This document shows, piece after piece, positions 1 to 64,000 of a stretch of DNA of 64,000 nucleotides. Position 1 is the first letter of the stretch; every line of letters starts with the position of its first letter. The stretch is taken from positions 35,717 to 99,716 of the forward strand of contig JBBTUY010000004.1 in assembly GCA_038063515.1 (NCBI GenBank), in the 5' to 3' direction. The notes beneath the pieces are model-generated. The model ran no database searches. It had not been told where the DNA came from and worked only from the letters and a program-made list of their open reading frames with translations. A program made the position numbers and the translations under genes. The DNA is from Patescibacteria group bacterium (lineage in GTDB: Bacteria; Patescibacteriota; Minisyncoccia; Phycocordibacterales; UBA9973).

Positions 1-175
1 CAAGCCTTACTACCTTTTTAGCTTTTTGAGTAATAGCTTTTTTATTTTTCTTTGGAGCAGGTTTTGCTTTTTTCACTTTTACTACTTTCTTTAGCTTAAC
101 CTTTTTCTTTGCAATTACCCTAGGTTTCTTTACAACTTTAACCTTCTTACTTATTTTTTTATTTGTTTTTTTCAT
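1..175 (-). CDS. Partial ORF (N-terminus only). Extremely Lys-rich basic protein (MKKTNKKISKKVKVVKKPRVIAKKKVKLKK...) that continues beyond the window; product undetermined. Position immediately downstream of dnaG is where rpoD usually sits.
   Basis: ATG at 173-175 (rc), 12 nt after the dnaG stop. Open to the window edge. Not in the ORF track because it is under 60 aa. Confidence 0.3.
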   Translation of the reverse strand, partial: MKKTNKKISKKVKVVKKPRVIAKKKVKLKKVVKVKKAKPAPKKNKKAITQKAKKVVRL

Positions 176-186
176 ATTTTTTAAAT

Positions 187-1941
187 CTACACTTTTTTTA
201 AACGACCATTTTTAATTTCTTGTATATAATTATTAATTTCATTAATTTCTTTTAGAAGAATGCCGGCCCTCGCTCCATCTTTCTTTTCTTCGCTCATACG
301 TAATTCCTGCATTTTTATTAATAATTTCTCTTTGTATGTCTCTTCTTTGAGGTTGTTAATCAATTCTCCGACATCTTTTTCTATGTTGATATCCTTCCCA
401 TAAAAAACTTCTGCTTCAAATATCAAATCTTCTCTATTTAAATCTCCTTTTTTTGTAAATTCTTCAGGTGGTATTCCTAAAAGCTCTGAAATTTCTTTTA
501 AAATCGAGACTGTATCTAAGGTACTATCTCTAAGTGTATTTTGCCATAAAATAATTCCCAAAAGCCTCATTTCTATATAATCTTTTTTAAACTTCCTCAC
601 CTCTTGTTGCTCTTCACTCGGCGCAACGTTTTCATTTATTTGTGTAGTTATTTTTTTCAAATCATCCTTCAATGCTTGTTCGGGTATTGAAGTTGCGTCA
701 GATATCTTTTTTAAAAAATGCATTTGTTCTATTTTGCTTTCAATAGAATTAACAAATGGCAAGATCATATCTTTTACTCCTCTGCCCACCTTACGATTAT
801 CCCTTTTTGCATCTACGATAACTCTCGCAAGTAAAAATTCTATGACGTGTTTCGATTCTCTTACAGCACTACGCCATGCATCCACTCCTTCTTTGGAAAT
901 AAGGTCAGCAGGATCAACCCCTGCCTTCATATTTGCAACTTTTACATCCATGCCAAGTGAAAGTGCTATGCGTGCAGCTCGAAGTGAAGCATTAAATCCC
1001 GCCTTATCACCGTCATATGCAAGTATGATATTAGTTGAGAGACGACGCACAAGTCCTAAATTAGAAACTACATTTTCTTTACTCATTGTCACGTCAGATA
1101 GTGCTGTACCAGATGATGCCACGGTATTTCTAAATCCTGCTTGGTGTGAAAGAATGAGATCCATCTGACCCTCCACTAAAATAGAGAAATTATTTTTACG
1201 AATCGAGTCTTTGCCACGATCTAGTCCAAACAAAACATACGACTTGTTAAAGATTGGTGTGTCCGGACTATTTAAGTATTTGGCTGACTTGCCGTCATCT
1301 GTAAAAAGTCTTCCAGAGAAAGCAATCACCCGACCACTCGAATCAGCAATGGGAAACATTATTCTGTTGCGGAAACGATCGTAGTAACCCTTTTCTGTTT
1401 TCTTTATAAGTCCCGCTTTTTCTATCTCGTCTTCACTATACTTAAGTTTGGTGAGGTGTGAATAAAGTAGTCGCCAATCTTCAGATATAAAACCAATTCT
1501 AAAATTCTTAATACTTTCTTCGGTAAGTCCTCTATCTTTAAGATAGGATAAAACTGGAGCATTGTGCAAGATATTTCCTTCAAAAAAAACAGTAGCTGCT
1601 TCCATGACTCTATACAATCTCTCTTTTTCTGAAAAAGCTTCTGCTTCTTCTTTAGTAAATTCTTTCAGGTTAACTCCGGCCTTGTCAGCAAGAAGTTTTA
1701 ATGCGCCCTTAAAATCAAGTCCTTCGAACTCTTGAACAAAAGTAAAAATGTCCCCTCCCGCACTACAACCAAAACAGTAAAAGCTTCCCCGTCCTGGTGA
1801 GATAAAAAAGGACGGAGTCCTTTCATTGTGAAAGGGACATTTTGCTTTAAAATTAGCTCCTGCTGGTTCAAGCTTAATATAAGAAGCAATAACTTCCTCT
1901 ATGGACAATATCTCCTTAATTTTAGGAACGGGAGAATGCAT
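187..1941 (-). CDS. dnaG: DNA primase DnaG
   Basis: N-terminal CHC2 zinc finger (CPFHNERTPSF...CFGCSAGGDIFTF), Toprim core (ILVEGQMD, AYDGDKAG), 584 aa. Confidence 0.9.
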   Translation of the reverse strand: MHSPVPKIKEILSIEEVIASYIKLEPAGANFKAKCPFHNERTPSFFISPGRGSFYCFGCSAGGDIFTFVQEFEGLDFKGALKLLADKAGVNLKEFTKEEAEAFSEKERLYRVMEAATVFFEGNILHNAPVLSYLKDRGLTEESIKNFRIGFISEDWRLLYSHLTKLKYSEDEIEKAGLIKKTEKGYYDRFRNRIMFPIADSSGRVIAFSGRLFTDDGKSAKYLNSPDTPIFNKSYVLFGLDRGKDSIRKNNFSILVEGQMDLILSHQAGFRNTVASSGTALSDVTMSKENVVSNLGLVRRLSTNIILAYDGDKAGFNASLRAARIALSLGMDVKVANMKAGVDPADLISKEGVDAWRSAVRESKHVIEFLLARVIVDAKRDNRKVGRGVKDMILPFVNSIESKIEQMHFLKKISDATSIPEQALKDDLKKITTQINENVAPSEEQQEVRKFKKDYIEMRLLGIILWQNTLRDSTLDTVSILKEISELLGIPPEEFTKKGDLNREDLIFEAEVFYGKDINIEKDVGELINNLKEETYKEKLLIKMQELRMSEEKKDGARAGILLKEINEINNYIQEIKNGRLKKV

Positions 1942-1998
1942 AATTTATTTAATAGATAATTCTAGTAAGAAAAAACCTACGGGAAGTATTCGTATTAT

Positions 1999-4900
1999 TT
2001 ACTTCTTAGCTTTAAAACCTGTACCAGCTGGTATGAGTCTTCCGATGATAACATTTTCTTTTAGACCTCGAAGAGAATCTACTCCTCCCTTCACTGCATT
2101 TTCTATGAGCACTCTGTTTGTGTTTTGGAATGATGCAGCAGAAAGCCAGCTCTTTGTACGTAGTGAAACTTCAGTAATACCGAGTACTACGATCTCAGCC
2201 TTTGCTTCCTTGCCACCGAGTGTATTTACTCGAGAATTTTCTTCGATAAATGTAGTGTGCTCTACTATGTCTCCATTGGAGAAGTTAGTCTCACCTGCCT
2301 CCTTTATCTTTCTTCGTGAGAACATTTGACGAACGATGATCTCAGTGTGCTTTCTAGAAATAGACGCATTTTGAAGTTCGTACACTTTATTTATTTCACG
2401 AATGATGTATTTCTCCACGAGTTCTTTATTACCAAGCTTAAACATCTCTGTAATGTCTGCTGATCCGTCTGTCAAAAGCTGTCCCATTTTTACTTGGTCG
2501 CCTACTTTAACTATCGGCATTCTATGGAAAGACACAGCGTACTCTACTTCATGCTTGTCACCACTTGCCTTACCATCTGTAATATCAGATAAAACTTTTA
2601 TGATTTTTTCTTTATCATCTTTATTCTTAACTTCTATCACCTCACCGTCAGTCATAGATATAGTTGCAGGATTTTTAGGAACTCGTCTTTCAAATATTTC
2701 TTCAATACGTGGAAGACCTGTCGTGATGTCAGTACCCGCGACACCTCCAGCATGGAAAGTTCGAAGCGTAAGCTGTGTTCCCGGCTCACCAATAGCTTGT
2801 GCTGCGATGATACCTACTGCCTCACCGAGATCAACCAATTTGTTTCTTCCGAGATCTAGACCGTAACAGTTAACACAAAGACCGTGAACAGTTCTACATG
2901 TAAGTGGAGATCGTACGAAAACTTCCGTAAATCCTGCGTCGTCTATGACTTGACTGTCTTCTTTAGTTACGAGAAATCCTTTCTTGTAGGCCACATTGCC
3001 ATCTTTGTCTTTAAGGTCACCAGCAAGTATTCTTCCTCGAATATTCTTTGCAAGAGATATCTCAATTCCTGAAATATTTTCTGCTGTAATTATTTTTCCT
3101 TCTTTTGTCCCACAGTCTTCTTCGGTGATGACCACGTCTTGCGCAACGTCCACAAGTCTTCGTGTAAGGTATCCGGACTTTGCAGTGTTAAGAGCCGTAT
3201 CTGAGGCACCTTTTCTCGCACCATGAGTAGTGATGAAATATTCAATAGGAGACAAACCTTCTTGATAAGAAGATATGATTGGGAATTCAAGAGTTTTACC
3301 TTGGTTGTTTTGAATAAGACCTTTCATTCCTATCATCTGAGATAGAGATGTCATAGTACCTCTCGCTTTAGAAGTAAACAAGTCGTAAGTAGAACCATTT
3401 TTATCAAGTGTATTGGGAAGAACTTTTTCTAATTCCTTTTTAGCACTTGTCCAAATTTCTATAATTTTCTGATATTTTTCTGAGTTAGAAAGAAGTCCTT
3501 CACTCCACTGAGAAATAATTTCTTCTTCTAATTTTCTTCCTTTAGCAATGATTGCTGGCTTCTCAGGTGAAACTTTAACATTGTCCACACCCCATGTAGT
3601 ACCAGAAACTGTAGAGTACTTAAATCCGAATTCCTTTATCTTGTCGAGTATTGGAGGTGTATTGTCCACTCCATAACGCATGATGAGCTCGTCTAAAAGA
3701 GATGAAAGTCTCTCTTGAGTCATTTCATCATCAACATAAGGGAAATCACTTGGCAGGATGCTGTTAAAAAGAAGTTTACCTACAGAAGTATCAAACATAC
3801 CGCCATTAAATTTCGCGTAACGCAATGAATCTGTAGCGAGAACTTTAATCTTTGCACGTAGACCTACAATTCCATAGTCATGAGAACTTATAGCAATGTT
3901 TGGACTAGAGAAATATTTTCCTTCACCTGTTTCTCCATCCACTGATTTTGTCATCCAGTATGCACCGAGCACCATGTCCATGCGAGGGTTTACGATAGGC
4001 TCACCATTTTGTGGTTTTAATAGATTCTTGTTTGAAGCCATTAATTCCTTAGCTTCATTTTGTGCTTCTTCAAGAAGTGGCACATAGACTGCCATCTGGT
4101 CTCCATCGAAGTCAGCATTGAAAGCCTGACATACGAGTGGGTGTACTTGAATGGCATTACCTTCGATTAGTATTGGATTAAAAGCCTGAATACCAAGACG
4201 GTGCAAAGTAGGAGCGCGGTTTAATAGAACGTACTTACCTTCTATCACCTCTTCAAGCATTTCCCAAACTACCGCTTCACGCTCTTCTATCAATTTATTT
4301 GCTCCACGAATGTTGAATGCGAGCTCCGCTTGTAAAATCTTAGAAATAACAAATGGACGGAAAAGCTCAAGAGCCATGTGCTTTGGCAATCCACATTGAT
4401 TAAGTTTTAAATCAGGACCGACGACGATCACAGAACGTGCAGAATAGTCTACACGCTTACCGAGCAAATTCTGACGGAAAAGTCCTTGTTTTGATTTTAG
4501 GTTATCAGAGAGAGACTTAAGTGGACGCTTTTGTGACTGACTCATAGCAGCAGAATCATTTTGCTTTGCTATAGAGTTATCAATGAGTGCATCTACTGCC
4601 TCCTGAATGATTCTTTTCTCATTTCGGAGGATCACGTCTGGAGCATTTATTTCCTTTAATTTCTTTAGACGATTATTTCTGTTTATAACTCTACGATATA
4701 AGTCGTTAAGATCACTTGTGGCATGTCTTCCACCATCGAGTGCAACCATCGGACGAAGCACAGGAGGTATAACAGGTATAACAGTTAAAAACATCCATTC
4801 AGGACGAATCTTTGCATAGATCATCGCACGAATAAGAGAAAGTCTTTTTTGTAATTTATCTTTCTCGACGATGCTGGCCTTTTCTAGCATAGATTCTGTG

Positions 4901-5598
4901 TGAACTTTTAGTTTATTTAGATCAAGATTTTTAAATATTGAGTAGATTGCTTCCGCACCAATGTTGGCTTCAAAGCATGTGCCGTACTTCAAAGAATAGT
5001 GGTGAAAAGAAATTTCATTTAAAACTTTACCTTCATATATCTCTCCTATTTCTTTCTTAGTAATAGAAAGGAGGTTCTTTAATTTCTCTCTTGTGTCATC
5101 ATCAACAGCGTTCTTTAATTTAGATTTGTATTCTTTATCCAAATTGTCGATTATACTTTGCTTTTCTTCTTCATGAACCTTTACCACTATATAGCCAGCA
5201 AAATATATAACCTTTTCAAGGTCAGTGACAGAGATGTTCAGAAGTATACTCATACGAGAAGGTACACCACGGAGGAACCATATGTGTGACACAGGAGTAG
5301 CAAGCTCTATGTGACCCATACGTTCACGGCGCACTATAGAGCGAGTAACTTCAACTCCACATTTTTCACAGATTATATCTTTGTAACGAATACGACGATA
5401 CTTTCCACAGTAACATTCATAATCCTTTTCAGGTCCGAATATTTTCTCGTCAAAGAGACCGCCACGCTCACTTCTACTTGTACGGTAGTTTATTGTTTCT
5501 GGCTTTGTAACCTCACCAAAAGACCATTCTTGTATTTGCTCTGGTGAAGCAAGTCTTAATGTTATTTGATCAAATTCAGTTGTATTTAGAGTTTTCAT
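1999..5598 (-). CDS. rpoC: DNA-directed RNA polymerase subunit beta-prime
   Basis: 1199 aa; catalytic [14 protein letters not shown] motif; zinc-binding CxxC...CxxC N-terminus. Confidence 0.95.
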
Positions 5599-5630
5599 AT
5601 ATAATTTTAAAATTTAAAAGGTTCTTGTAA

Positions 5631-8600
5631 TTAAGAGTTAGACTCTTTCTTTAGGTCTACGTCGAGTGCAAGACCTCGTAAATAATTTAAAAGTACATTG
5701 AATGATGCCGGGGAGTTAGGTGGTCTGATAGGTTCATTTTTGATAATAGAATCAAATGTTGCAGAACGTCCAGCTATGTCGTCAGACTTAATAGTGAGCA
5801 TTTCACGTAGTGTGTATGCTGCACCATAACCTTCGAGTGCCCAGACTTCCATTTCTCCAAATCTCTGTCCTCCACCTTGTGCTTTACCACCGAGAGGTTG
5901 CTGAGTGATGAGAGAGTAGGGACCAATAGAACGCATGTGAATCTTGTCTTCTACCATGTGGTGTAGCTTCAGCATATACATGTAACCCACAGCTACGTCT
6001 TGCTCAAATGCTTCACCTGTTCTTCCGTCAAATAATTTTAATTTTCCATTTTCTGGCAATCCAGCTTTTACTAATTCTTCTTTGATTTCTTCACGTGTAG
6101 CACCGAGGAATGGTGGCACTATTGCTTGGTAGCCGAGAGTATTTGCAGCCATACCGAGATGCATTTCAAGTATCTGACCCAAGTTCATACGAGAAGGCAC
6201 ACCAAGTGGTGAGAGTATGATGTCTATAGGTGTACCATCAGCAGTGTAAGGCATATCTTCTTCAGGCATGATACGAGATATAACACCCTTGTTTCCATGT
6301 CTTCCTGAAAGCTTGTCTCCAACTGAAATATTTCTGATCTGTGCAACTTCAATAACGATCTTCTTTATGATACCAGCTTCGAGTGTGTGACCAAGATCAC
6401 GAGAAAAGATTTTTACACCGATAATTCTTCCACGCTTTCCGTGCTCCATACGAAGTGATGTATCTTTCACATCACGGGCCTTTTCAGCAAAGATACTTCG
6501 AAGAAGTCTCTCTTCTGGAGTAAGCTCTGTCTCACCTTTTGGAGTAATTTTACCCACCAAGATATCATTTTCTCGTACTTCTGCACCTACACGGATGACA
6601 CCGTCTTCATCTAAGTCTTTAAGTTTGAGCTCACCTATGTTTGGAATGTCGCGAGTAGTTATCTCAGCGCCGAGTTTTGTATCACGAACAACACATGTAA
6701 ATTCTTCTAAGTACACTGAAGTAAATTTACTTTTCTTAACAAGTCTTTCAGAAACGATAATCGCATCTTCATATGTTGACCCAGACCATGACAAGAATGC
6801 TACGAAAATATTTTGACCTATTGATATCTGACCGTCCACAGTACTACTTGTATCTGCAAGTACGTCTCCCTTTTTCACCTTGTCTCCCACACTCACAGAT
6901 GGACGCTGATGAAATACTGAGAAGTTGTTGTTACGCATGAAATTTACAAGACTATAAGTCTTTTCAGAATTTTTATCACCCTTGGCCTCCTTGCCTTCTA
7001 CGACGACTTTCTTTGCATCCACATAAGATACAACTCCGTCTATTTCAGAAAGTATTAAACGTCCTCCGTCTCTTGATGCTAATTCTTCCACACCAGTTGC
7101 GACGAGTGGAGCTTCAGGAGATACGCAAGGTACCGCCTGCTTCTGCATGTTACTTCCCATGAGTGCTCTGTTTGCATCGTTATGTTCGAGGAATGGTATG
7201 AGAGATGTTGCAATAGAGAAAGCTTGGTTTGTAGCCACATCAATGAAATCAAGTTCCATTTTAGAAATAGTACCTGGCTCTGTTTTAAGTCTTGCTTCTA
7301 CTTTGTCTCCATTTATTTTTCCATCTTCATCATAGCTAATACCAGCGTGTGCAATGTTGTAGCCTTCTTCTTGAACTGCGTTTAAGTAAACAACTTCACC
7401 AGTAATAATACCTTTTTTAACTTTGATATAAGGAGTTTCGATAATTCCAAATTCATTTATTCTTGCGTATGTAGAAAGGTGCAAGATAAGTCCGATGTTT
7501 GGACCTTCTGGAGTATGTATAGGACAGACTCTACCGTAGTGTGAAGGATGCACGTCACGCACTTCGAGTCCTGCACGTTCACGAGTAAGACCGCCGGGTC
7601 CGAGCGCAGACAAAGTACGCAAATGCTCTATTTCGTTAAGCACATTTTCTTGCGCCATAAATTGTGAGAGCTGGTTTGTAGTGAAAAATTCTTTAATACG
7701 AGCTTGAAGTGGACGCTGGTTTATGATGTGTATAGGAAGAGCCATGTCTACATCAATGATGGACATACGGTCTTGGATATTTCTCTTTATCTGCATCATA
7801 CCTGTGCGAACTTTCTGCTGAAGAATTTCTCCCACGAAACGCACACGTCTCTGACCCAAGTGATCTATGTCGTCAGCGCGAGATCCTGGAGTATTGTTTA
7901 ATGTTATGATGTGAGTAATTACAGTCAATAAATCTTCAGGAGAGATTGTCTTTCTTGCAAGCTCTTCTTCATCCATAGATTTATTAAAACGCTGGTTAAA
8001 TCTAAAACGTCCCACAGAAGACAAGTCGTATCTGTCTTTACTAAATAGTGAATCGATAAACTCCTTTGCATTGTCAGCAGTAGCCATGTCTCCGTCTCTT
8101 AAACGCTTGTATATCTCTATATATGAATCATTTGCTGTTTTTGCTGAGTCTTTAAGGAGACACTGCTTAATAGTCGCCTTTATAAAATCAGGTGTTTCCT
8201 TACTATTAAATGCTGCTTCTATTTTTTCGTTTGTGTCGTATCCAAATACACGAAGGAGTGACATAGCACCAAATTTTCTCTTTTTGTCTATTCGTATGTA
8301 TATTGCACCATCAGCATCAGACTCTATTTCAATCCATACTCCACGAGCAGGGATTATCTTTGCGCCAAAATATTTACCCCCCTTTACTTCTAACTCTGTA
8401 AAGAAAACACCGAAAGAACGGGCGAGCTGTGGAACGATAACTCTCTCTACTCCGTTTATGATAAAAGTACCGTGTGAAGTCATGAGAGGAATTTCAGACA
8501 TGAAAATCTCCTGTTCCTTAACAGTACCTAAAATCTTGTTATTTAATTTTACACGAGCTTTGAGAAGACCTTGGTAAGACAATTTATTTATCTTAGCGTA

Positions 8601-8828
8601 ACTCTCATCAAACTTTGGCTCGTTTAGAGAAAAAGAAGTGAACTCTAGTTCAAACTTCTTTGTCGAATAATCACTAATAGGAGAAAACTCCTTAAAAACT
8701 TCACCGATGCCTGTTTCTACAAGCCACTTGAAGCTCTTAATCTGAGCTTCTATCAAATTTGGAAATTCGACCAATGGCTTCTTATACCTAGAGAAATGCT
8801 TCTTCGGCAGCTTTTTTTCTATTTGCAT
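5631..8828 (-). CDS. rpoB: DNA-directed RNA polymerase subunit beta
   Basis: 1065 aa; conserved beta-subunit blocks (GEMEVWALEGYGAAYTLREMLTIKSDD etc.); directly upstream of rpoC. Confidence 0.95.
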   Translation of the reverse strand: MQIEKKLPKKHFSRYKKPLVEFPNLIEAQIKSFKWLVETGIGEVFKEFSPISDYSTKKFELEFTSFSLNEPKFDESYAKINKLSYQGLLKARVKLNNKILGTVKEQEIFMSEIPLMTSHGTFIINGVERVIVPQLARSFGVFFTELEVKGGKYFGAKIIPARGVWIEIESDADGAIYIRIDKKRKFGAMSLLRVFGYDTNEKIEAAFNSKETPDFIKATIKQCLLKDSAKTANDSYIEIYKRLRDGDMATADNAKEFIDSLFSKDRYDLSSVGRFRFNQRFNKSMDEEELARKTISPEDLLTVITHIITLNNTPGSRADDIDHLGQRRVRFVGEILQQKVRTGMMQIKRNIQDRMSIIDVDMALPIHIINQRPLQARIKEFFTTNQLSQFMAQENVLNEIEHLRTLSALGPGGLTRERAGLEVRDVHPSHYGRVCPIHTPEGPNIGLILHLSTYARINEFGIIETPYIKVKKGIITGEVVYLNAVQEEGYNIAHAGISYDEDGKINGDKVEARLKTEPGTISKMELDFIDVATNQAFSIATSLIPFLEHNDANRALMGSNMQKQAVPCVSPEAPLVATGVEELASRDGGRLILSEIDGVVSYVDAKKVVVEGKEAKGDKNSEKTYSLVNFMRNNNFSVFHQRPSVSVGDKVKKGDVLADTSSTVDGQISIGQNIFVAFLSWSGSTYEDAIIVSERLVKKSKFTSVYLEEFTCVVRDTKLGAEITTRDIPNIGELKLKDLDEDGVIRVGAEVRENDILVGKITPKGETELTPEERLLRSIFAEKARDVKDTSLRMEHGKRGRIIGVKIFSRDLGHTLEAGIIKKIVIEVAQIRNISVGDKLSGRHGNKGVISRIMPEEDMPYTADGTPIDIILSPLGVPSRMNLGQILEMHLGMAANTLGYQAIVPPFLGATREEIKEELVKAGLPENGKLKLFDGRTGEAFEQDVAVGYMYMLKLHHMVEDKIHMRSIGPYSLITQQPLGGKAQGGGQRFGEMEVWALEGYGAAYTLREMLTIKSDDIAGRSATFDSIIKNEPIRPPNSPASFNVLLNYLRGLALDVDLKKESNS

Positions 8829-8993
8829 AGTTATTTTTATCTAAAATAAAAGAAAAACCAAAAAATACAGCGAGAAAAACAAAGGGAAATGCTGTTTCTT
8901 TTAACTTCTTATTATTGTCTAGAAAATGATTAAGCTTAAACGTTTATAATGCACACAAGATTGCATCCAGTACTCAATCAATGAATCAAAATA

Positions 8994-9021
8994 AGTATAC
9001 TTATTTTTTAATGTTTGTCAA
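8994..9021 (-). promoter_or_regulatory. Sigma70-like promoter candidate for rpoB-rpoC-dnaG: -35 TTGACA (9021..9016), 16-nt spacer, -10 TATACT (8999..8994).
   Basis: Read directly on the minus strand in the trmD/rpoB intergenic region. Near-consensus hexamers and spacing; about 165-nt leader to the rpoB ATG. Confidence 0.45.
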
Positions 9022-9046
9022 ATTTATAGGCTCAGATAGACGTAAA

Positions 9047-9085
9047 TAGAGGTTTAGCCTCTATTTGTAGACGTCGGACGTCTAC
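9047..9085 (-). terminator. Tandem hairpins just after the trmD stop: perfect 19-bp palindrome gtagacgtcggacgtctac, then tagaggtttagcctcta. Candidate terminator/insulator between trmD and the rpoB promoter.
   Basis: Perfect palindromes seen in sequence 6 nt downstream of the trmD stop. The U-tract is weak (TTTAC). Confidence 0.35.
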
Positions 9086-9091
9086 AAGTTA

Positions 9092-9778
9092 TTATTTACC
9101 CTTTTTCCATTCCTCGATCTTTGCCTGATGACCAGAAAGTAAGACTTTTGGGACTTTATAGTTCTTACCCTTATATTTTAGTATTTCAGGACGGGTATAT
9201 ACTTCACTACTTGAGATTCTCTCTTCTTCTAGGGATTCATATTTGCCGAGTACTCCTGAGATCTGACGAGAGATAGAATCGATCAAAACCATAGCGGGTA
9301 GCTCGCCACCTGTTAAAACATAATCCCCTATGGATATCTCTTCTGCTTTTAAGATCTTTTGCACTCGTGCATCTATGCCTTCGTATCTACCTGAAATCAA
9401 AATTATATCTGTATATTTTTGTGCAGATTTTTTCGCATAGCTAGTATCAAACTTTTTACCTGAAGGAGAAAAAATAATTACCTTAACATTGCGAAGGCTA
9501 GAAGAAGCTTTTCGAGTGGTCTGGGGATTTTTTCCGAGGACCCGAGAAAAGTTTCTACTAGCCGCAGCAAATGCTTTAAGAAAAAGCTCAGGACGAAGTA
9601 CCATCCCCGGTCCGCCTCCGTATGGCCTGCCATCTATCCTCTTTTTTGGCTCACAGTAGTCTATAGGATTATAGAATTTTATAGAAATCTTTTTATCCTT
9701 CACCGCCCGGCCCAAAATAGACTCTTGTAAATAAGAGTCAAACATCTCGGGAAATATAGTTATTATATGAAAACGCAT
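9092..9778 (-). CDS. trmD: tRNA (guanine37-N1)-methyltransferase TrmD
   Basis: MRFHIITIFPEMF... N-terminus, DGRPYGGGPGMVL SAM-binding knot motif, 228 aa. Confidence 0.9.
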   Translation of the reverse strand: MRFHIITIFPEMFDSYLQESILGRAVKDKKISIKFYNPIDYCEPKKRIDGRPYGGGPGMVLRPELFLKAFAAASRNFSRVLGKNPQTTRKASSSLRNVKVIIFSPSGKKFDTSYAKKSAQKYTDIILISGRYEGIDARVQKILKAEEISIGDYVLTGGELPAMVLIDSISRQISGVLGKYESLEEERISSSEVYTRPEILKYKGKNYKVPKVLLSGHQAKIEEWKKGK

Positions 9779-9802
9779 AGCGAAACTCGACTCACTTATT
9801 TA

Positions 9803-10045
9803 TTATTCCGTGTAGAAAAACTTTTTTAATTCTTGTTCAGGGAGATACTCTCTTGCTTGTTTATAAATCCCATGAGTCATACCACGATCAAGTTCTTTAT
9901 GGTTAGGGACAACTAAATGTTCCAAAACTCCTTCCACTATTCTACTTAAAATCATATGGCTGCCTTTTTGACGGTTAAGTATGAAACCTTGCTTTTCAAG
10001 AAAACCTATCAAATCACTCCCAGAAATCCTGCGAAGTTTAGGCAT
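9803..10045 (-). CDS. hicA: HicA-family mRNA interferase toxin (YcfA-like)
   Basis: 80 aa. LEKQGFILNRQKGSHMIL and VPNHKELDRGMTHGIYKQA match HicA hallmarks. Overlaps the upstream hicB by 8 nt. Confidence 0.7.
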   Translation of the reverse strand: MPKLRRISGSDLIGFLEKQGFILNRQKGSHMILSRIVEGVLEHLVVPNHKELDRGMTHGIYKQAREYLPEQELKKFFYTE

Positions 10046-10274
10046 ACTGTCTAAATGGTATCTCGTAATTCATCAATACTGAAGGATTTTTAGTAAGACT
10101 GTTAATAGAATCATCTTTCATGGAAACTTCCAAATAAAGCTCAGTGGCCTCAGAAATATTTTTTGTAATTTCATCTAAGGTTTTACCTTGAGTAAAAATA
10201 GGGAAATCTGTCGCCTTGGCAACAAAATACCCGTCTACACCTTGTGAAATAATAAATTGAATAATATTTTTCAT
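10038..10274 (-). CDS. hicB: HicB-family antitoxin (UPF0150)
   Basis: 78 aa; DGYFVAKATDFPIFTQGKTLDEITKNISEATELYLE resembles the HicB N-terminal domain. Translationally coupled to hicA. Confidence 0.65.
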   Translation of the reverse strand: MKNIIQFIISQGVDGYFVAKATDFPIFTQGKTLDEITKNISEATELYLEVSMKDDSINSLTKNPSVLMNYEIPFRQYA

Positions 10275-10318
10275 AAATATATTATATCATACTATTTACC
10301 TGATGTACAATTAAAATA

Positions 10319-10353
10319 GCCGGTAATCCTCGAGGATTACCGGCTATTTTTTG
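10319..10353. terminator. Bidirectional intrinsic terminator: perfect 15-bp stem agccggtaatcctcg/cgaggattaccggct flanked by A/T runs.
   Basis: Perfect palindrome followed by TTTTTT (plus strand) and a T-rich tract on the minus strand. Lies between the lipoprotein gene and hicB. Confidence 0.7.
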
Positions 10354-10394
10354 AGGGTTATAGGCCCCTCAGCCTGTGTGGGAGAAAAACAAAC

Positions 10395-10913
10395 CTAGAA
10401 GGTTTTGTTCTTCTCCCAAATGATTTCGGTCGAAACAAAGCCCGACCCGATAAATTCACCGATATATTGGATCTCGGTGACCTCGCCGTCAACCAACATG
10501 ACCCGAACTCTCTTAGGATCTAATGTTGGAATCAAAGAGTGGAGGCGCCGACCCTCCTTGATTTCAGGGGCGGTTTTCACCCCCCCTTTACTCGGCTCCG
10601 AATTATAAGCCGAATGGCGAGAGTAGACGCTACACGGCTTGCTCTCGCCAGGCAAATCAAGGCCGATTACGAAGACGAATTCGAAACACTCCCCGCCATC
10701 GCAGGCAGGGAATGCAATGAAATTTTCTTCGGGAATGCTCACGCCGATTTTGGTCGGCGTGACCTCAGTCACACCCGGCGTGGGAGTCGGTGTCGCCACA
10801 TACCTCGTTGCAGACGAGGTATGTGGCCCCTGAGGCGCGACTCCCTCGCACCCAAGGAAAACCAAAGTCGAAAAAACGAAAACGAACGCAAAAAAAATCT
10901 TTCGCATAACCAT
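10395..10913 (-). CDS. Secreted lipoprotein (signal peptide plus lipobox FLGC). Compositionally foreign, about 50% GC against a one-third-GC background.
   Basis: MVMRKIFFAFVFVFSTLVFLGCEG... lipobox. Pro/Thr-rich linker (TPTPTPGVTEVTPT). CG dinucleotides are dense only in this gene. Confidence 0.6.
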   Translation of the reverse strand: MVMRKIFFAFVFVFSTLVFLGCEGVAPQGPHTSSATRYVATPTPTPGVTEVTPTKIGVSIPEENFIAFPACDGGECFEFVFVIGLDLPGESKPCSVYSRHSAYNSEPSKGGVKTAPEIKEGRRLHSLIPTLDPKRVRVMLVDGEVTEIQYIGEFIGSGFVSTEIIWEKNKTF

Positions 10914-10994
10914 TCCTTTTCAAAATCTGCAGTTGTTAAATGCACACGCCGATACAAACTGGCGTATGCTTGACTATCTAAAATCAATAAAAGC

Positions 10995-11018
10995 ATATAT
11001 ATATATATATATATATAT
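10995..11018. repeat. (AT)12 dinucleotide microsatellite
   Basis: 24 nt of perfect atatat... between the KH-gene terminator and the lipoprotein gene start. Confidence 0.95.
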
Positions 11019-11033
11019 TGTCAATAGCAACAC

Positions 11034-11067
11034 AAAAAAAACGCTTACAAAATAAGCGTTTTTTTTG
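11034..11067. terminator. Bidirectional intrinsic terminator (A8-acgctta-caaaa-taagcgt-T8)
   Basis: 7-bp stem flanked by an A-run and a T-run. Lies 24 nt downstream of the KH-protein stop on the minus strand. Confidence 0.65.
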
Positions 11068-11090
11068 TGTTTGAGTATTTTTTATTTAAA

Positions 11091-11465
11091 TTATATCCCC
11101 TTTAAGTCTTCCATTGCCTGGTCTACAGTCTTAAATGAAGTTTGAGATGTAGTAGGGCCTCCACGCTGATATGCTGAGCCACCTATCTCCTCACTACTAC
11201 TAGCTGGTCTAGGTGCGCCACCTTCTGGCTCGTTAATCTTTAAGTTTACGCGAGCGTTGTTCTTCATACCTATGATGCGGAGGAGAGTACGAATAGCCTT
11301 TGCAGTATTACCCATTCTTCCTATGATCTTACCCATATCAGAAGGGTTGACTGTGAGAGTTATAAGTACACCCATCTCGTCCACTGTACGCTCTATCTTT
11401 ACGTCATTTGGATTGTCTACGAGAGCCTTCACTACGTATTCTAGAAACACCTGATCGTTTTCCAT
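11091..11465 (-). CDS. KH-domain RNA-binding protein (YlqC/UPF0109-type). This family sits between rpsP and rimM in other bacteria.
   Basis: GKIIGRMGNTAKAIRTLL KH GxxG-type core; 124 aa; directly downstream of rpsP. Confidence 0.7.
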   Translation of the reverse strand: MENDQVFLEYVVKALVDNPNDVKIERTVDEMGVLITLTVNPSDMGKIIGRMGNTAKAIRTLLRIIGMKNNARVNLKINEPEGGAPRPASSSEEIGGSAYQRGGPTTSQTSFKTVDQAMEDLKGI

Positions 11466-11540
11466 ATATTTAGGTTAAATTCTAATTTTATAATCTATGC
11501 AGTGTTACGACTTACTGCGTATCCGTATTATTATACAAAA

Positions 11541-11849
11541 TTATTTGCCTGCTTTCAATTCCTTTCTCTTTTGTGTTGGCTTCTTTTTTGGGAGGACGTT
11601 TTTCTTCTTGCCTTCGACTATCTTGTCGTGCACGAGAAAATTGTGCATGGTGTCTGAACACTGAGCACCGTTTCCCATCCAGTATTTTATACGATCTGCC
11701 TGTAGAGTCTTCACTCCGAGTTTAGGATTGTAATTTCCTAGTATTTCTAAGAATCTTCCGCTTTTAGTACTGTTCTTTGAGTCAGTTAAAACTACCCGGA
11801 AGCTTGGGTCGTTCTTTCGTCCTATCCTTTGTAATCTGATTTTTAACAT
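11541..11849 (-). CDS. rpsP: 30S ribosomal protein S16 with a Lys-rich C-terminal tail
   Basis: MLKIRLQRIGRKNDPSFRVV...LGNYNPK is the canonical S16 N-terminus. Confidence 0.9.
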   Translation of the reverse strand: MLKIRLQRIGRKNDPSFRVVLTDSKNSTKSGRFLEILGNYNPKLGVKTLQADRIKYWMGNGAQCSDTMHNFLVHDKIVEGKKKNVLPKKKPTQKRKELKAGK

Positions 11850-11906
11850 TAGACCAGTTTAACACAAATTAGAAAAAAGGCAAATAAACATGCTATATTT
11901 AAATAC

Positions 11907-13880
11907 ATGAAGCAAAAAACAACAAACAGACTGCAAGGGGTGATATCCATATCTTCTAAAGGCACAGGATACGTAGCCATAGATCAAAATAAAGATAAGG
12001 GTAATGATCCAGAAATAGACTACAAGCATTTAAACACTGCCCTGCACGGGGACACAGTAGAGATAGTCCTCCACCCAAAAGGTCATGGTAGGCAGACAGC
12101 TGAAGTAAGTAAAATAATAACTCGAGCAAAAATGAGCTTTGCGGGTGTGCTCGAGCCCGTCTTCGCCGAGGCTTCGGCGGGCAAGGAAACTGATAAAAAT
12201 ATTTTTTTTGTTAAACCTGATGATACGAAAATGTATACGGATATTCTTGTAGCTAAAGAGGATTTAAACAATGCAAAAATAGGACAAAAGGTTTTTGTAG
12301 AAATAGTTTCATGGACTGATCCACGTAAAGCACCAAAAGGACGCATAGTGAAAGTCCTCGGTAAACCAGGAGAGAACAATGCTGAAATGAATGCAATAGT
12401 TTTAGAAAAAGGATTTGATACAAATCTCCCTCACAATGTAGAAGATGAAGCCAAAGCCATAAAACTTCGTGGCATAAAAAAAGAAGACTACGAGGGACGC
12501 AAAGATTTTAGACAAACTCTGACCTTCACAATAGACCCCTTTGATGCAAAAGATTTTGATGACGCTATTTCATTTAAAGAAGTAGGTGACCCCGCCAAGG
12601 ACGGGGTAAATTATGAAGTGGGTATACACATAGCAGATGTATCGTATTATGTTTTGCCTCAAAGTGCATTAGACGAAGAAGCTGGCGACCGCACAACTTC
12701 TGTATACTTAGTGGATAGAACGATACCCATGCTTCCAGAAGTACTTTCAAACGATCTATGCAGTCTAGTGCCAAATAAAGACAGACTGGCAATGAGTGCT
12801 GTTTTCATCGTAGACAAAAATGCACAAATAAAAAATGAATGGTACGGACGTACTGTGATAAATTCACAAAAAAGATTTACTTACGAAGAAGCGGAAGTTT
12901 CCATAAAAAAAAGTGGTACTCCCCTCCACAAAGAATTAACAATCTTAAACAATCTAGCGAAAAAATTAAACACGGAAAGATTTGAAAAAGGTGCGATATC
13001 CCTAGAACAAGAAGAAGTAAAATTTGTATTAGACAAAACTGGATTTCCTATTAAAGTCGTAAAAAAAGAGCGAGGAGACTCAAATAAATTAATAGAAGAG
13101 TTTATGCTCCTCGCAAACAGGCGTGTGGCAGAGATGCTTTCAAAAGGCTTAAAGAAAGACAATATAAAGTTTATATATCGCGTACACGACAATCCAAGCA
13201 AAGAAAAAATGGCAGATCTCGCATTCTTTTTAAAAAGCTTAGGACATAAGGTAAGCTTAAAGGACGGTATCATACCTACTCGTGAAATAAACAATTTACT
13301 TAAAAGCCTCAAAGGTAAAAATGAAGAAAACACAGTCGAGCGTGCAGTGGTACGAAGTATGGCAAAAGCCGTATATTCTACAAACAACATAGGACACTAC
13401 GGTCTCGCATTTGAATATTACACACACTTCACTTCCCCCATCCGTAGATACCCAGACATAATAGTACACAGAATACTAAACGAGTACTTAAAAGGTGCAA
13501 AGGTTGATACAGAAAAAATAGGTCAACTAGAAGAAATAGCCAAGGTCTCCTCGGTACAAGAAAAGTATGCTTCTGATGCAGAGCGTGCTTCAATAAAATA
13601 CAAACAGGTAGAGTACATGTCTAAAAAGAAAGGAGAGCTTTTTACTGGTGTGATAAGTGGCATCACAGAATGGGGTATGTATGTGGAAGAAAAAGAAACA
13701 AAGTGTGAGGGATTAGTAAAAGTCCGAGACATGAATGATGACTTTTACACATTTGATGAGAAGAAATTACAGCTCGTAGGACAAAAGAAGAAAAAGAAAT
13801 ACAGACTTGGAGATGAAGTTAGGATAAAAGTTAAGGAAGTTGATTTAGAAAAGAAAAATATTGATTATATTTTAGTATGA
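11907..13880 (+). CDS. rnr: Ribonuclease R / RNase II family 3'-5' exoribonuclease
   Basis: 657 aa; N-terminal cold-shock/OB domain, RNB catalytic domain (HYGLAFEYYTHFTSPIRRYPDIIVHR), C-terminal S1-like domain. Confidence 0.85.
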   Translation: MKQKTTNRLQGVISISSKGTGYVAIDQNKDKGNDPEIDYKHLNTALHGDTVEIVLHPKGHGRQTAEVSKIITRAKMSFAGVLEPVFAEASAGKETDKNIFFVKPDDTKMYTDILVAKEDLNNAKIGQKVFVEIVSWTDPRKAPKGRIVKVLGKPGENNAEMNAIVLEKGFDTNLPHNVEDEAKAIKLRGIKKEDYEGRKDFRQTLTFTIDPFDAKDFDDAISFKEVGDPAKDGVNYEVGIHIADVSYYVLPQSALDEEAGDRTTSVYLVDRTIPMLPEVLSNDLCSLVPNKDRLAMSAVFIVDKNAQIKNEWYGRTVINSQKRFTYEEAEVSIKKSGTPLHKELTILNNLAKKLNTERFEKGAISLEQEEVKFVLDKTGFPIKVVKKERGDSNKLIEEFMLLANRRVAEMLSKGLKKDNIKFIYRVHDNPSKEKMADLAFFLKSLGHKVSLKDGIIPTREINNLLKSLKGKNEENTVERAVVRSMAKAVYSTNNIGHYGLAFEYYTHFTSPIRRYPDIIVHRILNEYLKGAKVDTEKIGQLEEIAKVSSVQEKYASDAERASIKYKQVEYMSKKKGELFTGVISGITEWGMYVEEKETKCEGLVKVRDMNDDFYTFDEKKLQLVGQKKKKKYRLGDEVRIKVKEVDLEKKNIDYILV

Positions 13881-15799
13881 ATCCCGAACATAACAATAAA
13901 AGAAAAGAAAAGGTACACATGGCATTTTGGCTTGTTGTTTTTGTCGTAATAGGAATATACATTAGCTCCACTTCTTTTTCTTTATTTAGAGACAAAGATA
14001 TTTCTCCTGGTACAAACCTCGCTCTGGTATCAGAGTCAAACAAAGAAGGAAATGCTCTGCGGAAATACTCATATGTAAACAAAGACCTTATTGGCTCACC
14101 TAAAGTTTCGGCAAAAGCTTTTATAGTTGGAGATTTAAAAACGGGAGAAATAATACTTGCTAAAAATGAAGAGTCTAAGTTCCCCATTGCATCTACTTCA
14201 AAGCTCATGACAGCACTTGTCACCAAAGAACTTTCCACACCGACAGATGTAGTAAAAGTGAGCAGTAGAGCACTAGCGACATATGGTACAAACGGAGGAC
14301 TCAGATTAGGAGAGAAAATAAAAACACTAGACCTCGTATACCCCATGCTCCTTGAGTCTAGTAACGATGCGACAGAATTAGCCGCAGAGTACTTCGGCAG
14401 AGATACTTTCTTAACAAAGATGAATCAAAAGGCACAACAATTACAAATGACGCACACCTCCTACAAAGATCCAAGTGGTCTCTCTCCACAAAATATTTCC
14501 ACAGCCGGAGACCTTTTCAAACTCGCAGGATACATAACACAAAATAAAAATGACTTATTTGAAATAACAACAAAGAGAAGCTACTCCGACAAAGTTCACA
14601 GCTGGTCAAACATAAGTCAATTTTTAGGACAAGAAGGATACCTAGGAAGCAAGAGTGGCTACACAGATGAAGCAAAGCAAACAGTCGTCTCTATTTTTAA
14701 TTTACCTTTAGGTGAGAGTGGCTACCGTCCTATTGGGATTACTCTCCTTCAAAGTTATGATAGAAAAAAAGACGTAGAAACTATTTTAAAATATTTAAAA
14801 AAGTATGTGTATTACGGAGGCACAGTAGATGCAAATACTGACTGGGTAAAAGAAAAGCTGGGGATTCCAGACATACGTGAACCTGATTTCTTAAACCTAG
14901 CATTTCTTGGAGACATGATGCTCGACCGAGGAGTCAGGAATTCAGTAGTAAAAAATTTCAACAATGACTACTCTGCCCTTTTCGGAAAAGTAAAAGATTT
15001 GAGTGACACAATGAAAAAGTCAGACATAACTTTTGCCAACCTAGAGGGTCCTGCTTCCGACCAAGGCGCTGATCTTAAAAATTTATATTCTTTTAGAATG
15101 AATCCTGGTATTGTACCTGCACTCAAAGGTTCTGGTATCAGTATCGTATCTATAGCAAACAACCACGTCGGCGACTGGGGACGTCCTGCGTACAGAGACA
15201 CGCTAGGCAGACTCGCAGAAAATGAAATCCTCTACACAGGAGGAGGATACACAAGCATAGAAGCAGAAAAGCCAGCCATCATAGAAAAATACGGAATGAA
15301 AATAGGATTCCTTGGATTCTCAGACGTAGGACCAAACTGGATGGAAGCTTCGATAGAAAATTCAGGATTATTGCTCGCAAACAATCCTCGTTTTGATGAA
15401 ATAGTTCAAAATGCTTCAAAACAAGTAGACTACCTTGTAGTATCATTTCACTTTGGAGATGAGTACAAAACGATACACAACAAAAGGCAAGAATACCTAG
15501 CACACAAAGCAGTAGATGCTGGAGCTAAGATAGTCATAGGTCACCATCCACATGTAGTACAGGACACGGAAGTTTACAAAAATAGTTTTATCGCATATTC
15601 TCTCGGAAACTTTATCTTTGACCAGAAATTCTCTGTGGCCACCATGCAAGGCATGCTCTTAAATATTAAACTAAATAAAGACGGTAATATGACTATTAGA
15701 AAAGACATAGTGAAATTAAATTCTGCATTCCAGCCTGACAGCCTAACCAAAGGCAAAGAAGAAAATATATTATTTAAAGAAGTTAAACCAACACCATAA
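13877..15799 (+). CDS. Fusion protein: N-terminal D-alanyl-D-alanine carboxypeptidase (peptidase S11, PBP5-like) plus C-terminal CapA/PgsA-type (PGA_cap) metallophosphoesterase domain.
   Basis: SxxK (ASTSKLMT), SxN (ESSND) and KSG (KSGYTD) motifs in the N-half. C-half has FANLEGP, NNHVGDWG, FHFGDEY and GHHPHVVQ blocks typical of CapA. Confidence 0.7.
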   Translation: MNPEHNNKRKEKVHMAFWLVVFVVIGIYISSTSFSLFRDKDISPGTNLALVSESNKEGNALRKYSYVNKDLIGSPKVSAKAFIVGDLKTGEIILAKNEESKFPIASTSKLMTALVTKELSTPTDVVKVSSRALATYGTNGGLRLGEKIKTLDLVYPMLLESSNDATELAAEYFGRDTFLTKMNQKAQQLQMTHTSYKDPSGLSPQNISTAGDLFKLAGYITQNKNDLFEITTKRSYSDKVHSWSNISQFLGQEGYLGSKSGYTDEAKQTVVSIFNLPLGESGYRPIGITLLQSYDRKKDVETILKYLKKYVYYGGTVDANTDWVKEKLGIPDIREPDFLNLAFLGDMMLDRGVRNSVVKNFNNDYSALFGKVKDLSDTMKKSDITFANLEGPASDQGADLKNLYSFRMNPGIVPALKGSGISIVSIANNHVGDWGRPAYRDTLGRLAENEILYTGGGYTSIEAEKPAIIEKYGMKIGFLGFSDVGPNWMEASIENSGLLLANNPRFDEIVQNASKQVDYLVVSFHFGDEYKTIHNKRQEYLAHKAVDAGAKIVIGHHPHVVQDTEVYKNSFIAYSLGNFIFDQKFSVATMQGMLLNIKLNKDGNMTIRKDIVKLNSAFQPDSLTKGKEENILFKEVKPTP

Positions 15800-15803
15800 A
15801 GTC

Positions 15804-16982
15804 ATGGAAAATTCAAAGCCTCACTCATTGTGGATGGTTTGTACTATTTTGATAGTGGTGTTAGTAGTGCACGGTGCATGGACTAGAGATAAATTAATAT
15901 ATACGAGAATTTTAAATAAGGCACAAATACTACTTTCCACAAAAGAAGACACAACTAAAGAAGATGCTGCTATCCTTGCGAGCATAATAAACAATACTGA
16001 CGACAAGAGAAACACAGCACCCACCACAGAAGTACATAAAACAAAAGACACGATACACATAGGCTTTGTGGGTGACATAATTCCTGGTATTGATGCATAT
16101 CCTAATATGTTTTCAGATATTACTTCATACACAGAGAAGCCTGAGGTAATGATAGCTAACTTTGAGGGAGCAGCGACTGATTCTATATTTTCAAAATGTA
16201 AAATAGATTCTAAGAATTGTTTTTCATTTAATGGAAATGATATTTTCTTAAAATTACTACGAGACGCCTCATTTGATGTGTTAAATGTAGCCAATAACCA
16301 CTTTAATGATTACCGAGAAGTTGGACAAATAGACACAATAAGAAACATACGAGAAATAGGGCTTATACCAAGTGGCATGAAAGGTGAAGTAACTTATATA
16401 ACAAAAAATAATATCAAGATAAGTCTGGTAGGCTTCTCTAATTATTCATGGACAAATGATTTAAATAGAACTAATGAGGTGGCAAATTTAATACAAGAAG
16501 CAGATAAAGATGCGGACATTGTGGTGGTAGTATTCCATGGTGGCGGAGAAGGTGCTAGCTATTCTCATACACCAAGAGAAGTGGAATGGTATTTAGGAGA
16601 AAACAGAGGGGATCTTCGAGCCTTTGCACACAACGCCATAGACTCTGGAGCCGACCTAGTACTAGGTTCTGGTCCTCATGTTCTTCGTGGCATAGAATGG
16701 TATGAAAACAAGTTAATTGCTTACTCACTCGGAAACTTTGCTATGGCAGATGGAATACTAACCACAGGCACATTAAAAAATTCAGGGATGCTAAATGTAA
16801 CATTAGATAAACATGGCTCTATAATTTCTGGAAACATAGAATCTTTTGAAATAGATAGATACGGCATACCCCGCCCTGACTTAAGTAATACTGCAATTAC
16901 AATAATAAACAATCTCTCACAAAGTGACTTCGGAGAGCAAGGAGTAAAATTAAATCCTCTCGGAGAAATTAAAATAAAATAA
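15804..16982 (+). CDS. capA: CapA/PgsA-family capsule-synthesis-like metallophosphoesterase (second paralog). N-terminal signal anchor.
   Basis: IANFEGAATD, ANNHFNDY, VVVFHGGGEGAS, GSGPHVLRGIEWYENKLIAYSLGNF blocks. 4 nt after the preceding fusion gene. Confidence 0.7.
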   Translation: MENSKPHSLWMVCTILIVVLVVHGAWTRDKLIYTRILNKAQILLSTKEDTTKEDAAILASIINNTDDKRNTAPTTEVHKTKDTIHIGFVGDIIPGIDAYPNMFSDITSYTEKPEVMIANFEGAATDSIFSKCKIDSKNCFSFNGNDIFLKLLRDASFDVLNVANNHFNDYREVGQIDTIRNIREIGLIPSGMKGEVTYITKNNIKISLVGFSNYSWTNDLNRTNEVANLIQEADKDADIVVVVFHGGGEGASYSHTPREVEWYLGENRGDLRAFAHNAIDSGADLVLGSGPHVLRGIEWYENKLIAYSLGNFAMADGILTTGTLKNSGMLNVTLDKHGSIISGNIESFEIDRYGIPRPDLSNTAITIINNLSQSDFGEQGVKLNPLGEIKIK

Positions 16983-16996
16983 ATATTATTTCGTTA

Positions 16997-17025
16997 TAGC
17001 TTGTCAAACATCGGGTGTTTGACAA
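16997..17025. repeat. Left 29-nt inverted repeat (tagcttgtcaaacatcgggtgtttgacaa). It is itself a 10-bp-stem hairpin.
   Basis: Its reverse complement recurs at 17335..17363 with one mismatch, and the loops are reverse complements of each other (tcggg vs cccga). Confidence 0.8.
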
Positions 17026-17059
17026 TTGAGAATTCAAGACAAGATATTAAAAATTAAAA

Positions 17060-17120
17060 TTTAGAAACCCCTTAAAATAATAACAGTGCCGAGTGTGTTC
17101 TTACACACTCGGCACTGTTA
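17060..17120 (-). terminator. Very strong intrinsic terminator: perfect 17-bp stem taacagtgccgagtgtg/cacactcggcactgtta, 6-nt loop, T-rich tail on the minus strand.
   Basis: Perfect palindrome. Downstream (minus orientation) reads TTATTTTAAGGGGTTTCTAAATTTTAATTTTT. Confidence 0.7.
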
Positions 17121-17131
17121 CCTCCTGAAAA

Positions 17132-17278
17132 CTATGGTTCCAGGAGGTTCAAGTGTAGCATCGTGGCTTTTACAAGCCACGATGCTACAAACAAGGCAAC
17201 TGTCACAAGGACAATTACCATAACTATCAATACTATAGGATGCAATACGACTACATCCTTATCTTCTTCTTTTTTCAT
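17132..17278 (-). CDS. Small (48 aa) single-TM peptide MKKEEDKDVVVLHPIVLIVMVIVLVTVALFVASWLVKATMLHLNLLEP with a perfect Shine-Dalgarno sequence. Lies inside the IR-bounded module.
   Basis: GAGGAGG-5nt-ATG. A perfect 15-bp hairpin (gtagcatcgtggctt/aagccacgatgctac) is embedded in the coding region. The stop sits in the loop of a CCTCCTG/CAGGAGG hairpin. Internal start chosen over the 71-aa track ORF. Confidence 0.4.
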   Translation of the reverse strand: MKKEEDKDVVVLHPIVLIVMVIVLVTVALFVASWLVKATMLHLNLLEP

Positions 17279-17334
17279 AAGTACCTCCTCTAAAAAAATA
17301 CAGTATTCAAAAAAAAAAAGCAACCTTATGCCAT

Positions 17335-17363
17335 GCTTGTCAAACACCCGATGTTTAACAAGC
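17335..17363. repeat. Right 29-nt inverted repeat (gcttgtcaaacacccgatgtttaacaagc). Overlaps the last codons and stop of smc.
   Basis: Reverse complement of the 16997..17025 repeat with 1 mismatch. Confidence 0.8.
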
Positions 17364-19594
17364 TACTTTGCAATTTGAGTGGCTTCGTCAAACTTTACAG
17401 ATAGAAGTTTTGATGCGCCATTACTAGCTATTGTTACACCATACAAAACTCCAGCACGAGACATAGTCTCTCTGTTGTGAGTCACGACGATAAGCTGTGA
17501 ATGCTTTGAGAGCTTCTCTATCATGTCCCCATATTTACGAGAGTTTGCTTCATCGAGTGCGGCATCTGTCTCATCTAATACGAGGAATGGTGGAGGATTT
17601 ACTTGTGACATAGCGAAAAGTATGGCGATAGAAGTGAGTGACCTCTCGCCACCTGAGAGTGCATGAAGTTCTTTTACTTTTTTATGAGGCAGTGATACGT
17701 CTATCTCTATCCCCTGCTCGAATACAAGCTCTTCATCTGTCTCAAGCAAAAATTCCCCATCTTCATCTTTTTTCTTTCTTTTATTTTCCACCACGACTGA
17801 AAGGTGTCCATGTCCACCACCAAACATGAGAGAGAAGAATTCTTGAAATTCTACATTTATTTTCTTGATACCTTCTTTGAATTCTATGTCTATCTTTTCT
17901 TTCAAATCTTTAATAAGAACATTCAAAGACTCTATACTCTGTGTGAGATCTTCTATCTCTTTTTGTAAAAATTCATCTCTTTCCGTAACCTCTTTAAATT
18001 CTTTCATTATATCAGACGCATTTCCAAGCCCCGCATCTTCGAGTTTGATTTTAATACGCTCTATACGTCTCTTTAATTCATCTTGAGAGCCCTGAGTAAA
18101 ATCCGGATCTTTTACAACAAAATCTTTGTATGATAATATCTCTCTACCTATGAGCACTGCCCCTTCTTTGATCTCGTTTTCAAAAGACTCAGCTCTACTG
18201 TGTAAATTTTCTTCTTTTAGATTTAAAATTCCGAGAGCTGAGGACAACTCCTGATATTTAACTTTAAATTTAAATTTCTCTTTTTCGAGATCTCGAAGTG
18301 CTTCCATCTCTGTATTGATTTCATTTTTAACATTTTCAACACTCTCTCTAAATTCTTTTTCTTTTCTTTCTAGGCCTTCTATTTCTTTTAAGATTTGTGT
18401 TTGCGTAGCTTGCAAAGCTTCTAATTCAAGGTTGATTTTCTCTTCTGTTTGTTCCTTTTTATTTTTATTAAGGGATTGTAGTATGTTTTTTATCCTGTCC
18501 AAGATAGGCTTGATCTCATCTATGGTATTTTTAGAAATTGCTTCATCTATACCGAAGTTTATCTCCTCGATAAAGACTTCCATCTCTCTTTGAGTTAAAG
18601 CCACCACTTCAGTACTCACTTCCTTTCTGCGAGTTTCTCCTTCTATCATTCCTTCTATGCGACCAAGCTTTCTGCTTATCTCAGCTTTTAAGTTACGGAT
18701 TTCATTTAATTTATTTTCTATCTCTCGTAATTCTTCAATTTTCTTATTCCCTTTTGTTGGAGCTTCCTCTTCGTCTGATATTTTTCCTGACACATCTTCG
18801 AGCTCTTTTAGGACTTTATGCTTTTCGAATGTAAGATTAGACTTTTCTTTCTCTAAGAAAATACTTTCTTTTTTAAGATACTCCATATATAGCTGTCCCA
18901 GCTCTATCTGCATATCTTTTGCTCTTTCAAACTTCTCTACCTGTCTCTTTAAAAAGTTAAGGTGGGGCGCATTTTCTCTGCGAAGTATCCCCACTTCTTT
19001 CATGTTTGTTTCGGTACGCTCAAGCTTCTTTTCAGATTCTTTTATTTTATATTGATAAACTTTGAGACCAAGTGCATCTTCTATCATCTCACGCCTCTCA
19101 CGTGAATTCGCATTTAGTATTCTGTCCGCTTCACCTTGAGAGATAATGTGGTGCCCTGAGGAGCCAATGTTAAGTGAAGACAGAAGATTGTGAATATCTT
19201 TAAGACGAACTTCGCTCCCATTTAAAATATATTTATTAAGTCCATCCGCATACACTTCACGTGAAATACAGATAGTATCATAATTCAAATCTATGTTTTC
19301 TCCATTTTCATTTGAAAGTTTAAATATCTTATCTGAGTTATCGAAATATATTTTTACCTGCGCGCTCGTACCTTTTGATAAACTTTTTGATCCTTTAAAG
19401 ATAAGATCGAGTCCAGACTTACCACGCATGGATTTCATAGACTGCTCTCCAAGGACGTATCTAAATGCTTCCACGACATTAGACTTCCCAGAACCATTCG
19501 GCCCCACAACACAAGTCACAGGGCTACCAAAATCTAAAACACTTTTTTGTGCAAAAGATTTAAATCCGTTTATTTCAAGTGTCTTGAGACGCAT
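17363..19594 (-). CDS. smc: SMC-family chromosome-condensation ATPase, unusually short (743 aa). No recognisable hinge domain.
   Basis: N-terminal Walker A GPNGSGKSN plus FKSF. C-terminal LSGGERSLTSIA signature and LVLDETDAALD Walker B. Long E/K-rich coiled coil between them. rnc-smc synteny supports SMC rather than RecN/SbcC. Confidence 0.75.
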   Translation of the reverse strand: MRLKTLEINGFKSFAQKSVLDFGSPVTCVVGPNGSGKSNVVEAFRYVLGEQSMKSMRGKSGLDLIFKGSKSLSKGTSAQVKIYFDNSDKIFKLSNENGENIDLNYDTICISREVYADGLNKYILNGSEVRLKDIHNLLSSLNIGSSGHHIISQGEADRILNANSRERREMIEDALGLKVYQYKIKESEKKLERTETNMKEVGILRRENAPHLNFLKRQVEKFERAKDMQIELGQLYMEYLKKESIFLEKEKSNLTFEKHKVLKELEDVSGKISDEEEAPTKGNKKIEELREIENKLNEIRNLKAEISRKLGRIEGMIEGETRRKEVSTEVVALTQREMEVFIEEINFGIDEAISKNTIDEIKPILDRIKNILQSLNKNKKEQTEEKINLELEALQATQTQILKEIEGLERKEKEFRESVENVKNEINTEMEALRDLEKEKFKFKVKYQELSSALGILNLKEENLHSRAESFENEIKEGAVLIGREILSYKDFVVKDPDFTQGSQDELKRRIERIKIKLEDAGLGNASDIMKEFKEVTERDEFLQKEIEDLTQSIESLNVLIKDLKEKIDIEFKEGIKKINVEFQEFFSLMFGGGHGHLSVVVENKRKKKDEDGEFLLETDEELVFEQGIEIDVSLPHKKVKELHALSGGERSLTSIAILFAMSQVNPPPFLVLDETDAALDEANSRKYGDMIEKLSKHSQLIVVTHNRETMSRAGVLYGVTIASNGASKLLSVKFDEATQIAK

Positions 19595-19615
19595 AGTATC
19601 ATCTTACCATTAGAT

Positions 19616-20311
19616 CTAATCAACCCAATTTTTTATTTTTAATGCAGCTTCGGCTGCTTTCACTTCCGCTTCTTGTTTACTCTTACCGTTGCCTTCTGCT
19701 ATTTTAGATGTACCGAAAAATATACCAACAGTAAACTGCTTGTTGTGGTCAGGACCTATCTCATGCAAAACTTTGTATGCTGGGGTCACTTGTAGGAATT
19801 CCTGTGCCTTTTCTTGAATCAAACTTTTAGCATCACGCCAAAGCTTTTTGTTCACTATTTCATCAGTCTTTATGAGAAGATTTTCTGTAATAAATTTATT
19901 TACTGTTTCATAATTAGAGTCGAGATACATGGCACCAATGTATGCCTCATATGTATTTGCGAGGATGTATTGTCGTGCCTTCCCGTGATCCTTCGCTTCT
20001 CCTTTTGATAAAAGCAGATAATCATTCATACCTAACTCACTGGCTACTTCAGATATGATAGTCGCATTAACGAGTGCAGAACGCACAGCAGTCAACTCTC
20101 CTTCTGTATAATTTGAATATTTCTTATATAAATAATCTGTAGAGATGAGCTCGAGAACTGCGTCACCTAAGAATTCTAGACGTTCGTTGTGAGAAGTCTT
20201 CACACCGACATTTTCATTGATATATGAACGGTGTGTAAAAGCTTGTCTTAATAAATTTTTATCTTTAAAAAAGATATTTGTTTTTTTCTCAAAATTTTCA
20301 AAATTAATCAT
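19616..20311 (-). CDS. rnc: Ribonuclease III
   Basis: ERLEFLGDAVLEL catalytic signature and C-terminal dsRBD. Start set at the internal Met (MINFENF...). The longer track ORF would overlap the upstream gene by 155 nt. Confidence 0.85.
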   Translation of the reverse strand: MINFENFEKKTNIFFKDKNLLRQAFTHRSYINENVGVKTSHNERLEFLGDAVLELISTDYLYKKYSNYTEGELTAVRSALVNATIISEVASELGMNDYLLLSKGEAKDHGKARQYILANTYEAYIGAMYLDSNYETVNKFITENLLIKTDEIVNKKLWRDAKSLIQEKAQEFLQVTPAYKVLHEIGPDHNKQFTVGIFFGTSKIAEGNGKSKQEAEVKAAEAALKIKNWVD

Positions 20312-20327
20312 TTTATTATCTGTATTA

Positions 20328-21278
20328 CTATTTATTCGTATTGTTTGAAATAATCTCCACCGCTTTTTTAATGATTGGTAATATATCGTTATATATTCGG
20401 AGTTCGGCAAGAGCAGATAATGAGAACCACCGTGCATTATCAAGTCCAGTAGAATCCTCAAGTACAAGTTCTTTGTATTCACTCTCTGCTAGGAAATACA
20501 CTACCCTTTTTAAACTTCTCCCATTAACTGGGTGATTTGCCACATACTCGTTTTGACCTAATTTTTCTTTTATAACTACGTCGAGTCCTATCTCTTCTTT
20601 AATCTCTCTGATGGTAGCCTGTTCTTCATTTTCACCCTCTTCAATGCCACCCTTTGAAAGGGTCCAATAACCAAAAACATCATGAACAAGAGCAAAGAAA
20701 ATTTCACTACCCTGTGCACCCTGCCTTACAGCATAGACCAGTGCCCCACCCTTTCTCTCCACAGGTAAAGTAGAGATGTCTACAGGCTCACCAAAATTTT
20801 TATCTTTTGTTTTGGTCTTCTGCTCTTTATCAGGCTCACCGAGCTCTTTGTATACTGCACCGAGTACTCCATTTACAAATTTACTAGAATTCTCCCCGCC
20901 GAAGCTTTTTGCTAATTCTATAGATTCATTTATAGCTACCTTAGGAGGTACTTGTACCCTGTTGCCAAAAAGTAGCTCACACAAGCCTATGCGTAATATA
21001 TTTCTATCTACAATAGAAATCTTATCTATAGGCCAGTCAGGTGCAGCTTTTTCTATGACTTCGTCTATGACAGTACGATTCTTTAATATTTGATCAATGA
21101 GAGAATGCACAAAAGCATCATCTGTGGCTTCAGGCATGAACTCTTTTAAATTTCTTTTTAGAATCTCACTTATGACTTCACTTTCTTTGTGTTCTCCACT
21201 CTTTTTTTCAACAGGCATGAAATCCCATTCAAAGAGGGTTTGGAGCACTATTGATCTTGAGAGGTGCCTGTTTGCCAT
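20328..21278 (-). CDS. nusB: Fusion protein: NusB antitermination-factor domain (N) plus NUDIX hydrolase domain (C)
   Basis: N-half has a NusB-like helical domain (MANRHLSRSIVLQTLFEWDF...LAKSFGGENSSKFVNGVLGAV). C-half has a perfect Nudix box GGIEEGENEEQATIREIKEEIGL (Gx5Ex7REUxEExGU). Confidence 0.7.
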   Translation of the reverse strand: MANRHLSRSIVLQTLFEWDFMPVEKKSGEHKESEVISEILKRNLKEFMPEATDDAFVHSLIDQILKNRTVIDEVIEKAAPDWPIDKISIVDRNILRIGLCELLFGNRVQVPPKVAINESIELAKSFGGENSSKFVNGVLGAVYKELGEPDKEQKTKTKDKNFGEPVDISTLPVERKGGALVYAVRQGAQGSEIFFALVHDVFGYWTLSKGGIEEGENEEQATIREIKEEIGLDVVIKEKLGQNEYVANHPVNGRSLKRVVYFLAESEYKELVLEDSTGLDNARWFSLSALAELRIYNDILPIIKKAVEIISNNTNK

Positions 21279-21349
21279 AAATTAATGAGCTATAGAAAAC
21301 AAGTTAACTAATTAACACCCAAAATAATCAAAATAATATTGGGTAGTAA

Positions 21350-21583
21350 TTACTTAGCTTCAGATGGAGCAGCTTTAGCCTTAGCTTTTTTCTGCTTTTT
21401 CTCTGTCTTTTTTACTAAATCAAATACCTTTTTACCTCTATAAAAACCGCAAGTAGAACAGACTGTGTGACGTCTCTTCATAGCCGCGCAATTAGTACAC
21501 TTAGCAAAGCTAGTGCTCTCTAAAGCGTGGTGAGAACGCCTGTTCTTTGTATGCGATTTTGTATGTCTCATTCGTACTACCAT
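21350..21583 (-). CDS. rpmF: 50S ribosomal protein L32 with a Lys/Ala-rich C-terminal extension
   Basis: MVVRMRHTKSHTKNRRSHHAL N-terminus plus a CxxC...CxxC zinc ribbon. Confidence 0.85.
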   Translation of the reverse strand: MVVRMRHTKSHTKNRRSHHALESTSFAKCTNCAAMKRRHTVCSTCGFYRGKKVFDLVKKTEKKQKKAKAKAAPSEAK

Positions 21584-21684
21584 AATATATACACTCTAGC
21601 ATATTATGGCTTAAATGCAAAATTATACGACCAGGAACCAACCGAGGACGTGAAAAAATCCAAGAATGTGCTATTATCTAAAAC

Positions 21685-22932
21685 ATGAACATAGATGAAC
21701 AAAAAGAGAATAGCAGTGATCACAAAAGACTCGGAAAAGAGCTTGGTATATTTACATTTAGTGATACAGTCGGAAAAGGATTGCCATTATGGCTACCAAA
21801 AGGTGCGACAATACGTCGTGAACTTGAACGCTTTATAGTTGACGAAGAGATAAGAAGAGGATACCTTCACGTACGAACACCTGATATCGCAAAACTTGAT
21901 TTATACAAAAAATCAGGTCACTACCCTCACTACAAAGACTCAATGTATGCACCAATACAAATAGATGATGAAGAATTTATGCTTCGTCCGATGACATGCC
22001 CTCATCACTTCGAACTTTATCTTTCTAGTCCTCATAGTTACCGTGAGCTACCTATGCGCATAGCAGAGCTTGCTCAACTTTATCGATATGAGCAATCAGG
22101 TGAACTCATGGGACTACAAAGAGTTCGAAGCTTCTGTCTCGCTGACGCACATATAATATGTAAAGACGAAGAACAAGCAGTGGATGAGATAAGTCGTGCA
22201 CTTGATCTTATTGAATACGTAACTTCAGTATTTAATTTAAAGCTTGATGTCGACTATAGATACCGATTATCTCTAGGTGATAGAAATAATACAGAAAAAT
22301 ACTACAAAAACGACAATGCCTGGGAAAAAGGCGAAGACTTGCTTCGCAAATTAATGCAGAAAAGAGGTTCAAAATTTGAAGAAGCTAAAGATGAAGCTGC
22401 TTTTTATGGACCAAAGATAGATATACAAATGAAAAACGTAAACGGCAAAGAGGATACTGCGTTTACTGTTCAGTATGATTTCTGCATGCCAAGTAGATTT
22501 AATTTAACATATGTTGGAGAAGATGGTCAAAATCATACTGCATTCGTAGTACACAGATCCTCTATCGGAGCCATAGAGCGAATAATGGCATTCCTCATAG
22601 AGAAATACAGTGGTGCCTTCCCTCTCTGGCTTTCTCCTGTGCAAGTAAAAATAATTCCCGTCCGAACAAATCACACTGACTATGCACAGAAAATATCTGA
22701 AATGCTCAAAGAGCATAATATTCGTGTGGAATTAGATGACAAAGATGAAAACTTAGGTACGAAAGTTCGCGATGCTAAAAATAACAAGATGCCTTACTGG
22801 ATCGTCATCGGTGATAAAGAAATAGAGGCGGATAAAGTAACTCTCGAATCTCGTGACTCTGGAAACTTAGGACAAATGTCAAAAGAAGGCCTCATAGCAA
22901 AATTATTAGAAGAAATTAAAAATAAGAAATAA
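21685..22932 (+). CDS. thrS: Threonyl-tRNA synthetase, catalytic core plus anticodon-binding domain only. No N-terminal TGS or editing domains.
   Basis: Begins at the DHKRLGKELGIF motif that opens the ThrRS class II core. Motifs 2/3 are present and the C-terminal anticodon-binding domain is present. Only 415 aa. Confidence 0.8.
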   Translation: MNIDEQKENSSDHKRLGKELGIFTFSDTVGKGLPLWLPKGATIRRELERFIVDEEIRRGYLHVRTPDIAKLDLYKKSGHYPHYKDSMYAPIQIDDEEFMLRPMTCPHHFELYLSSPHSYRELPMRIAELAQLYRYEQSGELMGLQRVRSFCLADAHIICKDEEQAVDEISRALDLIEYVTSVFNLKLDVDYRYRLSLGDRNNTEKYYKNDNAWEKGEDLLRKLMQKRGSKFEEAKDEAAFYGPKIDIQMKNVNGKEDTAFTVQYDFCMPSRFNLTYVGEDGQNHTAFVVHRSSIGAIERIMAFLIEKYSGAFPLWLSPVQVKIIPVRTNHTDYAQKISEMLKEHNIRVELDDKDENLGTKVRDAKNNKMPYWIVIGDKEIEADKVTLESRDSGNLGQMSKEGLIAKLLEEIKNKK

Positions 22933-22936
22933 TTAT

Positions 22937-25239
<2,303 letters not shown>

Positions 25240-25254
25240 TTATTATATCAGAAT

Positions 25255-27093
25255 TTACCTTATTTGCCAATCAGCTTTTTCCTTGATTTTATTAGTTATT
25301 TTATCAAAAAAAGTACCGACTTCGAGGTCTGTAAGTGTGCGCTCGTAAGACTGGAAAATTAACCGAAAAGCATACGATATTTTTCCATCCTTTTTAAATT
25401 CATCAAAAAGATATGGCCCATGAACCACGAGCTCTCCCATATTCTCTCGTATAATTTTCTCTACGTCTCCTGCCACTACGCTCTCTGGCACCCACAATGC
25501 TATGTCGCGTGAAATAAATGGATACAAAGACCACATTTTAAATTTTTCTAAATTAGCAGTCACAGCAGGAGTGTTTTCTGAATGGTCTGGGGATTTTTTC
25601 CGAGGACCTGAGGAAAACACTCCTGCTGTGACTGCTTGATATAATTCATCTAACGTTTTCTCTATAATCCCGTCTTTCTCATTATATGCGACATGAGTCT
25701 CTTCACTGCCCTTTTTAAAGACACTTCCAATTTCAAATATTTTAACTTCTTTCATTTCTAGCAATGCAGAATTTATTTTATTTAATTTCAAACTCTCTTT
25801 GAGGCCGTCAGCAAGGTTCGTGCGAAGGAATTTCTTATCAGATGCACTTTGCATGACTTCTATTTCTCCCTTATCACAAAATGCATAACTCATGACTTCA
25901 GAATACCCCTTACTTCGAAGCTCATTTCTCACAGCAGACATTTTTATATATGTTTCATTTACCTTTGGTGTAAAGTTAATTTTTGGAATGATAGGCTTCA
26001 CCTTATCGTAGCCCAAGATTCGTCCGATCTCTTCTGCCATGTCTTCCTCACAAGTAAGGTCGAGGCGCATGGGTGGAACAATGATCTCAAAGACATCACC
26101 TTCATTTTTATATCCAATTTTATATCTTTCTAGAATATTACCTATCTCTACAACAGAAACTTCCAGTCCTAAAATTTTAGAAATCCTATCTGCAGAGAAT
26201 TTTAATTTCTTTTCTTTTTGTTTGACTGTATACACATCAACTATATCTTCAAAAGTAGCGTCAGGGAACATTTCAAATATAAGTGTAGAGAGTTCACGCA
26301 TAGCATAAGGTGCAAGCTCGGGAGACAAATCATTTTCAAATCTTTTGCGTGCGTCTGTAAAAATATTTAATGCTTGCGCAGTTTTTCTTATACTTATTGG
26401 ATCGAAATTTCCCACCTCGAGAATTATATTTGTAGTATTGTCACTTACTCCAGAATCTGCACCCCCTTTGATCCCAGCTAGAGCGAGAGGTTTTTTTTCA
26501 TCACATACAAGCATGACTCCTTCTTTGTCTTTCACTACTACACCTTTTGGGTTCTTTGTGGAAGGTAATAAATTTAATACATCATCTTTGAGACTTGGGC
26601 GAACGATGATGCCTCCTTCTAATTTATCTAAATCAAAACAATGCGTTGGTTGCCCTGTGTTATACATCACAATATTTGTAGCATCCACGAGATTGTTTAT
26701 ACTTCTCTCGCCTATGGACTCCAAGTGATTCACTACCCAGTCCGGACTTGGGCCTACTTTTACGTTACGAACCACTCTACCCATAAATCTCCTACACTTA
26801 TCTGTCTTTATATCTATCTTTAGATTAGTAGCTACAGATGAAGGAGTTTTATATTTTGGCGTTGGGTCGGTATATGAAATATTTAAAAGAGAAGCGAGCT
26901 CTTGTGCCACTCCCTTATGAGAAAGTAAATCATGTGACCTATTGGGTAGTATGTTTATATCAAAAATTGTGTCACCTTCTTTTTTCTCTACGCTCTCTAC
27001 CTCACAAATATGGTAAGTAAAAATGTCTGCGAGCTTATCTCTATCTGGTGCTTCTGGTATGTACCACTTAAGCCAATTGTAAGAAATTTTCAT
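25255..27093 (-). CDS. pheT: Phenylalanyl-tRNA synthetase beta subunit (short form, about 612 aa)
   Basis: Start placed at MKISYNWLKWYIP (canonical PheT N-terminus). B3/4 and B5 domains present. Follows pheS. Confidence 0.8.
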   Translation of the reverse strand: MKISYNWLKWYIPEAPDRDKLADIFTYHICEVESVEKKEGDTIFDINILPNRSHDLLSHKGVAQELASLLNISYTDPTPKYKTPSSVATNLKIDIKTDKCRRFMGRVVRNVKVGPSPDWVVNHLESIGERSINNLVDATNIVMYNTGQPTHCFDLDKLEGGIIVRPSLKDDVLNLLPSTKNPKGVVVKDKEGVMLVCDEKKPLALAGIKGGADSGVSDNTTNIILEVGNFDPISIRKTAQALNIFTDARKRFENDLSPELAPYAMRELSTLIFEMFPDATFEDIVDVYTVKQKEKKLKFSADRISKILGLEVSVVEIGNILERYKIGYKNEGDVFEIIVPPMRLDLTCEEDMAEEIGRILGYDKVKPIIPKINFTPKVNETYIKMSAVRNELRSKGYSEVMSYAFCDKGEIEVMQSASDKKFLRTNLADGLKESLKLNKINSALLEMKEVKIFEIGSVFKKGSEETHVAYNEKDGIIEKTLDELYQAVTAGVFSSGPRKKSPDHSENTPAVTANLEKFKMWSLYPFISRDIALWVPESVVAGDVEKIIRENMGELVVHGPYLFDEFKKDGKISYAFRLIFQSYERTLTDLEVGTFFDKITNKIKEKADWQIR

Positions 27094-27107
27094 TTTAAAA
27101 TTACAAA

Positions 27108-27824
27108 TTAAAACTGATTGAGGCGTAAGTCTCCTTGATAAAAAAGTCGCACATCTGGTATACCCCACTTGATCATGGCTATGCGGTCAAGACCTCCCCC
27201 AAAGGCAAAGCCTTGTACTTTATCTGGATTAAGTCCGCAATTTTTAATAACATTTGGATGGAGCATTCCCCCACCCATCATCTCAAGCCACCTGCCTTTA
27301 AACTTCGCATGCACTTCAAGTGACGGCTCGGTAAAAGGAAAGAAGCTCGGACGAAACTCTACTTCTGTCTCCTCTCCTAGCATCTTTTTATAAAATTCAG
27401 TGAGTACGCCTTTTAGATTTGCCAAGCTAACTCCGTCCTCGATACTACCTATCATGACACCATCTACTTGGTAAAATTGCATTTCATGCGTAGCATCAGT
27501 AGCTTCATTTCTATACACCTTACCAACTGATATAAATGCACATGGCAGCCTGCCGTCTTTTCCAGCCTGCTCTATGGCACGTGCTGTCACACTCGTACTA
27601 TGAGTACGGAGTACTTCGCCTTTAGAATCTTTAATCCAAAAAGTGTCTTGCATGTCCCGTGCTGGATGATCCTTGGCAACATTTAAAACATCGAAATTGT
27701 ACCACTCAGTCTCGAGCTCAGGACCAGTCGCTATTTCAAAACCCATCTCTGAAAAAGCCTTGTAGGCTTCTTCAGCTAAAAGTGTGAGTGGATGTATGGT
27801 ACCTTTTTTAATTTCTTTATTCAT
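27108..27824 (-). CDS. pheS: Phenylalanyl-tRNA synthetase alpha subunit (short form lacking the N-terminal coiled coil)
   Basis: FSEMGFEIATGPE...NFDVLNVAKDHPARDMQDTFW class II core motifs. 238 aa. Confidence 0.85.
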   Translation of the reverse strand: MNKEIKKGTIHPLTLLAEEAYKAFSEMGFEIATGPELETEWYNFDVLNVAKDHPARDMQDTFWIKDSKGEVLRTHSTSVTARAIEQAGKDGRLPCAFISVGKVYRNEATDATHEMQFYQVDGVMIGSIEDGVSLANLKGVLTEFYKKMLGEETEVEFRPSFFPFTEPSLEVHAKFKGRWLEMMGGGMLHPNVIKNCGLNPDKVQGFAFGGGLDRIAMIKWGIPDVRLFYQGDLRLNQF

Positions 27825-27826
27825 TA

Positions 27827-28120
27827 TTAAAATAAACCATCGTGGTGTTTCTTGCGAAGTTCGTATTCATTACTTTCACGATTATGAATAAGGGTAAAGT
27901 GAGTACTTCCGTCATAATGAAGAGGCTTAACAATCTTAAAGTGAGCTATTCCCTCTTTTTCTTCTCTGTTATGATGCCGTGCTTCATCAAAAAATGCCTT
28001 GGCATTAGATTCATTCTCTTCTAAATACTTAGCAGCTTGTTTTGCAGAATGACTATGTTCATCTATGTTTACCTTGTGACCATGTATGCTTAATGTAGTT
28101 GTTGGCATATATAAATGCAA
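27827..28120 (-). CDS. Hypothetical His-rich small protein, co-operonic with pheST
   Basis: 97 aa with no recognisable domain; many His (HGHKVNIDEHSHS, HHNREEKEGIAH, KHHDG). Abuts the pheS start. Confidence 0.35.
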   Translation of the reverse strand: MHLYMPTTTLSIHGHKVNIDEHSHSAKQAAKYLEENESNAKAFFDEARHHNREEKEGIAHFKIVKPLHYDGSTHFTLIHNRESNEYELRKKHHDGLF

Positions 28121-28137
28121 GTTAAATTACCAAAAGA

Positions 28138-29073
28138 TTATACCAAATTGTTCTCGACTGGACTAATTTTGCGACCATGACGAGACAAGACACATCCACC
28201 CGGACAAAAGGCTTTTCCCTCTCCCTCATCTACGCATTTAACACAAGCTATAAAATGCCTGTGGCATACAGGATTAGCACAATTCACATAATTCTCTGAT
28301 GTGTCTCCACATGTGTCGCACTTTCCTATTATTTTATGCTTCATATCATCCGTATAAAAACCCATAGTTACCCTACCATCAAATACATACAGTTTTCCAT
28401 GGAAGTCTTCGTTAGGATATTTCTCCATATAGCTCACGATGCCACCATCTAGCTGGTACACGTCAGTGAAATCTTGTGTGACAAGAAAACCAGATGCTTT
28501 CTCACAGCGAACACCACCAGTACACACAGTGAGAACAGTTTTATTTTTCAAATGAGATATCTGCTCTACTAGCTTTGGTAAGTCTCTGAAATTCTCCATA
28601 GGAGGAAGTATAGAATTTTCAAAATGCCCCACTTTGTGCTCATACGCATTACGCATATCTACAATATAAAATTCTCTGCCTGTTTTTATCCATTCATGCA
28701 ATTCTTCAGGTTTTAAATGCACACCCGTAATTTCATTTGGATCTATGTCACAAGTGCCTAAATGTAAAGACACTATCTCATTGCGTACTTTTATTGATAG
28801 TTTTGGAAATGCATACCCAGTACCTGTGCTTAGTTTAAAATGAATATTTTTAAATCTTTCATCTTTTTCTAATTCAAAAATATATTCTTGGATGTTTTCT
28901 TTTGTGCCTTCGTATGTAGCGTTTATACCCTCAGATGCGATGATGCACCTGCCTTTCAAGCCCAGCTTTTCACAAAGCTCTTTCTCTTTTTTCATCACAT
29001 TTTCTGTATCAGAAATATGTACATACTTATATAAAAGTAGTATTTCGTATTGTTCTTTGCCTTCTTCAGTCAT
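28138..29073 (-). CDS. trhO: Rhodanese-domain tRNA uridine(34) hydroxylase TrhO (YceA/UPF0176) with a C-terminal Cys-rich extension
   Basis: Rhodanese active-site loop VLTVCTGGVRCEKASGFL; EGINATYEG; C-terminal CDTCGD...CANPVCHRH...CVKC. Confidence 0.7.
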   Translation of the reverse strand: MTEEGKEQYEILLLYKYVHISDTENVMKKEKELCEKLGLKGRCIIASEGINATYEGTKENIQEYIFELEKDERFKNIHFKLSTGTGYAFPKLSIKVRNEIVSLHLGTCDIDPNEITGVHLKPEELHEWIKTGREFYIVDMRNAYEHKVGHFENSILPPMENFRDLPKLVEQISHLKNKTVLTVCTGGVRCEKASGFLVTQDFTDVYQLDGGIVSYMEKYPNEDFHGKLYVFDGRVTMGFYTDDMKHKIIGKCDTCGDTSENYVNCANPVCHRHFIACVKCVDEGEGKAFCPGGCVLSRHGRKISPVENNLV

Positions 29074-29127
29074 AAGGCTATATTAGCTATAAAAAGACAA
29101 AAATACAAGATTCTATGGCGAAAAAAA

Positions 29128-32058
29128 TTACTTATAAATTTCAGCCATCTTACAATACGGGCAAGTACCACCTTTCCCAAATGAATTATAATCACAGGGA
29201 CGAGAAGTCCACTCTCCTGTTTTTATAGCATCATCATATTCTTTTATATCCTTAATGAGTAAATTTATTTCTTCATCAGTTATTTTTGTATTATAGATAC
29301 CCTCTTTATTACTTTGTGCTTCTAAAAATTCTAGTCTAGATTCACTTACCTTTAGTTTCCATTTAGAGTTTTTCTCTATAAGAAAAGAATACATTGCGAG
29401 CTGCCGCATGTAGTTACTCATTCTACCATCCTCATCTCTCTTTTCTATTTCTCCCTTTTTCCTCACTCCACCTGTTTTAAAATCAGTCACACGAACAGTA
29501 TTCGGATCTAAATATTCTATAAGATCTAACTTTCCATACATATTTAAATGTGGGAATTCTTCGCTATTAAGCGAAACACTTTTTTCAGCCTCCCTTTTCT
29601 CTGATATCTCTTCTAGTCTGCCTTCAACCCAAGTAGAAATAATATATAATATTTCTTTATTGCCTAAGCTTATTTCTTCTAACTCTTTTTTAGATGGGGA
29701 ATTTTTTAAACTTAAAATTTTATCGATAGCTGTATGCACAGCACTTCCAAACTCAAGACTAGCACTCTTTTCTTCAGGTAATTGAAGCAAGTTTCTAAAA
29801 TACCATTTCCAGGGGCATTCAAAAAAGTTATTAAGGAGAGATACGGAAATTTTCCTATCTTCATAGTCTCGTGCAACCAACTTCTGCAAAAGAGCTAGCG
29901 TCGTATGTGTATCTTCCACCTCTTTTTTCTCTGTATATATCTTAGGGTCGTTTTTTAAAATTATTCTCTCTGTCTCATCTTTATTTTGTTTTTCTAAATG
30001 CTCACCTATGTTACTGACAATGTGTGCTAATTCCAAATCACCTCCGCTATATGAATGAAGTGCATATGATAATGTACAAAATCTTTTAGCTCTTGTGATA
30101 GCTACGTATAATTGACGTTTCAAAACTTCCTCATCTTGTTTTTCTATTACCTCTTCGAGAACTTCTGGTAAAGTAAATCCTCCATGCCTACCAGAAGATA
30201 AAGATTTCTGGTCCATGTGTGCGATCCACACATAGTCAAACTCTAGCCCTTTTGATCCATGGAGTGTGAGCACCTTCACTCCCGTATCAGAAGAAAAAAC
30301 AGCAAGAGGGATATGCTCTCCATAAGACTCCAGTCTATCTAAAAAAAACAAGAAGTCCTTAAGTGTAGTTTTTGAATTTTTCTCTAGTTGTGAAAGTGCT
30401 AAGTGTAAAAATGTACGCACCACTTCAACACGCAAGACTAGCTCTTCATGGTTTTTTGCACCCTGAAGCAGGAATTCTGACCCTATATTTTGTATTAAAG
30501 AATACAAATCTAAATCCACAGATCTGTTAATAAAGGATTTTAATTTCTCTATCCACAAACTGACAGAATCCTCATTTTTAAAAAGGCTATTGTCAGGATC
30601 AGGAATATCTAAAATAGAAAACTCTCGCATATTGTGCTCTTTTATAAACTTATGTGCAAGGAGAGGATTAATTTCTGAAAACTTATTAAAAAGAGACGCA
30701 GATATTGCTACCCCACTCTCTGGATATACTATTATCTTTAAGATCTCTAAAAGGCTTCTGGTTTCTTCTCTGTCAAAAAAGTTTAACTTATCACCGCTTG
30801 CGACCGGTATCCCCATATCACGCAATATTGCCATCGCACTACGAACATGTTTGTTTTTAGGCACGAGTATTGCTATATCCTCTGCATTCTCTTTATTTTT
30901 CAATCTCTCTTTGATCTCTAGTCCGCACATAATGATCTCATCTCTTTGATAGCTTGCCTCCACTAAACGCACAGGGTGATTTTCAGTAAGGTTACTTTTT
31001 AATTTACCATCTGTTAAAGAACTCTGAAGTAAGGTATGGGATAATTCTAAAATTTTCTCTGTTGAACGATAATTTTCCTCTAAAGTAATTAATTTTGTTT
31101 CACCAAATGTATGTTTAAAATTATCAAAATACGCAAGAGACGCGCCATTAAATCCATAGATGAGTTGTCTGTCATCTCCCACGACAAAAATATTTGGTCT
31201 CTCTTCTTCGCCCCATACTTTTTCTAGAAATTCATTCTGAATACCAGAAGAGTCTTGGTGTTCATCTACTAATATATACTGATACTTTTCCTTAAGGTCA
31301 TAAAGAGCCTCCTCAGAATTCTCTACTATTTTCACCAAATTTGCCAAAACATCATCGTAGTCAAATAAGTTTTTATCTTTTTTAGCTTCTTCATAAAGTT
31401 CGTAGAACTTTATGGCCTCCAGTGTACGATGTAGCCCTTCTATCTTTTTTTGGATATCCTTTTTTAATTCACCTTTTGTAGCTCCCCGTAAAGAAATGTT
31501 GTCAGGATCAGATTCTAATATCGAAATCTCTTTTGTAATCAGATTTTGAAATGACGAGCCTGTCATACGCTCTCGTTTTAAGAGAGAGATTAAATTTTTC
31601 AAATCATGAAAATATCTTGATGCATCTGACCTTGGGCGAATATAAGTCCATTCATTATCATTTAAAATAGAGTCGCAGAGTAATACAGCATCAGACTCAT
31701 CCATGACTTTAGGTATAATATCCATGTCTAAGACATTAAAATATTGCTCTATCATTTCCATGGCAAAACTATGAAAAGTAGAGACATGTACTTTAGAAAA
31801 TTCAGGCCCTATGTATTCACGCAAACGCAAACGCATAGCCTTAACACCAGAATTAGTAAATGTAAGGCATAAGATACTGCTAGCCCCGGCATCCGTTGTC
31901 TTTAGGATGTGTGCTATACGAAGTGCTAGTACCTGCGTCTTTCCTGTGCCTGGACCTGCAACAACCATGACAGGTCCATCGATAGTATCCACTGCCTGTT
32001 TTTGAGCTTTATTTAATTTCTTATATTCTTTTATAAAATTTTGTTCTATCTCTTTCAT
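29128..32058 (-). CDS. UvrD/PcrA-family SF1 helicase fused to a C-terminal PD-(D/E)XK, Cas4/AddB-like nuclease domain with a Cys cluster
   Basis: Walker A VVAGPGTGKTQV; helicase motifs II (ILVDEHQD) to VI. C-terminus has GKLDLIEY, VTDFKTGG, QLAMY plus FECPW...CDYNSFGKGGTCPYC. Confidence 0.7.
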   Translation of the reverse strand: MKEIEQNFIKEYKKLNKAQKQAVDTIDGPVMVVAGPGTGKTQVLALRIAHILKTTDAGASSILCLTFTNSGVKAMRLRLREYIGPEFSKVHVSTFHSFAMEMIEQYFNVLDMDIIPKVMDESDAVLLCDSILNDNEWTYIRPRSDASRYFHDLKNLISLLKRERMTGSSFQNLITKEISILESDPDNISLRGATKGELKKDIQKKIEGLHRTLEAIKFYELYEEAKKDKNLFDYDDVLANLVKIVENSEEALYDLKEKYQYILVDEHQDSSGIQNEFLEKVWGEEERPNIFVVGDDRQLIYGFNGASLAYFDNFKHTFGETKLITLEENYRSTEKILELSHTLLQSSLTDGKLKSNLTENHPVRLVEASYQRDEIIMCGLEIKERLKNKENAEDIAILVPKNKHVRSAMAILRDMGIPVASGDKLNFFDREETRSLLEILKIIVYPESGVAISASLFNKFSEINPLLAHKFIKEHNMREFSILDIPDPDNSLFKNEDSVSLWIEKLKSFINRSVDLDLYSLIQNIGSEFLLQGAKNHEELVLRVEVVRTFLHLALSQLEKNSKTTLKDFLFFLDRLESYGEHIPLAVFSSDTGVKVLTLHGSKGLEFDYVWIAHMDQKSLSSGRHGGFTLPEVLEEVIEKQDEEVLKRQLYVAITRAKRFCTLSYALHSYSGGDLELAHIVSNIGEHLEKQNKDETERIILKNDPKIYTEKKEVEDTHTTLALLQKLVARDYEDRKISVSLLNNFFECPWKWYFRNLLQLPEEKSASLEFGSAVHTAIDKILSLKNSPSKKELEEISLGNKEILYIISTWVEGRLEEISEKREAEKSVSLNSEEFPHLNMYGKLDLIEYLDPNTVRVTDFKTGGVRKKGEIEKRDEDGRMSNYMRQLAMYSFLIEKNSKWKLKVSESRLEFLEAQSNKEGIYNTKITDEEINLLIKDIKEYDDAIKTGEWTSRPCDYNSFGKGGTCPYCKMAEIYK

Positions 32059-32100
32059 ACTAAAAGCTTAACATACGGGAACTTTGCAAATCTACTTTAT

Positions 32101-33021
32101 TTAAATCTTTTTTGGAAAGATAAAGGACAATGTAATTGAAGAAAAAAGTGCAAACATTATAACAGCGAATGAAATAAGTGATGATACATGCAAGCCAAAT
32201 ATCCCAGCGAGCATCTTAAGACCAATAAATACAAGTATCACAGCGAGACCCTTCTGTAAGTGGTGAAAGCGGTGTAAAATATTTTCAAGCAAAAAGAATA
32301 ATGCTCGAAGACCCATAATAGCAAAAATATTTGAAGTAAACACAACGAATAAATTTTGTGAGATAGAAAATACAGCGGGTATAGAGTCGACAGCAAATAT
32401 GATATCTGTCGCCTCCACCATAAGCACAACCATGAAAAGTGATGTAAAGTAAAACTTACCATTTTCTCTAAAAAAGAACTTCCCGCCATGGTGACTATCA
32501 GTAAAGGGAAATATTTTATGGAAAAACTTAATAATTTTATTGTCTTTAAAGTTGATGTGCTCCTCCTTCTTTTGCCATAATAACTTTATGCCAGTATAGA
32601 GAAGTATCGCTCCAAATATATAGAGAACCCAGTAAAACTGATGAATGATGTATGCACCAAGTCCAATAAAAATACCTCGGAAAATTATCGCCCCTAAAAT
32701 TCCCCAAAACAAAGCTCTATGGTGGTATTTTTCCTCCAGATTAAAATAGCTGAAAATGAGCATGATGACAAAGAGGTTGTCTACTGAGAGCATCTTCTCA
32801 GTAACATATGCACTAAAGAATTCAATAGCCAGATCTTTTCCTACAAATAAAAATATAAGCATGCCGAACAAAAGAGATACAGCTATCCAAAAAATAGACT
32901 GATACAAAGCTGGCTTAAACTCGATCTTATGGCTCTTTTTATTAAAAAATCCTAGGTCTGCGACCAGAAAACCTGTCACCACAACACCAAATAATAGCAT
33001 TAAAATATTTTGAGCATCCAT
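32101..33021 (-). CDS. terC: TerC-family integral membrane protein
   Basis: Multiple TM helices; the EKMLSVDNLFVIMLIF motif is characteristic of TerC/Alx. Confidence 0.7.
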   Translation of the reverse strand: MDAQNILMLLFGVVVTGFLVADLGFFNKKSHKIEFKPALYQSIFWIAVSLLFGMLIFLFVGKDLAIEFFSAYVTEKMLSVDNLFVIMLIFSYFNLEEKYHHRALFWGILGAIIFRGIFIGLGAYIIHQFYWVLYIFGAILLYTGIKLLWQKKEEHINFKDNKIIKFFHKIFPFTDSHHGGKFFFRENGKFYFTSLFMVVLMVEATDIIFAVDSIPAVFSISQNLFVVFTSNIFAIMGLRALFFLLENILHRFHHLQKGLAVILVFIGLKMLAGIFGLHVSSLISFAVIMFALFSSITLSFIFPKKI

Positions 33022-33023
33022 TA

Positions 33024-33797
33024 TTATATTTTACCATATCTCCCTATTTTTGTCCTTTTTATCATATACGCGAGTGCTGGTACACACATCTTCTCCCCGA
33101 GGGCATTTGCTATGGCTCGTACATATGTACCACTGCTACATGTAGTCACGAACTTAGCTATAAAAAACTCTTGATCTACCTTATCAATTTTTGTATTTAA
33201 TTTTTCATCCCACATGTTTAAGATTATTTGTTGCCTAAAATCACCTTCTACTTTAGCTATCCTTTTTTCTATATTAGAAAGTAATTTTTTACCAGATATC
33301 TTCCTCAAACTTAAGAATTCTAAATTCTTTACATTTACTTCTCTCGTCGTAACGGGTACATCTAAGCCTTCTCTCGCGTAAACAAATAGTGCTTTACCAT
33401 CTACTGTCTTTGAGGAATACGCTGGATAAGTCTGGATGAATCCACCTTTGAAATATTTTAAATTATCTTTTATAGAATTTGATAAATTTTTACGATTATA
33501 ACTTTTGATATATCTAAATACAGGTGGAGATGTGACTTTTCCTAAGATGTCATACGTATCTGTAGAAAAACCAAAAAGAACTTCAAATACGTATTCTTTA
33601 GTCAAAGCCAAATATTTATCTTTATTTTTAACTTCTTCACCTGTTAAGACTAGGAGCAGACCTCTTGCCATAGGATCCAGACGCCCCGCATAAGTCATTT
33701 TGATTTTTTCGTATCCTTTATTTTTTAGACGGAAATTATCAAGTGCAGCAAGAGGTGTCTCCCCTTCTTTTTTATCAATGACAACAACTTTCTTCAT
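33024..33797 (-). CDS. truB: tRNA pseudouridine(55) synthase TruB
   Basis: YAGRLDPMARGLLLVLTG catalytic-Asp motif; KEYVFEVLFGFSTDTYDILG. Confidence 0.75.
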   Translation of the reverse strand: MKKVVVIDKKEGETPLAALDNFRLKNKGYEKIKMTYAGRLDPMARGLLLVLTGEEVKNKDKYLALTKEYVFEVLFGFSTDTYDILGKVTSPPVFRYIKSYNRKNLSNSIKDNLKYFKGGFIQTYPAYSSKTVDGKALFVYAREGLDVPVTTREVNVKNLEFLSLRKISGKKLLSNIEKRIAKVEGDFRQQIILNMWDEKLNTKIDKVDQEFFIAKFVTTCSSGTYVRAIANALGEKMCVPALAYMIKRTKIGRYGKI

Positions 33798-33896
33798 AGA
33801 TTTATTTATTGTGTAGCGGATGTAGATGTGCTATTATGCCTACTGCTCCAACTATAATCTTAAGTCTATTTGATTACTAGCTATAATACTATCTAA

Positions 33897-34124
33897 CTAA
33901 CCCAAATTATCTAAATCATGTTTGGAGTAATTCACAGCAACCACAGGTACATTAAAACCAGGGTGTTCATTTGGGCAAATAACAACAGCACCTTCACCAA
34001 TAGATGTTAAAACACCACTAACTTCTTTCCTGCAATACTGACAAGTTATTTTTATAGTGTCACCTATACGTTGCCCTAATTTTCTCTCTTGAGAATTAGA
34101 CTTATTTTCTAATTTTATTTCCAT
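33897..34124 (-). CDS. Hypothetical small protein with Cys pairs (possible zinc ribbon)
   Basis: 75 aa; CQYC...CPNEH. Confidence 0.3.
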   Translation of the reverse strand: MEIKLENKSNSQERKLGQRIGDTIKITCQYCRKEVSGVLTSIGEGAVVICPNEHPGFNVPVVAVNYSKHDLDNLG

Positions 34125-34227
34125 ATATTTATTAAGATTAAGTATTAAAAACTAATAATATGCTATATTATATCACAAAAATTTTATTTTGTTAAAAACT
34201 TCAAAATAGTGTAGATTATATAAGCAC

Positions 34228-34312
34228 GGAGGCGTCGCATAGCGGTCTAGTGCACCATCTTGGAAAGGTGGCATACCGAAAGGTATCGAGAGTTCAAATC
34301 TCTCCGCCTCCG
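34228..34312 (+). tRNA. tRNA-Ser (anticodon GGA). Type II with long variable arm; CCA not encoded.
   Basis: Manual fold: acceptor GGAGGCG/CGCCTCC, D-stem GCAT/GTGC, anticodon stem CCATC/GGTGG with loop TTGGAAA, variable arm CATACCGAAAGGTATC, T-arm GAGAG-TTCAAAT-CTCTC, G73. Confidence 0.85.
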
Positions 34313-34384
34313 CATTGACAACCTGTTAGTTTTGATGACCCACTTAGTTATGTACTAAGTGCGACCCACAAAGCTTCATGTTAC

Positions 34385-34416
34385 AAAAAAGAACGATGAG
34401 TATCGTTCTTTTTTGT
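34385..34416. terminator. Bidirectional intrinsic terminator (A6-gaacgat-loop-atcgttc-T6). Ends both the tRNA-Ser transcript and the minus-strand NirK operon.
   Basis: Stem-loop flanked by A- and T-runs between tRNA-Ser (+) and the DUF1059 gene (-). Confidence 0.65.
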
Positions 34417-34430
34417 TGATATAAAATATT

Positions 34431-34616
34431 TTATGCCGTCTCAAATCTTGCCTTATTATCCACCATCCACTTATCTTGATCTTCTTTTGTCTTAGATGGA
34501 TTACTCATTACATAAGCATGAGCTTCCATGTAGTGAGGCATAAGTGCTTGCATCCATTGTTCAAACGTTTCGCCTTGTGCTGTCGCTTCACATAAATCAC
34601 ATTTCAATGTTTTCAT
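34431..34616 (-). CDS. DUF1059-like small putative metal-binding protein
   Basis: MKTLKCDLCEATAQGETFEQWMQALMPHYMEAH fits the K.C....C...G.TEE....H...H pattern of that family. Last gene of the DM13-NirK operon. Confidence 0.45.
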   Translation of the reverse strand: MKTLKCDLCEATAQGETFEQWMQALMPHYMEAHAYVMSNPSKTKEDQDKWMVDNKARFETA

Positions 34617-34659
34617 AGTATTTAAAAGTTATTAATAATTGATTATATTATAAGACTTT

Positions 34660-34953
34660 TTATATTAATCCCAAACTAAAAGAAATTGTATCTTCAGAAA
34701 ATATCTCTTCTTTTTTACGAACGAGAGCTTTTAGTGGTAGTAGGTATGTACCAGATCTCTTGTCTGGAAAGATCGATGTCTTCCATTTTGTTTTACCTAT
34801 AGTTACCATGACTGGAATAGAACCGAAACCTGCTTTTACTTTAGATCCTTTCTTTATTTCTTCTGACTCTTTCTTTGGAACACCTGCAAAATGCCATCCT
34901 GCCATACCAGGATAGAGCCAGACTTTTGATCTAAATTTATAAACTTTTTTCAT
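34660..34953 (-). CDS. DUF1905-domain protein
   Basis: FRSKVWLYPGMAGWHFAGVP...GFGSIPVMVTIGKTKWKTSIFPDKRSGTYLLPLKALVRKKE. Confidence 0.55.
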   Translation of the reverse strand: MKKVYKFRSKVWLYPGMAGWHFAGVPKKESEEIKKGSKVKAGFGSIPVMVTIGKTKWKTSIFPDKRSGTYLLPLKALVRKKEEIFSEDTISFSLGLI

Positions 34954-34962
34954 TATTTTTAA

Positions 34963-36207
34963 CTAATGCATTTTCATCTCTTCTAGCATATTTTTATCAC
35001 TTTCAATCTTTTTAAATATCTCTGGGTTCTCATCCCCTGTAACTTCAAGTACTGCCCACGCACCTTTATTCATTCGTGCGAGAGCGTGATCCACGAGTAA
35101 GTATTTACCAGGGACATCAACAGTAAACTCTACAATGCTTGCTCCACCTGGGAGAACAGCGGTTGCTTGAGTATTATGCTCCATCGCACCTCCAATACTC
35201 GCATTTGGATACACGGTATCAAAAATTTCACCAATTACATGGAAAGATGATATTAGGTTCACGCCACCATTACCGACATACATACGAATTCTATCTCCCA
35301 CTTTTGCTTGCATTCGTGGTGTTGTTTCAATGCGACCATTGAAAGTTACATAATTAGGCTGTCCGTCCAAGAGTGCATCAGGGTCAAATGGTACCAGTCC
35401 TTTTTTTCCAAGTTGCCCCATAGTGTATAGCTCTCCTTGCATAACATAAAATTCTTTATCAACTTCTGCAAATCCTTCTTTTGGATCAACTAAAATCATT
35501 CCGTATTGTCCATGTGAATTGTGAGTTGAAACATTGGGCATCGCACAATGATATATATAAAGACCTGGATTTAATGCTTTCCATCTAAATGTTTTTGTTT
35601 CTCCAGGTGCCACATGGGTAACTGACGCTCCGCCTCCTGGGCCTGTAACTGCATGCAGATCTATATTGTGATCATGTAGGCTTGACGGGTCATTTGTCAG
35701 TGTTAATTCTACCGTATCTCCCTCGCGTATACGAAGCATTGGACCAGGAACTTGTTTATTGTATGTCCAGTAGTTGAAATAAATTCCAGGGGATATCTCT
35801 CCGAGGACTTCTTGTGCAGTCAAACTAATACGCACAATACCGTCTGCGTCAGGTGCTTGTGGTTTTTCTGGAACAACTGTCGGATCTGCACCAATATCTG
35901 CGACTTTATCGAAACGATTTTCATATCTAAAAAAATCTATAATTTTAGCAAATGGGATAGATGGAGGGAGTCCACCTGGAGCGTGTGAATGCACAAATGC
36001 TGGCATAGCAAAATCAGGAGGATAAGTTTTGTTTGCCACTAGTCCTGTGAAAAAAGCAATAACAATTAGAGCGACTGGGATGTATAGCCATTTTTGCTTA
36101 AAAATTGAATGGAAATGCCCTTGTTTCCATACATATCGCACAATTACGATAAAGGCTATAAATCCTACTATTCCAGATATCATTTCAAAAATAAGGTATT
36201 TGAACAT
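34963..36207 (-). CDS. nirK: Copper-containing nitrite reductase NirK (two-domain multicopper oxidase) with an N-terminal transmembrane anchor
   Basis: HNIDLHAVTGPGGGASVTHVAPGETKTFRWKALNPGLYIYHCAMPNVSTHNSHGQYGMILV contains type-2 Cu His ligands and type-1 Cu C/H/M ligands. Two N-terminal TM helices. Confidence 0.85.
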   Translation of the reverse strand: MFKYLIFEMISGIVGFIAFIVIVRYVWKQGHFHSIFKQKWLYIPVALIVIAFFTGLVANKTYPPDFAMPAFVHSHAPGGLPPSIPFAKIIDFFRYENRFDKVADIGADPTVVPEKPQAPDADGIVRISLTAQEVLGEISPGIYFNYWTYNKQVPGPMLRIREGDTVELTLTNDPSSLHDHNIDLHAVTGPGGGASVTHVAPGETKTFRWKALNPGLYIYHCAMPNVSTHNSHGQYGMILVDPKEGFAEVDKEFYVMQGELYTMGQLGKKGLVPFDPDALLDGQPNYVTFNGRIETTPRMQAKVGDRIRMYVGNGGVNLISSFHVIGEIFDTVYPNASIGGAMEHNTQATAVLPGGASIVEFTVDVPGKYLLVDHALARMNKGAWAVLEVTGDENPEIFKKIESDKNMLEEMKMH

Positions 36208-36232
36208 ATAAAATATTTATTACATTAATAAT

Positions 36233-36688
36233 CTACAAACTTGAAATATCGGCGTAGTTAAACAATACTCCAAATGCCTTACACCAAACCATCACATATT
36301 TGTAATCTTTGATATTTGCACTTGTGGGTATTTTGTAATTTATATTTCCTTCAGTTGCTTTTACTTTACCCAAGCTTATATACTCTTTTGCATCCAAATC
36401 TTTAGATAGATAAACATAAATATCTGGTCCATTGATTGTTTTAAAGTTTTCATATCGTACATATGTATCAGTTCCATCTGAAACAATACGAATTGATCCA
36501 CTAGCTTCGTGTCCTCCTGTACCTACTATTTGAGCAGATTTAATTTCTACTTCTTTTGGTATATCTTTTGTATTTGAAACAGGTACAGCTTCGTTAGCTT
36601 TTATGTTTATGAAAAGTGGAGAGATAAGATAGTATCCAATTCCAATTACTGCGATTATTACTAATATGATTAATAACTTTTTAACCAT
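36233..36688 (-). CDS. DM13-domain protein (predicted electron-transfer domain), membrane-anchored. First gene of the NirK operon.
   Basis: Signal anchor plus GTGGHEASGSIRIV...NGPDIYVYL blocks resembling DM13. 25 nt upstream of nirK. Confidence 0.5.
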   Translation of the reverse strand: MVKKLLIILVIIAVIGIGYYLISPLFINIKANEAVPVSNTKDIPKEVEIKSAQIVGTGGHEASGSIRIVSDGTDTYVRYENFKTINGPDIYVYLSKDLDAKEYISLGKVKATEGNINYKIPTSANIKDYKYVMVWCKAFGVLFNYADISSL

Positions 36689-36787
36689 GATCTAATGTTA
36701 ACATTTTCTTGTTATTTTTTCTACCAATAAAGTAAAGACAGCTTTACATCAACCAAATAAATATGTATACTCAAAATACGAAAATAT

Positions 36788-37000
36788 ATGAAAGAATGCA
36801 TAAAAAATGAAGTCGGGAAATTACGGACGCAAGTAGGGGCTACTCAAGAAGATCTTGCTAGCAAGGTCAGCGTGAGCCGTCAAACCATTATTGCTCTTGA
36901 GAAGGGCAACTACACCCCGTCTATATTATTAGCATTAAAGATTGCTGGCTACTTCAAGATGCCAGTAGAGAAAGTATTTAAAATATCATATGAAAAATAA
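36788..37000 (+). CDS. XRE-family helix-turn-helix transcriptional regulator
   Basis: LRTQVGATQEDLASKVSVSRQTIIALEKG is the classic Cro/C1 HTH. 70 aa. Confidence 0.8.
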   Translation: MKECIKNEVGKLRTQVGATQEDLASKVSVSRQTIIALEKGNYTPSILLALKIAGYFKMPVEKVFKISYEK

Positions 37001-37352
37001 CATCAAAGAAATAATCATAACTGTGTGCTTGATTGCGATAGCAATTATTTTACTGAACCCCTTCCATTTTTGGATGCCAGACATGATGGTTATGTGCATG
37101 CTCGCTATAGCTCTTGCTCTCTTTGGTGTATTTGCAAGCTTCATACTTCGGGAGCAAACAGTAGACGAACGAGATGATGTTCATCGAACTCTTGCAGGAA
37201 GAAATGCATTCCTTGCTGGGTCATCAATTCTGATGATTGGTATAGTAATACAAGGATACTCACACGCCGTAGACCCATGGTTAGTTATCGCTTTGATAGT
37301 AATGATTCTAGTCAAAGTAGCCACTCGTATGTGGAGTGACAAGAACCTCTAA
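36990..37352 (+). CDS. Small membrane protein (3 TM) translationally coupled to the XRE regulator (DUF2178-like arrangement)
   Basis: Overlaps the XRE stop by 11 nt; hydrophobic helices. Confidence 0.5.
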   Translation: MKNNIKEIIITVCLIAIAIILLNPFHFWMPDMMVMCMLAIALALFGVFASFILREQTVDERDDVHRTLAGRNAFLAGSSILMIGIVIQGYSHAVDPWLVIALIVMILVKVATRMWSDKNL

Positions 37353-37368
37353 TATAGAGTTATCCACT

Positions 37369-37402
37369 AAAACAGATGTAAACCATGCTTTACATCTGTT
37401 TT
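37369..37402 (+). terminator. Intrinsic terminator, 14-bp stem aaaacagatgtaaa/tttacatctgtttt
   Basis: Perfect stem ending in a TTTT run, 17 nt after the membrane-protein stop. Confidence 0.7.
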
Positions 37403-37455
37403 AGTATTGTATATACTTTATCTATTATAATTATTAATTAACAAAGAATATATTT

Positions 37456-38034
37456 ATGAATAAAAACACAGGGATTATTATAGGGGTTATTGCACTCGTT
37501 GTGATAGTCGGAGGAATCTATGCATCAACAAATAGTAAAGATGATGCGATGATGGAAAAAGAAAAGATGGAACAGCAAGCCATGGAAGATCAAAAGATGG
37601 CTGAAGAAAAGATGATGATGGAGAAAAAAGCAATGGAAGAGAAAGATGCGATGATAAAAACTGATAGCATGATGAAAAAAGATGAGACAAATATGATGGA
37701 GAAGAGTGATACCATGATGAAGGCTGGTTCTTATGAAGCATATTCAGCAGAGAAAGTTATGTTGGCTTCTAGTACTCACGATGTTGTATTATTTTTTAGA
37801 GCTAGTTGGTGTCCAACATGTATTGCAGTTGATAAAGACATAAAGGCAAATCTCGGAAAGATTCCATCAAGCCTTGCTATTTTAGATGTTAATTATGACA
37901 ACTCAAGTGACCTTAAGAAAAAGTATGGGGTTACATACCAGCACACATTTGTGCAAGTTGATAAAGATGGAAATATGATCAAAAAATGGAGTGGTAGTCC
38001 AACTCTATCTGCTCTCGTTTCTGAAGTAAAATAA
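37456..38034 (+). CDS. Membrane-anchored thioredoxin-fold protein (WCPTC) with a Met/Glu/Lys-rich repeat linker
   Basis: N-terminal TM; linker MMEKEKMEQQAMEDQKMAEEKMMMEKKAMEEKDAMIKTDSMMKKDETNMMEKSDTMMK (more than 20 Met); thioredoxin core VVLFFRASWCPTCIAVD. Confidence 0.65.
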   Translation: MNKNTGIIIGVIALVVIVGGIYASTNSKDDAMMEKEKMEQQAMEDQKMAEEKMMMEKKAMEEKDAMIKTDSMMKKDETNMMEKSDTMMKAGSYEAYSAEKVMLASSTHDVVLFFRASWCPTCIAVDKDIKANLGKIPSSLAILDVNYDNSSDLKKKYGVTYQHTFVQVDKDGNMIKKWSGSPTLSALVSEVK

Positions 38035-38035
38035 C

Positions 38036-39799
38036 ATGTTGCTCCTCCTGATCTCATTTGTAAGTGGCGTACTTACAATACTTGCTCCATGTATCCTACC
38101 ATTACTTCCTGTAATTGTCGGACACTCTATCACTGATACTACCCCAAGCAGAAGGAGGCTGTTTGTTGTGGTAGCTTCTCTTGCAGTATCTGTAATACTT
38201 TTTACCTTACTTCTAAAAGCAAGTTCACTGCTTATCGATATACCTCAAGATTTCTGGAAATGGATCTCTGGTGGAATCATATTTTTCTTTGGAATAACCA
38301 TGCTTTTCCCAAGTATATGGGAAAGGTTTTCTTTCGCCAATACTATTTCTCTTAAATCAAACAAGGTTCTAGGAGAGGGGTATAAAAAAGATAGTATTTG
38401 GGGTGATGTAATAATTGGGGCATCACTTGGTCCTATATTTTCTGCTTGTAGCCCCACTTACTTTGTGATCTTGGCTACAATTTTACCAGTGTCACCTATA
38501 TTGGGAATTATATATCTTATGGCGTATGTGCTAGGTTTGTCACTTGCTCTTATTATCGTAGCTCTGTTGGGCGAACGAATTATGGCTAAAGTTGGTAAAG
38601 TTTCAGACCCTAGAGGATGGTTTAAAAAGATATTCGGAATCATTTTTATTCTTGTCGCTATCGCTATTATCTCTGGATATGACAAAAAGCTTCAAATTAG
38701 TTTACTGGATTCAGGATTCCTTGATGTTACAAAAATAGAACAGAAGCTTTTAGATAGTGAGAACAAGACTAAAGAAAATAAAGATGCTTCTATTGAAATT
38801 AATAACTCACAGCCAGAAACAGAAAAAATGTCATTTTTAAGTTTAAAAGAAAAAAGTAAAAAGTTTGAGCTAGCTCCAGATTTGAGTTCTATTGATGGGT
38901 ATATCAATGTAGACAATATATCAAATAAATTACCGATTACTATTTCAGAATACAAGGGCAAGAAAGTGGTACTACTCGATATTTGGACATATAGCTGTAT
39001 CAATTGTCAGCGTACTATTCCATATCTAAATGAATGGCATAAAAAGTATGAAGATGATGGGCTGGTAATTATCGGTCTACACACTCCAGAGTTTGCTTTC
39101 GAGAAAATACAGAAAAATGTTGAAAATGCCGTGCAAGATTTTAAGATAAAATATCCAGTAGTTTTAGATAATGATTTCTCTACATGGCGAGAATATAAAA
39201 ATCAATACTGGCCTAGGAAGTATCTCATAGATATAGATGGTTATATCGTCTATGATCATGCGGGTGAAGGTCAATATGAAGAAACAGAAAGACAGATCCA
39301 GAAAGCATTAGGTGAATTAAATTATCGCTTAAAAACAGAGAAAGAAATAAGTACAGAAATATCAAAACCAAACAATGTTACAGAAGTAAATTCAAATAAA
39401 GTGAACAGTCCAGAAACATATTTTGGGTCAGCAAGAAATAGTATTTTGGCTAATGGAAAGAATGGTGTCAGCGGAAATCAAACTCTCTCACTCCCATCTT
39501 CTATTTCTTTTAACAAACTATATCTCGATGGTACTTGGAACATCACTCCTGAATATGCAGAAAATACAAACTCAGGAATTATTGTCTTCAATTATGAAGC
39601 AAAGAATGTTTACATAACAGCTGGGTCAGAAAATGGAGTTGAAGTAGAAATTTACAAGGATGATGTTTTTATAAAGAAATTAACCATCAAGAATGAAACA
39701 CTCTACCAACTCATAGGAGATTCTGATTATGAGAAGCACACACTGCGTATTATGATACCAAAGTCTGGATTGCAAGCGTTTACATTTACATTTGGATAG
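38036..39799 (+). CDS. CcdA/DsbD-type transmembrane thiol-disulfide transporter fused to a periplasmic TlpA/ResA-like thioredoxin domain plus a C-terminal beta-rich domain
   Basis: TM Cys motifs LAPCILP and SACSPTY (CcdA hallmarks). Redoxin block VLLDIWTYSCINCQRTIPYL...YWPRKYLIDIDGYIV. Start overlaps the preceding stop (taaCATG). Confidence 0.7.
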   Translation: MLLLLISFVSGVLTILAPCILPLLPVIVGHSITDTTPSRRRLFVVVASLAVSVILFTLLLKASSLLIDIPQDFWKWISGGIIFFFGITMLFPSIWERFSFANTISLKSNKVLGEGYKKDSIWGDVIIGASLGPIFSACSPTYFVILATILPVSPILGIIYLMAYVLGLSLALIIVALLGERIMAKVGKVSDPRGWFKKIFGIIFILVAIAIISGYDKKLQISLLDSGFLDVTKIEQKLLDSENKTKENKDASIEINNSQPETEKMSFLSLKEKSKKFELAPDLSSIDGYINVDNISNKLPITISEYKGKKVVLLDIWTYSCINCQRTIPYLNEWHKKYEDDGLVIIGLHTPEFAFEKIQKNVENAVQDFKIKYPVVLDNDFSTWREYKNQYWPRKYLIDIDGYIVYDHAGEGQYEETERQIQKALGELNYRLKTEKEISTEISKPNNVTEVNSNKVNSPETYFGSARNSILANGKNGVSGNQTLSLPSSISFNKLYLDGTWNITPEYAENTNSGIIVFNYEAKNVYITAGSENGVEVEIYKDDVFIKKLTIKNETLYQLIGDSDYEKHTLRIMIPKSGLQAFTFTFG

Positions 39800-39928
39800 A
39801 TAATTATTCTAATGAAGCAATCTTCTTCTCTTTCAATAGAAACCTACTTGGCAGATATACAATCAAATCTCCTTTCTCTGTGGAATATAAAAAGATAGCG
39901 GATAGGGTGTAGGAGATACTACTAAAAG

Positions 39929-41959
<2,031 letters not shown>

Positions 41960-42466
41960 TTAATATCTTGTTTCTAGCTGACGTTCTATCCTATTTGTAC
42001 TTGTGGAAGTACAGGAAGCATCCCCAATATTATAACCTTTAGAAACTATAGTTGTTACAGTTCTAATTCCTGAAGTAGCATCTTTTTGAACTGTTACTAC
42101 TGCACAATTTGTACTACTTGCAGCACCTAAACCAGTTAAAATAAAAGTATATACTCCGTTATTAGGATTACCAGCAATAGCTGCCCAAGTTGCAGTGATG
42201 TTGGAATTTCCGCCACAGTTTACGGTAGTTGATACACCAGGCAAAACAAAACGACTACTTACACCTTTATCATTCATAAGGGCACATTCTATGCCGGTAT
42301 CAGCGGCAAAGAAAGAATCGTTTGTATCCCGTGCCGAAGTAGTGAATTTAAGTTCTTTGAGAGCTATATTTGCAATGCCCAAAGTTATAGAAAGCAAAAT
42401 ACTTGATACTACTACTGCAAATAGTATAACGAAAGCCTTATTCTTTTGTATATTTTGTAATATCAT
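41960..42466 (-). CDS. PilX-like pilus-associated protein (hydrophobic N-terminal helix without a canonical G/FTLIE prepilin site)
   Basis: N-terminus KAFVILFAVVVSSILLSITLGIANIALKELK resembles PilX_N-type proteins. Ser/Thr-rich with several Cys. 9 nt upstream of ligA. Confidence 0.4.
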   Translation of the reverse strand: MILQNIQKNKAFVILFAVVVSSILLSITLGIANIALKELKFTTSARDTNDSFFAADTGIECALMNDKGVSSRFVLPGVSTTVNCGGNSNITATWAAIAGNPNNGVYTFILTGLGAASSTNCAVVTVQKDATSGIRTVTTIVSKGYNIGDASCTSTSTNRIERQLETRY

Positions 42467-42467
42467 A

Positions 42468-43076
42468 TTATTCTACCCAGTTATATAAACTTTCAGTAAA
42501 TGAAACACTTACATAAGCCCCATTTTGTAACCAATATACTGTTGAAGAAATTTTCATTTCATTAGCACTAGGAAAAGGAAAAGTTACACTTATTTTTCGA
42601 TTAAACCCAGCAGACACCCCAAGAGAAGAATTATTGTATTTACCAGTAGTAGAATTATAGTATATGGGTGCATTGCGACAATCATCAAATGAGCATGCTG
42701 TTATAGTCATAGCAGTTATGGGTTGAGTAGGATTATTATAATCTAAACTATCAGCGTTAAAATAGCATCCATTTGTAGTAGCACATAATGCATTCCATGA
42801 AGCTGTAGTAAGCTTGGTTTTAAATGCATTCCAACCAGCCTGTGAGCCACCAGCATCGTTTAATACATATGCATCACGCAAGTTTCTTATATACTCTACT
42901 CCCTCTTGTGCAAGATATGTTGCGACGACTTTCCTTTGTGCATAGTTACCATTATTAGTATCTTTAGCCGAAATAGATATGAGGCCGAGTATAGATGCAG
43001 TAAGGATGGAAATGGCAATAAGGGTCTCTATTAAAGTAAAGCCAAGATTTTTATTTGTTGTATTTTTAAATTTCAT
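42468..43076 (-). CDS. Type IV pilus minor pilin / pseudopilin
   Basis: Prepilin leader plus GFTLIETLIAISIL class III signal. Confidence 0.75.
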   Translation of the reverse strand: MKFKNTTNKNLGFTLIETLIAISILTASILGLISISAKDTNNGNYAQRKVVATYLAQEGVEYIRNLRDAYVLNDAGGSQAGWNAFKTKLTTASWNALCATTNGCYFNADSLDYNNPTQPITAMTITACSFDDCRNAPIYYNSTTGKYNNSSLGVSAGFNRKISVTFPFPSANEMKISSTVYWLQNGAYVSVSFTESLYNWVE

Positions 43077-43084
43077 ATAAATAT

Positions 43085-43753
43085 CTAGTTTACATCAATT
43101 AATCTCTGAGAAACTGAAGTTTGCAAATTAAAAGGTGTCTCTCCATTCTTTAAAAGAATTTTACCTACTAGTCTTATGGTAACAAAAGGCTGTTGTCTAT
43201 TACCAGAAGAATAAGACTCTGCGCCCAAAACAGCGAAGGATGAAACTGATTGAATCACAACTTCGTCCGGAGTTAATTTAACGAACCCTGCGGCAGCATA
43301 AGGACCAACAGTAGATTTCCATACAGCAAGTGGATTACCTGGAAGATTAGTATCAGGACCTATATAATAAACCCACTGATCGTTATCACTCGCATTATCA
43401 ATACCATCATTACTTGGAACACCTGTCTCAGGCTCAAAAGATATACCCCAACAATTTGAAGCGTTTGTGGAACTTTTTGGCACACTTACAAGATTAGAAG
43501 TAGTAGTAGGCATAGTGTCGCCTGAAAGAAAACAATGATAATTGTACCCTGTTCTCAAATTTCTAGACATATCTTCCATCATAAAGGTCATATTATCCAT
43601 AATAGATCGTACGTCCTGAGACTTCTGATGTAAAACATTCGCATTCAAAAATGCGCCCATAGCGGTAACAGCAATTATCAAAAAAAGTGACACAGCAATC
43701 ATAGTTTCTATGATTGTATATCCAGTATTATTTTGTAAAAAATTATTTTTCAT
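43085..43753 (-). CDS. Type IV pilus minor pilin / pseudopilin
   Basis: GYTIIETMIAVSLFLII prepilin cleavage/methylation motif. Confidence 0.75.
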   Translation of the reverse strand: MKNNFLQNNTGYTIIETMIAVSLFLIIAVTAMGAFLNANVLHQKSQDVRSIMDNMTFMMEDMSRNLRTGYNYHCFLSGDTMPTTTSNLVSVPKSSTNASNCWGISFEPETGVPSNDGIDNASDNDQWVYYIGPDTNLPGNPLAVWKSTVGPYAAAGFVKLTPDEVVIQSVSSFAVLGAESYSSGNRQQPFVTIRLVGKILLKNGETPFNLQTSVSQRLIDVN

Positions 43754-43763
43754 TTTGTCTAAC

Positions 43764-44402
43764 CTAATTCATCTGAACTCTACCCGAAGGGTATATTTTT
43801 ATAAGTGCACTGCCACCTTTTGGTGAAATTACTGTAATCTGTACATATGATACGGCTCCTGCCAATGCGGTACCATTTGAGGTAAAATTCACCCCCGAAT
43901 TAACTCGTGAAAATGTTGCAGTTAAATTACTAGGAGTAGCAGAGACAGTACCAAAAACTTGAATTGCAGATATATAACTTCCTTTAGGAATAGAAACCTT
44001 ACCTAAACATTCTGTGGTTGTACAATGTGGCAAACCATCATAAATACCGTCACTGTCTAAATCGGTAAAATAAATAAACTTTTTATTAAAAAATATGCTG
44101 TCATTTGAGTCATTACTATTAGTTGAATCAAAATAAATACCGTAAGAAGGCTTCCACGTAGAGGGTACAGTAGTCGTAGGTAATTTACCCGACAATGCTG
44201 CTTTCTGAGCCTCCACTATCTTAAGTGCTATTTCATTACCTAAGTTTTTTGTATCAACCTTAGACTGGAAAAATCCGTAATTAAAAGTAATAACAGTGGA
44301 CATAAGAGAAAATATACCGAGAACAACGATAAGCTCCACATACGTCATACCTTTATTGTATTGTTTATGTTTTACTATTTTATTTTTATTTAAATGAAAC
44401 AT
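43764..44402 (-). CDS. Type IV pilus minor pilin / pseudopilin (GspH/FimT-like)
   Basis: GMTYVELIVVLGIF prepilin motif after a long basic leader. Confidence 0.7.
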   Translation of the reverse strand: MFHLNKNKIVKHKQYNKGMTYVELIVVLGIFSLMSTVITFNYGFFQSKVDTKNLGNEIALKIVEAQKAALSGKLPTTTVPSTWKPSYGIYFDSTNSNDSNDSIFFNKKFIYFTDLDSDGIYDGLPHCTTTECLGKVSIPKGSYISAIQVFGTVSATPSNLTATFSRVNSGVNFTSNGTALAGAVSYVQITVISPKGGSALIKIYPSGRVQMN

Positions 44403-44414
44403 TATTTAAAAGTT

Positions 44415-45251
44415 TTAAATTTGAAAAAAGCTGAAAATATATAAGTCTAGTATGAAAACAAGAAATGATCCAAAAACCAAATACGGGGCAAAAGGTATCT
44501 CACTTCTCATTTTATACCTCTTAGATATTATAACAAGCACAATACCTATGATTGCCCCAGACCAAAATGCAATAGCAGTAGCAGAAAGTATCCTTGAGAA
44601 GCCGAGTAGCCACCCGAGCCCTACTGCAAGCTTTGCGTCACCTAGTCCCATCCATGTACCACGTGAGACGAGCCAAAGTAGTGCGAAAGGTAGTGACACA
44701 GCTACGCCAGCCATGAAATCAAAAAGTGTGGGTATGTGAAATACAAAATATCCATGAGCGTTAAAGAAAAACATACCAATAAAGGCAAAGGCTGCCAACA
44801 TTAAAGAAAGCTGGTCGGGAATTATTTTATGCTTTATATCGTAGGTAGAGATTACTAAAAGAATTGAAAACATAAAAGCATAATACGTAAACACAAAAAT
44901 AAAATTAAAAACATCTATAAATAAGATGTCCTGAAATTTAATAAAAAGTGATACGAAAATAAGACCACTGGTGAGCTCTACGAGTGGATACTGTATAGAT
45001 ATCTTTGTCTTACAAATTTTACATCTCCCCATAAGCGCAAAGAAGCTAAATACTGGAATGAGCTCATACCATGAGAGCTTGTTCTGGCAGGTCATGCAGG
45101 CACTCCTGCCTCCAAGGGACTTCTTTGTATTTATCCTATATATGACAACATTTAAAAAACTCCCAATTATAACACCGAGACAGAAAAAGAAAATCATATA
45201 AGGCAAAATCATATATATAATTGTACCATAAATATAAAACTGAATAAACAA
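44415..45251 (-). CDS. pilD: Prepilin peptidase / N-methyltransferase PilD (peptidase A24)
   Basis: GSFLNVVIYR, zinc tetracysteine CMTCQNKLSWYELIPV...CKICKTKI, polytopic C-terminal catalytic domain. Confidence 0.85.
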   Translation of the reverse strand: MFIQFYIYGTIIYMILPYMIFFFCLGVIIGSFLNVVIYRINTKKSLGGRSACMTCQNKLSWYELIPVFSFFALMGRCKICKTKISIQYPLVELTSGLIFVSLFIKFQDILFIDVFNFIFVFTYYAFMFSILLVISTYDIKHKIIPDQLSLMLAAFAFIGMFFFNAHGYFVFHIPTLFDFMAGVAVSLPFALLWLVSRGTWMGLGDAKLAVGLGWLLGFSRILSATAIAFWSGAIIGIVLVIISKRYKMRSEIPFAPYLVFGSFLVFILDLYIFSFFQI

Positions 45252-45284
45252 AAAAAAGCCACCCTTGAGGTGGCTTTTTTTTGT
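45251..45284. terminator. Bidirectional intrinsic terminator A8-gccacc-cttg-aggtggc-T8, downstream of pilin gene 45297..45833
   Basis: Perfect 7-bp GC stem flanked by 8-nt A and T runs. Confidence 0.75.
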
Positions 45285-45296
45285 AAGAATTAAATT

Positions 45297-45833
45297 TTAA
45301 TCGCAACGATAACCACCTACTGCAGTAGCATTAGAAAATGCTGCAGTAAAGTTAACTAAAGTTGTTGGTGATGTACCAGTAAATGTTCTCTTTGTACCTT
45401 TGTTATCATTACAAAATGCCCCAGTAGAAGTTGATGCGGCAAAGAACCAAGTACCTGAAGTATTTGGATCAGCACCATTCCATCCGTAGTAAACATAAGT
45501 AGGTCCTGGTAAAGTAGAGGCTAGTGCGTACAAACTATTTAAAGAACTAGTTGTAGCGTTAAATAATGTTCCACTCGCAGCAGTACCAGCAGGCAATGCA
45601 CCAGTTATACCAGAACTGACCTGATATGCTGTTGGGGTTACATATGCAGTACCAGTCGTACCTGAAAACAAAAATCCTTGAGAAGTCATCTGGCTCAACT
45701 GGGAGACTATTTTTGCATCTCGGCTCTTACCTCTTGCAGAACCAAGGTAAGCAAGAACAACTGTTGCCAAGATAGCGATAATAGCTATGACTATCATAAG
45801 CTCGATCAAAGTGAAACCTTTTTTAGAATTCAT
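45297..45833 (-). CDS. pilA: Type IV major pilin (PilA-like), paralog 2
   Basis: MNSKKGFTLIELMIVIAIIAILA canonical class III signal; Thr/Ser/Gly-rich globular part; C-terminal Cys pair (FCNDN...YRCD). Confidence 0.8.
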   Translation of the reverse strand: MNSKKGFTLIELMIVIAIIAILATVVLAYLGSARGKSRDAKIVSQLSQMTSQGFLFSGTTGTAYVTPTAYQVSSGITGALPAGTAASGTLFNATTSSLNSLYALASTLPGPTYVYYGWNGADPNTSGTWFFAASTSTGAFCNDNKGTKRTFTGTSPTTLVNFTAAFSNATAVGGYRCD

Positions 45834-45878
45834 ATTAAATATAATTTAAATTAATAATACAAGCAGTACAATATATAG

Positions 45879-45908
45879 ATTATAACACATAACACCATAT
45901 AAAAACAA
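45879..45908 (-). promoter_or_regulatory. Promoter candidate for pilin paralog 2: -35 TTGTTT (45908..45903), 18-nt spacer with TG, -10 TATAAT (45884..45879).
   Basis: Read on the minus strand. The -35 overlaps the U-tract of the upstream terminator. Confidence 0.35.
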
Positions 45909-45945
45909 AAATACCCTGTGTTTTCCACAAGGTATTTTTGTAATA
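45901..45945 (-). terminator. Intrinsic terminator for pilin paralog 1 (imperfect 10-bp stem ataccttgtg/cacagggtat plus TTTTTGTTTTT)
   Basis: Stem-loop 45911..45935 followed on the minus strand by a long T-tract. Confidence 0.6.
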
Positions 45946-45976
45946 TTTTTTTAAATATTAATGAATCTAAAATAAT

Positions 45977-46456
45977 CTAGCTTGCAGCAGAGTTGTTGCA
46001 GATAACATTAGTACTAGAAGGACCTGCAGTTATGTCAGTCATACCTAAAGTACTTACACCTGCATACCCCGTACTATCTACACAGAAAAATGTACCGGTA
46101 GGTAGAGTAATCATAGCACCCCAAGCAGAAGGAGCTACACCAACAGCAGTATTTTGTCCACAACCAACTGTGTTTGGAGAAGCTGAAGCATTAGCAGCAT
46201 TCTTAAGAGCAAGTAAACTACCAGTAGTAGTAACAGCAGCGTTACAAAGATCTACGGCATATGTACCAGCAGCACCCACTCCAAGCTCAGCTTGTGCACG
46301 CATTGAAGACATACTTGCTTGAACAGAAGCGTCTTTACCTTTGTTTCTTGCAGTGTTAAGAGAAGCCAAAACAACTGAAGCTAAGATACCTATGATAGCA
46401 ACAACAACCAAGAGCTCGATCAAAGTGAAACCTTTTTTGAAATTCATTTTTTTCAT
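45977..46456 (-). CDS. pilA: Type IV major pilin (PilA-like), paralog 1
   Basis: MKKMNFKKGFTLIELLVVVAIIGILASVVLA class III signal. Start chosen at MKKMNF rather than the longer track ORF. C-terminal Cys pair (FFCVD...VICNN). Confidence 0.8.
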   Translation of the reverse strand: MKKMNFKKGFTLIELLVVVAIIGILASVVLASLNTARNKGKDASVQASMSSMRAQAELGVGAAGTYAVDLCNAAVTTTGSLLALKNAANASASPNTVGCGQNTAVGVAPSAWGAMITLPTGTFFCVDSTGYAGVSTLGMTDITAGPSSTNVICNNSAAS

Positions 46457-46505
46457 AATATTTTTAAAACTAATAATAATTGATAATTCGACTCCCACCC
46501 AAACG

Positions 46506-46572
46506 ATTATAGCCAGGCAGGTATATTTTTATATAAAGTAATTATATCATATGTAAAAACAAAAATACGCAA
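46506..46572 (-). promoter_or_regulatory. Promoter region for pilin paralog 1: -35 TTGCGT (46572..46567), 17-nt spacer, extended -10 TGATATAAT (46549..46541). A second TGGCTATAAT lies at 46515..46506.
   Basis: Read on the minus strand; an extended -10 compensates for a weaker -35. Confidence 0.35.
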
Positions 46573-46613
46573 ACAAGTTATCCACAGCAATACTGTCTAA
46601 TCAGTATATAATC

Positions 46614-47822
46614 TTAACTGATACCTCCAGCTAGGTTATATATAGGTATAAGTATAGAAGTAAGTAATATACCGACACCGAGACCAAGTACCACTATCAT
46701 CACAGGCTCTATGAGCCCGACGAGAGTGTCTACTGCGTCGTCCACCTCACGTGCATAAAAAGTAGCCAGTGTCTTTAAGATAGACCCGAGTGAGCCTGTC
46801 TCCTCTCCCACCTTTATCATTTGGACCATGATTCCTGGTATTTCTACTTTATATTTTTCAAATGCAGCAGATAATGAAGAGCCGGATTTAACCTTTTCCA
46901 TAATTTCTTCTAATATCTTTTTATACACACGACTTCCCACAACACTCGAAGTAACGTCAATAGACCTCAGTATTGGCACACCTGAGGAAAGAGTTGTGTT
47001 TAAATTGTCTGCGATTCTAGAAAGGTAGAGTGTTCGGTATAAGTTACCTACAACTGGCAGAGATAGTCGTGTATGGTCGAGATATGTCTTACCTGTCTCA
47101 GTAGAAGCAAGTCTCCAAACCCAAATACCTAAAAATACTAAGAAAATAATACCGAGGAAGCCATAATTAACAAATAAATCAGAAATTCCTATGATCACCT
47201 TTGTATATATTGGTACTTCCTGACCTGAATCTAGAATAATCTCTGAAAGTCTTGGGATAACAATAACGAACATAAGGATCATGACAACAAAGAAAGTAAT
47301 GATGACGAATACAGGGTAAATAAGAGCATTTCTGGTTTTAGAAGACAGAGAGTACTGACGATCTAAGTATTCAGACAAATGTAAAAATACTTCAGTTAGC
47401 TTTCCTGTCTCTTCCCCCACCTTTACCATGTTTACATAAAAGTCTGAAAAAACTTCCGGATGACGTGCAAGCGCACCTGATATAGACACACCAGCCTGAA
47501 GATCGTCGCTGATTTGAGTAAGCTTAACTCCTAAAAGCTTATTTTCAGTATTTACTGCGAGCATGTTAAAACATTTAAGAGCGGAGACTTGGGCATCAAA
47601 CAAAGTAGAGATTTGTCTAGACAATATGACCACATCTTTGTTTGAAACTTTGTTGAAAATAGAAAGATTGAGGAATTTCCTTGGTTCATCTGTATTTTTT
47701 ATAGAAATAATTACAAGACCACGCTTTTGTAGTCCGCTTATCGCCATGTCTCTACTCGGAGCGTCTATGTCTCCTTCTTTGCTTACACCCTTGTCATCTA
47801 TTGCTTTATATTTGAATAGCAT
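46614..47822 (-). CDS. pilC: Type IV pilus platform protein PilC (GspF family)
   Basis: Two T2SS-F repeats, 3 TM segments, 402 aa. Confidence 0.85.
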   Translation of the reverse strand: MLFKYKAIDDKGVSKEGDIDAPSRDMAISGLQKRGLVIISIKNTDEPRKFLNLSIFNKVSNKDVVILSRQISTLFDAQVSALKCFNMLAVNTENKLLGVKLTQISDDLQAGVSISGALARHPEVFSDFYVNMVKVGEETGKLTEVFLHLSEYLDRQYSLSSKTRNALIYPVFVIITFFVVMILMFVIVIPRLSEIILDSGQEVPIYTKVIIGISDLFVNYGFLGIIFLVFLGIWVWRLASTETGKTYLDHTRLSLPVVGNLYRTLYLSRIADNLNTTLSSGVPILRSIDVTSSVVGSRVYKKILEEIMEKVKSGSSLSAAFEKYKVEIPGIMVQMIKVGEETGSLGSILKTLATFYAREVDDAVDTLVGLIEPVMIVVLGLGVGILLTSILIPIYNLAGGIS

Positions 47823-47829
47823 ATATGTA

Positions 47830-48888
47830 TTAAATCATACGATCTAGGCCTTTTGGATTTAGAGAATACTGTCTCGCATTCTCTATAGAAATCTCCCCTG
47901 CACGAACAAGCTCTACTAGTGAGTGGTTTAAGTCCACCATCCCAGATTCAGAACCTGTTTCTATTACTACGTCTATCTCATGTGTTCTTTTTTCACGAAT
48001 AAGGTTTGACACAGCATTGTTATTTAAAAGAAGTTCGTATGCAGGTATGAGTCCCCCGTTAATGCGAGGTACAAGTCTCTGAGAAAATATCCCGAGTAAT
48101 CCAGAAGCAAGCTGAGAACGAATCTGGTCTTGCTGGTTGCCTGGGAATGAATCTATGATTCTGTCTATTGTCTGTGAAGCATTGTTTGTGTGTAAAGTAG
48201 AAAGTACGAGGTGGCCTGTCTCAGCGGCCGTTACAGCTGTAGCTATGGTCTCTGGCGTACGCATCTCACCTATCAAGATGACATTTACATCTTCACGAAA
48301 GACGGACTTCAGTGCAACATGGAAATCTTTGGTATCTATACCTACTTCGCGTTGATTAATTATTGATTTATTTGGAACATATACATGCTCAATAGGGTCC
48401 TCAATGGTGATGATATTGCGTGCTTGTTCGTTGTTTATTAGGTCTACCATTGCGGAAAGCGTAGTAGACTTACCTTGACCTACAGGTCCAACCACTAAGA
48501 AAAATCCCTGCTTTTTCCTTGCAATATCCGCCAAACTGTCAGGCAAATGTAAATCAGAAAATGTTTTAACCTTTGGCACTAAACGCAAGACAATATTTAT
48601 CAAACCTTTTTGAAAAAAAGCGTTACCACGAAGTCGCGCTTCTCCACGGAAATCATAAGAGAAATCCATTTCTTGATTTTCAAGAAAAAGATCGACCTTA
48701 CCAGGGGGTAATATTGCTTTTAATATTCCCATTATATCTTCTTCGGTGAGAGGTGCGTGTTTAACAAGAAATATTAACTCTCCGGAAACACGAATAGCCG
48801 GCACACGAGTCGTACCTATGTGCAAGTCAGATCCATCTTCACGGATGACATTTAAAACGAGATCTTCAAATAATTTTTTATAGTCCAT
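47830..48888 (-). CDS. pilT: Twitching-motility / pilus retraction ATPase PilT
   Basis: 352 aa; Walker A GPVGQGKSTTL, Asp box, His box AAETGHLVLSTLHTNNA; no GspE N-domain. Confidence 0.85.
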   Translation of the reverse strand: MDYKKLFEDLVLNVIREDGSDLHIGTTRVPAIRVSGELIFLVKHAPLTEEDIMGILKAILPPGKVDLFLENQEMDFSYDFRGEARLRGNAFFQKGLINIVLRLVPKVKTFSDLHLPDSLADIARKKQGFFLVVGPVGQGKSTTLSAMVDLINNEQARNIITIEDPIEHVYVPNKSIINQREVGIDTKDFHVALKSVFREDVNVILIGEMRTPETIATAVTAAETGHLVLSTLHTNNASQTIDRIIDSFPGNQQDQIRSQLASGLLGIFSQRLVPRINGGLIPAYELLLNNNAVSNLIREKRTHEIDVVIETGSESGMVDLNHSLVELVRAGEISIENARQYSLNPKGLDRMI

Positions 48889-48963
48889 TCGTTACTAAAA
48901 TTTATATTTATAATATATATTATTGTACCATGTAATAAAAGTTAGGAGAATAGCTCTATATTT

Positions 48964-49368
48964 TTATGTATTTGAAATAGCTATTTTCTTTGAAGTTATC
49001 TCCCCAACTTGTTCTAAAACTTCTTTTGGAGTACAGTTTGCTTTTATTATATATCCAGCGACGCCGAGAGCATTGCCTTGGTCGATGTCTGCCTGCTCGC
49101 TCTTGTTAGATAAAACTATTTTTATAGAATTTGGTGATAAGTTTTCAGCATTTATGCGTCCGAGCATTTCGAAACCATCAACTTCTGGCATAATAATATC
49201 CGTTAACAAAACATCTGGCTGTAAGCCACCCTTTATCTTACTCAAGGCATCTTCGGCTCCTGAAGACGTATGCACTTCATAATTGCTCTGACTAAACTTT
49301 AAAGCATACATATCTAAAAGAAAATTATCATCATCAACTATTAAAATTTTCTTCTTTTCTCCTTCCAT
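48964..49368 (-). CDS. Stand-alone response-regulator receiver domain (CheY/PilH-like)
   Basis: KILIVDDD, phospho-acceptor region VLLTDIIMPEVDGFEM, conserved Lys in GYIIK. 134 aa, no output domain. Confidence 0.75.
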   Translation of the reverse strand: MEGEKKKILIVDDDNFLLDMYALKFSQSNYEVHTSSGAEDALSKIKGGLQPDVLLTDIIMPEVDGFEMLGRINAENLSPNSIKIVLSNKSEQADIDQGNALGVAGYIIKANCTPKEVLEQVGEITSKKIAISNT

Positions 49369-49532
49369 AATATTTAAATTAAAATAATAATCTCAAAAAA
49401 AATACTTTTTATGGGAAACCTAGGGTTTATGATCTTTGTACACCTAGATTTTATTATAACACACAATGTTTTTTACTTAGACATGCTGTGTATAACTACA
49501 TAAAACTAGAGTAAATCGACAATTTAGACAAA

Positions 49533-51278
49533 TTACTCAGTAGCATCACTGAAATTATACACTTCCTTAAATGGAATGATACCGTTTACTGCTTTCAGCA
49601 TGGCATCTTCCCTCATCATAAGCATGCCCTTCTGGCGGACAGCTTTGTAAATTTCAGCCTCTATTGGATTTTTCAAAATTATACTTTGAACTTCTTTGTC
49701 TACTTTAAACATTTCAAATACCGCAACACGACCCCTCGTACCTGAAGGACATTCCGAAGACGGCACAGTGTCGTACATTTTACCATCCTCCCCTATTACT
49801 TTTTTGAACTGATCGGGTAAGTCTTTTAATTCTTCGTCTATTTGATTCTTAATCACAGGATCTATGGGTACTAATTTTCTTGATGATTCACATGTCATGA
49901 GAGCTAAACGCTGAGCCATAGATAAAATGAGGGTAGGAGCAATGAGGTAAGGGTCGACACCCATGTCTATAAGACGAGGAATGGCACCTATGGCATTGTT
50001 GGTATGCAAAGTAGAAAGAACTAAGTGCCCTGTAAGGGCCGCTTGAATGGCAAGCTGAGCTGTCTCCTTGTCACGTATTTCTCCTACCATTATTATATCT
50101 GGGTCCTGACGCATAATAGAGCGAAGACCATTTGCAAAAGTATACCCAATCTCAGGCATGACCTGTGACTGGCTTACATTTGGCATGTGGTACTCCACAG
50201 GGTCTTCGAGTGAAATAATATTATTTTTTTCTTTGTCTAATTCGTTCATCATAGAGTACAAAGTCGTAGACTTTCCAGAGCCAGTAGGTCCAGTGATGAG
50301 AATGATGCCGTAGGGTCGTGTTAATGCTTCTTTAACCATTTTCAAATTTTCAGGAGAGAGGTGTAGCTGATCGAGAGGCTTTACCCCCTTTTCAGAGTCA
50401 AGTATACGAATAACAACTTTTTCACCATAATACGCAGGCATAGTGGAGACACGAAAATCTATCTTGTGACCATCAATATTTGCACTAAAAGATCCGTCTT
50501 GAGGTTTTCTTTTTTCATCGAGTCTTAATTTTGCTAAAATTTTAATACGAGCTACGACTCCACTGTATACATTGAGTGGAAGGACTATGGAAGTATACAA
50601 AGCTCCGTCTACACGAAAACGAACTTTCACTTTTTCTCCAGTATGCTCTATGTGTATGTCAGAGGCATTACCTTCTATGGCGTTACGAAGCACAACTGCT
50701 ACTATTTTTATCACGGGAGCATCCTCCACTATCTTTGCCTCTTCATTTGGTTTAGTATTTTTTAATGTATCACTCAAATTTTCGTCTACTAAAGATTGCT
50801 CTTTAGCTTCGTCTTTGTTTAATATATCTAGGGCTTCTTCTACTTGAGTCGTTAAGCCTCTGTATATACCCATAGTGCGTTCATAGTCTCCTTTAGATAT
50901 GAGAAAAACCTTAAAAGGTACTCCTGCCTTGTTGGAAATAAACTGGAGTGCATCCATTGCTTGTATGTTTTCTGGATCAGTGACACCTACGTGAAGAACT
51001 CCATCTTTGAGGTCTATCGGGACAAAATTATAATGTGTAGCTGAATCCTCAGAAATATATTTAAGTGGATCAAATGTCAGCTCTTTTTCAGTAACTTTTA
51101 CAGCTGGTATACCTAAATACTCCCCCCTTAGTGAGAGAAGTTCTTGTTCTCCTATACCAGACTCTAGTAAAGCTTCATTAATATCTCCACTGTATTTCTC
51201 AACAGCACGAGCTTTGATCTCGCTTATCTGGTCTTCTTTTATTAGATTTTTTTCAACTAATGATTGTAGAAAACTCAT
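49533..51278 (-). CDS. pilB: Type IV pilus assembly (extension) ATPase PilB (GspE family)
   Basis: 581 aa; N-terminal GSPII_E_N domain; Walker A GPTGSGKSTTLYSM; tetracysteine-region equivalent; His box. Confidence 0.9.
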   Translation of the reverse strand: MSFLQSLVEKNLIKEDQISEIKARAVEKYSGDINEALLESGIGEQELLSLRGEYLGIPAVKVTEKELTFDPLKYISEDSATHYNFVPIDLKDGVLHVGVTDPENIQAMDALQFISNKAGVPFKVFLISKGDYERTMGIYRGLTTQVEEALDILNKDEAKEQSLVDENLSDTLKNTKPNEEAKIVEDAPVIKIVAVVLRNAIEGNASDIHIEHTGEKVKVRFRVDGALYTSIVLPLNVYSGVVARIKILAKLRLDEKRKPQDGSFSANIDGHKIDFRVSTMPAYYGEKVVIRILDSEKGVKPLDQLHLSPENLKMVKEALTRPYGIILITGPTGSGKSTTLYSMMNELDKEKNNIISLEDPVEYHMPNVSQSQVMPEIGYTFANGLRSIMRQDPDIIMVGEIRDKETAQLAIQAALTGHLVLSTLHTNNAIGAIPRLIDMGVDPYLIAPTLILSMAQRLALMTCESSRKLVPIDPVIKNQIDEELKDLPDQFKKVIGEDGKMYDTVPSSECPSGTRGRVAVFEMFKVDKEVQSIILKNPIEAEIYKAVRQKGMLMMREDAMLKAVNGIIPFKEVYNFSDATE

Positions 51279-51373
51279 CCCGTTAGAAATTTATATTTTA
51301 ATTATTAATACATAATATATTATACCTCATTTTAATCTTTTCGTTATTTCTAACGGAATTCATACAGAGGTAA

Positions 51374-51787
51374 TTAGTTTGTGGGATTGGTATTGTTTTT
51401 AGGGAGAGACGAGTTTGGTTGTGTGTTTGTAGAAATATTTACAGATGTTGAAACTTTATCAGACCCAATAGGAGCAAAAGGGTTAGGTCTACCTTCTGTG
51501 CCGTCAGGATTAAGTATTATAGTAGAGTCACGTAGTGATGTGAAAGCTGGATTAGAAAATATAGTTGCATCTAATTTTATCCCTTCCACAGACAAGAGGA
51601 GCGTGAGGAATTCTTGAGTGATAGTAGAGTCAGCAACATTAGTATCCGTAGGAACAACGCTACCAGACGGAGACGTGGTTACAAGATTACCTGATTCCTC
51701 CGGACTTTTCTTAACAAAGAAAATAAATATGAGGAGAAAAATTCCTGCAATTGCTGTAAATATTAAAATGTTTTTTAATTTCTTCAT
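51374..51787 (-). CDS. Hypothetical membrane-anchored Ser/Thr/Pro-rich protein in the PilP-like position of the pilMNO cluster
   Basis: N-terminal TM; low-complexity TNTQPNSSLPKNNTNPTN tail. Confidence 0.35.
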   Translation of the reverse strand: MKKLKNILIFTAIAGIFLLIFIFFVKKSPEESGNLVTTSPSGSVVPTDTNVADSTITQEFLTLLLSVEGIKLDATIFSNPAFTSLRDSTIILNPDGTEGRPNPFAPIGSDKVSTSVNISTNTQPNSSLPKNNTNPTN

Positions 51788-51790
51788 ATT

Positions 51791-52387
51791 TTAATTCTTT
51801 AACCAATAAGTCTTGATTTTAAAATCATGTTTGTATGTTGGAGTACCGGACTTTAAATCTATCTCCGAAGAAAAAGTTATTGATGATACATCTACTATGC
51901 GTAGATTGCTTTCAAGGTCTCGTGTAAAGTTTAGGAAATTTTCATATGTGCCAACAATAGAAAAGCTCAAATCCCACACACCGTATTCAGTAGAAACACC
52001 TGGTCCTGTAGCTCCTCCTGGGACCACTGATCCAGATCCTGGGGCTGTTGTTGTAGGGGCTGTTTTGATAGCATCATATTTCACATCTCTAAGAACCATG
52101 CCGTATGGTGCTGCAATCTTTTCTATTTCAAGAATGAGTCTGATGTTGTCGATACTGTCTGGAAGAAGCTTTTGTAGTTTTGCGAGGTCTTCAGTATTTA
52201 AGGCATTGTACTCAGCGGTTAATTTATCTCTTTGGTTTTCGAGTGCTTTAGAATTCTTTAAGGCCTCGTCATAAGACGCGACCTGACCACGAAGTTCTAC
52301 TACGTTAGTATAGAGAGGATTAGTAAATGCAAAAAATCCTGCAACTGCTATTCCTAATAAAATGATTGGTAAGATAAATCTAAGCAT
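51791..52387 (-). CDS. pilO: Type IV pilus inner-membrane alignment protein PilO
   Basis: N-terminal TM plus coiled coil and LLPDSIDNIRLILEIEKIA block. 198 aa. Confidence 0.65.
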   Translation of the reverse strand: MLRFILPIILLGIAVAGFFAFTNPLYTNVVELRGQVASYDEALKNSKALENQRDKLTAEYNALNTEDLAKLQKLLPDSIDNIRLILEIEKIAAPYGMVLRDVKYDAIKTAPTTTAPGSGSVVPGGATGPGVSTEYGVWDLSFSIVGTYENFLNFTRDLESNLRIVDVSSITFSSEIDLKSGTPTYKHDFKIKTYWLKN

Positions 52388-52389
52388 AA

Positions 52390-53031
52390 TTATGGATTTA
52401 ATTGAGGTGGCAAAATCCCTTCTACTGCTTGCTCCCTCTTTAGGAGATTAAGCTTATAATCTACAAATGATGGATCAACTGAGAAATCTAAATCGAAAAT
52501 AATGTTACCAGTCTCACTGAGTGTAAGGTTTGAAAAAACAGGTTCAATAAAATTCTTGTTCTTGCCGAAAAGATCTGACTGAAGTGCAAGATGGCTATAT
52601 CCCAAAGAAACACCAGACATCTTAACATTTACTCTGTCACCCAGATTGCCTCCGTAGGTATAGCTAAATTTAGTAAAACGAACACTCTTCATTGTGATAA
52701 GCTGAAGCTCTTCAAATATAGGACTAATGGCTATATGCTTGGTGAGGACTTGGTTTGCTGCGTGGAGCCTTCTGTCTAAAAGCCTGAGGCCTTCTATCTT
52801 TGTAGGCTCGAAACGATTCTTTGCTAGAGATAGGTCAGATTCCATTTTTGCAATACTTTTCAATTGGACTCCTTTATAAAAATAAAATGCTCCTGTGGTG
52901 ATGGCGACAGTGAGAACTATGAGAATACAAATCACGGTCAAAAAACCGATCGGCTTCGTGTATGTAGCAGAAGTATTTTCTCTAACCAAAGGTTTTTTAG
53001 GTATGAAAGATGTTTGAAAATTTTGTTCCAT
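52390..53031 (-). CDS. pilN: Type IV pilus inner-membrane alignment protein PilN
   Basis: Short cytoplasmic N-terminus, single TM, periplasmic domain. Adjacent to pilO with a 2-nt gap. Confidence 0.6.
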   Translation of the reverse strand: MEQNFQTSFIPKKPLVRENTSATYTKPIGFLTVICILIVLTVAITTGAFYFYKGVQLKSIAKMESDLSLAKNRFEPTKIEGLRLLDRRLHAANQVLTKHIAISPIFEELQLITMKSVRFTKFSYTYGGNLGDRVNVKMSGVSLGYSHLALQSDLFGKNKNFIEPVFSNLTLSETGNIIFDLDFSVDPSFVDYKLNLLKREQAVEGILPPQLNP

Positions 53032-53356
53032 TACTTTATATTGTATCTTTTATATTATATTACAAAAATATCTTTTAATGAAGCAAAGTGTGTATAACTT
53101 TATGCAAAGACAGAAAATAAATACAAGCTGGGAGTTTGGTAGATGAGAAAATAAAAAAGGCAGATAAGGGTATACACGTGTAACACCCTCATCTGCCCGA
53201 GCATTCAAATACAAGTATGCGGAATATTTTACTTATATTTGATATTTTTTTGCCAACAGGAAACTTAAAGCACTTTTGTCTAAAAAGTTGTAGTGTGAGA
53301 TTGAATAGTTGTGGAACATTTAGCGGACTTTTAGTGGTCCATAGAAAGGGGATAAA

Positions 53357-53513
53357 TATGAGAGAAAAAGGTTTGGCACAAGCGTGCACCCTGACGTTAG
53401 GGCTTGGGTTTGTTTTGCTGTTTCTTTCCTGGGTGGCGGCTGGAGCAGGAAACGAGATAGGTGGTTACGTCGCCATCATCTTCTTCGCATTAAGGGTGGC
53501 CGGATTTTGGTAG
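53357..53513 (+). CDS. Small (51 aa) two-TM hydrophobic protein in a locally GC-rich patch
   Basis: AAAGGGG SD 6 nt before the ATG. MREKGLAQACTLTLGLGFVLLFLSWVAAGAGNEIGGYVAIIFFALRVAGFW. The surrounding 140 nt are far more GC-rich than the flanks. Confidence 0.3.
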
Positions 53514-53543
53514 GTCATCAAAGCCACAAAAGTAAACTACCCC

Positions 53544-53570
53544 CACTAGCAAGAACGGTTCTTACTAGTG
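53544..53570. repeat. REP-like imperfect palindrome cactagcaagaacggttcttactagtg at the 3' end of the RAYT gene
   Basis: Same core (ctagcaagaacggttcttgctag) recurs at 54284..54312. Confidence 0.75.
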
Positions 53571-54257
53571 TTTGCTTTGATCTTCATCATTTTCAAAAGA
53601 AAGATAACTATCTATAAAATCTTCAAAATCATTGTCGTAAGAAAAATATTCCGGAAAAGCTTCTTTATTTAAAATATTACTTTCACATCTATCTATCCCT
53701 GTATAGTCAATGTAACTAGAATACTTATACTTTTTTAAAAAATCTTGCCAAGTATTTGGATTTTGTTTATCGATCAGTTCTTGCCATCCAGAAAATTGTA
53801 AATCCAATGGATTCAAAGCTATATATCCAAAGAGGTGTTTTAAATATATATCTTCAGGGATATGTTTTGATTTAAATAATCCTCCAAATAAAGATCCTGT
53901 TCTTTGATATTTTATATTAAAATACATTGAATAACCGACACCTAGTTTTCTCATAAATTTAGTAATTCCACCTTCAACCTCTTCTTTAAGAAGAATATGA
54001 AAATGATTCGGCATGAGACACCATGCACCAATAGACACAAGTGCATTACTCCTTTTGTAAGAAAATATTTCTTCATAACTTTTATGTAAAATATTTATAA
54101 GATTATCGAGCCTTATAGATTCATCGGAATTAGCCACATAAAGTAACATGATGAAACGATTGTAATCGTGAGTGGATTTAAAAATAACCCTCTTGTCTAT
54201 CCCCCTATTATAAATATGATAAAATTCTCCTGGAACAAAAATATCTTTTCTTAACAT
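53565..54257 (-). CDS. REP-associated tyrosine transposase (RAYT) / IS200-IS605-family Y1 HuH transposase
   Basis: HuH motif MPNHFHILL, catalytic Tyr in YIALNP, EFYHIYNRG N-terminal block. Start chosen at ATG 54257 (MLRKDIF...); the track ORF uses an upstream TTG. Confidence 0.75.
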   Translation of the reverse strand: MLRKDIFVPGEFYHIYNRGIDKRVIFKSTHDYNRFIMLLYVANSDESIRLDNLINILHKSYEEIFSYKRSNALVSIGAWCLMPNHFHILLKEEVEGGITKFMRKLGVGYSMYFNIKYQRTGSLFGGLFKSKHIPEDIYLKHLFGYIALNPLDLQFSGWQELIDKQNPNTWQDFLKKYKYSSYIDYTGIDRCESNILNKEAFPEYFSYDNDFEDFIDSYLSFENDEDQSKH

Positions 54258-54283
54258 AAGAAAGAGTTTACCAAATTCGGGCT

Positions 54284-54323
54284 CCTCTAGCAAGAACGGT
54301 TCTTGCTAGAGGATTGCTAGAGG
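54284..54323. repeat. REP-like palindrome cctctagcaagaacggttcttgctagagg plus a partial tandem copy (attgctagagg)
   Basis: 14-bp arms. Lies between the pilM stop and the RAYT start. Confidence 0.75.
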
Positions 54324-54330
54324 AAATATT

Positions 54331-55458
54331 TTATTGAAGTTTGCGCAGTGCTAGACCCATAGCGACAGCAAACTCGGGACCCATGGTATCAAGAACTTTC
54401 TGCAAGAATTCTGGAGTCTTAACTTTAGAAAATGGATGACCTATCTCTATTTCAGCTTGGAAATTATTTGCAGAAACTTCTTTGAGACCCTTCATAAGCG
54501 CCCCACCACCAGAAAATATAACCTTGCTTATTGTTCTGTTGTATTTTTTCTCATAACTTAGTAATACGTTGTTTGTTTCAGACATTATGTAGTCTATGTG
54601 AATCTTGATAACGTCAGCTAAGCTTTTTTCTGTAGGGCTACCGTATAGTCCAAACTCTTTCTTGATCTTCTCAGCTTCGGCAAATGACATGCTTAGAGAC
54701 TTGGATATTGATTCTGTTATATACGCTCCCCCTCTCTCTATAGAGTGAAAACTTTTCACCATGCCAAACTCCACAATAGAGAGCTTGGTGCGGGACGCAC
54801 CAAAATCAATAAGGAGAACTGGAGAAAGTTCATGCTCAAAGTTTGATCTGATAGAAGAGAAAATTTCAATTTCAAAAAAAGGAGACTCGATCTTGCACTC
54901 TGCTAAAATAGAACGGAACTTAGCCACTGCGTCATTTTGAGTAGCTACCACGAGCACATTCATCTTGTCTATTTTTACTTCCTCTACATGCTCTCTGTTT
55001 AATTCTTCGAAAGAAGCCTCTTTGTTTGGTAAAACGAAATAATCAAGGGAAACTTCTGCAATGGGCACAGGAATGTATTTCCTAGCTTCAATAGAAACTA
55101 TCGAAAGCATTTCGTCTGCTTTTACCTGAGATGGTAGCTGTATTGTAAATATTAAACTTGATTGTACGGGTATAGACAAAACGCCTGAATTAGAAGAGAC
55201 ACTAGACTGCTTTAATACTTCCTTTAATGCGTCGGCTATTTTCTCTACGGAAAGATTTGTAGTGGCACCTATATCAAGGTCAGCATACGGACCAAGCTCT
55301 ATGATACCGTAAGTTTCGAGTATAACTCTACCCCCCTTCTTCTTTATCTCAACGACTTTGATGGCTGAAGTTCCAATATCAATACCCACAGCACCATCTT
55401 CTGTGCCTTTTATCATTTTCTCTATATTCCCAAAGATTGTTTTCAGCGGATTATCCAT
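54331..55458 (-). CDS. pilM: Type IV pilus assembly ATPase-fold protein PilM (actin-like)
   Basis: GAVGIDIGTSAIKVVEI... actin/HSP70-fold N-terminus; 375 aa. Confidence 0.8.
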   Translation of the reverse strand: MDNPLKTIFGNIEKMIKGTEDGAVGIDIGTSAIKVVEIKKKGGRVILETYGIIELGPYADLDIGATTNLSVEKIADALKEVLKQSSVSSNSGVLSIPVQSSLIFTIQLPSQVKADEMLSIVSIEARKYIPVPIAEVSLDYFVLPNKEASFEELNREHVEEVKIDKMNVLVVATQNDAVAKFRSILAECKIESPFFEIEIFSSIRSNFEHELSPVLLIDFGASRTKLSIVEFGMVKSFHSIERGGAYITESISKSLSMSFAEAEKIKKEFGLYGSPTEKSLADVIKIHIDYIMSETNNVLLSYEKKYNRTISKVIFSGGGALMKGLKEVSANNFQAEIEIGHPFSKVKTPEFLQKVLDTMGPEFAVAMGLALRKLQ

Positions 55459-55495
55459 TTATACTAAAAATACTAATATAATAATTATACCACAT

Positions 55496-56170
55496 ATGGC
55501 CTTTTTGAACACTATATTAAATGGAGTCTTAAATTTAATCTTTCCCATGAAATGCATAGACTGTGGAATTTCAGGATCAAATTTTTGCAATACATGCATA
55601 GGTCAGGCTCCGATCTCAGACAGAGAAGTGTCAAGTTGGATATACCCGACATTCGACTATAGACACCCACCGGTCAAGAAAGCCTTGTGGCTAATAAAAT
55701 ACAAAAGCAAGAAGAGCTTAGTGAAAATATTTGCCGAAATAATGTATGACAGGATGATAGCAGAGCTTGCAGACTTGTCTCAATTAGAAAATTTTAATAA
55801 TTCCATCTTGATACCCATTCCCCTTTCAAAAAAAGGACACAGAGAGAGAGGATACAATCAAGCAGAATTACTTTGCGAAGAATTAATAGAGATAGATAAA
55901 AATACAAATTTTAAACTAGGAAAAAATATTCTAGTAAAGACAAAAGACACAGGGCACCAAGCTCACATTAAAAACAAAGGCGAAAGAATGAAGAATATCA
56001 TTGGTGCTTTTAGTATTAAAGATTTAGATAAAAATATAAATTTGATAAAAAATAAAAATATAATCCTAATAGATGACATAACCACTACAGGAGCTACGCT
56101 CGGTGAAGCAAAGAAAGTGCTAAAAAACGCTGGTGCAAGAAAAATAATAGCTTTTACTATAGCACATTGA
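55496..56170 (+). CDS. comF: ComF-family competence protein (ComFC-like phosphoribosyltransferase with an N-terminal zinc finger)
   Basis: CIDCGISGSNFCNTC zinc finger; PRTase motif IILIDDITTTGATLGEAKKVL. Start set at MAFLNTIL; divergent from pilM. Confidence 0.75.
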   Translation: MAFLNTILNGVLNLIFPMKCIDCGISGSNFCNTCIGQAPISDREVSSWIYPTFDYRHPPVKKALWLIKYKSKKSLVKIFAEIMYDRMIAELADLSQLENFNNSILIPIPLSKKGHRERGYNQAELLCEELIEIDKNTNFKLGKNILVKTKDTGHQAHIKNKGERMKNIIGAFSIKDLDKNINLIKNKNIILIDDITTTGATLGEAKKVLKNAGARKIIAFTIAH

Positions 56171-56183
56171 TATAATAACCTCT

Positions 56184-57395
56184 ATGTCACATTGTAAAGA
56201 TTGCGAACCAGCACAAGAAAGTCATTTTGTAGCATATACCTCAGTCGTACTAGGATGGATAGATGAGCCATTTTTTGGACTCATGGAAAAAATGTTTAAA
56301 AATACAGCAGAAGTAATGGCGGACAAGCTGTCTATTCCATTTTTTGAAACCATGGTCTTCCTCGGACTCGGTAGATACTCATACAGGCCAGAGAAAAAGG
56401 ATACATACAGAACTAAATGTTTCTGGGATGAAGCAAGAAGACGAAACATTCAAATGCGTGAATTTCATCTCGGACCCATAGGTGACGCATTCGTGGCGAC
56501 CTTCACATACAAAGACGGTGACAAAGAAAAAAAGAAGACGCTGCTTTTTGATGGCTTACCTCGCCCTGGACTCAAAGACTCACCTTCTCTTAAATGGATG
56601 GACAACAAAGGCATAATGAAAACAAAATTCAAAGAAGCAGGTTTGCCTATAGCAGATGGGGGTGTGACATGGACGAAAAGTCAGGCAATAAAAATTTTTA
56701 ATCGCATCCAAAAGCCCATCATCACCAAGCCGAATTTAGGATCTAGAAGTAGACATACGATGATCCACATAAACACCCTCGAGGATTTGATGGTGGGATT
56801 TAAAAAAGCCAAGAAACTCTCTCCTCTAGTCATAGTCGAGGAAGAACTTCGCGGATACTTGTTTAGAGGAACACTAGTAAATCAAAAAATTGTAGCAGTC
56901 ATAAAACGTGACCAACCAGAAGTCACCGGTGACGGTATTCATACTCTTCAACACTTGCTCGATGAAGAAAACAAAAGACCAGAAAGACAAGGCCCGATAT
57001 ACCACATCATACCCATAGACAAAGAAGCAGAAATAGAGCTAAAAAGACAAAATGTAAAGTTAGACGACGTAATAGAAAAAGGTAAAGTAATAACTTTCTC
57101 CCAAAAGACAAGTAGGAGTTGTGGAGGTACTACTACAGATGTCACAGATATAATTCATCCTGATAACAAAGAAATGCTCGAAAACGTAGGCAAACTTTTA
57201 AATGACCCACTTGTGGGCGTAGATTTTATAATAGAAGATATAACCAAATCATGGAAAGAAGAACAACATTCGGGCATCATAGAGTGCAACAGTCTGCCGT
57301 TTATAGACCTGCACCACTACCCTCTCTTTGGTAAGCCAGTCAACGTAGCAGGAAAACTCTGGGATCTCGTACTACCCGAGTCGCATATAGACTAA
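56184..57395 (+). CDS. ATP-grasp enzyme resembling the N-terminal (aspartate-adding) half of cyanophycin synthetase CphA. No Mur-ligase half.
   Basis: Blocks NQKIVAVIKRDQPEVTGDGIHTLQHLL, TDIIHPDNKEMLENVGKLL and VGVDFIIEDITKSWKEEQHSGIIECNSLPF parallel the CphA ATP-grasp core. Confidence 0.55.
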   Translation: MSHCKDCEPAQESHFVAYTSVVLGWIDEPFFGLMEKMFKNTAEVMADKLSIPFFETMVFLGLGRYSYRPEKKDTYRTKCFWDEARRRNIQMREFHLGPIGDAFVATFTYKDGDKEKKKTLLFDGLPRPGLKDSPSLKWMDNKGIMKTKFKEAGLPIADGGVTWTKSQAIKIFNRIQKPIITKPNLGSRSRHTMIHINTLEDLMVGFKKAKKLSPLVIVEEELRGYLFRGTLVNQKIVAVIKRDQPEVTGDGIHTLQHLLDEENKRPERQGPIYHIIPIDKEAEIELKRQNVKLDDVIEKGKVITFSQKTSRSCGGTTTDVTDIIHPDNKEMLENVGKLLNDPLVGVDFIIEDITKSWKEEQHSGIIECNSLPFIDLHHYPLFGKPVNVAGKLWDLVLPESHID

Positions 57396-57886
57396 TTTTT
57401 CTCAAACATTATTTCAGAGTCTGGGTTGTATGCATCAGGATCCATGACTAAGTGAGAAGTGTATTTTTCTGATACAACGAAATCACCTAAGAATTTAAGG
57501 AATTCTTCCTTCCTTCCTTTCTTTCCTTTTTCTTCTAAATGCTCGAGGGGGTGAGCTTCAGGAGTAAATTCATAATGCCCCCTTATCTCTCCGTCACTAT
57601 ATACACGTAAGTGGTATTGATCTTGGAAATCATCTAATTTCCTCCAACTTAAAACCTGATCAGTGTCAGTCCATGCTATGAAATGATTCCCGAAACCCCA
57701 GCTCTCATGTAGGTGCTTCTTTAATTCTTCTAGGGTCTTGCCTTGTCTCAAATATCCTATGTGGTATTTCTGCCTTGAGCTGTCGTGATGAATGATACCC
57801 CACTTAAGTAGTGTTCTCTGCATAGGCAAGAAAAACCTGTATATATGATGCCAAGCCTTGTATTTCAATCTATCGAAAAAACTCAT
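57392..57886 (-). CDS. Hypothetical protein (164 aa, His/Trp-rich, no recognised domain)
   Basis: ORF only. Convergent with the ATP-grasp gene (4-nt overlap). Upstream neighbour is yhhQ. Confidence 0.35.
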   Translation of the reverse strand: MSFFDRLKYKAWHHIYRFFLPMQRTLLKWGIIHHDSSRQKYHIGYLRQGKTLEELKKHLHESWGFGNHFIAWTDTDQVLSWRKLDDFQDQYHLRVYSDGEIRGHYEFTPEAHPLEHLEEKGKKGRKEEFLKFLGDFVVSEKYTSHLVMDPDAYNPDSEIMFEKN

Positions 57887-57954
57887 AAGGATATAATAGC
57901 ATATTTTAAATTTAATTTAACATATCATTTACGAGTGAATTTATAGATAAAGTT

Positions 57955-58635
57955 TTATTTCAACGAAAAAGGATTAAAATTTGTATCAGTATCATAATAG
58001 TCTTCATTTTCTTTTTTCTTCAAGAAAGAGATTATTTTATACGTTACAGGGGTAAAAAATATTTCTATTAGTGTTTTAAAAATATAATTAGAGATAATGA
58101 GTGTGACGAGTAAAGAAAAAGGAAATATACCCGAAAATGCAATTAATATAAATAAACTGCTATCTACAAGCTCGCCGACTACAGTAGAGCCCACAGTACG
58201 CATCCAGAGATGTTTACCTTTTGACCACAACTTCATTTTAATTAAAATAAAGGAGTTTGAAAAACTTCCGAAAGTGTACGCAATGAGACTCGCTATCACA
58301 ATACGAGGAGTAAATCCTAGGATGCTATCATATGCCATTTGATTATTCCAATCCGCTGCAGGAGGCAGCTTCCCAACAATTATAAACACAACAGACATCA
58401 TCAATGCAGAAAAAAAACCAAGCCATATTATTCCACGAGTTCTTTTATATCCATAAACTTCGGCTAGTATGTCTCCGAAAATATAACTCAATGGAAACAA
58501 CAAGGTTCCTGCATCAAATGTAAACCAGCCCAAACTAACTATCTTAGTAGATGCAATATTTGAAATCAGAAGCACTGACACAAAAAATACGCTAATGGGA
58601 ACTAAGTATATATAATTTTTTCCTTCTTTATTCAT
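57955..58635 (-). CDS. yhhQ: Queuosine-precursor transporter YhhQ (Vut_1/DUF165 family)
   Basis: Hallmark LFPLSYIFGDILAEVYGY motif; 6 TM; 226 aa. Confidence 0.75.
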   Translation of the reverse strand: MNKEGKNYIYLVPISVFFVSVLLISNIASTKIVSLGWFTFDAGTLLFPLSYIFGDILAEVYGYKRTRGIIWLGFFSALMMSVVFIIVGKLPPAADWNNQMAYDSILGFTPRIVIASLIAYTFGSFSNSFILIKMKLWSKGKHLWMRTVGSTVVGELVDSSLFILIAFSGIFPFSLLVTLIISNYIFKTLIEIFFTPVTYKIISFLKKKENEDYYDTDTNFNPFSLK

Positions 58636-58689
58636 AAAATATATTTTTTAAATTAAAAAACAACTTGATCAACGGATAATTTATTGTCT

Positions 58690-58781
58690 TGGCGGAGCCG
58701 GACGGATTCGAACCGTCGAGGGGTTTTGAAGCCCCTGCCTCTTTAGCAAAGAGGTACGTTAGACCACTCTGACACGGCTCC
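58690..58781 (-). tRNA. tRNA-Ser (anticodon GCT). Type II; CCA encoded; the D-arm pairs poorly.
   Basis: Manual fold of the reverse complement: acceptor GGAGCCG/CGGCTCC, anticodon stem CCTCT/AGAGG with loop TTGCTAA, long variable arm AGGGGCTTCAAAACCCCT, T-arm GACGG-TTCGAAT-CCGTC, G73, CCA. Confidence 0.65.
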
Positions 58782-58862
58782 TTTGGCTATTTTCATACTC
58801 TATCATATTATTATGGTTTTTCCATTTTTTTCTGGTATACTCTTTTTAGTTAGCAGATAGAA

Positions 58863-58952
58863 GGACAGATGGGTGAGTGGCTTAAACCAGCGGTTTACTA
58901 AACCGCCGTCCCCTTAAAAGGACCGTGAGTTCGAATCTCACTCTGTCCGCCA
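58863..58952 (+). tRNA. Type II Ser-like tRNA gene with an atypical anticodon loop (UUACUAA, apparent anticodon ACU); CCA encoded
   Basis: Manual fold: acceptor GGACAGA/TCTGTCC, D-stem GGT/ACC, anticodon stem GCGGT/ACCGC, long variable arm, T-arm GTGAG-TTCGAAT-CTCAC, G73, CCA. A34 is not expected in a bacterial tRNA-Ser. Confidence 0.55.
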
Positions 58953-59051
58953 GTAGTTTTGAAAAGTAGTCGCTAGAAAGTTCTTATTTTAGGCTACATT
59001 TCAAAACTGAAAAGTGATAAAATGAGTGAACCCTGAAGGGATTCGAACTGT

Positions 59052-59483
59052 ATGATTTTTCAAGAAGCACCACCAGATTTTAATAAGGAAATAGACGTCG
59101 TTGGCTGCTATGTCCAGTATGACGGTAAATTTGTTTTGCTTCATCGTCAACCATATAAAACCAATGGGAATAAATTAGGTCTTCCCGCGGGCAAGGTCGA
59201 TCGAGGAGAAAATATTCATCAGGCAATGAGTCGAGAGATTAAAGAAGAAACAGGCCTAGAAATACCCGAGGAAAATCTGGAACACATCGGTACAGTATTC
59301 GTTAGAAATGAAGGTCATGACATTGGCTACCACATGTTTATCACTCACTTGTCAGCTCAACCAGAAGTAATCATTAGTCCTAAAGAGCATCAGGCATATA
59401 TCTGGGCATCACCCTCTGAAGCACTCAAAATGGATTTGATACATGACTTAGACGACTGTATTAAGATGTATTACCAAATTTAA
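59052..59483 (+). CDS. NUDIX hydrolase
   Basis: Nudix box GKVDRGENIHQAMSREIKEETGL. 143 aa. Confidence 0.8.
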   Translation: MIFQEAPPDFNKEIDVVGCYVQYDGKFVLLHRQPYKTNGNKLGLPAGKVDRGENIHQAMSREIKEETGLEIPEENLEHIGTVFVRNEGHDIGYHMFITHLSAQPEVIISPKEHQAYIWASPSEALKMDLIHDLDDCIKMYYQI

Positions 59484-59495
59484 ACACCAATCTTT

Positions 59496-59669
59496 ATGAG
59501 GAAAGTTAAGCAAATAAAAAAGAATCTCGGTATCTCACCAGAACTTCTGACGAAACTTCGTCGCGCTACTCTTATAGCCTCCGCTGGTTCATCTACACGC
59601 CTTAAAGGTTCAAAACTCTCAGATAAAGAAGTAGAGCGAGTAGCTAATACTGTTTTTGGGCAAAAGTAG
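59496..59669 (+). CDS. Small ORF (57 aa) MRKVKQIKKNLGISPELLTKLRRATLIASAGSSTRLKGSKLSDKEVERVANTVFGQK, 12 nt after the NUDIX gene. Function unknown.
   Basis: Below the 60-aa cutoff of the ORF track. No clear SD. Confidence 0.2.
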   Translation: MRKVKQIKKNLGISPELLTKLRRATLIASAGSSTRLKGSKLSDKEVERVANTVFGQK

Positions 59670-59817
59670 GAATATCGAATAAGGCAGGATTTTCTTTGTA
59701 GATTCGCCTCAAATCCCGTACAATTTTATCAACACTCCTGAAATCAAGCCGTTTCGGTTCTAATTTCGGGACATCGCCACCGCAGATTTTTTTTAATTAA
59801 CTTTTATAATATAGATT

Positions 59818-60705
59818 CTAGTTATTAAACGCATCTCGTAGAGTTTGGATATCAAACTTTTTCATTTTCATGAAAGCCTCGGTGACACGAGCTATTTGTT
59901 CTTTGGTGCCAGTAGACATTATATGCTCCATTTCAGTAGGAACTACTTGCCATGGAAAGCCAAATTTATCTTTGAGCCAGCCACACTGCACCTCCTCTCC
60001 CCCTTCTGTTAATTTATCCCAATAGTAGTCTACTTCTTCTTGGGTATCGCAGTTTATCATAAAAGATATCGCTTGCTCGAAGTTAAGTGGACTTTTCTTG
60101 CCGCTATCCATAGCTGCCATGAAAAAATTTTCTATAGTAAAGCCAGCGTGCTTCACCACAGCATTTGTCTCTACTACTTCTTTGTCTGCTTCCTCGTATT
60201 TCATCATGTAGTTAATATTTGAATTATGAAATACACTTGTGTAAAAATTCACAGCTTCTTCTGCACGACCACAAGCATCCCCCGCAAACATAAGTGTAGG
60301 TATCACTTTCTGCGGAGACTTCATGGTCGAAGAAAACATGATCTGCCATGACACTCCATACTGGTCCTCTACCCAGCCATACTTGTCTGCAAATGGATAT
60401 GCAGCTAGCTCCATGAGCACCTTGCCAGTACTTGAGAGTTTACCCCAAAGTTCATCTACCTCTTCTGTGGAGTCACAAGATATGATGAAAGACACAGTAG
60501 GATTAAACTTATTAAATGGCCCGGCTACCATGAGACTAAAATCCGTACCAAAGATATTAAGCGTACCCATCTGCACACTACCAGAAGGAGTGTTTTCGAG
60601 CTCTCCGGCACCACTAAACTTCGTACCTGGAAATACTGAAATATAAAAATCAGTGATCCCTTTCATATCTTTCTCAAACCATAAAAACGGTATTATTTTT
60701 TGCAT
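59818..60705 (-). CDS. Tandem VOC/PhnB-like (3-demethylubiquinone-9 3-methyltransferase-domain) protein
   Basis: Two repeats, each opening with I(I/P)PFLWF / VIPTLMF...YGVSWQI / FGFPWQV blocks typical of the PhnB/YjdN family. Confidence 0.6.
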   Translation of the reverse strand: MQKIIPFLWFEKDMKGITDFYISVFPGTKFSGAGELENTPSGSVQMGTLNIFGTDFSLMVAGPFNKFNPTVSFIISCDSTEEVDELWGKLSSTGKVLMELAAYPFADKYGWVEDQYGVSWQIMFSSTMKSPQKVIPTLMFAGDACGRAEEAVNFYTSVFHNSNINYMMKYEEADKEVVETNAVVKHAGFTIENFFMAAMDSGKKSPLNFEQAISFMINCDTQEEVDYYWDKLTEGGEEVQCGWLKDKFGFPWQVVPTEMEHIMSTGTKEQIARVTEAFMKMKKFDIQTLRDAFNN

Positions 60706-60716
60706 GCTTTGTGGAA

Positions 60717-61103
60717 TTATTTAATTTTCTTTGTAACCTTTGCCACCTGCTTAGATACATCTTTCCACTCGCTTTTTATAGTCTTAGCTATAGCACTTAC
60801 GTCCTTGGCAGCAAGCTTGTATTCCTTTGCATAATTTTTAGATACTGTGTCTACTACTTTGTTGTAAATTGGCGCACTTACTTTCTTTGCCTTCTTTATC
60901 TCAGCACTTACTTCTTTCTTCATTTTAGCGATCAACGCCTTTGCTTTCTTTTGATTTGTTTTACCATCGGGACCCATAAGATAATAAGCTCCAGCACCTG
61001 CAAGTGCTACCCCCGCTGCACCTATGACTCCAAGAGAAACTTTCTCCCCTGTTGATAAGCCACCCTTTTTAACAGCTGCTGTACTTTTTGTATTTTTTTT
61101 CAT
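60717..61103 (-). CDS. YtxH-like (DUF948-related) membrane-anchored Lys/Ala-rich stress protein
   Basis: LGVIGAAGVALAGAGAYYLMGPDGK Gly-zipper TM segment followed by a K/A/E-rich amphipathic region. Confidence 0.4.
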   Translation of the reverse strand: MKKNTKSTAAVKKGGLSTGEKVSLGVIGAAGVALAGAGAYYLMGPDGKTNQKKAKALIAKMKKEVSAEIKKAKKVSAPIYNKVVDTVSKNYAKEYKLAAKDVSAIAKTIKSEWKDVSKQVAKVTKKIK

Positions 61104-61135
61104 ATTTTTTATTTTAATATTTTTTTAATAAACTT

Positions 61136-61387
61136 TTAATCTTTTCGACGTCTTTTCTTTCCACCAAACAAAAAACTAAATACCATGCTATTTCTCACAT
61201 CTTCGAGAAGCTCTTTTGTGGTATCCCCTATGTGGTCTATGTCTTTCTCTATCTTATCTAAAATTCTAGAAAATGTGCCCGCTGCACGATTTAAATAGAA
61301 CAGTAGAACTGCAATAAGAATAAAAAGTATCACAAAACCGACACTGGAGATAAGGAAGAAAATATGCATTTGTGAAAATTGATCCAT
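61136..61387 (-). CDS. DUF948-like small membrane protein (TM plus coiled coil, basic tail)
   Basis: 83 aa; N-terminal TM; DKIEKDIDHIGDTTKELLEDV; KKRRRKD tail. Confidence 0.35.
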   Translation of the reverse strand: MDQFSQMHIFFLISSVGFVILFILIAVLLFYLNRAAGTFSRILDKIEKDIDHIGDTTKELLEDVRNSMVFSFLFGGKKRRRKD

Positions 61388-61451
61388 TGATTAATTATAG
61401 ACCTTTCCAGGTAAATTGCAAAAACCATCCTTTTCTGATATGCTACTTCTA

Positions 61452-61753
61452 GCGGGATAGAGAAGAGGAATCTCGCAAGGCTCAGCGGTTTTTATATGGG
61501 CCCCCTCAGAAGAAACTTTGAGGTGTGCACTCGTCAAATTCGGAGAAATCCTCTCTGCCATCTGGTAGAAAGACAATTCCGAGCTAAATTTTCCAAGTAA
61601 TTGGAGATAAATGTGTAGAGACTAGATGATGAGCTCCTTAATTAAATTTATTTAAAAAGGAGATGGTATAGTCCAGACCACAAACATTTTGGTAGTGAAA
61701 ACTATAGTGGTAAAGCATAACCTTGAGACGGCCGTTCGATTCGGCCTCCCGCA
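61452..61753 (+). ncRNA. ssrA: Candidate tmRNA (ssrA): 5' GCGGGA pairs with 3' TCCCGC+A, and a canonical T-arm (GGCCG-TTCGATT-CGGCC) immediately precedes the 3' acceptor strand
   Basis: A tRNA-like 3' end with no matching 5' acceptor within 100 nt; the complement is about 295 nt upstream. Possible P2 pairing CAAGG/CCTTG. CCA not encoded. Tag reading frame not identified. Confidence 0.3.
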
Positions 61754-61813
61754 ACAAGATAGTGCCAAAACTAAAAGACAGAAATTTAAAGTTTAAATTT
61801 CTGTCTTTTAGTT

Positions 61814-62461
61814 TTATATAAATCCGTACTCTCGGAAAATATCTTCATAAATAGCTATTACTCTCTTTGCTTCACGTTGAGAAATCTCATATGAGAGACC
61901 TTCGTGTGCAACCCTGTTTCTTATTGTGTGCACTTCCCACGCAGAAGTAAGATTCCTAAATTTTTCTTGGTCTGTGCTTTTTAATTTATCACCCAGTGTA
62001 TCTCCTTTAAACCCGAGTTGACCTAAAAGGTCCTCAAGCATAGCATCAGCTTCTATGATGGCAAGTTTCCAGTCACTCGGAGACTGAGAGAAAAGATATG
62101 TGAGAGTCCTCACCCATCTACTATTTTCAGATACGTTATTCTCTCTTTCCTTCTTTTCTTCACGCTCCTTTTTATGATGAGCGTATTCTACTATCTCGTG
62201 ATGCATATGTGCGTGCTCCTTTTTTCTAATCTCAAGCATACGTACAAAACAGTACGACATAAGTGCGAGGAAAAACATTGCGAGGAAAAAGAGTATGACG
62301 TAAAAAGTGTCGAGTACGCTCTTCTGAAAAAAGATAGCTGCTAATCCTTTAGCTACGCTAACTTCGTGCCCAAACCAATAGTCAGGACTTAAATACTGAG
62401 ACTCAAGGAAAGTCCCCTCTATTAAACTATTTTGTCTTTCGTATGATCGCGCAACGTCCAT
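61814..62461 (-). CDS. Membrane-anchored protein with a C-terminal HEPN-like helical domain
   Basis: One or two TM helices (FYVILFFLAMFFLALMSYCFV), a His-rich linker, and a C-terminal domain ending in the R-x4-H motif (TIRNRVAHEG). Confidence 0.4.
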   Translation of the reverse strand: MDVARSYERQNSLIEGTFLESQYLSPDYWFGHEVSVAKGLAAIFFQKSVLDTFYVILFFLAMFFLALMSYCFVRMLEIRKKEHAHMHHEIVEYAHHKKEREEKKERENNVSENSRWVRTLTYLFSQSPSDWKLAIIEADAMLEDLLGQLGFKGDTLGDKLKSTDQEKFRNLTSAWEVHTIRNRVAHEGLSYEISQREAKRVIAIYEDIFREYGFI

Positions 62462-62495
62462 AAATTTTGTTATATATATTATACAACAAAAAACC

Positions 62496-63920
62496 CTATC
62501 TCACCTCTTCGAATTTTTTCCCAACTTCAAATAGTAAATCTTCAGCTCCATGAGGTGCCATGAATTGGATACCGAGAGGTAAGTTTTTACCCTCAACCTC
62601 ACTAAATCCTGATGGTATAGATACCGCTGGTACTCCAACCATATTAGCTGTAATAGTAAATATATCTGCCAACCACACAGATACTGGATCACTCTTTTCC
62701 CCTATTTTCCAAGCCACAAACGGAGCAGTGGGAGTAGCAATAATATCAATATCCTTAAAAACTCTATCGAATTCTTTTATTAAAACATTTCTTACGGCTT
62801 GCGCCTTACCATAATACGCATCATAGTACCCATGTGATAAAACATATGTTCCGAGAAGTATACGTCTACGTACTTCCTTTCCAAAACCAACCCCTTTAGT
62901 TAACATATAATCTTCCAGTAAATTAGATCCGTCTTTGTGTAAGCCGTACCTTACCCCATCAAAACGAGCAAGATTAGTGGAAGCCTCAGCAGGCATAATT
63001 ATATAATAAATAGCTAGAGCAATATCAAGATTCTTAATAGAAATATCTTTCATCTTAAATCCCAATGATTCGAGCTTTTTGATAGATTGATTAAAATTCT
63101 CTTTTACCTTGGCGTCAACTCCTTCGGAGTTCACTAGTGACCATGGTATGCCGACAACCATATCTTTTTTTTCTTTATATGAAGGATAGGTATCATCATT
63201 GAAACTCGTGCTATCCATGGGATCATGACCTGTAACAGCATCAAAAATTATTTTTGCATCCTCCGTGTTTTTAGCAATCTGTCCAATACAATCAAGAGAT
63301 GAGCCCATAGCGATAAGACCGTGACGAGACACCCTGCCATATGTTGGCTTGAACCCTACTGTTCCACAAAAAGCCGAAGGCTCACGTACTGATCCACCAG
63401 TATCAGAACCAAGAGATCCTAACGCGAGATTTGCTGCTACGGCCACTACTGAACCTCCAGAAGACCCTCCAGCTACCCTAGATGTATCGTAAGGATTTTT
63501 GGTTACACCGTATGCCGAATTTTCAGTTGATCCTCCCATTGCAAACTCATCTGTATTTGTTCTACCTAGAAACACAACTCCTTGTTTTTTTAGTTTTTCT
63601 ATAACAGTAGCATCATAAGATGCTATATAATTTTCTAGAATTTTTGATGCTGAAGAAACATGCCTTCCTTTGATAAGGATTACATCTTTTATAGCAAGGG
63701 GTATACCTAGAAGTGGAAAAGATTTTCCATCTTTTATCATTACATCAGCTACCTGGGCCTGTTCTAAAACATCATCATATACTTCTAAATAAACGTTTAA
63801 TTCATTATTTTTATTTTTTATTTCATCTAAATATGCCTGTGCTAGTTCAACTGCAGTAAATTCTTTATTATCTAATGCCAAGCGTGCTTTTTTAATTGTC
63901 AGACTTTTTAAATCAATCAT
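62496..63920 (-). CDS. gatA: Glutamyl-tRNA(Gln) amidotransferase subunit A (amidase signature family)
   Basis: GGSSGGSVVAVAA plus Ser-cisSer-Lys triad context; 474 aa. Confidence 0.9.
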   Translation of the reverse strand: MIDLKSLTIKKARLALDNKEFTAVELAQAYLDEIKNKNNELNVYLEVYDDVLEQAQVADVMIKDGKSFPLLGIPLAIKDVILIKGRHVSSASKILENYIASYDATVIEKLKKQGVVFLGRTNTDEFAMGGSTENSAYGVTKNPYDTSRVAGGSSGGSVVAVAANLALGSLGSDTGGSVREPSAFCGTVGFKPTYGRVSRHGLIAMGSSLDCIGQIAKNTEDAKIIFDAVTGHDPMDSTSFNDDTYPSYKEKKDMVVGIPWSLVNSEGVDAKVKENFNQSIKKLESLGFKMKDISIKNLDIALAIYYIIMPAEASTNLARFDGVRYGLHKDGSNLLEDYMLTKGVGFGKEVRRRILLGTYVLSHGYYDAYYGKAQAVRNVLIKEFDRVFKDIDIIATPTAPFVAWKIGEKSDPVSVWLADIFTITANMVGVPAVSIPSGFSEVEGKNLPLGIQFMAPHGAEDLLFEVGKKFEEVR

Positions 63921-63928
63921 AAATAAAA

Positions 63929-64000
63929 TTACAAAATCTTTTTTACTTTCAGGAAGTTGTCTTGTGTATCTGGAAACTGCTCTAAAATAAGCTCTTTGGA
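63929..64000 (-). CDS. gatC: Glu-tRNA(Gln) amidotransferase subunit C, C-terminal fragment (partial at window edge)
   Basis: Tail ...QFPDTQDNFLKVKKIL* matches the GatC C-terminal D-G/N-Y/F-x-K/R-V-P/K-x-I-L pattern. 8 nt upstream of the gatA start. Confidence 0.55.
   Translation of the reverse strand, partial: SKELILEQFPDTQDNFLKVKKIL

Follow-up and report, generated by a model that had tools for sequence, protein, structure and literature searches.

A secretin-less type IV pilus cluster from a Patescibacteria genome and its conserved junction with the DNA ligase gene ligA

Comparison with described pilus systems

The type IV pilus system of CPR bacteria (Patescibacteria) has been studied experimentally in Saccharibacteria, and PilD and PilM belong to its parts list. 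Competence-induced DNA ligases occur in Haemophilus, Neisseria and Vibrio; they are small, ATP-dependent, periplasmic and non-essential. In CPR genomes, genes for pilins, PilB, PilT, PilC, PilN and PilO are co-localised, with no PilQ secretin (Meheust et al. 2019, PMC6744442), and these pili are found together with ComFC, ComEC and DprA (PMC6744442).

The cluster described here lies in a 64-kb stretch of DNA (the window) whose LigA has relatives in Ca. Nomurabacteria or Paceibacterota MAGs; an identical copy of its PilX-like protein occurs in a Patescibacteria MAG at NCBI. It shares the parts list of the CPR system, including the lack of a PilQ secretin. Since CPR type IV pilus clusters without a secretin have already been described, the machine itself is ordinary, being the secretin-less pilus set of a Patescibacteria genome of the ultra-small kind (Nomurabacteria). 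The sole unusual feature of the cluster is a housekeeping ligA gene that closes the putative minor-pilin operon, at the same place in each of about 80 related genomes compared. Ligase is not mentioned once in PMC6744442, and neither this paper nor the others we found describe the fixed gene order, the p137 gene, the receiver gene between pilB and pilT, the promoter module or the ligA terminus.

Monoderm type IV pili, as in Clostridium and Streptococcus sanguinis (reviewed by Melville and Craig 2013, as cited in PMC6744442), likewise have no secretin and combine PilM/N/O, PilB, PilT, PilC and PilD with several pilins. The window's cluster differs from them in gene order and in having comFC and ligA at its ends; moreover, its four core minor pilins follow the GspH-I-J-K pattern of diderm T4aP, unlike the monoderm systems. 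The Com pilus of Gram-positive competence (ComG operon) is comparable as a pilin-based DNA-uptake device working with ComFC, but ComG systems are without PilT and PilM/N/O. NCBIfam ComGC and ComGD models reach no better than E about 0.003 with window proteins, well short of their cut-offs, and a ComG operon was rejected as the identity of the cluster. With the competence-induced ligases the locus has in common that a ligase gene would be co-regulated with DNA-uptake genes; the window's LigA, in contrast, is full-length, NAD-dependent and cytoplasmic.

Genes of the pilus cluster

Positions 39929-56170 of the window hold the pilus genes and ligA on the minus strand and comFC on the opposite strand at the pilM end (Table 1). 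The minus-strand order is pilM, pilN-like, pilO, p137, pilB, response regulator, pilT, pilC, two pilins, pilD, four minor pilins and ligA, and it is colinear in all 88 related loci with four or more of the 14 genes. No gene for a secretin, ComEC, ComEA or DprA was found among the large ORFs of the 64-kb window.

Table 1. Features of the pilus cluster, of its flanking genes and of the pilM-pilN insertion, in window positions
Feature	Position	Strand	Evidence or remark
comFC-like gene	55496..56170	+	Pfam Pribosyltran and DZR_2; phosphoribosyltransferase domain plus zinc ribbon
pilM, actin-like ATPase of alignment complex	54331..55458	-	PF11104 PilM_2, E 3.7e-42
REP-like palindrome CCTCTAGCAAGAACCGTTCTTGCTAGAGG, upstream flank	54283..54313	.	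repeat search; DNA fold -14.5 kcal/mol, z -7.65
Y1 (HUH) tyrosine-transposase gene, RAYT-like	53565..54255	-	PF01797 Y1_Tnp, 29.6 bits (cut-off 23)
REP-like palindrome, second copy, downstream flank	53544..53570	.	repeat search, DNA fold
Candidate ORF, GC-rich (50%), 51 hydrophobic residues	53358..53513	+	in insertion, convergent with transposase gene
Terminator-like hairpin and T-run	53148..53197	-	in insertion; DNA fold -11.6 kcal/mol, z -5.1
Conserved promoter-like module GTTATACACA ... TTCATTAAAAG ... TGTAATATAAT	53048..53101	-	upstream of pilN
pilN-like gene	52390..53031	-	position, topology, one weak family match
pilO	51791..52387	-	PF04350, E 4.1e-7, 30.7 bits (cut-off 22)
p137, membrane-anchored, fixed cluster member	51374..51787	-	invariant GRxNPFA motif
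pilB, extension ATPase	49533..51278	-	T2SSE, E 1.5e-118, plus MshEN
Second copy of promoter-like module, with TGTTATAAT	49447..49499	-	upstream of response regulator
Receiver-only response regulator, CheY/PilH-like	48964..49368	-	PF00072, E 6.3e-17
pilT, retraction ATPase	47830..48888	-	T2SSE, E 5.7e-40
pilC, platform protein	46614..47822	-	T2SSF, two stretches, E 8.1e-58
pilA1, pilin	45977..46456	-	N_methyl, E 2.9e-9; leader MKKMNFKKG/FTLIE
Intrinsic terminator 3' of pilA1	45905..45941	-	16-bp stem, T-run, z -5.4
pilA2, pilin	45297..45833	-	N_methyl, E 3.7e-10; leader MNSKKG/FTLIE
Intrinsic terminator 3' of pilA2	45248..45284	-	hairpin and T-run, -17.6 kcal/mol, z -7.5
pilD, prepilin peptidase / N-methyltransferase	44415..45212	-	A24_N_bact, E 8.6e-30, and Peptidase_A24
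Minor pilin 1, GspH/FimU position	43764..44402	-	G/MTYVE motif read directly
Minor pilin 2	43085..43753	-	G/YTIIE; N_methyl, E 6.4e-4
Minor pilin 3	42468..43076	-	G/FTLIE; N_methyl, E 1.8e-5
Minor pilin 4, PilX/GspK-like	41960..42466	-	without Glu5
ligA, full-length NAD-dependent DNA ligase	39929..41950	-	adenylation, OB, HhH and BRCT domains plus N-terminal Ia

An earlier note on this DNA had claimed a complete retractile pilus machine tied to ComF, with pilMNO assignments and two pilin paralogs in separate units. Pfam and motif assignments bear out the machine, which is of the monoderm, secretin-less type. The profile check of pilMNO stood for PilM (PF11104) and PilO (PF04350) and failed for PilN, the window protein being without a match in Pfam, NCBIfam or PDB sequence searches. 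Among 13 members of the pilN-like family only one matches PF05137 PilN (7.8e-4). The family alignment reveals a conserved N-terminal MEQNFQTSFIPKKP, one transmembrane helix, a coiled coil and an alpha/beta domain, and in every relative the gene is placed between pilM and pilO; position, topology and the one weak family match thus still favour PilN as its probable identity. The p137 protein has no Pfam, NCBIfam or PDB match, and its motif is invariant in an alignment of 22 homologues including Kaiserbacteria.

The tie to ComF holds as well. The comFC product matches NCBIfam TIGR00201 ComF with E 1.1e-24, under the curated cut-off, and the gene, 37 bp from pilM, is divergent from it here and in all ten relatives having upstream DNA; a homologous gene occupies this position in Kaiserbacteria-type loci too. 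A TTG start at 55358, overlapping pilM, was rejected for comFC, the real start being the ATG at 55496 read in the sequence.

Of 70 loci, 64 have the response regulator gene between pilB and pilT, and it stands there in Kaiserbacteria-type loci as well. The PilT translation shows a Walker A motif, GPVGQGKST, and AVSNLIRE. The pilins PilA1 and PilA2 are 36% identical, and relatives have one to four pilin copies. Each of the two genes has its own terminator and an extended -10, in agreement with the separate units proposed before. Minor pilin 1, with weak matches to NCBIfam ComGD and GspH (E 0.003-0.03), is conserved in all relatives. The PilX-like protein has its best structural match in the S. 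sanguinis minor pilin PilA, and in some relatives (L062) it bears a large lectin-like extension.

These assignments describe a standard Paceibacteria (CPR/Patescibacteria) cluster for a retractile pilus of a cell that lacks an outer membrane. PilM, the PilN-like protein, PilO and the small p137 would form the membrane scaffold; PilB would drive extension and PilT retraction, on PilC as platform, with a receiver-only regulator encoded between the two ATPases. The substrates of PilD would be a pair of alternative major pilins and the four minor pilins, which presumably prime assembly and reside at the pilus tip.

Putative transcription units and the ligA junction

Operon boundaries were drawn from spacing and from consensus motifs, which may not be those of the host since CPR promoter rules are not established. 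Gene-strand extended -10 elements occur in six sizeable gaps, before pilM (TGGTATAAT at 55492), the regulator, pilT (TGGTACAAT at 48930), pilA1 (TGATATAAT at 46549), pilA2 (TGTTATAAT at 45887) and pilD (TGGTACAAT at 45228). Before pilN, TGTAATATAAT of the promoter-like module stands in place of such an element, and this module is present at the same position in twelve relatives. No gene-strand extended -10 was found in the 95-nt p137-pilB gap or inside the last two minor-pilin genes. The boundaries suggest that the cluster is not one operon and that its units are pilM, pilN-pilO-p137-pilB, the regulator, pilT-pilC, pilA1, pilA2, and pilD-four minor pilins-ligA.

LigA carries the KFDG motif and is an ordinary full-length replicative enzyme without an extra domain or signal peptide. 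As the earlier note had stated, 9 nt separate the start of its gene from the stop codon of the PilX-like gene; the successive gaps from pilD to ligA measure 12, 10, 8, 1 and 9 nt, and the last contains no hairpin. Among related species' loci that extend 600 nt or more upstream of ligA, a same-strand PilX-like gene directly precedes ligA in 74 of 74, the gap having a median of 8 nt and being at most 60 nt in 70 of them. The junction is kept even among the most distant PilX-like homologues and in all four Kaiserbacteria-type loci, and LigA identity to the window's protein falls to only 42-44% (L099 and L100 of the Kaiserbacteria type; L081). Across 65 loci, the first gene 3' of ligA represents over 40 different clusters. 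A strict extended -10 within 150 nt upstream is present for pilD in 45% of 76 loci, as against 2% of 82 for ligA, and generic -35/-10 pairs occur upstream of ligA at 0.21, compared with 0.21-0.25 upstream of internal operon genes.

Because the junction is constant, withstands such divergence of LigA and contrasts with varied downstream neighbours, and because no promoter-like element marks ligA, this gene most likely closes a six-gene pilD-minor pilin-ligA operon as its final cistron. The read-through into ligA that had been suggested earlier agrees with the short, hairpin-free gap, the lack of promoter enrichment and the retention of the junction in distant lineages. Transcription of ligA would start at the pilD promoter, and, with ligA presumably lacking a promoter of its own, an essential gene would fall silent wherever the junction was broken, so that the arrangement would be kept. 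To this reading, a standard Paceibacteria pilus cluster with ligA read from the pilD promoter and held there mainly for want of its own, we assign a probability of roughly 0.6.

Kaiserbacteria-type loci have gatC overlapping the ligA stop codon and then gatA, all co-directional; in the window's genome gatA is found on the opposite side of the cluster, having moved there. The PilX-like-ligA arrangement would predate the split of Nomurabacteria and Kaiserbacteria, with pilus cluster-ligA-gatCA as the probable ancestral order. As gatC and gatA are translation genes standing in the same run, a shared function cannot be read from tight adjacency alone in genomes this compact, and their position directly after ligA favours housekeeping hitch-hiking of the ligase gene. 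The junction would then not be kept through the ligase being part of the pilus machine. The same run of genes, together with the ordinary NAD-dependent replicative type of LigA, speaks against the earlier proposal that the ligase serves natural transformation. Worked out further, that idea would have the pilus capture DNA and LigA, coexpressed with the tip minor pilins, seal it into the chromosome or repair it after recombination; pilus, ComFC and ligase would stay together for this reason. A DNA ligase does belong to the competence regulons of Haemophilus, Neisseria and Vibrio, where it is of the ATP-dependent periplasmic type. The junction survives very deep divergence that the downstream neighbours of ligA do not, and in both lineages the transformation gene comFC is likewise tied to the cluster, at its opposite end. 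CPR bacteria with type IV pili widely have ComEC, DprA and ComFC, and DNA scavenging has been proposed for them (PMC6744442). Full-length LigA is, however, required for replication irrespective of DNA uptake, gatC and gatA are unrelated to uptake, ComEC, ComEA and DprA are absent among the window's large ORFs, and the lectin-like PilX extension points to adhesion as pilus function. We therefore regard a role of LigA in DNA uptake as rather unlikely. Still, comFC and ligA both handle DNA and are conserved at opposite ends of the cluster, which a functional link fits at least as well as chance.

It is even less probable, in our opinion, that the junction is frozen history only, ligA being expressed independently from its own promoter in the PilX-like 3' end of a region that has seen little rearrangement. 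Within the PilX-like gene, some 80 nt short of ligA, there is a sigma-70-like pair, GTAACA-18-TATAAT (42058-42029), whose TATAAT is perfect and which could be an internal promoter, and the 14-gene order colinear in all 88 loci compared argues for overall stability. Against this, promoter-like pairs upstream of ligA are no commoner than before internal operon genes, the extended -10 is nearly absent there, and the region is mobile, as seen from the varying ligA 3' neighbours, pilin copies and transposase cassettes and from the relocation of gatA. At least four relatives (L008, L035, L044 and L071) do have a longer gap before ligA with terminator-like or -10-like sequence. In these ligA may be read separately and is still adjacent, so that promoter dependence alone is an insufficient argument there.

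A RAYT-like insertion between pilM and pilN

In the window, pilM is split from pilN by a 1.3-kb insertion containing a REP-flanked Y1 transposase cassette (53543-54313), which the earlier note does not mention. The translation of the transposase gene carries HFH and YIALNP motifs, and its match to NCBIfam REP_Tyr_transpos (E 5.8e-7, 29.5 bits) is below the cut-off of 80. No Y1 gene lies between pilM and pilN in any of the 15 relatives with this junction; judged by this comparison, the insertion is private to the window's genome. No homologue of the small ORF of the insertion was found in related loci.

The cassette resembles RAYT systems in its Y1/HUH gene with HFH and Y-x3-NP, in the same 27-31-nt palindrome on both sides, and in the palindrome arrays and single copies of relatives. 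It differs from them by a score far below the NCBIfam RAYT cut-off, by only two palindrome copies in 64 kb and by its CPR host. Our search found one paper that names both RAYTs and Patescibacteria; judging by its title and abstract, it concerns other matters. The two matches to the REP-like palindrome in the window compare with none expected. Transposase cassettes come and go among the relatives, and the palindrome core is also present in L001, L038, L058, L060 and, in six copies, L026.

The pilus cluster and its components

ORF listing together with Pfam and NCBIfam scans delimits the cluster as a minus-strand run that descends from 55458 to 39929, with the genes in the order of the table. 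The scans and the reading of the ORFs confirm the claim of the earlier note that a type IV pilus locus lies here, with ligA starting 9 nt after the stop codon of a PilX-like gene. Divergent from pilM lies comFC, whose start was placed at ATG 55496, leaving a gap of 37 bp; the alternative start TTG 55358 overlaps pilM and was rejected. The ComFC-like product matches the phosphoribosyltransferase domain PF00156 (E 3.2e-8) and the zinc ribbon DZR_2 in Pfam; TIGR00201 ComF in NCBIfam gives E 1.1e-24 but stays below its cut-off (87 bits, cut-off 234).

Features of the pilus cluster, in gene order from pilM to ligA, followed by other features of the window
Feature	Coordinates	Strand	Extended -10	Matches and motifs
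pilM		-	55492	PF11104, E 3.7e-42
RAYT-like Y1/HUH gene with two flanking palindromes of 27-31 nt	53543-54313			Pfam Y1_Tnp; HFH and YIALNP motifs
promoter module (putative) before pilN	53048-53101	-		
pilN-like gene	52390-53031	-		
pilO		-		PF04350, above cut-off
p137	51374-51787	-		GRxNPFA
pilB (extension ATPase)		-		T2SSE, E 1.5e-118; MshEN
promoter module (putative) before regulator	49447-49499	-		
receiver-only response regulator	48964-49368	-	49461	
pilT (retraction ATPase)		-	48930	352 aa; T2SSE, E 5.7e-40; Walker A; AVSNLIRE, which we take to be the PilT signature
pilC (platform protein)		-		T2SSF twice, E 8.1e-58
pilA1, pilA2 (pilins)	45977-46456, 45297-45833	-	46549, 45887	PF07963 N_methyl, E 2.9e-9 and 3.7e-10; class III leaders G|FTLIE
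pilD (prepilin peptidase, family A24)	44415-45212	-	45228	PF06750, E 8.6e-30; PF01478, E 1.2e-12; GLGDAK and CxxC pairs in translation
three minor pilins with canonical leaders		-		G|MTYVE, G|YTIIE, G|FTLIE
minor pilin 4 (PilX-like)	41960-42466	-		leader A|FVILF, without Glu5
ligA (full-length, NAD-dependent)	39929-41950	-		Ia, adenylation (E 1.3e-88), OB, Zn finger (weak, E 0.0099), HhH and BRCT in order; KFDG (KxDG motif) in translation
sigma-70-like pair inside PilX-like gene	42058-42029			
truB, terC, UvrD-type helicase fused to PD-(D/E)XK nuclease	29128-33797	-		
thioredoxin gene and DsbD-membrane/redoxin/thioredoxin fusion gene	37456-39799	+		
small ORF	53358-53513	+		
ATP-grasp protein and 164-aa protein	56184-57886			
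tRNA-Ser, anticodon ACT	58863-58952	+		ARAGORN
tRNA-Met(CAT)	61451-61755	+		ARAGORN with introns allowed; intron Rfam RF00028, 63.9 bits
gatA	62496-63920	-		

All relatives of LigA in the species-representative collection are MAGs labelled Ca. Nomurabacteria, Paceibacterota or Patescibacteria, and the host is a CPR bacterium. An NCBI Patescibacteria MAG encodes a hypothetical protein identical to the PilX-like one. Since this group has no outer membrane, a missing secretin is expected; secretin, ComEC, ComEA and DprA were all absent from the large ORFs scanned in the window. Absence of the PilQ secretin is the known state in CPR, which places the cluster with monoderm-type systems, and pilins, PilB, PilT, PilC, PilN and PilO are enriched in CPR genomes, where their genes co-localise (Meheust et al. 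2019, PMC6744442). A ComG-type competence pilus was rejected: such a pilus is built from the ComGA/GB/GC-GG set without PilT and PilMNO, whereas our cluster has PilT, PilM and PilO. Models of ComGC and ComGD reach E 0.003-0.004 against it (17-18 bits, NCBIfam cut-offs 70-75). The machine is securely identified and is an ordinary one among CPR bacteria, whose pilus parts list also contains PilD and PilM. Type IV pilus clusters that lack a secretin and occur with ComFC, ComEC and DprA are already regarded as a core part of how CPR bacteria live.

Profile searches upheld the earlier assignment of pilMNO for PilM and PilO and not for PilN: the PilN-like protein of the window found no match in Pfam, NCBIfam or PDB by sequence and profile searches. 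One of 13 members of its family matches PF05137, at 7.8e-4, and hhalign showed no significant similarity between this family and that of PilO (probability 3.6%); a single-sequence AlphaFold model (pLDDT 51) was too poor for a fold search. In every relative the gene lies between pilM and pilO. The cytoplasmic N-terminus of the protein is invariant (SFIP within MEQNFQTSFIPKKP) and precedes one membrane helix, a predicted coiled coil and an alpha/beta domain, and this position and topology would fit PilN. Another fixed member of the cluster, in both Nomurabacteria and Kaiserbacteria, is p137, a small membrane-anchored protein of 137 residues. Its invariant motif has the consensus EGRPNPFAP, and none of its 22 members matched in Pfam, nor was a match found in NCBIfam or PDB. 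PilP proteins carry an R-D/N-P-F motif; we do not call p137 a PilP on this likeness.

Four core minor pilins are present, the last of GspK/PilX type; GspK and PilX lack Glu5 as well. PF07963 matches two of the minor pilins. Minor pilin 4 itself has no Pfam match, and three of its homologues carry PilX_N. AlphaFold, run on an alignment of 70 sequences, gave a model with pLDDT 92, in which a helix of 57 residues precedes a six-stranded sheet; Foldseek against PDB returned nothing meaningful for it. We take minor pilin 4 to be a minor pilin of the tip type. In one relative (locus L062, 7396-9963) the PilX-like protein is a modular product of 855 aa with a long extension and a lectin-like C-terminal end (...DDVKIYNYALTQAEI), which fits a tip adhesin; ligA follows directly. 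Extended versions occur in several further relatives.

Conservation and expression of the pilin-ligA junction

With LigA as anchor we collected 80 loci, from different species and at LigA identities of 61-77%. In all 74 having at least 600 nt upstream, the PilX-like gene directly precedes ligA on the same strand, with a median gap of 8 nt (at most 60 nt in 70 of 74), and the genes further upstream follow an identical order in every locus, as far as the upstream DNA reaches. All 88 fetched loci that hold at least four of the 14 cluster genes are colinear. On the downstream side, the immediate neighbour of ligA varies: in 65 loci it belongs to more than 40 different clusters. In many relatives the truB, terC and UvrD-like helicase families turn up again within 0-3 kb 3' of ligA, separated by variable insertions; in the window these genes lie about 6 kb downstream.

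Locus sampling covered Paceibacteria, with Saccharimonadia, Microgenomatia and Gracilibacteria lying outside it. A search for PilD homologues gave close relatives alone among the matches listed (60-68% identity); taxonomic sampling was widened by a distant PilC, that of L095, a locus of Kaiserbacteria-type lineage found via PilM, and four contigs were looked up. The same order was found in all four Kaiserbacteria-type loci: a comFC-homologous phosphoribosyltransferase gene on the opposite strand, a pterin dehydratase gene, then the run from pilM to ligA, after which come gatC and gatA. LigA of two of these loci (L099, L100) and of L081 is 42-44% identical to that of the window, and the remotest PilX-like homologues that could be detected (36-38% identity) have ligA behind them at 1-3 nt. 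The junction, kept in four of four Kaiserbacteria-type loci, is thus ancient within Paceibacteria. In the window genome the ligA-gatC link is broken and the pilin-ligA link kept. Here the ancestral block has apparently been rearranged at its two ends: gatA now lies past pilM, at a distance of about 7 kb and on the strand of the cluster, and so at the opposite end of the cluster from ligA.

Extended -10 elements (TGnTAnAAT) occur on the gene strand in six sizeable gaps, before pilM, the regulator, pilT, both pilins and pilD; the 95-nt p137-pilB gap and the last two minor-pilin genes have none. Within 150 nt upstream, the strict element is found in 45% of 76 loci for pilD, in 2% of 82 for ligA and in 0-4% for minor pilins, while generic -35/-10 pairs are no commoner before ligA than before internal genes. 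From pilD through ligA the gaps measure 12, 10, 8, 1 and 9 nt, the last being hairpin-free. From these short gaps, the lack of a hairpin, the promoter-like element at pilD rather than ligA and the conserved junction, we infer that pilD, the four minor pilins and ligA probably form one operon. A dedicated ligA promoter was considered and is unsupported by motif frequencies; one candidate pair exists in the window, inside the PilX-like gene, and is a possible internal promoter. In at least four relatives the gap before ligA is longer and holds terminator-like or -10-like sequence.

Our preferred explanation for the persistence of the junction, to which we assign a probability of about 0.6, is that the pilD operon has ligA as its distal cistron. 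Read as its last gene, an essential ligA without a promoter of its own could not be moved, and the junction would survive for this reason. Expression of ligA independent of the operon, with the adjacency a purely historical matter, is distinctly improbable, and the motif statistics before pilD and ligA, which speak against it, make it the weakest of the three explanations. A true functional link of ligA to DNA uptake is possible, if on the doubtful side; conserved DNA-handling genes stand at both cluster ends and the pilin-ligA junction has outlived the ligA-gatC link. The Kaiserbacteria-type run continues into gatCA, so in these genomes housekeeping genes with nothing in common are brought together by tight packing in one direction. 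A still broader proposal seems to us unlikely: that in Paceibacteria the essential replicative ligase is wired into the pilus/competence regulon, with no LigA made except alongside PilD and the minor pilins that form the tip, and ComFC standing at the other cluster end, so that DNA capture, handling of single-stranded DNA and sealing would form one co-inherited and co-expressed module, the core of DNA acquisition or recycling.

Should ligA truly need the pilD promoter, as the distal-cistron explanation holds, pilus biogenesis and the production of an essential replication enzyme would be coupled, a claim on gene regulation that can be tested, in organisms not culturable on their own. A functional link would be relevant to whether DNA uptake is a role of CPR pili. 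If neither is true, the case is a well-documented one of streamlined genomes that keep a gene order although the genes share no function. The whole case is one of comparative genomics and contains no new mechanism. What is new is a fixed array of 14 genes over at least two large Paceibacteria lineages, its inclusion of the uncharacterised conserved membrane protein p137, a putative cluster-specific promoter module, and termination of the array in the gene of a replicative ligase. This last feature of gene order is conserved and apparently undescribed; our literature searches for ligA-pilin linkage found no paper describing it.

Probable alternative pilins, a putative promoter module and an inserted element

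The two pilins are 36% identical, and each gene is preceded by an extended -10 of its own and followed by a strong terminator. At the pilin site of relatives, one, two, three and four copies were counted in 25, 33, 11 and 1 loci, respectively. A hairpin with T-run follows 45% of 128 pilin genes versus 1% of 343 internal operon genes. These hairpin statistics, with the elements in the window, favour two separately expressed alternative pilins as the earlier note had proposed, and its interpretation as a whole is partly borne out. Cysteine pairs are present in both pilins, and a thioredoxin gene and a DsbD-type fusion gene converge on ligA. Thiol-disulfide oxidoreductases are CPR-enriched and possibly linked to pilin folding (PMC6744442).

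Two copies of a composite module, GTTATRCACA-N6-TTCATTAAAAG-N9-TGTAATATAAT, are found in the window; in the pilN gap its TGTAATATAAT takes the place of the extended -10. In 1.58 Mb of related loci, GTTATRCACA occurs 17 times on the gene strand, always in intergenic sequence (upstream of pilN in 12 cases, of the regulator in four and of a pilin in one), and only twice on the opposite strand. Judged from this distribution, the module may be a binding site for a cluster regulator.

An insertion of about 1.3 kb, unmentioned in the earlier note, separates pilM and pilN. It comprises, in order, a 31-nt perfect palindrome, a Y1/HUH transposase gene, a further copy of the palindrome, a small ORF on the opposite strand that is rich in GC, and a terminator-like hairpin. 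The transposase passes the Pfam cut-off and does not reach that of NCBIfam RAYT. No transposase gene lies between pilM and pilN in any of 15 relatives with that junction, where the spacing is 25-100 nt in 14 and 540 nt in one (L083). The palindrome itself (GCAAGAACNGTTCTTGC) was found in at least five relatives: in L060 a transposase homologue is flanked by its core, in L026 six copies of the core form an array beside a homologue, and single copies occur in L001, L020, L038 and L058. Cassettes in relatives lie mostly between the pilins and pilD. To us the insertion looks like a REP/RAYT-type element that visits intergenic gaps of the pilus cluster, the REP count here being that of one 64-kb window and not a genome-wide abundance. 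Despite the insertion, the 54-nt module directly upstream of pilN is intact. The small ORF encodes 51 hydrophobic residues behind a good ribosome-binding site, has 50% G+C versus 24-35% around it and has no homologue among the fetched loci.

Surroundings of the cluster

Outside the pilus cluster the window is densely filled with housekeeping genes, among them dnaG, rpoB, rpoC, trmD, an RNase II/R-type exoribonuclease (RNB domain), smc, rnc, nusB, gyrB, pheS, pheT, the UvrD/PD-(D/E)XK helicase-nuclease, truB and gatA. The anticodon loop of tRNA-Met(CAT) is split by a 233-nt group I intron. A tRNA-Ser gene with anticodon ACT, unusual for bacteria, adjoins tRNA-Ser(GCT) on the opposite strand and may be a misplaced anticodon call. 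Next to comFC stand genes for an ATP-grasp protein and a 164-aa protein without family, the former similar to cyanophycin synthetase in the ATP-grasp part (NCBIfam E 5e-58, well short of the cut-off). The same pair adjoins comFC in one relative (L084); in another (L096) some 3.5 kb separate the pair from comFC.

Follow-up and report, generated by a model that had tools for sequence, protein, structure and literature searches.

REP/RAYT systems have been characterised almost exclusively in the Proteobacteria, and the role that the RAYT protein plays for the cell is still an open question. The genomes of the Patescibacteria are tiny and streamlined, and repeated sequences are not expected to last in them. 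Our literature search found nothing relevant on RAYT or REP in Patescibacteria, CPR or Parcubacteria. The reference system is that of Escherichia coli, in which TnpA_REP (RayT/YafM) and the REP/BIME sequences together form the "REPtron" (PDB 4ER8; PMC3479197, PMC8266576); the canonical REP hairpin carries a 5' GT[AG]G tetranucleotide at its foot (PMC6006769). Also described are the TnpA_Y1 proteins of subclass 2.1 (Quentin et al. 2018, PMC6006769), which correspond to RAYT Group 1 (Bertels et al. 2017, PMC5581495), and the TIRYT/TIRtron (Di Nocera et al. 2013, PMC3733652). The 16-mers that flank the RAYT genes of Group 1 have about 12 occurrences (PMC5581495), and some of the TIRs are self-complementary and form small repeat families (PMC3733652). 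Subclass 2.1 had no REP-like hairpins in the analysis of Quentin et al. (PMC6006769).

Here, we analyze a 64-kb stretch of DNA (the window) from a groundwater Patescibacteria genome in which a Y1/HUH gene lies between pilM and a pilN-like gene. We suggest, with a probability of roughly 70%, that positions 53546-54324 are a REPtron: an old resident RAYT-like Y1 unit of the pilM|pilN spacer that does not interrupt pilN expression. The distance between the two pilus genes, which the initial annotation had put at 1.3 kb, is 1298 nt. The features of the locus are these:

54331-55458, minus strand: pilM, the upstream neighbour (Pfam PilM_2, 3.7e-42), with its stop codon 6 nt before the repeat block
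54283-54324, no strand: 5' REP-like hairpin, with a 23-nt core at 54287-54309 and a stem extending to 31 nt (54283-54313)
54265-54273, minus strand: degenerate counterpart of the -10 box, TGGTAAACT, from comparison with more than 20 loci; putative promoter
53565-54257, minus strand: Y1/HUH (RAYT-like) gene, 230 aa, with NHFH at residues 84-87, a catalytic-type Tyr145 within YIALNP and, at the C terminus, a helical region that is conserved
53546-53568, no strand: 3' REP-like hairpin with one mismatch, which includes the stop codon of Y1; relatives have a hairpin at this position as well
53110-53545, no strand: lineage-specific spacer, holding a GC-rich patch at about 53350-53500
53358-53513, plus strand: hydrophobic orphan ORF of 51 aa (the "mini-gene"), unproven
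53148-53197, minus (pilus) strand: intrinsic-terminator-like hairpin at 53159-53197, then TTTTTTATTTT at 53148-53158, from single-stranded DNA folding and sequence
53044-53101, minus strand: conserved block upstream of pilN (GTTATACACA..TTTGCTTC..TATAAT), with the -10 TATAAT at 53054-53059
52390-53031, minus strand: pilN-like gene, which heads the downstream pilN-pilO-(137 aa)-pilB unit

The gene at 52390-53031 is called pilN-like because of its synteny with pilO and pilB; it matched no family in Pfam or NCBIfam and is 49-67% identical to its positional counterpart in relatives. When 52000-56000 was scanned with Rfam (E <= 1), the only match was a sub-threshold one to BsrC inside pilM, and in seven related loci the sole Rfam match was to a tRNA. 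A 15-nt exact repeat (53062-53076 and 54235-54249), considered as a target duplication, was taken to be a chance match because the first copy lies in the conserved pilN promoter and the second in Y1 coding sequence that is under constraint.

The Y1 ORF extends from the ATG at 54257 to the stop codon at 53565-53567 and encodes 230 aa (242 aa from an alternative TTG start at 54293). The HuH and Y..NP motifs that the initial annotation had read in this protein are present as MPNHFHILL and GYIALNP. In an alignment of 32 homologues (60-82% identity), N84, F86, H87 and N149 are invariant, as is the catalytic-type tyrosine, Y145, and H85 is nearly so; the C-terminal region is also conserved, with W158, Y177, S180, S181, R190, E192 and FP.YF invariant. 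The profile comparison proposed at that stage gave a divided answer: Pfam Y1_Tnp (PF01797) was matched with 29.6 bits, above its gathering cutoff of 23, whereas NCBIfam NF047646 (REP_Tyr_transpos) gave 29.7 bits against a cutoff of 80, so the protein does not count as an equivalog of the RAYT of Proteobacteria. Y1_Tnp was the only Pfam match, there being neither an HTH-type C-terminal match nor a pilus-related domain. Sequence searches of the PDB, with the single protein and with the 32-sequence profile, gave no match even at E <= 10, and the link to TnpA_REP is by fold comparison only. The three-dimensional fold is TnpA_REP-like and clearly nearer to TnpA_REP than to the TnpA of IS608 or ISDra2, and the nearest structural relative was crystallised with a REP hairpin bound. 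These results support the assignment of the ORF to the class-2 (Y-x3-NP) Y1/HUH proteins, with a TnpA_REP-like fold and cognate palindromes on its flanks. The family is large, with more than 2,600 database matches.

The bracketing of the gene by two copies of one palindrome, also claimed initially, is confirmed: the copy of CTAGCAAGAACGGTTCTTGCTAG at 54287-54309 is exact, and that at 53546-53568 has a single mismatch, which becomes a G.U pair in the Y1-sense transcript. Folded as single-stranded DNA, the 54287-54309 copy forms a hairpin of -14.5 kcal/mol (z -6.3) and the 53546-53568 copy one of -8.5 (z -3.6). The 5' copy is part of a longer TCCTCTAGCAAGAAC-G-GTTCTTGCTAGAGGA, and an 11-nt partial-arm repeat, TTGCTAGAGGA, follows it twice in tandem at 54303-54324. 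No further copy with 3 or fewer mismatches exists in the 64 kb (chance expectation 0.00-0.02). In the 84 kb read from the genome of the window, a single Y1 gene was seen, and the palindrome only as the two flanking copies and as a decayed orphan (L137, 16950-16972) that is 19/23 identical and has lost its foldability.

This organization is shared by more than 70 loci of relatives, in which a hairpin, a -10 box, the Y1 gene and a second hairpin on its stop codon follow one another. The spacing is regular in more than 20 genome loci: REP, 6-14 nt, TTGATATAAT as the -10 box, 7-9 nt and the ATG, with the second REP containing the stop codon. Compared with the conserved TTGATATAAT of the family, the -10 box in the window is degenerate. 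An identical palindrome is found on both sides of the gene at 51 of 68 independent metagenome loci, and a homologue that is 82% identical (L141) has the same hairpin 27 nt before its ATG. The sequence of the palindrome co-varies with the lineage of the Y1 protein: the clade with at least 57% identity has GCAAGRAC-N-GTYCTTGC, and the clades with 42-51% identity have other AAGG..CCTT palindromes.

The palindrome is also dispersed. A scan of species representatives, to which the genome of the window does not belong, located the exact CTAGCNAGNACNGTNCTNGCTAG (a CTAGC..GCTAG palindrome) 153 times, in 66 genomes of which 64 are from Patescibacteria, with up to 12 sites in one genome. About 34 of these sites adjoin a Y1 gene and the majority are far from any, orphan hairpins standing to gene-linked ones at about 3.5 to 1. 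Some 90% of the sites (137/153) are intergenic or at the ends of ORFs. The foot of the hairpin reads [A/C]CTAG...CTAG[T/G], with A..T at 80 and C..G at 30 of 151 sites. Of the pairs of sites within one genome, 177 of 197 have the same sequence variant of the palindrome, as against 99 +/- 8 in shuffled data. Approximately one-third of the isolated copies have partial-arm "stutter" repeats beside them. The sampled blocks of related genomes contain one Y1 locus each, with the exception of a tandem duplicate in L041. The dispersed palindrome and the Y1 gene of related Patescibacteria are a REP/RAYT-like system, and such a large hairpin-repeat system of this group has apparently not been described so far. 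The RAYT/REP identity proposed at the outset thus stands as regards the class-2 Y1 protein, its cognate flanks and the repeat dispersed in relatives; it does not extend to the equivalog cutoff or to the GT[AG]G foot, in place of which the Patescibacteria hairpins have CTAG.

The Y1 unit is old in the pilM|pilN spacer, and close relatives carry it elsewhere. The order pilM|Y1|pilN is found in four lineages (the window, L014/L076, L103 and L143); with respect to the window, the other three are 73-76% identical in Y1 and 61-72% in PilM. The Y1 proteins of L014 and L103 (both pilM|pilN) and that of L012, which lies at rplE|rpsN, are 80% identical to one another, and Y1 homologues of 73-80% identity are present in a ribosomal operon. 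A type IV pilus component would have a fixed position in the cluster, but the pilM|pilN junctions of L017 and L023 are without Y1; L023 is the closest relative and lacks the gene throughout the part of the cluster read (pilM to the pilin genes). The comparison with sister genomes has two sides: the same gene is at the junction in three other lineages, and this does not make it a pilus component because its close homologues are also in a ribosomal-protein operon and many other places. Beside the unit there are small ORFs, of 111 aa in L012 and of 72-78 aa in L014. They were considered as cargo of a larger element and rejected as such, since they are not homologous and their DNA is unalignable. 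About 37% of the loci of the Y1 clade are inside type IV pilus clusters, which was unexpected.

The suggestion that the insertion may polarise the pilus operon is not supported. The insertion is not a recent one, with the same gene at pilM|pilN in three other lineages, and a strong terminator-like hairpin on the minus strand and the probable pilN promoter lie downstream of it. The terminator hairpin (53159-53197) folds as single-stranded DNA with -11.6 kcal/mol (z -6.3), and L023 has an analogous terminator with a T-run ahead of its pilN promoter. The block at 53044-53101, which is conserved with L023 (where Y1 is missing), L103 and L014, is likely to be the pilN promoter. Since the Y1 unit lies upstream of both elements, polarity is unlikely, and for this window the pilus cluster can be considered undisrupted.

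The remainder of the insertion has a different character. The GC-rich patch reported earlier is real (GC 0.51-0.53 over about 53350-53500 vs 0.37 for the window), and no relatives of the spacer (53110-53545) were found by blastn and tblastx against all the fetched loci; this 435-nt GC-rich spacer is distinct from the unit and specific to the lineage. Folding the patch as RNA gave z scores of 0 to +1.35 on both strands, so a structured-RNA explanation was dropped, and the GC content is not accounted for in this manner. We consider it possible, though rather doubtful, that the patch encodes a genuine two-helix membrane peptide of 51 aa, for example a type I toxin-like or accessory one, horizontally acquired and convergent to pilM/Y1. 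The elements on which the "mini-gene" had been proposed are all there: the ORF at 53358-53513 (+) is open and encodes two hydrophobic segments, and 7-8 nt ahead of its ATG, a suitable distance, stands a good Shine-Dalgarno sequence (AAAGGGG). Moreover, the first codon position of the ORF is enriched in G (0.43), of the frames only frame 0 of the plus strand is open, and the same spacer of L023 has a small hydrophobic ORF too (21 aa, on the other strand). Against this, a search of 1.84 billion (1.84e9) representative proteins returned only the ORF itself, tblastn found no relative in metagenome contigs, Rfam, Pfam and NCBIfam gave no match, and thus neither homologues nor a family point to a small membrane protein or type I toxin. 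No sister locus has the ORF, none of the listed contigs of this population has it annotated as a gene, and the GC3 of the ORF is 0.53, compared with 0.20-0.37 in host genes. Because relatives were found nowhere and the codon usage is foreign, the ORF is left unsupported and is probably not a conserved gene.

How the REPtron might function is suggested by analogy to E. coli TnpA_REP. It would consist of a gene for a single-strand-DNA nuclease with its own short promoter, bracketed by the hairpins that its protein recognises. The protein would bind the hairpin in single-stranded DNA; Tyr145 would cut and rejoin beside the hairpin, and the NHFH motif would hold the metal ion. Single hairpins would occasionally be copied or moved into other intergenic sites and, more rarely, the entire hairpin-gene-hairpin unit would move. 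In the window, the unit would have been vertically inherited in the pilM|pilN spacer, leaving the expression of pilN, pilO and pilB uninterrupted.

An alternative is an autonomous insertion sequence of the IS200/IS605 type, selfish and not domesticated, with the hairpins as its ends and the solo hairpins as decay products or MITE-like derivatives. A Y1 gene with an internal promoter is tightly bracketed by hairpins, the location of the unit differs among close relatives, L041 has a tandem duplicate, and the unit of L017 is flanked by a direct repeat of about 55 nt ending in TTAC; furthermore, the Y1 gene is co-oriented with the upstream gene at 21 of 21 loci, as strand-specific insertion into single-stranded DNA predicts. 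Nonetheless, we regard this explanation as unlikely. Transposases of that family (TnpA_Y1 subclass 1.1) are of about 150 aa, core-only, with the tyrosine motif Y-x3-Q (PMC6006769 Table 1), whereas this one has 230 aa, the Y-x3-NP motif YIALNP and the TnpA_REP-like fold already described. The unit is usually found in one copy per locus, and the near-identical multi-copy pattern was not seen in the sequence sampled. Both ends are one perfect palindrome and not distinct imperfect LE and RE hairpins, the excess of orphan over gene-linked hairpins is considerable, and one site has been retained across lineages whose PilM is just 61-72% identical. The IMG/VR viral contigs contained no relative of the Y1 protein, hence a phage vector is not indicated.

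The frequent association with pilus genes raises another alternative, that the function of the Y1 gene is linked to the type IV pilus/DNA-uptake cluster, where it would be kept for co-regulation, either processing incoming single-stranded DNA or driving rearrangement or regulation at pilin loci. Genes at least 55% identical to that of the window are inside such clusters at 7 of the 20 loci from genomes and at 7 of the 18 independent ones from metagenomes. Five or more different intergenic positions are involved (pilM|pilN, pilin|pilD, pilB|pilC, before pilB and, on the opposite strand, pilD|pilin), in a cluster of about 12 kb in a genome assumed, not measured, to be below 1 Mb. Orphan hairpins are not comparably enriched there (5 of 113 within 1 kb), so a simple target preference fails to explain the placement of Y1. 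If true, a domesticated coupling would explain the proportion of in-cluster genes, their several positions and the solo hairpins that are not so placed. However, some 63% of the loci lie outside such clusters, among them those in a ribosomal operon and those beside MurJ, KsgA or a DNA methylase. In L023, the closest relative, the stretch read (pilM to the pilin genes) is free of Y1, a distant Y1 subfamily has 0 of 24 loci in pilus clusters, and the protein has no pilus-related domain. An ancestral position followed by local hopping and vertical inheritance would yield the same pattern. We therefore find a role tied to the pilus improbable, and judge with similar scepticism the claim that Y1 and its hairpins are a domesticated module coupled to the type IV pilus/DNA-uptake cluster of the Parcubacteria and not just selfish. 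It is more improbable still, to the point of being hardly credible, that the palindromes are ordinary host terminators or the operator of a regulator, with the Y1 gene having no part in their spread. Many copies are indeed terminator-like, situated a few nucleotides after stop codons with A-runs and T-runs and with stem extensions specific to the locus, and the pilin|pilD junction, which is orthologous, carries a classical terminator in the window and a solo palindrome in L023. Against this reading, each side of Y1 has the same palindrome at a fixed distance in more than 70 loci, in co-variation with the protein lineage; the crystal of the nearest structural relative contains a REP hairpin; the variants within a genome are homogenised; and about one-third of the isolated copies have stutter repeats.

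With the REPtron as the preferred reading, a large Patescibacteria family displays the full REPtron logic in a minimal, low-copy version, with no more than 12 exact hairpins per genome, perfect palindromes and a clean co-variation of protein and hairpin. For the subclass 2.1-like protein type, this provides a hairpin partner previously unreported, and the family constitutes a compact natural data set for the study of hairpin recognition by Y1 proteins. The many terminator-like copies raise the question of whether the hairpins act as terminators in these AT-rich genomes.

Among the known systems, IS200, IS608 and ISDra2 share with this unit the HUH/Y1 fold, subterminal hairpins and a small size (about 780 bp), and the strand or orientation bias and the signs of whole-unit relocation recall the IS200/IS605 family. 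The unit differs from these elements in having Y-x3-NP instead of Y-x3-Q, a larger protein, identical perfect palindromic ends, a gene that is single-copy in the blocks sampled (L041 apart), solo hairpins that far outnumber the genes, and no tnpB. The resemblance to E. coli TnpA_REP is in the type of nuclease (Y1/HUH with Y-x3-NP), the cognate hairpins that flank the gene, their extragenic dispersal and homogenisation per genome (here in related genomes), and, in the blocks sampled, the few gene copies. Unlike 4ER8, with which it has no detectable pairwise or profile sequence similarity, the protein falls below the NCBIfam equivalog cutoff, and its family has a conserved additional region of about 80 aa at the C terminus. 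Here the hairpin is a perfect 23-31-nt palindrome with a CTAG foot, whereas the E. coli REP is imperfect with a 5' GTAG; exact copies number at most 12 per genome and not the hundreds of the classical REP families; the flanking copies have the same orientation and fixed distances, with one on the stop codon; and the host is a member of the Patescibacteria, not of the Proteobacteria. As judged from published motif tables, the protein is like subclass 2.1 in its NH[YF]H and Y[IV]xLNP motifs, its length of about 230-240 aa and its C-terminal extension, and the system shares with subclass 2.1/Group 1 a low copy number (here in the blocks sampled) and flanking repeats of modest abundance. It departs from subclass 2.1/TIRYT in having no HTH-type Pfam match (Bac_DnaA_C, HTH_23, HTH_28) and no GGGGWSAS TIR motif, and the position of the published subclass 2.1 "W" motif reads LFGG in the window protein. 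Unlike in subclass 2.1, clear hairpins flank nearly every gene here.

Between pilM and the pilN-like gene, all the elements described in the initial annotation (a Y1 ORF, paired palindromes, a GC-rich patch and a 51-aa ORF) are present in the sequence. The source population is a Patescibacteria population from Hainich groundwater, well H41, in which eleven near-identical contigs carry the identical arrangement and the protein is deposited at NCBI as MEK7564435.1.

Features of the pilM-pilN region (window positions)
54331-55458, minus strand: pilM (PilM_2 at 3.7e-42)
54287-54309: palindrome CTAGCAAGAACGGTTCTTGCTAG, upstream copy, exact
53565-54257, minus strand: Y1 ORF, 230 aa, next after pilM
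53546-53568: palindrome CTAGCAAGAACGGTTCTTGCTAG, downstream copy, one mismatch
Between the Y1 ORF and the pilN-like ORF: gap of 533 nt
52390-53031, minus strand: pilN-like ORF, after the gap
Then, minus strand, in this order: pilO, a 137-aa ORF, pilB

Folding predicts a stable single-stranded DNA hairpin for both flanking palindromes. The Y1 stop codon falls within the downstream copy; in the upstream copy the stem spans 31 nt, and a tandem partial-arm repeat of 11 nt comes after it. The Y1 gene is markedly AT-richer than its neighbors (GC3 0.20 versus 0.29-0.35 in pilM, pilN, pilO, and pilB). Elsewhere in the window, a plus-strand tRNA-Ser lies at 58863-58952 (ARAGORN), divergent from a tRNA-Ser(GCT) at 58690-58781; the ACT anticodon of the former is unusual in bacteria.

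The protein matches Pfam Y1_Tnp at 29.6 bits (cutoff 23) and scores 29.7 bits with the NCBIfam RAYT equivalog model, far under its cutoff of 80. Database searches gave more than 2,600 matches, of which the best 120 (61-82% identity, about 226 aa) come from Nomurabacteria, Paceibacterota, and related Patescibacteria; a few of these already bear the label "RayT" (JGI). An alignment of 32 sequences shows little or no variation in the NHFH motif, at Tyr145 and Asn149 (YIALNP), or at many C-terminal positions, and the catalytic tyrosine that the initial annotation had read in the ORF is therefore present. A PDB sequence search found no match, even with a profile. To judge from its signature and length, the protein would match Quentin et al.'s subclass 2.1, the Group 1 of Bertels et al.

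The layout around such genes is constant: a hairpin, 6-14 nt, TTGATATAAT, 7-9 nt, the ATG, and finally a second hairpin, oriented like the first, with the stop codon inside it or next to it. A perfect palindrome, the same on both sides, accompanies 51 of 68 Y1 loci in an independent metagenome sample. Among these metagenome loci, the clade of at least 57% identity has the palindrome GCAAGRAC-N-GTYCTTGC, and clades at 42-51% identity have other AAGG..CCTT palindromes, some of them inverted doublets reminiscent of REPINs. Of the computational evidence for possible hairpin recognition by the protein, this tracking of the Y1 lineage by the palindrome is the strongest. At one locus (L041, 847-1518 and 3109-3780) an NYN-domain gene separates two Y1 genes, 2.3 kb from each other, that have identical 3' flanks and equal identity to the query; here the unit was recently duplicated in tandem. 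On each of three contigs (L168, L172, L219) a distant second Y1 gene, with 41-45% identity to the query, lies no more than 5 kb from the first; these contigs resemble proteobacterial genomes with several RAYTs, each having its own repeats. Directly upstream of the 5' hairpin, two related loci have small Lys/Glu-rich ORFs (L012 7515-7850, 111 aa; L014 7660-7896, 72-78 aa) without homology to each other.

In Patescibacteria relatives the palindromes are a dispersed extragenic repeat family. A scan of one genome per species for exact CTAGCNAGNACNGTNCTNGCTAG sites found 153, spread over 66 genomes, of which 64 are Patescibacteria, with a maximum of 12 in JACPLQ01 and eight on two DASWWS01 contigs (640 kb in total). 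Only about 34 of the 153 adjoin a Y1 gene; 115 are intergenic, 22 lie across ORF ends and 16 within ORFs, and many lie a few nucleotides past a stop codon. The A/G variant at position 9 is equal in 177 of 197 pairs of sites taken from different parts of one genome, versus 99 ± 8 when shuffled. The further genomic copies expected of a REP system are thus clearly found in relatives and weakly so in the window's own genome: the 84 kb covered (the window plus 10 kb per end) holds, besides the flanking pair, one decayed intergenic copy (L137 16950-16972, about 15 kb past the window's left end), with 19/23 identity, which has the typical partial-arm repeat after it and has lost the ability to fold. 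The 64-kb window has no further copy at up to three mismatches, where chance predicts none. DASWWS01 also has a second palindrome, TCAGAAGGACGGTCCTTCTGA (L127, L128, L136, L089), with the center unchanged and different outer arms. It adjoins several CTAGCAAGGAC..GTCCTTGCTAG copies and may represent a further repeat subfamily there. In two species a palindrome copy at an equivalent site (L085 2260-2420; L063 about 440-620) lies within what looks like a T-box leader, with a GGTGGTACCACGG motif downstream; Rfam made no call there at the gathering score.

By analogy with the biochemistry of TnpA_REP and IS608 (PMC3479197, PMC8266576, PMC6006769), the Y1 protein would bind the hairpin where it extrudes in single-stranded DNA, such as at the replication fork, and Tyr145 would cleave near its foot to give a 5'-phosphotyrosine link; rejoining of the cleaved end to another would copy the hairpin to new intergenic sites. 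Such a model leaves two features of the copies unexplained: stems are lengthened by locus-specific complementary flanks (mean 2.1 bp versus 0.68 in the control; at least 5 bp at 14.6% of sites versus 0.7%), and about one-third of isolated copies have short tandem repeats of outer arm plus flank, of which the window's doubled TTGCTAGAGGA is one. These may record the joining reaction, hairpin slippage, or selection for terminator function.

The order pilM, Y1, pilN recurs in L014/L076, L103, and L143 (Y1 73-76% and PilM 61-72% identical to the window's); in another relative, L017, pilM and pilN are 35 nt apart. The closest relative by PilB (79%) and PilN (67%), L023, has no Y1 at this junction; its spacer there, about 330 nt long, contains a promoter, a terminator, and a hydrophobic ORF of 21 aa, and a solo hairpin lies 3' of a pilin gene. 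L012 has a Y1 with 80% identity to its counterparts in L014 and L103, yet located between rplE and rpsN; over such a timescale, then, the hairpin-gene-hairpin unit has changed place. At the pilin-pilD junction the window has a classical bidirectional terminator, AAAAAAAAGCCACCTCAAGGGTGGCTTTTTTTT (45255-45290, minus strand), L023 a solo palindrome, and L017, L144, and L171 the whole Y1 unit. In L017 the unit is bracketed by an imperfect direct repeat of about 55 nt (7887-7943 and 8720-8778), containing the pilD terminator T-run, promoter (TGATATAAT), and first 17 nt of pilD, with both copies ending in TTAC; this repeat may have arisen as a long target duplication or been left behind when the unit integrated by homologous recombination.

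Y1 genes of the window's clade (at least 55% identity) lie inside type IV pilus clusters at 7 of 20 genome loci and at 7 of 18 independent metagenome loci, in at least five different intergenic positions; such a cluster, at about 12 kb, is some 2% of a genome of assumed size 0.6-1 Mb. The distant Y1 subfamily has no member in such clusters (0 of 24), solo hairpins show no clear enrichment (5 of 113 have a pilus gene within 1 kb), and Y1 is co-oriented with its upstream gene in 21 of 21 loci. An ancestral position combined with local hopping could explain the pattern. A functional coupling of Y1 to the pilus or DNA-uptake machinery might also be read from these figures, and we consider it improbable.

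The initial annotation had also proposed that the insertion may polarize the downstream pilus genes. The block directly upstream of pilN (GTTATACACA..TTTGCTTC..TATAAT; 53044-53101) is common to the window, L023, L103, and L014, and in the window a strong, terminator-like hairpin with a T-run (53148-53197) precedes it on the pilus strand. Both argue against polarity: we infer from them two probably separate transcription units, pilM (with Y1) and pilN-pilB, and hence a non-polar insert.

The supposed mini-gene fared no better. The plus-strand ORF (53358-53513; 51 aa, hydrophobic, good ribosome-binding site) lies where GC rises to 0.51-0.53 (near 53350-53500) versus 0.37 for the whole window, and its GC3 is 0.53 versus 0.20-0.37 in host genes. 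It matched only itself among 1.84 billion representative proteins, had no tblastn relative in metagenome contigs and no Pfam or NCBIfam family, and does not appear among the gene calls of the population's listed contigs. Nothing related to the 435 nt from the 3' hairpin to the pilN promoter block turned up in the loci fetched, and the patch gave no Rfam match or structure signal on either strand. The patch reads best as a lineage-specific spacer of foreign composition that contains an orphan ORF of unproven status; that this ORF is a real small membrane peptide gene seems doubtful to us. L023 (7690-7950, minus strand) offers an analogous but unrelated case on the other strand: a TTGACT-17-TATAAT promoter and, in a GC-rich patch, the 21-aa ORF (MDKSFTGALALVLILLAIASL) with a good SD, and also the terminator.

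The searchable literature yielded no description of REP/RAYT systems in Patescibacteria, an absence there rather than proof. The present system differs from the canonical one in that its protein fails the equivalog model and has an extra C-terminal region, its hairpin foot is CTAG instead of GT[AG]G, its palindromes are perfect, its copy number is low, and its host phylum is another. In its Y1 motifs and the modest abundance of its flanking repeats it is like subclass 2.1/Group 1/TIRYT, and for subclass 2.1 no hairpin partner has been reported (Quentin et al., PMC6006769). The window-type Y1 gene and its hairpins work like a REPtron, a RAYT gene bracketed by its own REP hairpins.

Follow-up and report, generated by a model that had tools for sequence, protein, structure and literature searches.

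Within the 64-kb stretch of Patescibacteria DNA that we analysed (hereafter the window), a gene encoding an ATP-grasp ligase of 403 aa (56184..57395, + strand) converges on a gene encoding a protein of 164 aa (57392..57886, - strand). Both open reading frames are real and their stop codons share 4 bp; since the two genes are convergent, they cannot be co-transcribed. A gene for a ComF-type phosphoribosyltransferase (55496..56170, + strand; TIGR00201 comF, E 2e-24; Pribosyltran, E 3e-8) lies directly upstream of the ligase gene, separated from it by 13 bp. It appears to start at Met47 of its listed open reading frame, and it is probably co-transcribed with the ligase gene, as syntenic context. 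The order PilM(-), ComF(+), ligase(+) is seen at most of the loci from 80 species, about 17 of which have other genes inserted, and at 37% identity within the ligase family ComF is replaced by other genes. The first-pass annotation had connected the ligase with two CapA (PGA_cap) paralogs. These genes are indeed real, one being fused to Peptidase_S11 (13877-15799) and the other lying next to it (15804-16982), but they are 40 kb away from the ligase gene and absent from its conserved neighbourhood, and no link to the ligase was found. In the window, mur, ddl and fem genes likewise showed no linkage to the pair, and the separately encoded Mur-ligase-like partner that had been envisaged was not found among the open reading frames scanned (about half of those of at least 120 aa).

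As judged from its sequence, the 403-aa protein is a stand-alone ATP-grasp carboxylate-amine ligase of the CphA-G/GshF clade, in what we call the 'CxxC-hairpin' family. Its best profile matches are to the two NCBIfam models of cyanophycin synthetase, PRK14016 (E 5.3e-58, 196.9 bits against a curated cut-off of 877) and TIGR02068 (E 1.6e-57, 195.2 bits against 850), both of which cover only residues 140-400 of the query. This region corresponds to CphA positions 212-475 in a model of length 871; the matches begin at model position 212-214, and the ligase ends at position 475 of the 871. The Mur-ligase M domain is absent and there is no Mur_ligase Pfam match, in agreement with the original reading of the gene as a CphA-G-type ATP-grasp without the Mur-ligase half. 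That reading had called the protein the 'N-half' of CphA, a description that does not hold: the CphA N domain (approximately residues 1-160) is also missing, and only the G domain is common to both proteins. The next-best profiles are those of GshF (PRK02471, E 8e-37, 127 bits against a cut-off of 425), matched in its ATP-grasp part only (model positions 485-754), and N-acetylglutaminylglutamine synthetase (TIGR03103, E 1e-29, 103 bits against 569). The Ddl profile (E 5.7e-5, 22 bits against 243) and the RimK profile (E 9.7e-4, 18.6 bits against 143) each cover only about 100 residues, and RimK and LysX are marginal as a group (E 1e-3 to 3e-4). With CphA ranking best, the possibility that the gene encodes a full-length Ddl or RimK, which the first-pass annotation had named as the outcome that would overturn its view, did not materialise.

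The structural comparison gave the same ranking. We obtained an AF2 model of high confidence (pLDDT 94.9), in which the ATP-grasp body (residues 64-403; 56374..57392, + strand) consists of a small A sub-domain, a lid, a core and a CphA-type omega module with a large loop at residues 305-315. With this model, Foldseek placed CphA2 (7ta5, E 3e-26) first, and CphA1 and CphA2 aligned over about 335 columns with TM scores of 0.62-0.70 (0.70 for CphA1, 7wae); the corresponding scores for Ddl and RimK were 0.34-0.44. Likewise, PDB chains of CphA1 and CphA2 matched the ligase with E values of 1e-33 to 1e-28, and in both searches GshF came next, with LysX, Ddl and RimK far behind. Overall, the similarity to cyanophycin synthetase greatly exceeds what chance would give. 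The only Pfam match was a sub-threshold one to DUF5748 (E 0.046, 14.6 bits against a cut-off of 25), and thus the family is not in Pfam; nor did we find a description of a CxxC-hairpin ATP-grasp family in the literature. Some pipelines annotate its genes as cyanophycin synthetase or D-Ala-D-Ala ligase, names that should be avoided for them. The large representatives are tandem ATP-grasp/acylphosphatase proteins and gave nothing when used as probes for a CphA M domain. We also considered a graspetide (RiPP) ligase and rejected this identity: PsnB is distant in Foldseek (E 7e-9, TM 0.38), and the neighbour of the ligase is a conserved globular protein of 164 aa, not a precursor peptide.

In the place of the CphA N domain, the ligase has two family-specific elements. 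Codons 4-14 (56193..56225, + strand) encode a Cys4-x2-Cys7-x6-His14 knuckle with the family consensus CPDCGP..V.H. Across 69 sequences, with identities as low as 27%, C4 and C7 never vary and H14 occurs in 68. A PDB profile search with the knuckle returned only zinc-ribbon knuckles, all of them non-significant, and we regard the element as a putative, partial zinc site. It is followed by a hydrophobic helical hairpin at residues 14-59 (helices 14-38 and 41-59 in the AF2 secondary structure, block pLDDT 81-93; 56223..56360, + strand). Residues 1-60 have no CphA, Pfam or PDB match. The hairpin is not transmembrane, its maximum 19-residue Kyte-Doolittle mean being 1.26, and neither the ligase nor the 164-aa protein has a transmembrane segment; both are predicted to be soluble.

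The motifs that had originally been taken as CphA-like are all present, namely VTGDG (residues 247-251), TDIIHPDN (321-328), GVDF (345-348) and ECNSLP (367-372). When residue roles are taken from CphA1 (PMC9427784), the catalytic set of the ligase comprises K142, K182, E219, R228, D347, E367 and N369, equivalent to K220, K261, E300, R309, D431, E450 and N452 of SuCphA1, and this set is invariant in the 69 sequences, again down to 27% identity. Such conservation predicts a catalytically intact, active ATP-grasp enzyme, which by analogy with its characterised relatives probably forms a bond between a carboxyl group and an amine. The pocket for the incoming substrate is altered. In CphA1, N394 and R458 bind the incoming L-Asp and Gly456 stabilises the oxyanion (PMC9427784); in pairwise HMM alignments to CphA1, as distinct from a superposed complex, these positions become S310, D375 and F373 in the ligase, and G270 becomes H191. 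Because Ser, Asp and Phe stand where CphA1 has its residues for Asp and the oxyanion, the enzyme is unlikely to carry out poly-Asp or cyanophycin chemistry. This contradicts the poly-Asp-like backbone that was first suggested, and the product is almost certainly not cyanophycin. Most of the CxxC-bearing representatives carry Asp at position 375, and Asn or Glu predominates in those that do not. H191 is found in 92 of 92 such representatives, as opposed to Gly or Cys in 18 of 18 CxxC-less multidomain relatives (130 representatives in total), while R228 (=R309) and R242 (=R323) are kept in the sub-clade of the ligase. The charge reversal from R458 to Asp points to an amine with no alpha-carboxylate beside it, or to one that is positively charged; this would suit a Lys or diamino side chain, for example, or else a polyamine or the head group of an amino alcohol.

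The 164-aa protein encoded on the opposite strand is rich in His, Trp and Glu. Its AF2 model, of moderate confidence (pLDDT 75.6), has a strongly amphipathic N-terminal helix (residues 3-28, moment 0.61) followed by a beta-alpha-beta-beta-beta core that carries the conserved motif QYH(L/I)R..D.E.R.H.E..PE..P..H. Homologs from the same clade are 65-78% identical, with C-termini that vary in sequence and length. That this neighbour has no recognisable domain had been noted before, and we can extend the statement: there is no match in Pfam, NCBIfam, PADLOC or the PDB, by sequence or by profile, and no Foldseek match to a solved structure at E <= 0.001, and among the matches listed in a profile search for distant homologs there were only close relatives. 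An HxxEH inverzincin motif (H112-E115-H116) was considered and discarded, since the fused homologs do not conserve H112 and E115. What the first-pass annotation missed, and what we consider the main point, is the relationship of this open reading frame to the ligase.

We find that the 164-aa protein is a conserved, sometimes fused and genuine partner of the ligase in Patescibacteria, which is a new result. In 75 of the 80 GTDB Patescibacteria species a homolog is encoded downstream of the ligase gene, on the other strand, and three of the five species without an adjacent partner have the locus at a contig end. The gap between the two genes is below 200 bp in 52 species, and even at loci with insertions of other genes to one side or the other, the pair does not extend beyond 3 kb. 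The convergent pair is also retained at 41% ligase identity amid different flanking genes (L092), although two more distant family members (L088 and L093) have no adjacent homolog. On eight contigs of a divergent lineage (L004, L085 and L094-L099) the ligase and a C-terminal domain resembling the 164-aa protein form a single open reading frame, and the two cluster representatives of these fusions, P0321 and P0326, share only 44.5% identity. In a sister sub-clade the partner is instead a protein of about 450 aa, encoded by an overlapping upstream gene, by a convergent gene or in fusion with the ligase, the fused proteins having the ~450-aa domain first and the ATP-grasp after it (720-860 aa in total). 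This N-terminal domain has no Pfam, NCBIfam or PDB match and is absent from the window. Exceptional conservation as a sign of essentiality was rejected: the median identity across species is about 69% for the ligase and about 66% for the partner, and PilM is just as conserved (69% in the same species).

Taken together, the explanation that we favour, with somewhat more confidence than doubt, is that an active ligase of the CphA-G/GshF clade forms one half of a two-component enzyme and the 164-aa protein the other. By analogy with CphA1 and GshF, ATP would be clamped by K142, K182 and E219, with Mg2+ held by D347, E367 and N369. A substrate carboxylate held by R228 would then be phosphorylated to an acyl-phosphate, which would give an amide on attack by an amine lodged beneath the loop of the omega module (S310, R311, S312). 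Since the L-Asp pocket of CphA1 has been rebuilt, we propose that the nucleophile is not aspartate and that the product is neither cyanophycin nor poly-Asp. The partner may bind through its amphipathic N-terminal helix to the N-terminal hairpin and knuckle of the ligase, where it might supply substrate recognition or, equally speculatively, a second catalytic site binding metal or phosphate.

Two other explanations were considered. That the two genes are adjacent by descent and functionally unrelated strikes us as very improbable. Within the close clade simple synteny would explain the adjacency: the genes are convergent and not one transcript, the 80 species are closely related, as the identity of PilM indicates, and the identities of ligase and partner across species correlate only weakly (r = 0.36). 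This account is at odds, however, with the single-frame fusions in a divergent lineage, with the persistence of the pair among different genes at 41% identity, and with its compactness despite insertions on either side. Still less credible is a truncated cyanophycin synthetase making a poly-Asp-like backbone, possibly together with a separate Mur-ligase-like partner or CapA. The best matches in sequence and structure are the G domains of CphA1 and CphA2, R228 and R242 are kept, and the CapA paralogs exist; yet the polymer-anchoring N domain and the M domain are both absent, the bit scores are far below the curated cut-offs, the three pocket residues have changed, no Mur ligase was seen in the scanned part of the window, and CapA lies outside the conserved neighbourhood.

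The remaining alternatives concern what such a ligase would act on. The pair could serve the cell envelope, as had been suspected and as is possible, by attaching an amino acid or a peptide to an amine carried by a membrane-linked envelope molecule, whether a peptidoglycan precursor or some other; targets could be the diamino residue of a stem peptide or a phospho-amino-alcohol head group. An ATP-grasp D-aspartate ligase builds cross-bridges in enterococci and offers an analogy. In about 17 of the 80 species a cassette of DedA/VTT, glycosyltransferase, alpha/beta-hydrolase and PAP2_C genes is inserted directly upstream of the ligase gene, the PAP2_C stop often overlapping the ligase start. A gene for a HAD hydrolase comes after that of the partner at 15 loci, one locus has a choline/ethanolamine kinase gene in addition, and a racemase-like gene adjoins a sister-clade member. 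The amphipathic partner helix and the hydrophobic ligase hairpin are consistent with this role, as is the R458-to-Asp change, which fits a nucleophile without an alpha-carboxylate. On the other hand, none of the DedA, glycosyltransferase, hydrolase, PAP2_C, HAD, choline kinase or methyltransferase genes occurs in the 64-kb window, and as the accessory genes are missing from most species as well, they could have inserted at an operon border by chance. Given also the lack of a transmembrane segment in either protein and of mur, ddl or fem linkage in the window, we hold an envelope role to be a reasonable but rather doubtful candidate. Somewhat less likely is the synthesis of a small soluble metabolite resembling a di- or tripeptide, such as a thiol, an osmolyte or a cofactor-like amide, after the manner of the ATP-grasp half of GshF or of N-acetylglutaminylglutamine synthetase, with the partner performing the preceding or following step. 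GshF (TM 0.64) and N-acetylglutaminylglutamine synthetase rank next after CphA, the layout of the sister sub-clade mimics the two ligases of GshF, and both proteins are predicted to be soluble, but the 164-aa and ~450-aa partner domains show no resemblance to glutamate-cysteine ligase or to another known enzyme, transporter and other pathway genes lack consistent linkage to the pair, and biosynthesis in Patescibacteria is very limited. Modification of a protein in the manner of RimK, LysX or TTL, whereby residues are added to a protein carboxylate or amine and the 164-aa protein acts as carrier, adaptor or target, appears improbable. LysX/ArgX and RimK are detectable structural relatives, LysX and LysW set a precedent in which an ATP-grasp enzyme is paired with a carrier protein of the zinc-finger kind, and a small class-I methyltransferase gene adjoins three distant family members (L068, L088/L089 and L093); this must be set against the marginal profile similarity, the variable C-terminus of the partner, where LysW and S6 have conserved acidic tails, and the fusions, in which the partner domain lies within the ligase polypeptide.

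Building on the two-component enzyme that we favour, we tentatively put forward a broader scheme, in our estimate possible but on balance doubtful. CxxC-hairpin proteins would constitute an unrecognised class of obligate two-component amide ligases, widespread in Patescibacteria, in which interchangeable partners of novel fold, the His/Glu-rich 164-aa protein in one case and the ~450-aa protein of the sister clade in the other, dictate the substrate and may complete a metal site with the Cys2-His knuckle, the product being a novel amide-linked envelope component or metabolite. If this holds, the product would be specific to ultra-small symbionts. Patescibacteria have tiny genomes, very limited biosynthesis and few biosynthetic enzymes, and a pair that is kept in hundreds of their species probably makes something that is not obtainable from the host. 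It is a tractable target, being composed of two small soluble proteins with a high-confidence ligase model and clear mutational predictions, and its study could lead to an envelope modification or amide-linked product that is new and show how an ATP-grasp of the CphA/GshF type is re-targeted by partner swapping.

Among known systems, LysX/ArgX with LysW and RimK with S6 resemble the proposed arrangement in that an ATP-grasp ligase works with a small protein dedicated to it. There is a zinc-finger motif in LysW; the Cys/His knuckle is here on the ligase and not on the partner, the partner lacks a conserved acidic C-terminal tail, and the enzymes themselves are distant (Foldseek E 1e-12 to 1e-9, TM about 0.4). 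N-acetylglutaminylglutamine synthetase, the third-closest profile, is a dipeptide-forming ATP-grasp, but its GNAT domain and the three-gene system of which it is part have no counterpart at the ligase locus. The second-closest family, the ATP-grasp module of GshF (GshAB; PDB 3ln6, 3ln7), adds one amino acid to a peptide carboxylate; it comes with a glutamate-cysteine ligase domain, which the ligase and its fused relatives lack, and its P-loop and pocket signatures differ. CphA2 (PDB 7ta5, 8fxh) is a shorter CphA relative that likewise has G-domain chemistry only, yet at about 630 aa it retains the N domain and, in degenerate form, the M domain, neither of which the ligase has, and it polymerises beta-Asp-Arg dipeptides, a feature not present in the ligase. 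The G domain of CphA1 (PDB 7lg5, 7wae, 7lgn) is of the same ATP-grasp sub-type, with the omega module and its large loop, identical ATP and Mg2+ ligands and the equivalent Arg for the acyl carboxylate (R309=R228). CphA1 is a protein of about 870 aa with N and Mur-ligase M domains, the latter adding Arg, and its P-loop reads DGNHGRG. The 403-aa ligase is without both domains, has GSRSRH as its P-loop and, unlike CphA1, bears a CxxC...H knuckle and a helical hairpin where the N domain would be, together with a separate 164-aa partner.

Both open reading frames of the first-pass annotation are present, the 403-aa ligase at 56184..57395 (+) and the convergent 164-aa protein at 57392..57886 (-) in our ORF listing, and their stop codons overlap in a CTAA read on both strands. 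Database records with identical proteins are the hypothetical AAB510_02620 and AAB510_02625 from a Patescibacteria MAG. The window is AT-rich (GC 0.33-0.41), and its remaining content is mostly housekeeping and type IV pilus genes.

The ligase had been described as a CphA-type ATP-grasp protein without the Mur-ligase half, and our searches bear this out. Pfam gave no significant match. The NCBIfam cyanophycin synthetase profiles matched with E 5.3e-58 and 1.6e-57, limited to ligase residues 140-400 (CphA positions 212-475) and with scores of 197 and 195 bits, below the curated cut-offs of 877 and 850. Next came GshF, through its ATP-grasp half (8e-37), and N-acetylglutaminylglutamine synthetase (1e-29), with marginal matches to Ddl (5.7e-5) and RimK (1e-3). 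A PDB sequence search gave the same ranking (CphA1/CphA2, 1e-33 to 1e-28; GshF, 1e-19 to 1e-17). The AlphaFold2 model, built with 69 diverse homologs, was very confident (pLDDT 94.9, pTM 0.92), and Foldseek placed it closest to CphA2 (7ta5, E 3e-26) and CphA1 (7wae, 7txv, 7lg5; TM 0.66-0.70), followed by GshF (TM 0.64) and, far weaker, LysX/ArgX, Ddl, RimK and the graspetide ligase PsnB (E 1e-12 to 1e-8, TM 0.34-0.44). Since CphA ranks first in NCBIfam, PDB and Foldseek, the best hit is neither Ddl nor RimK; some pipelines label homologs 'D-alanine-D-alanine ligase-like' or 'cyanophycin synthetase'.

Unlike CphA, the ligase ends where the Mur-ligase M domain would begin, and the CphA N domain is likewise missing, so that the protein is not the N-half of CphA, as had been proposed. 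In residues 1-60, a Cys4-x2-Cys7-x6-His14 knuckle instead leads into a hydrophobic helical hairpin (H14-38, H41-59). Both cysteines are invariant in homologs down to 27% identity, and the histidine is kept in 68/69 sequences. A profile of this segment retrieved only zinc-ribbon knuckles from the PDB, none significant. We rejected the hairpin as a transmembrane segment upon sequence analysis. When 1.84 billion cluster representatives were searched exhaustively with HMMER, an E-value limit of 1e-3 retained 7255 proteins and one of 1e-30 retained 330, and ~400-aa matches over the full length reach down to ~30% identity. GTDB species genomes contained 447 matching loci, the best 80 of which are all from Patescibacteria (Nomurabacteria, Paceibacteria, others; 49-77% identity). 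We found no description of this CxxC ligase family in the literature searched.

From gene linkage and gene fusion, the 164-aa neighbour is the predicted partner of the ligase. Among the best 80 of the 447 loci, 75 have a partner homolog downstream in the opposite orientation, and three of the five loci without it are at contig ends. The gap between the genes is <200 bp in 52 loci, while other genes (0.6-3 kb) are inserted in 23. The pair is again present at locus L092, where the ligase has 41% identity, the flanking genes are different, and the partner (E 1e-46) is convergent and overlapping with the ligase. Two proteins, P0321 (553 aa) and P0326 (561 aa), consist of a complete CxxC ligase and a C-terminal partner-homologous domain (phmmer against the 164-aa protein, E 1e-17 to 1e-18). 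A metagenome scan added 6 further fusion contigs, and a single unbroken reading frame spans both domains in 8/8 of the fusion contigs. Because P0321 and P0326 are just 44.5% identical, the fusion is not one recent accident. The partner matches the ligase in degree of conservation (homologs from its own clade are 65-78% identical, and numerous His, Trp, Glu and Arg positions are invariant), but conservation of the pair alone is unremarkable, because PilM is equally conserved in the close clade (median identity 68.8% versus 69.4% and 66.3% for the pair). A caveat on the partnership is that the two genes are convergent. In the fused-ligase lineage we also noticed short in-frame insertions with an RGEGEG or GRGEGEG peptide in three unrelated proteins, AtpD, the fused ATP-grasp and GyrB (L094 2630-4066, 4995-6698; L085 1821-3806); they look like a small repeat element entering coding sequence.

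The partner was said to have no recognisable domain, and indeed neither the single sequence nor a profile matched Pfam, NCBIfam, PADLOC or PDB. Its AF2 model, of moderate quality (pLDDT 75.6), has a strongly amphipathic N-terminal helix (moment 0.61), then a beta-alpha-beta-beta-beta core and further helices. Kept even in fused forms are Q39, W72, D74, R82, Q90, H92 and R94, as well as D98, E100, H104, E106, E110, H116 and E119. Conserved residues alternate on two neighbouring strands of the model, an arrangement that would resemble a metal- or phosphate-binding sheet face.

The core gene order is PilM(-), ComF(+), ligase(+), partner(-), with 13 bp from the end of ComF to the ligase in the window. 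In ~17 species a cassette of DedA/VTT, glycosyltransferase, alpha/beta-hydrolase and PAP2_C genes is inserted upstream of the ligase, 15 loci have a HAD-type hydrolase gene next after the partner gene, one of them with a choline/ethanolamine kinase in addition, and three distant ligase relatives are adjoined by a small class-I methyltransferase. None of these accessory genes is within the window; they are a possible sign of an envelope or head-group setting. The SAM methyltransferase (L068 7188-7739 (-), L088 2000-2545 (+), L093 7217-7705 (-)) directly adjoins the ligase relative in three unrelated contexts, is membrane-anchored in 2/3 cases, and at L093 sits in the convergent slot occupied elsewhere by the partner. 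The two CapA (PGA_cap) paralogs that had been connected with the ligase are real, one at 13877-15799 (+) with a fused N-terminal Peptidase_S11 D-Ala-D-Ala carboxypeptidase domain and the other adjoining it at 15804-16982 (+), yet their link to the pair is unsupported, as they lie 40 kb off and outside the conserved neighbourhood. An RNase R gene (11907-13880) is just upstream of them. A separately encoded Mur ligase, for which a search had been suggested earlier, was not among the window ORFs scanned (about half of those of at least 120 aa).

A sister sub-clade with the signature G242, G310, N375 has a different partner, which supports the broader view of partner proteins being exchanged around a CxxC ATP-grasp core. 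Its ligases carry an N-terminally fused ~450-aa domain with the motifs SFPRG and GGGFSQ; at L101 it is encoded by a gene of its own that overlaps the start of the ligase, and at L100 by a convergent downstream gene (sister-clade coordinates: L101 432-1796 and 2996-3637; L100 6311-6883). This domain had no match in Pfam, NCBIfam or PDB and is not present in the window. Proteins paired with or fused to it are P0274, P0281, P0284, P0285, P0292 and P0299, and at L101 a racemase-like gene (CntK_N/DapF-like) follows the ligase. Many long relatives among the retrieved representatives contain CphA-G-like ATP-grasp domains in tandem (P0278, P0332, P0333, P0361, P0374) and appear to be a separate uncharacterised architecture; several end in what we take, from the motif GKVQGVGFR, to be an acylphosphatase-type domain.

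Elsewhere in the window, a 426-nt gap between genes holds a group I catalytic intron (61481-61695 (+), within ~61451-61755; Rfam RF00028, 63.9 bits, E 7e-14). There, ARAGORN with introns allowed predicted a tRNA-Met(CAT) with a 233-nt intron and some manual excisions gave tRNA-Ser(TGA) instead. A divergent tRNA-Ser pair (58863-58952 (+), 58690-58781 (-)), one with the ordinary GCT anticodon and the other with an unusual ACT (A34), lies between YhhQ-like transporter and NUDIX genes. Between pilus-assembly genes and pilM is a 242-aa ORF (53565-54293 (-)) that weakly matches the IS200-like Y1 transposase domain (PF01797, E 8e-7); ~530 bp without a convincing ORF come after it, and a 414-aa multicopper-oxidase-domain protein (Cu-oxidase_3, Cu-oxidase_2; 34963-36207 (-)) is found amid housekeeping genes.

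Lastly, we compared the active site with that of CphA1, using a HMMER alignment of the ligase to Synechocystis CphA1 and residue roles from work on TeCphA1 and SuCphA1 (PMC9427784). K142, K182, E219, R228 (the acyl-carboxylate Arg), D347, E367 and N369 correspond to CphA1 K220, K261, E300, R309, D431, E450 and N452 and are invariant in the family; R242 (CphA1 R323) is not. Judging from these conserved catalytic residues and the residue table of relatives, the ligase is almost certainly enzymatically active. In contrast, the set of CphA1 residues responsible for placing the incoming L-Asp has changed: N394 is S310, L395 is R311 (an Arg confined to the ligase's sub-clade), G456 is F373, R458 is D375, the P-loop His H267 is R188, and G270 is H191, the last invariant in the ligase's family. 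Among 130 representatives of 50%-identity clusters, H191 occurs in 92/92 that bear the CxxC, position 373 is usually Phe/Tyr, and Asp, Asn or Glu predominate at position 375, whereas long multidomain relatives without CxxC have Gly/Cys at 191 (18/18) and mostly Asn at 310 (16/18). By this alignment the aspartate pocket of CphA1 is missing, which argues against poly-Asp or cyanophycin chemistry, including the poly-Asp backbone proposed earlier. The leading guesses for substrates are an envelope-linked amine or a small soluble peptide. In the best-supported model, the ligase and its 164-aa partner would form a two-component ATP-grasp amide ligase that retains the acyl-phosphate chemistry of CphA and would use a nucleophile other than aspartate.
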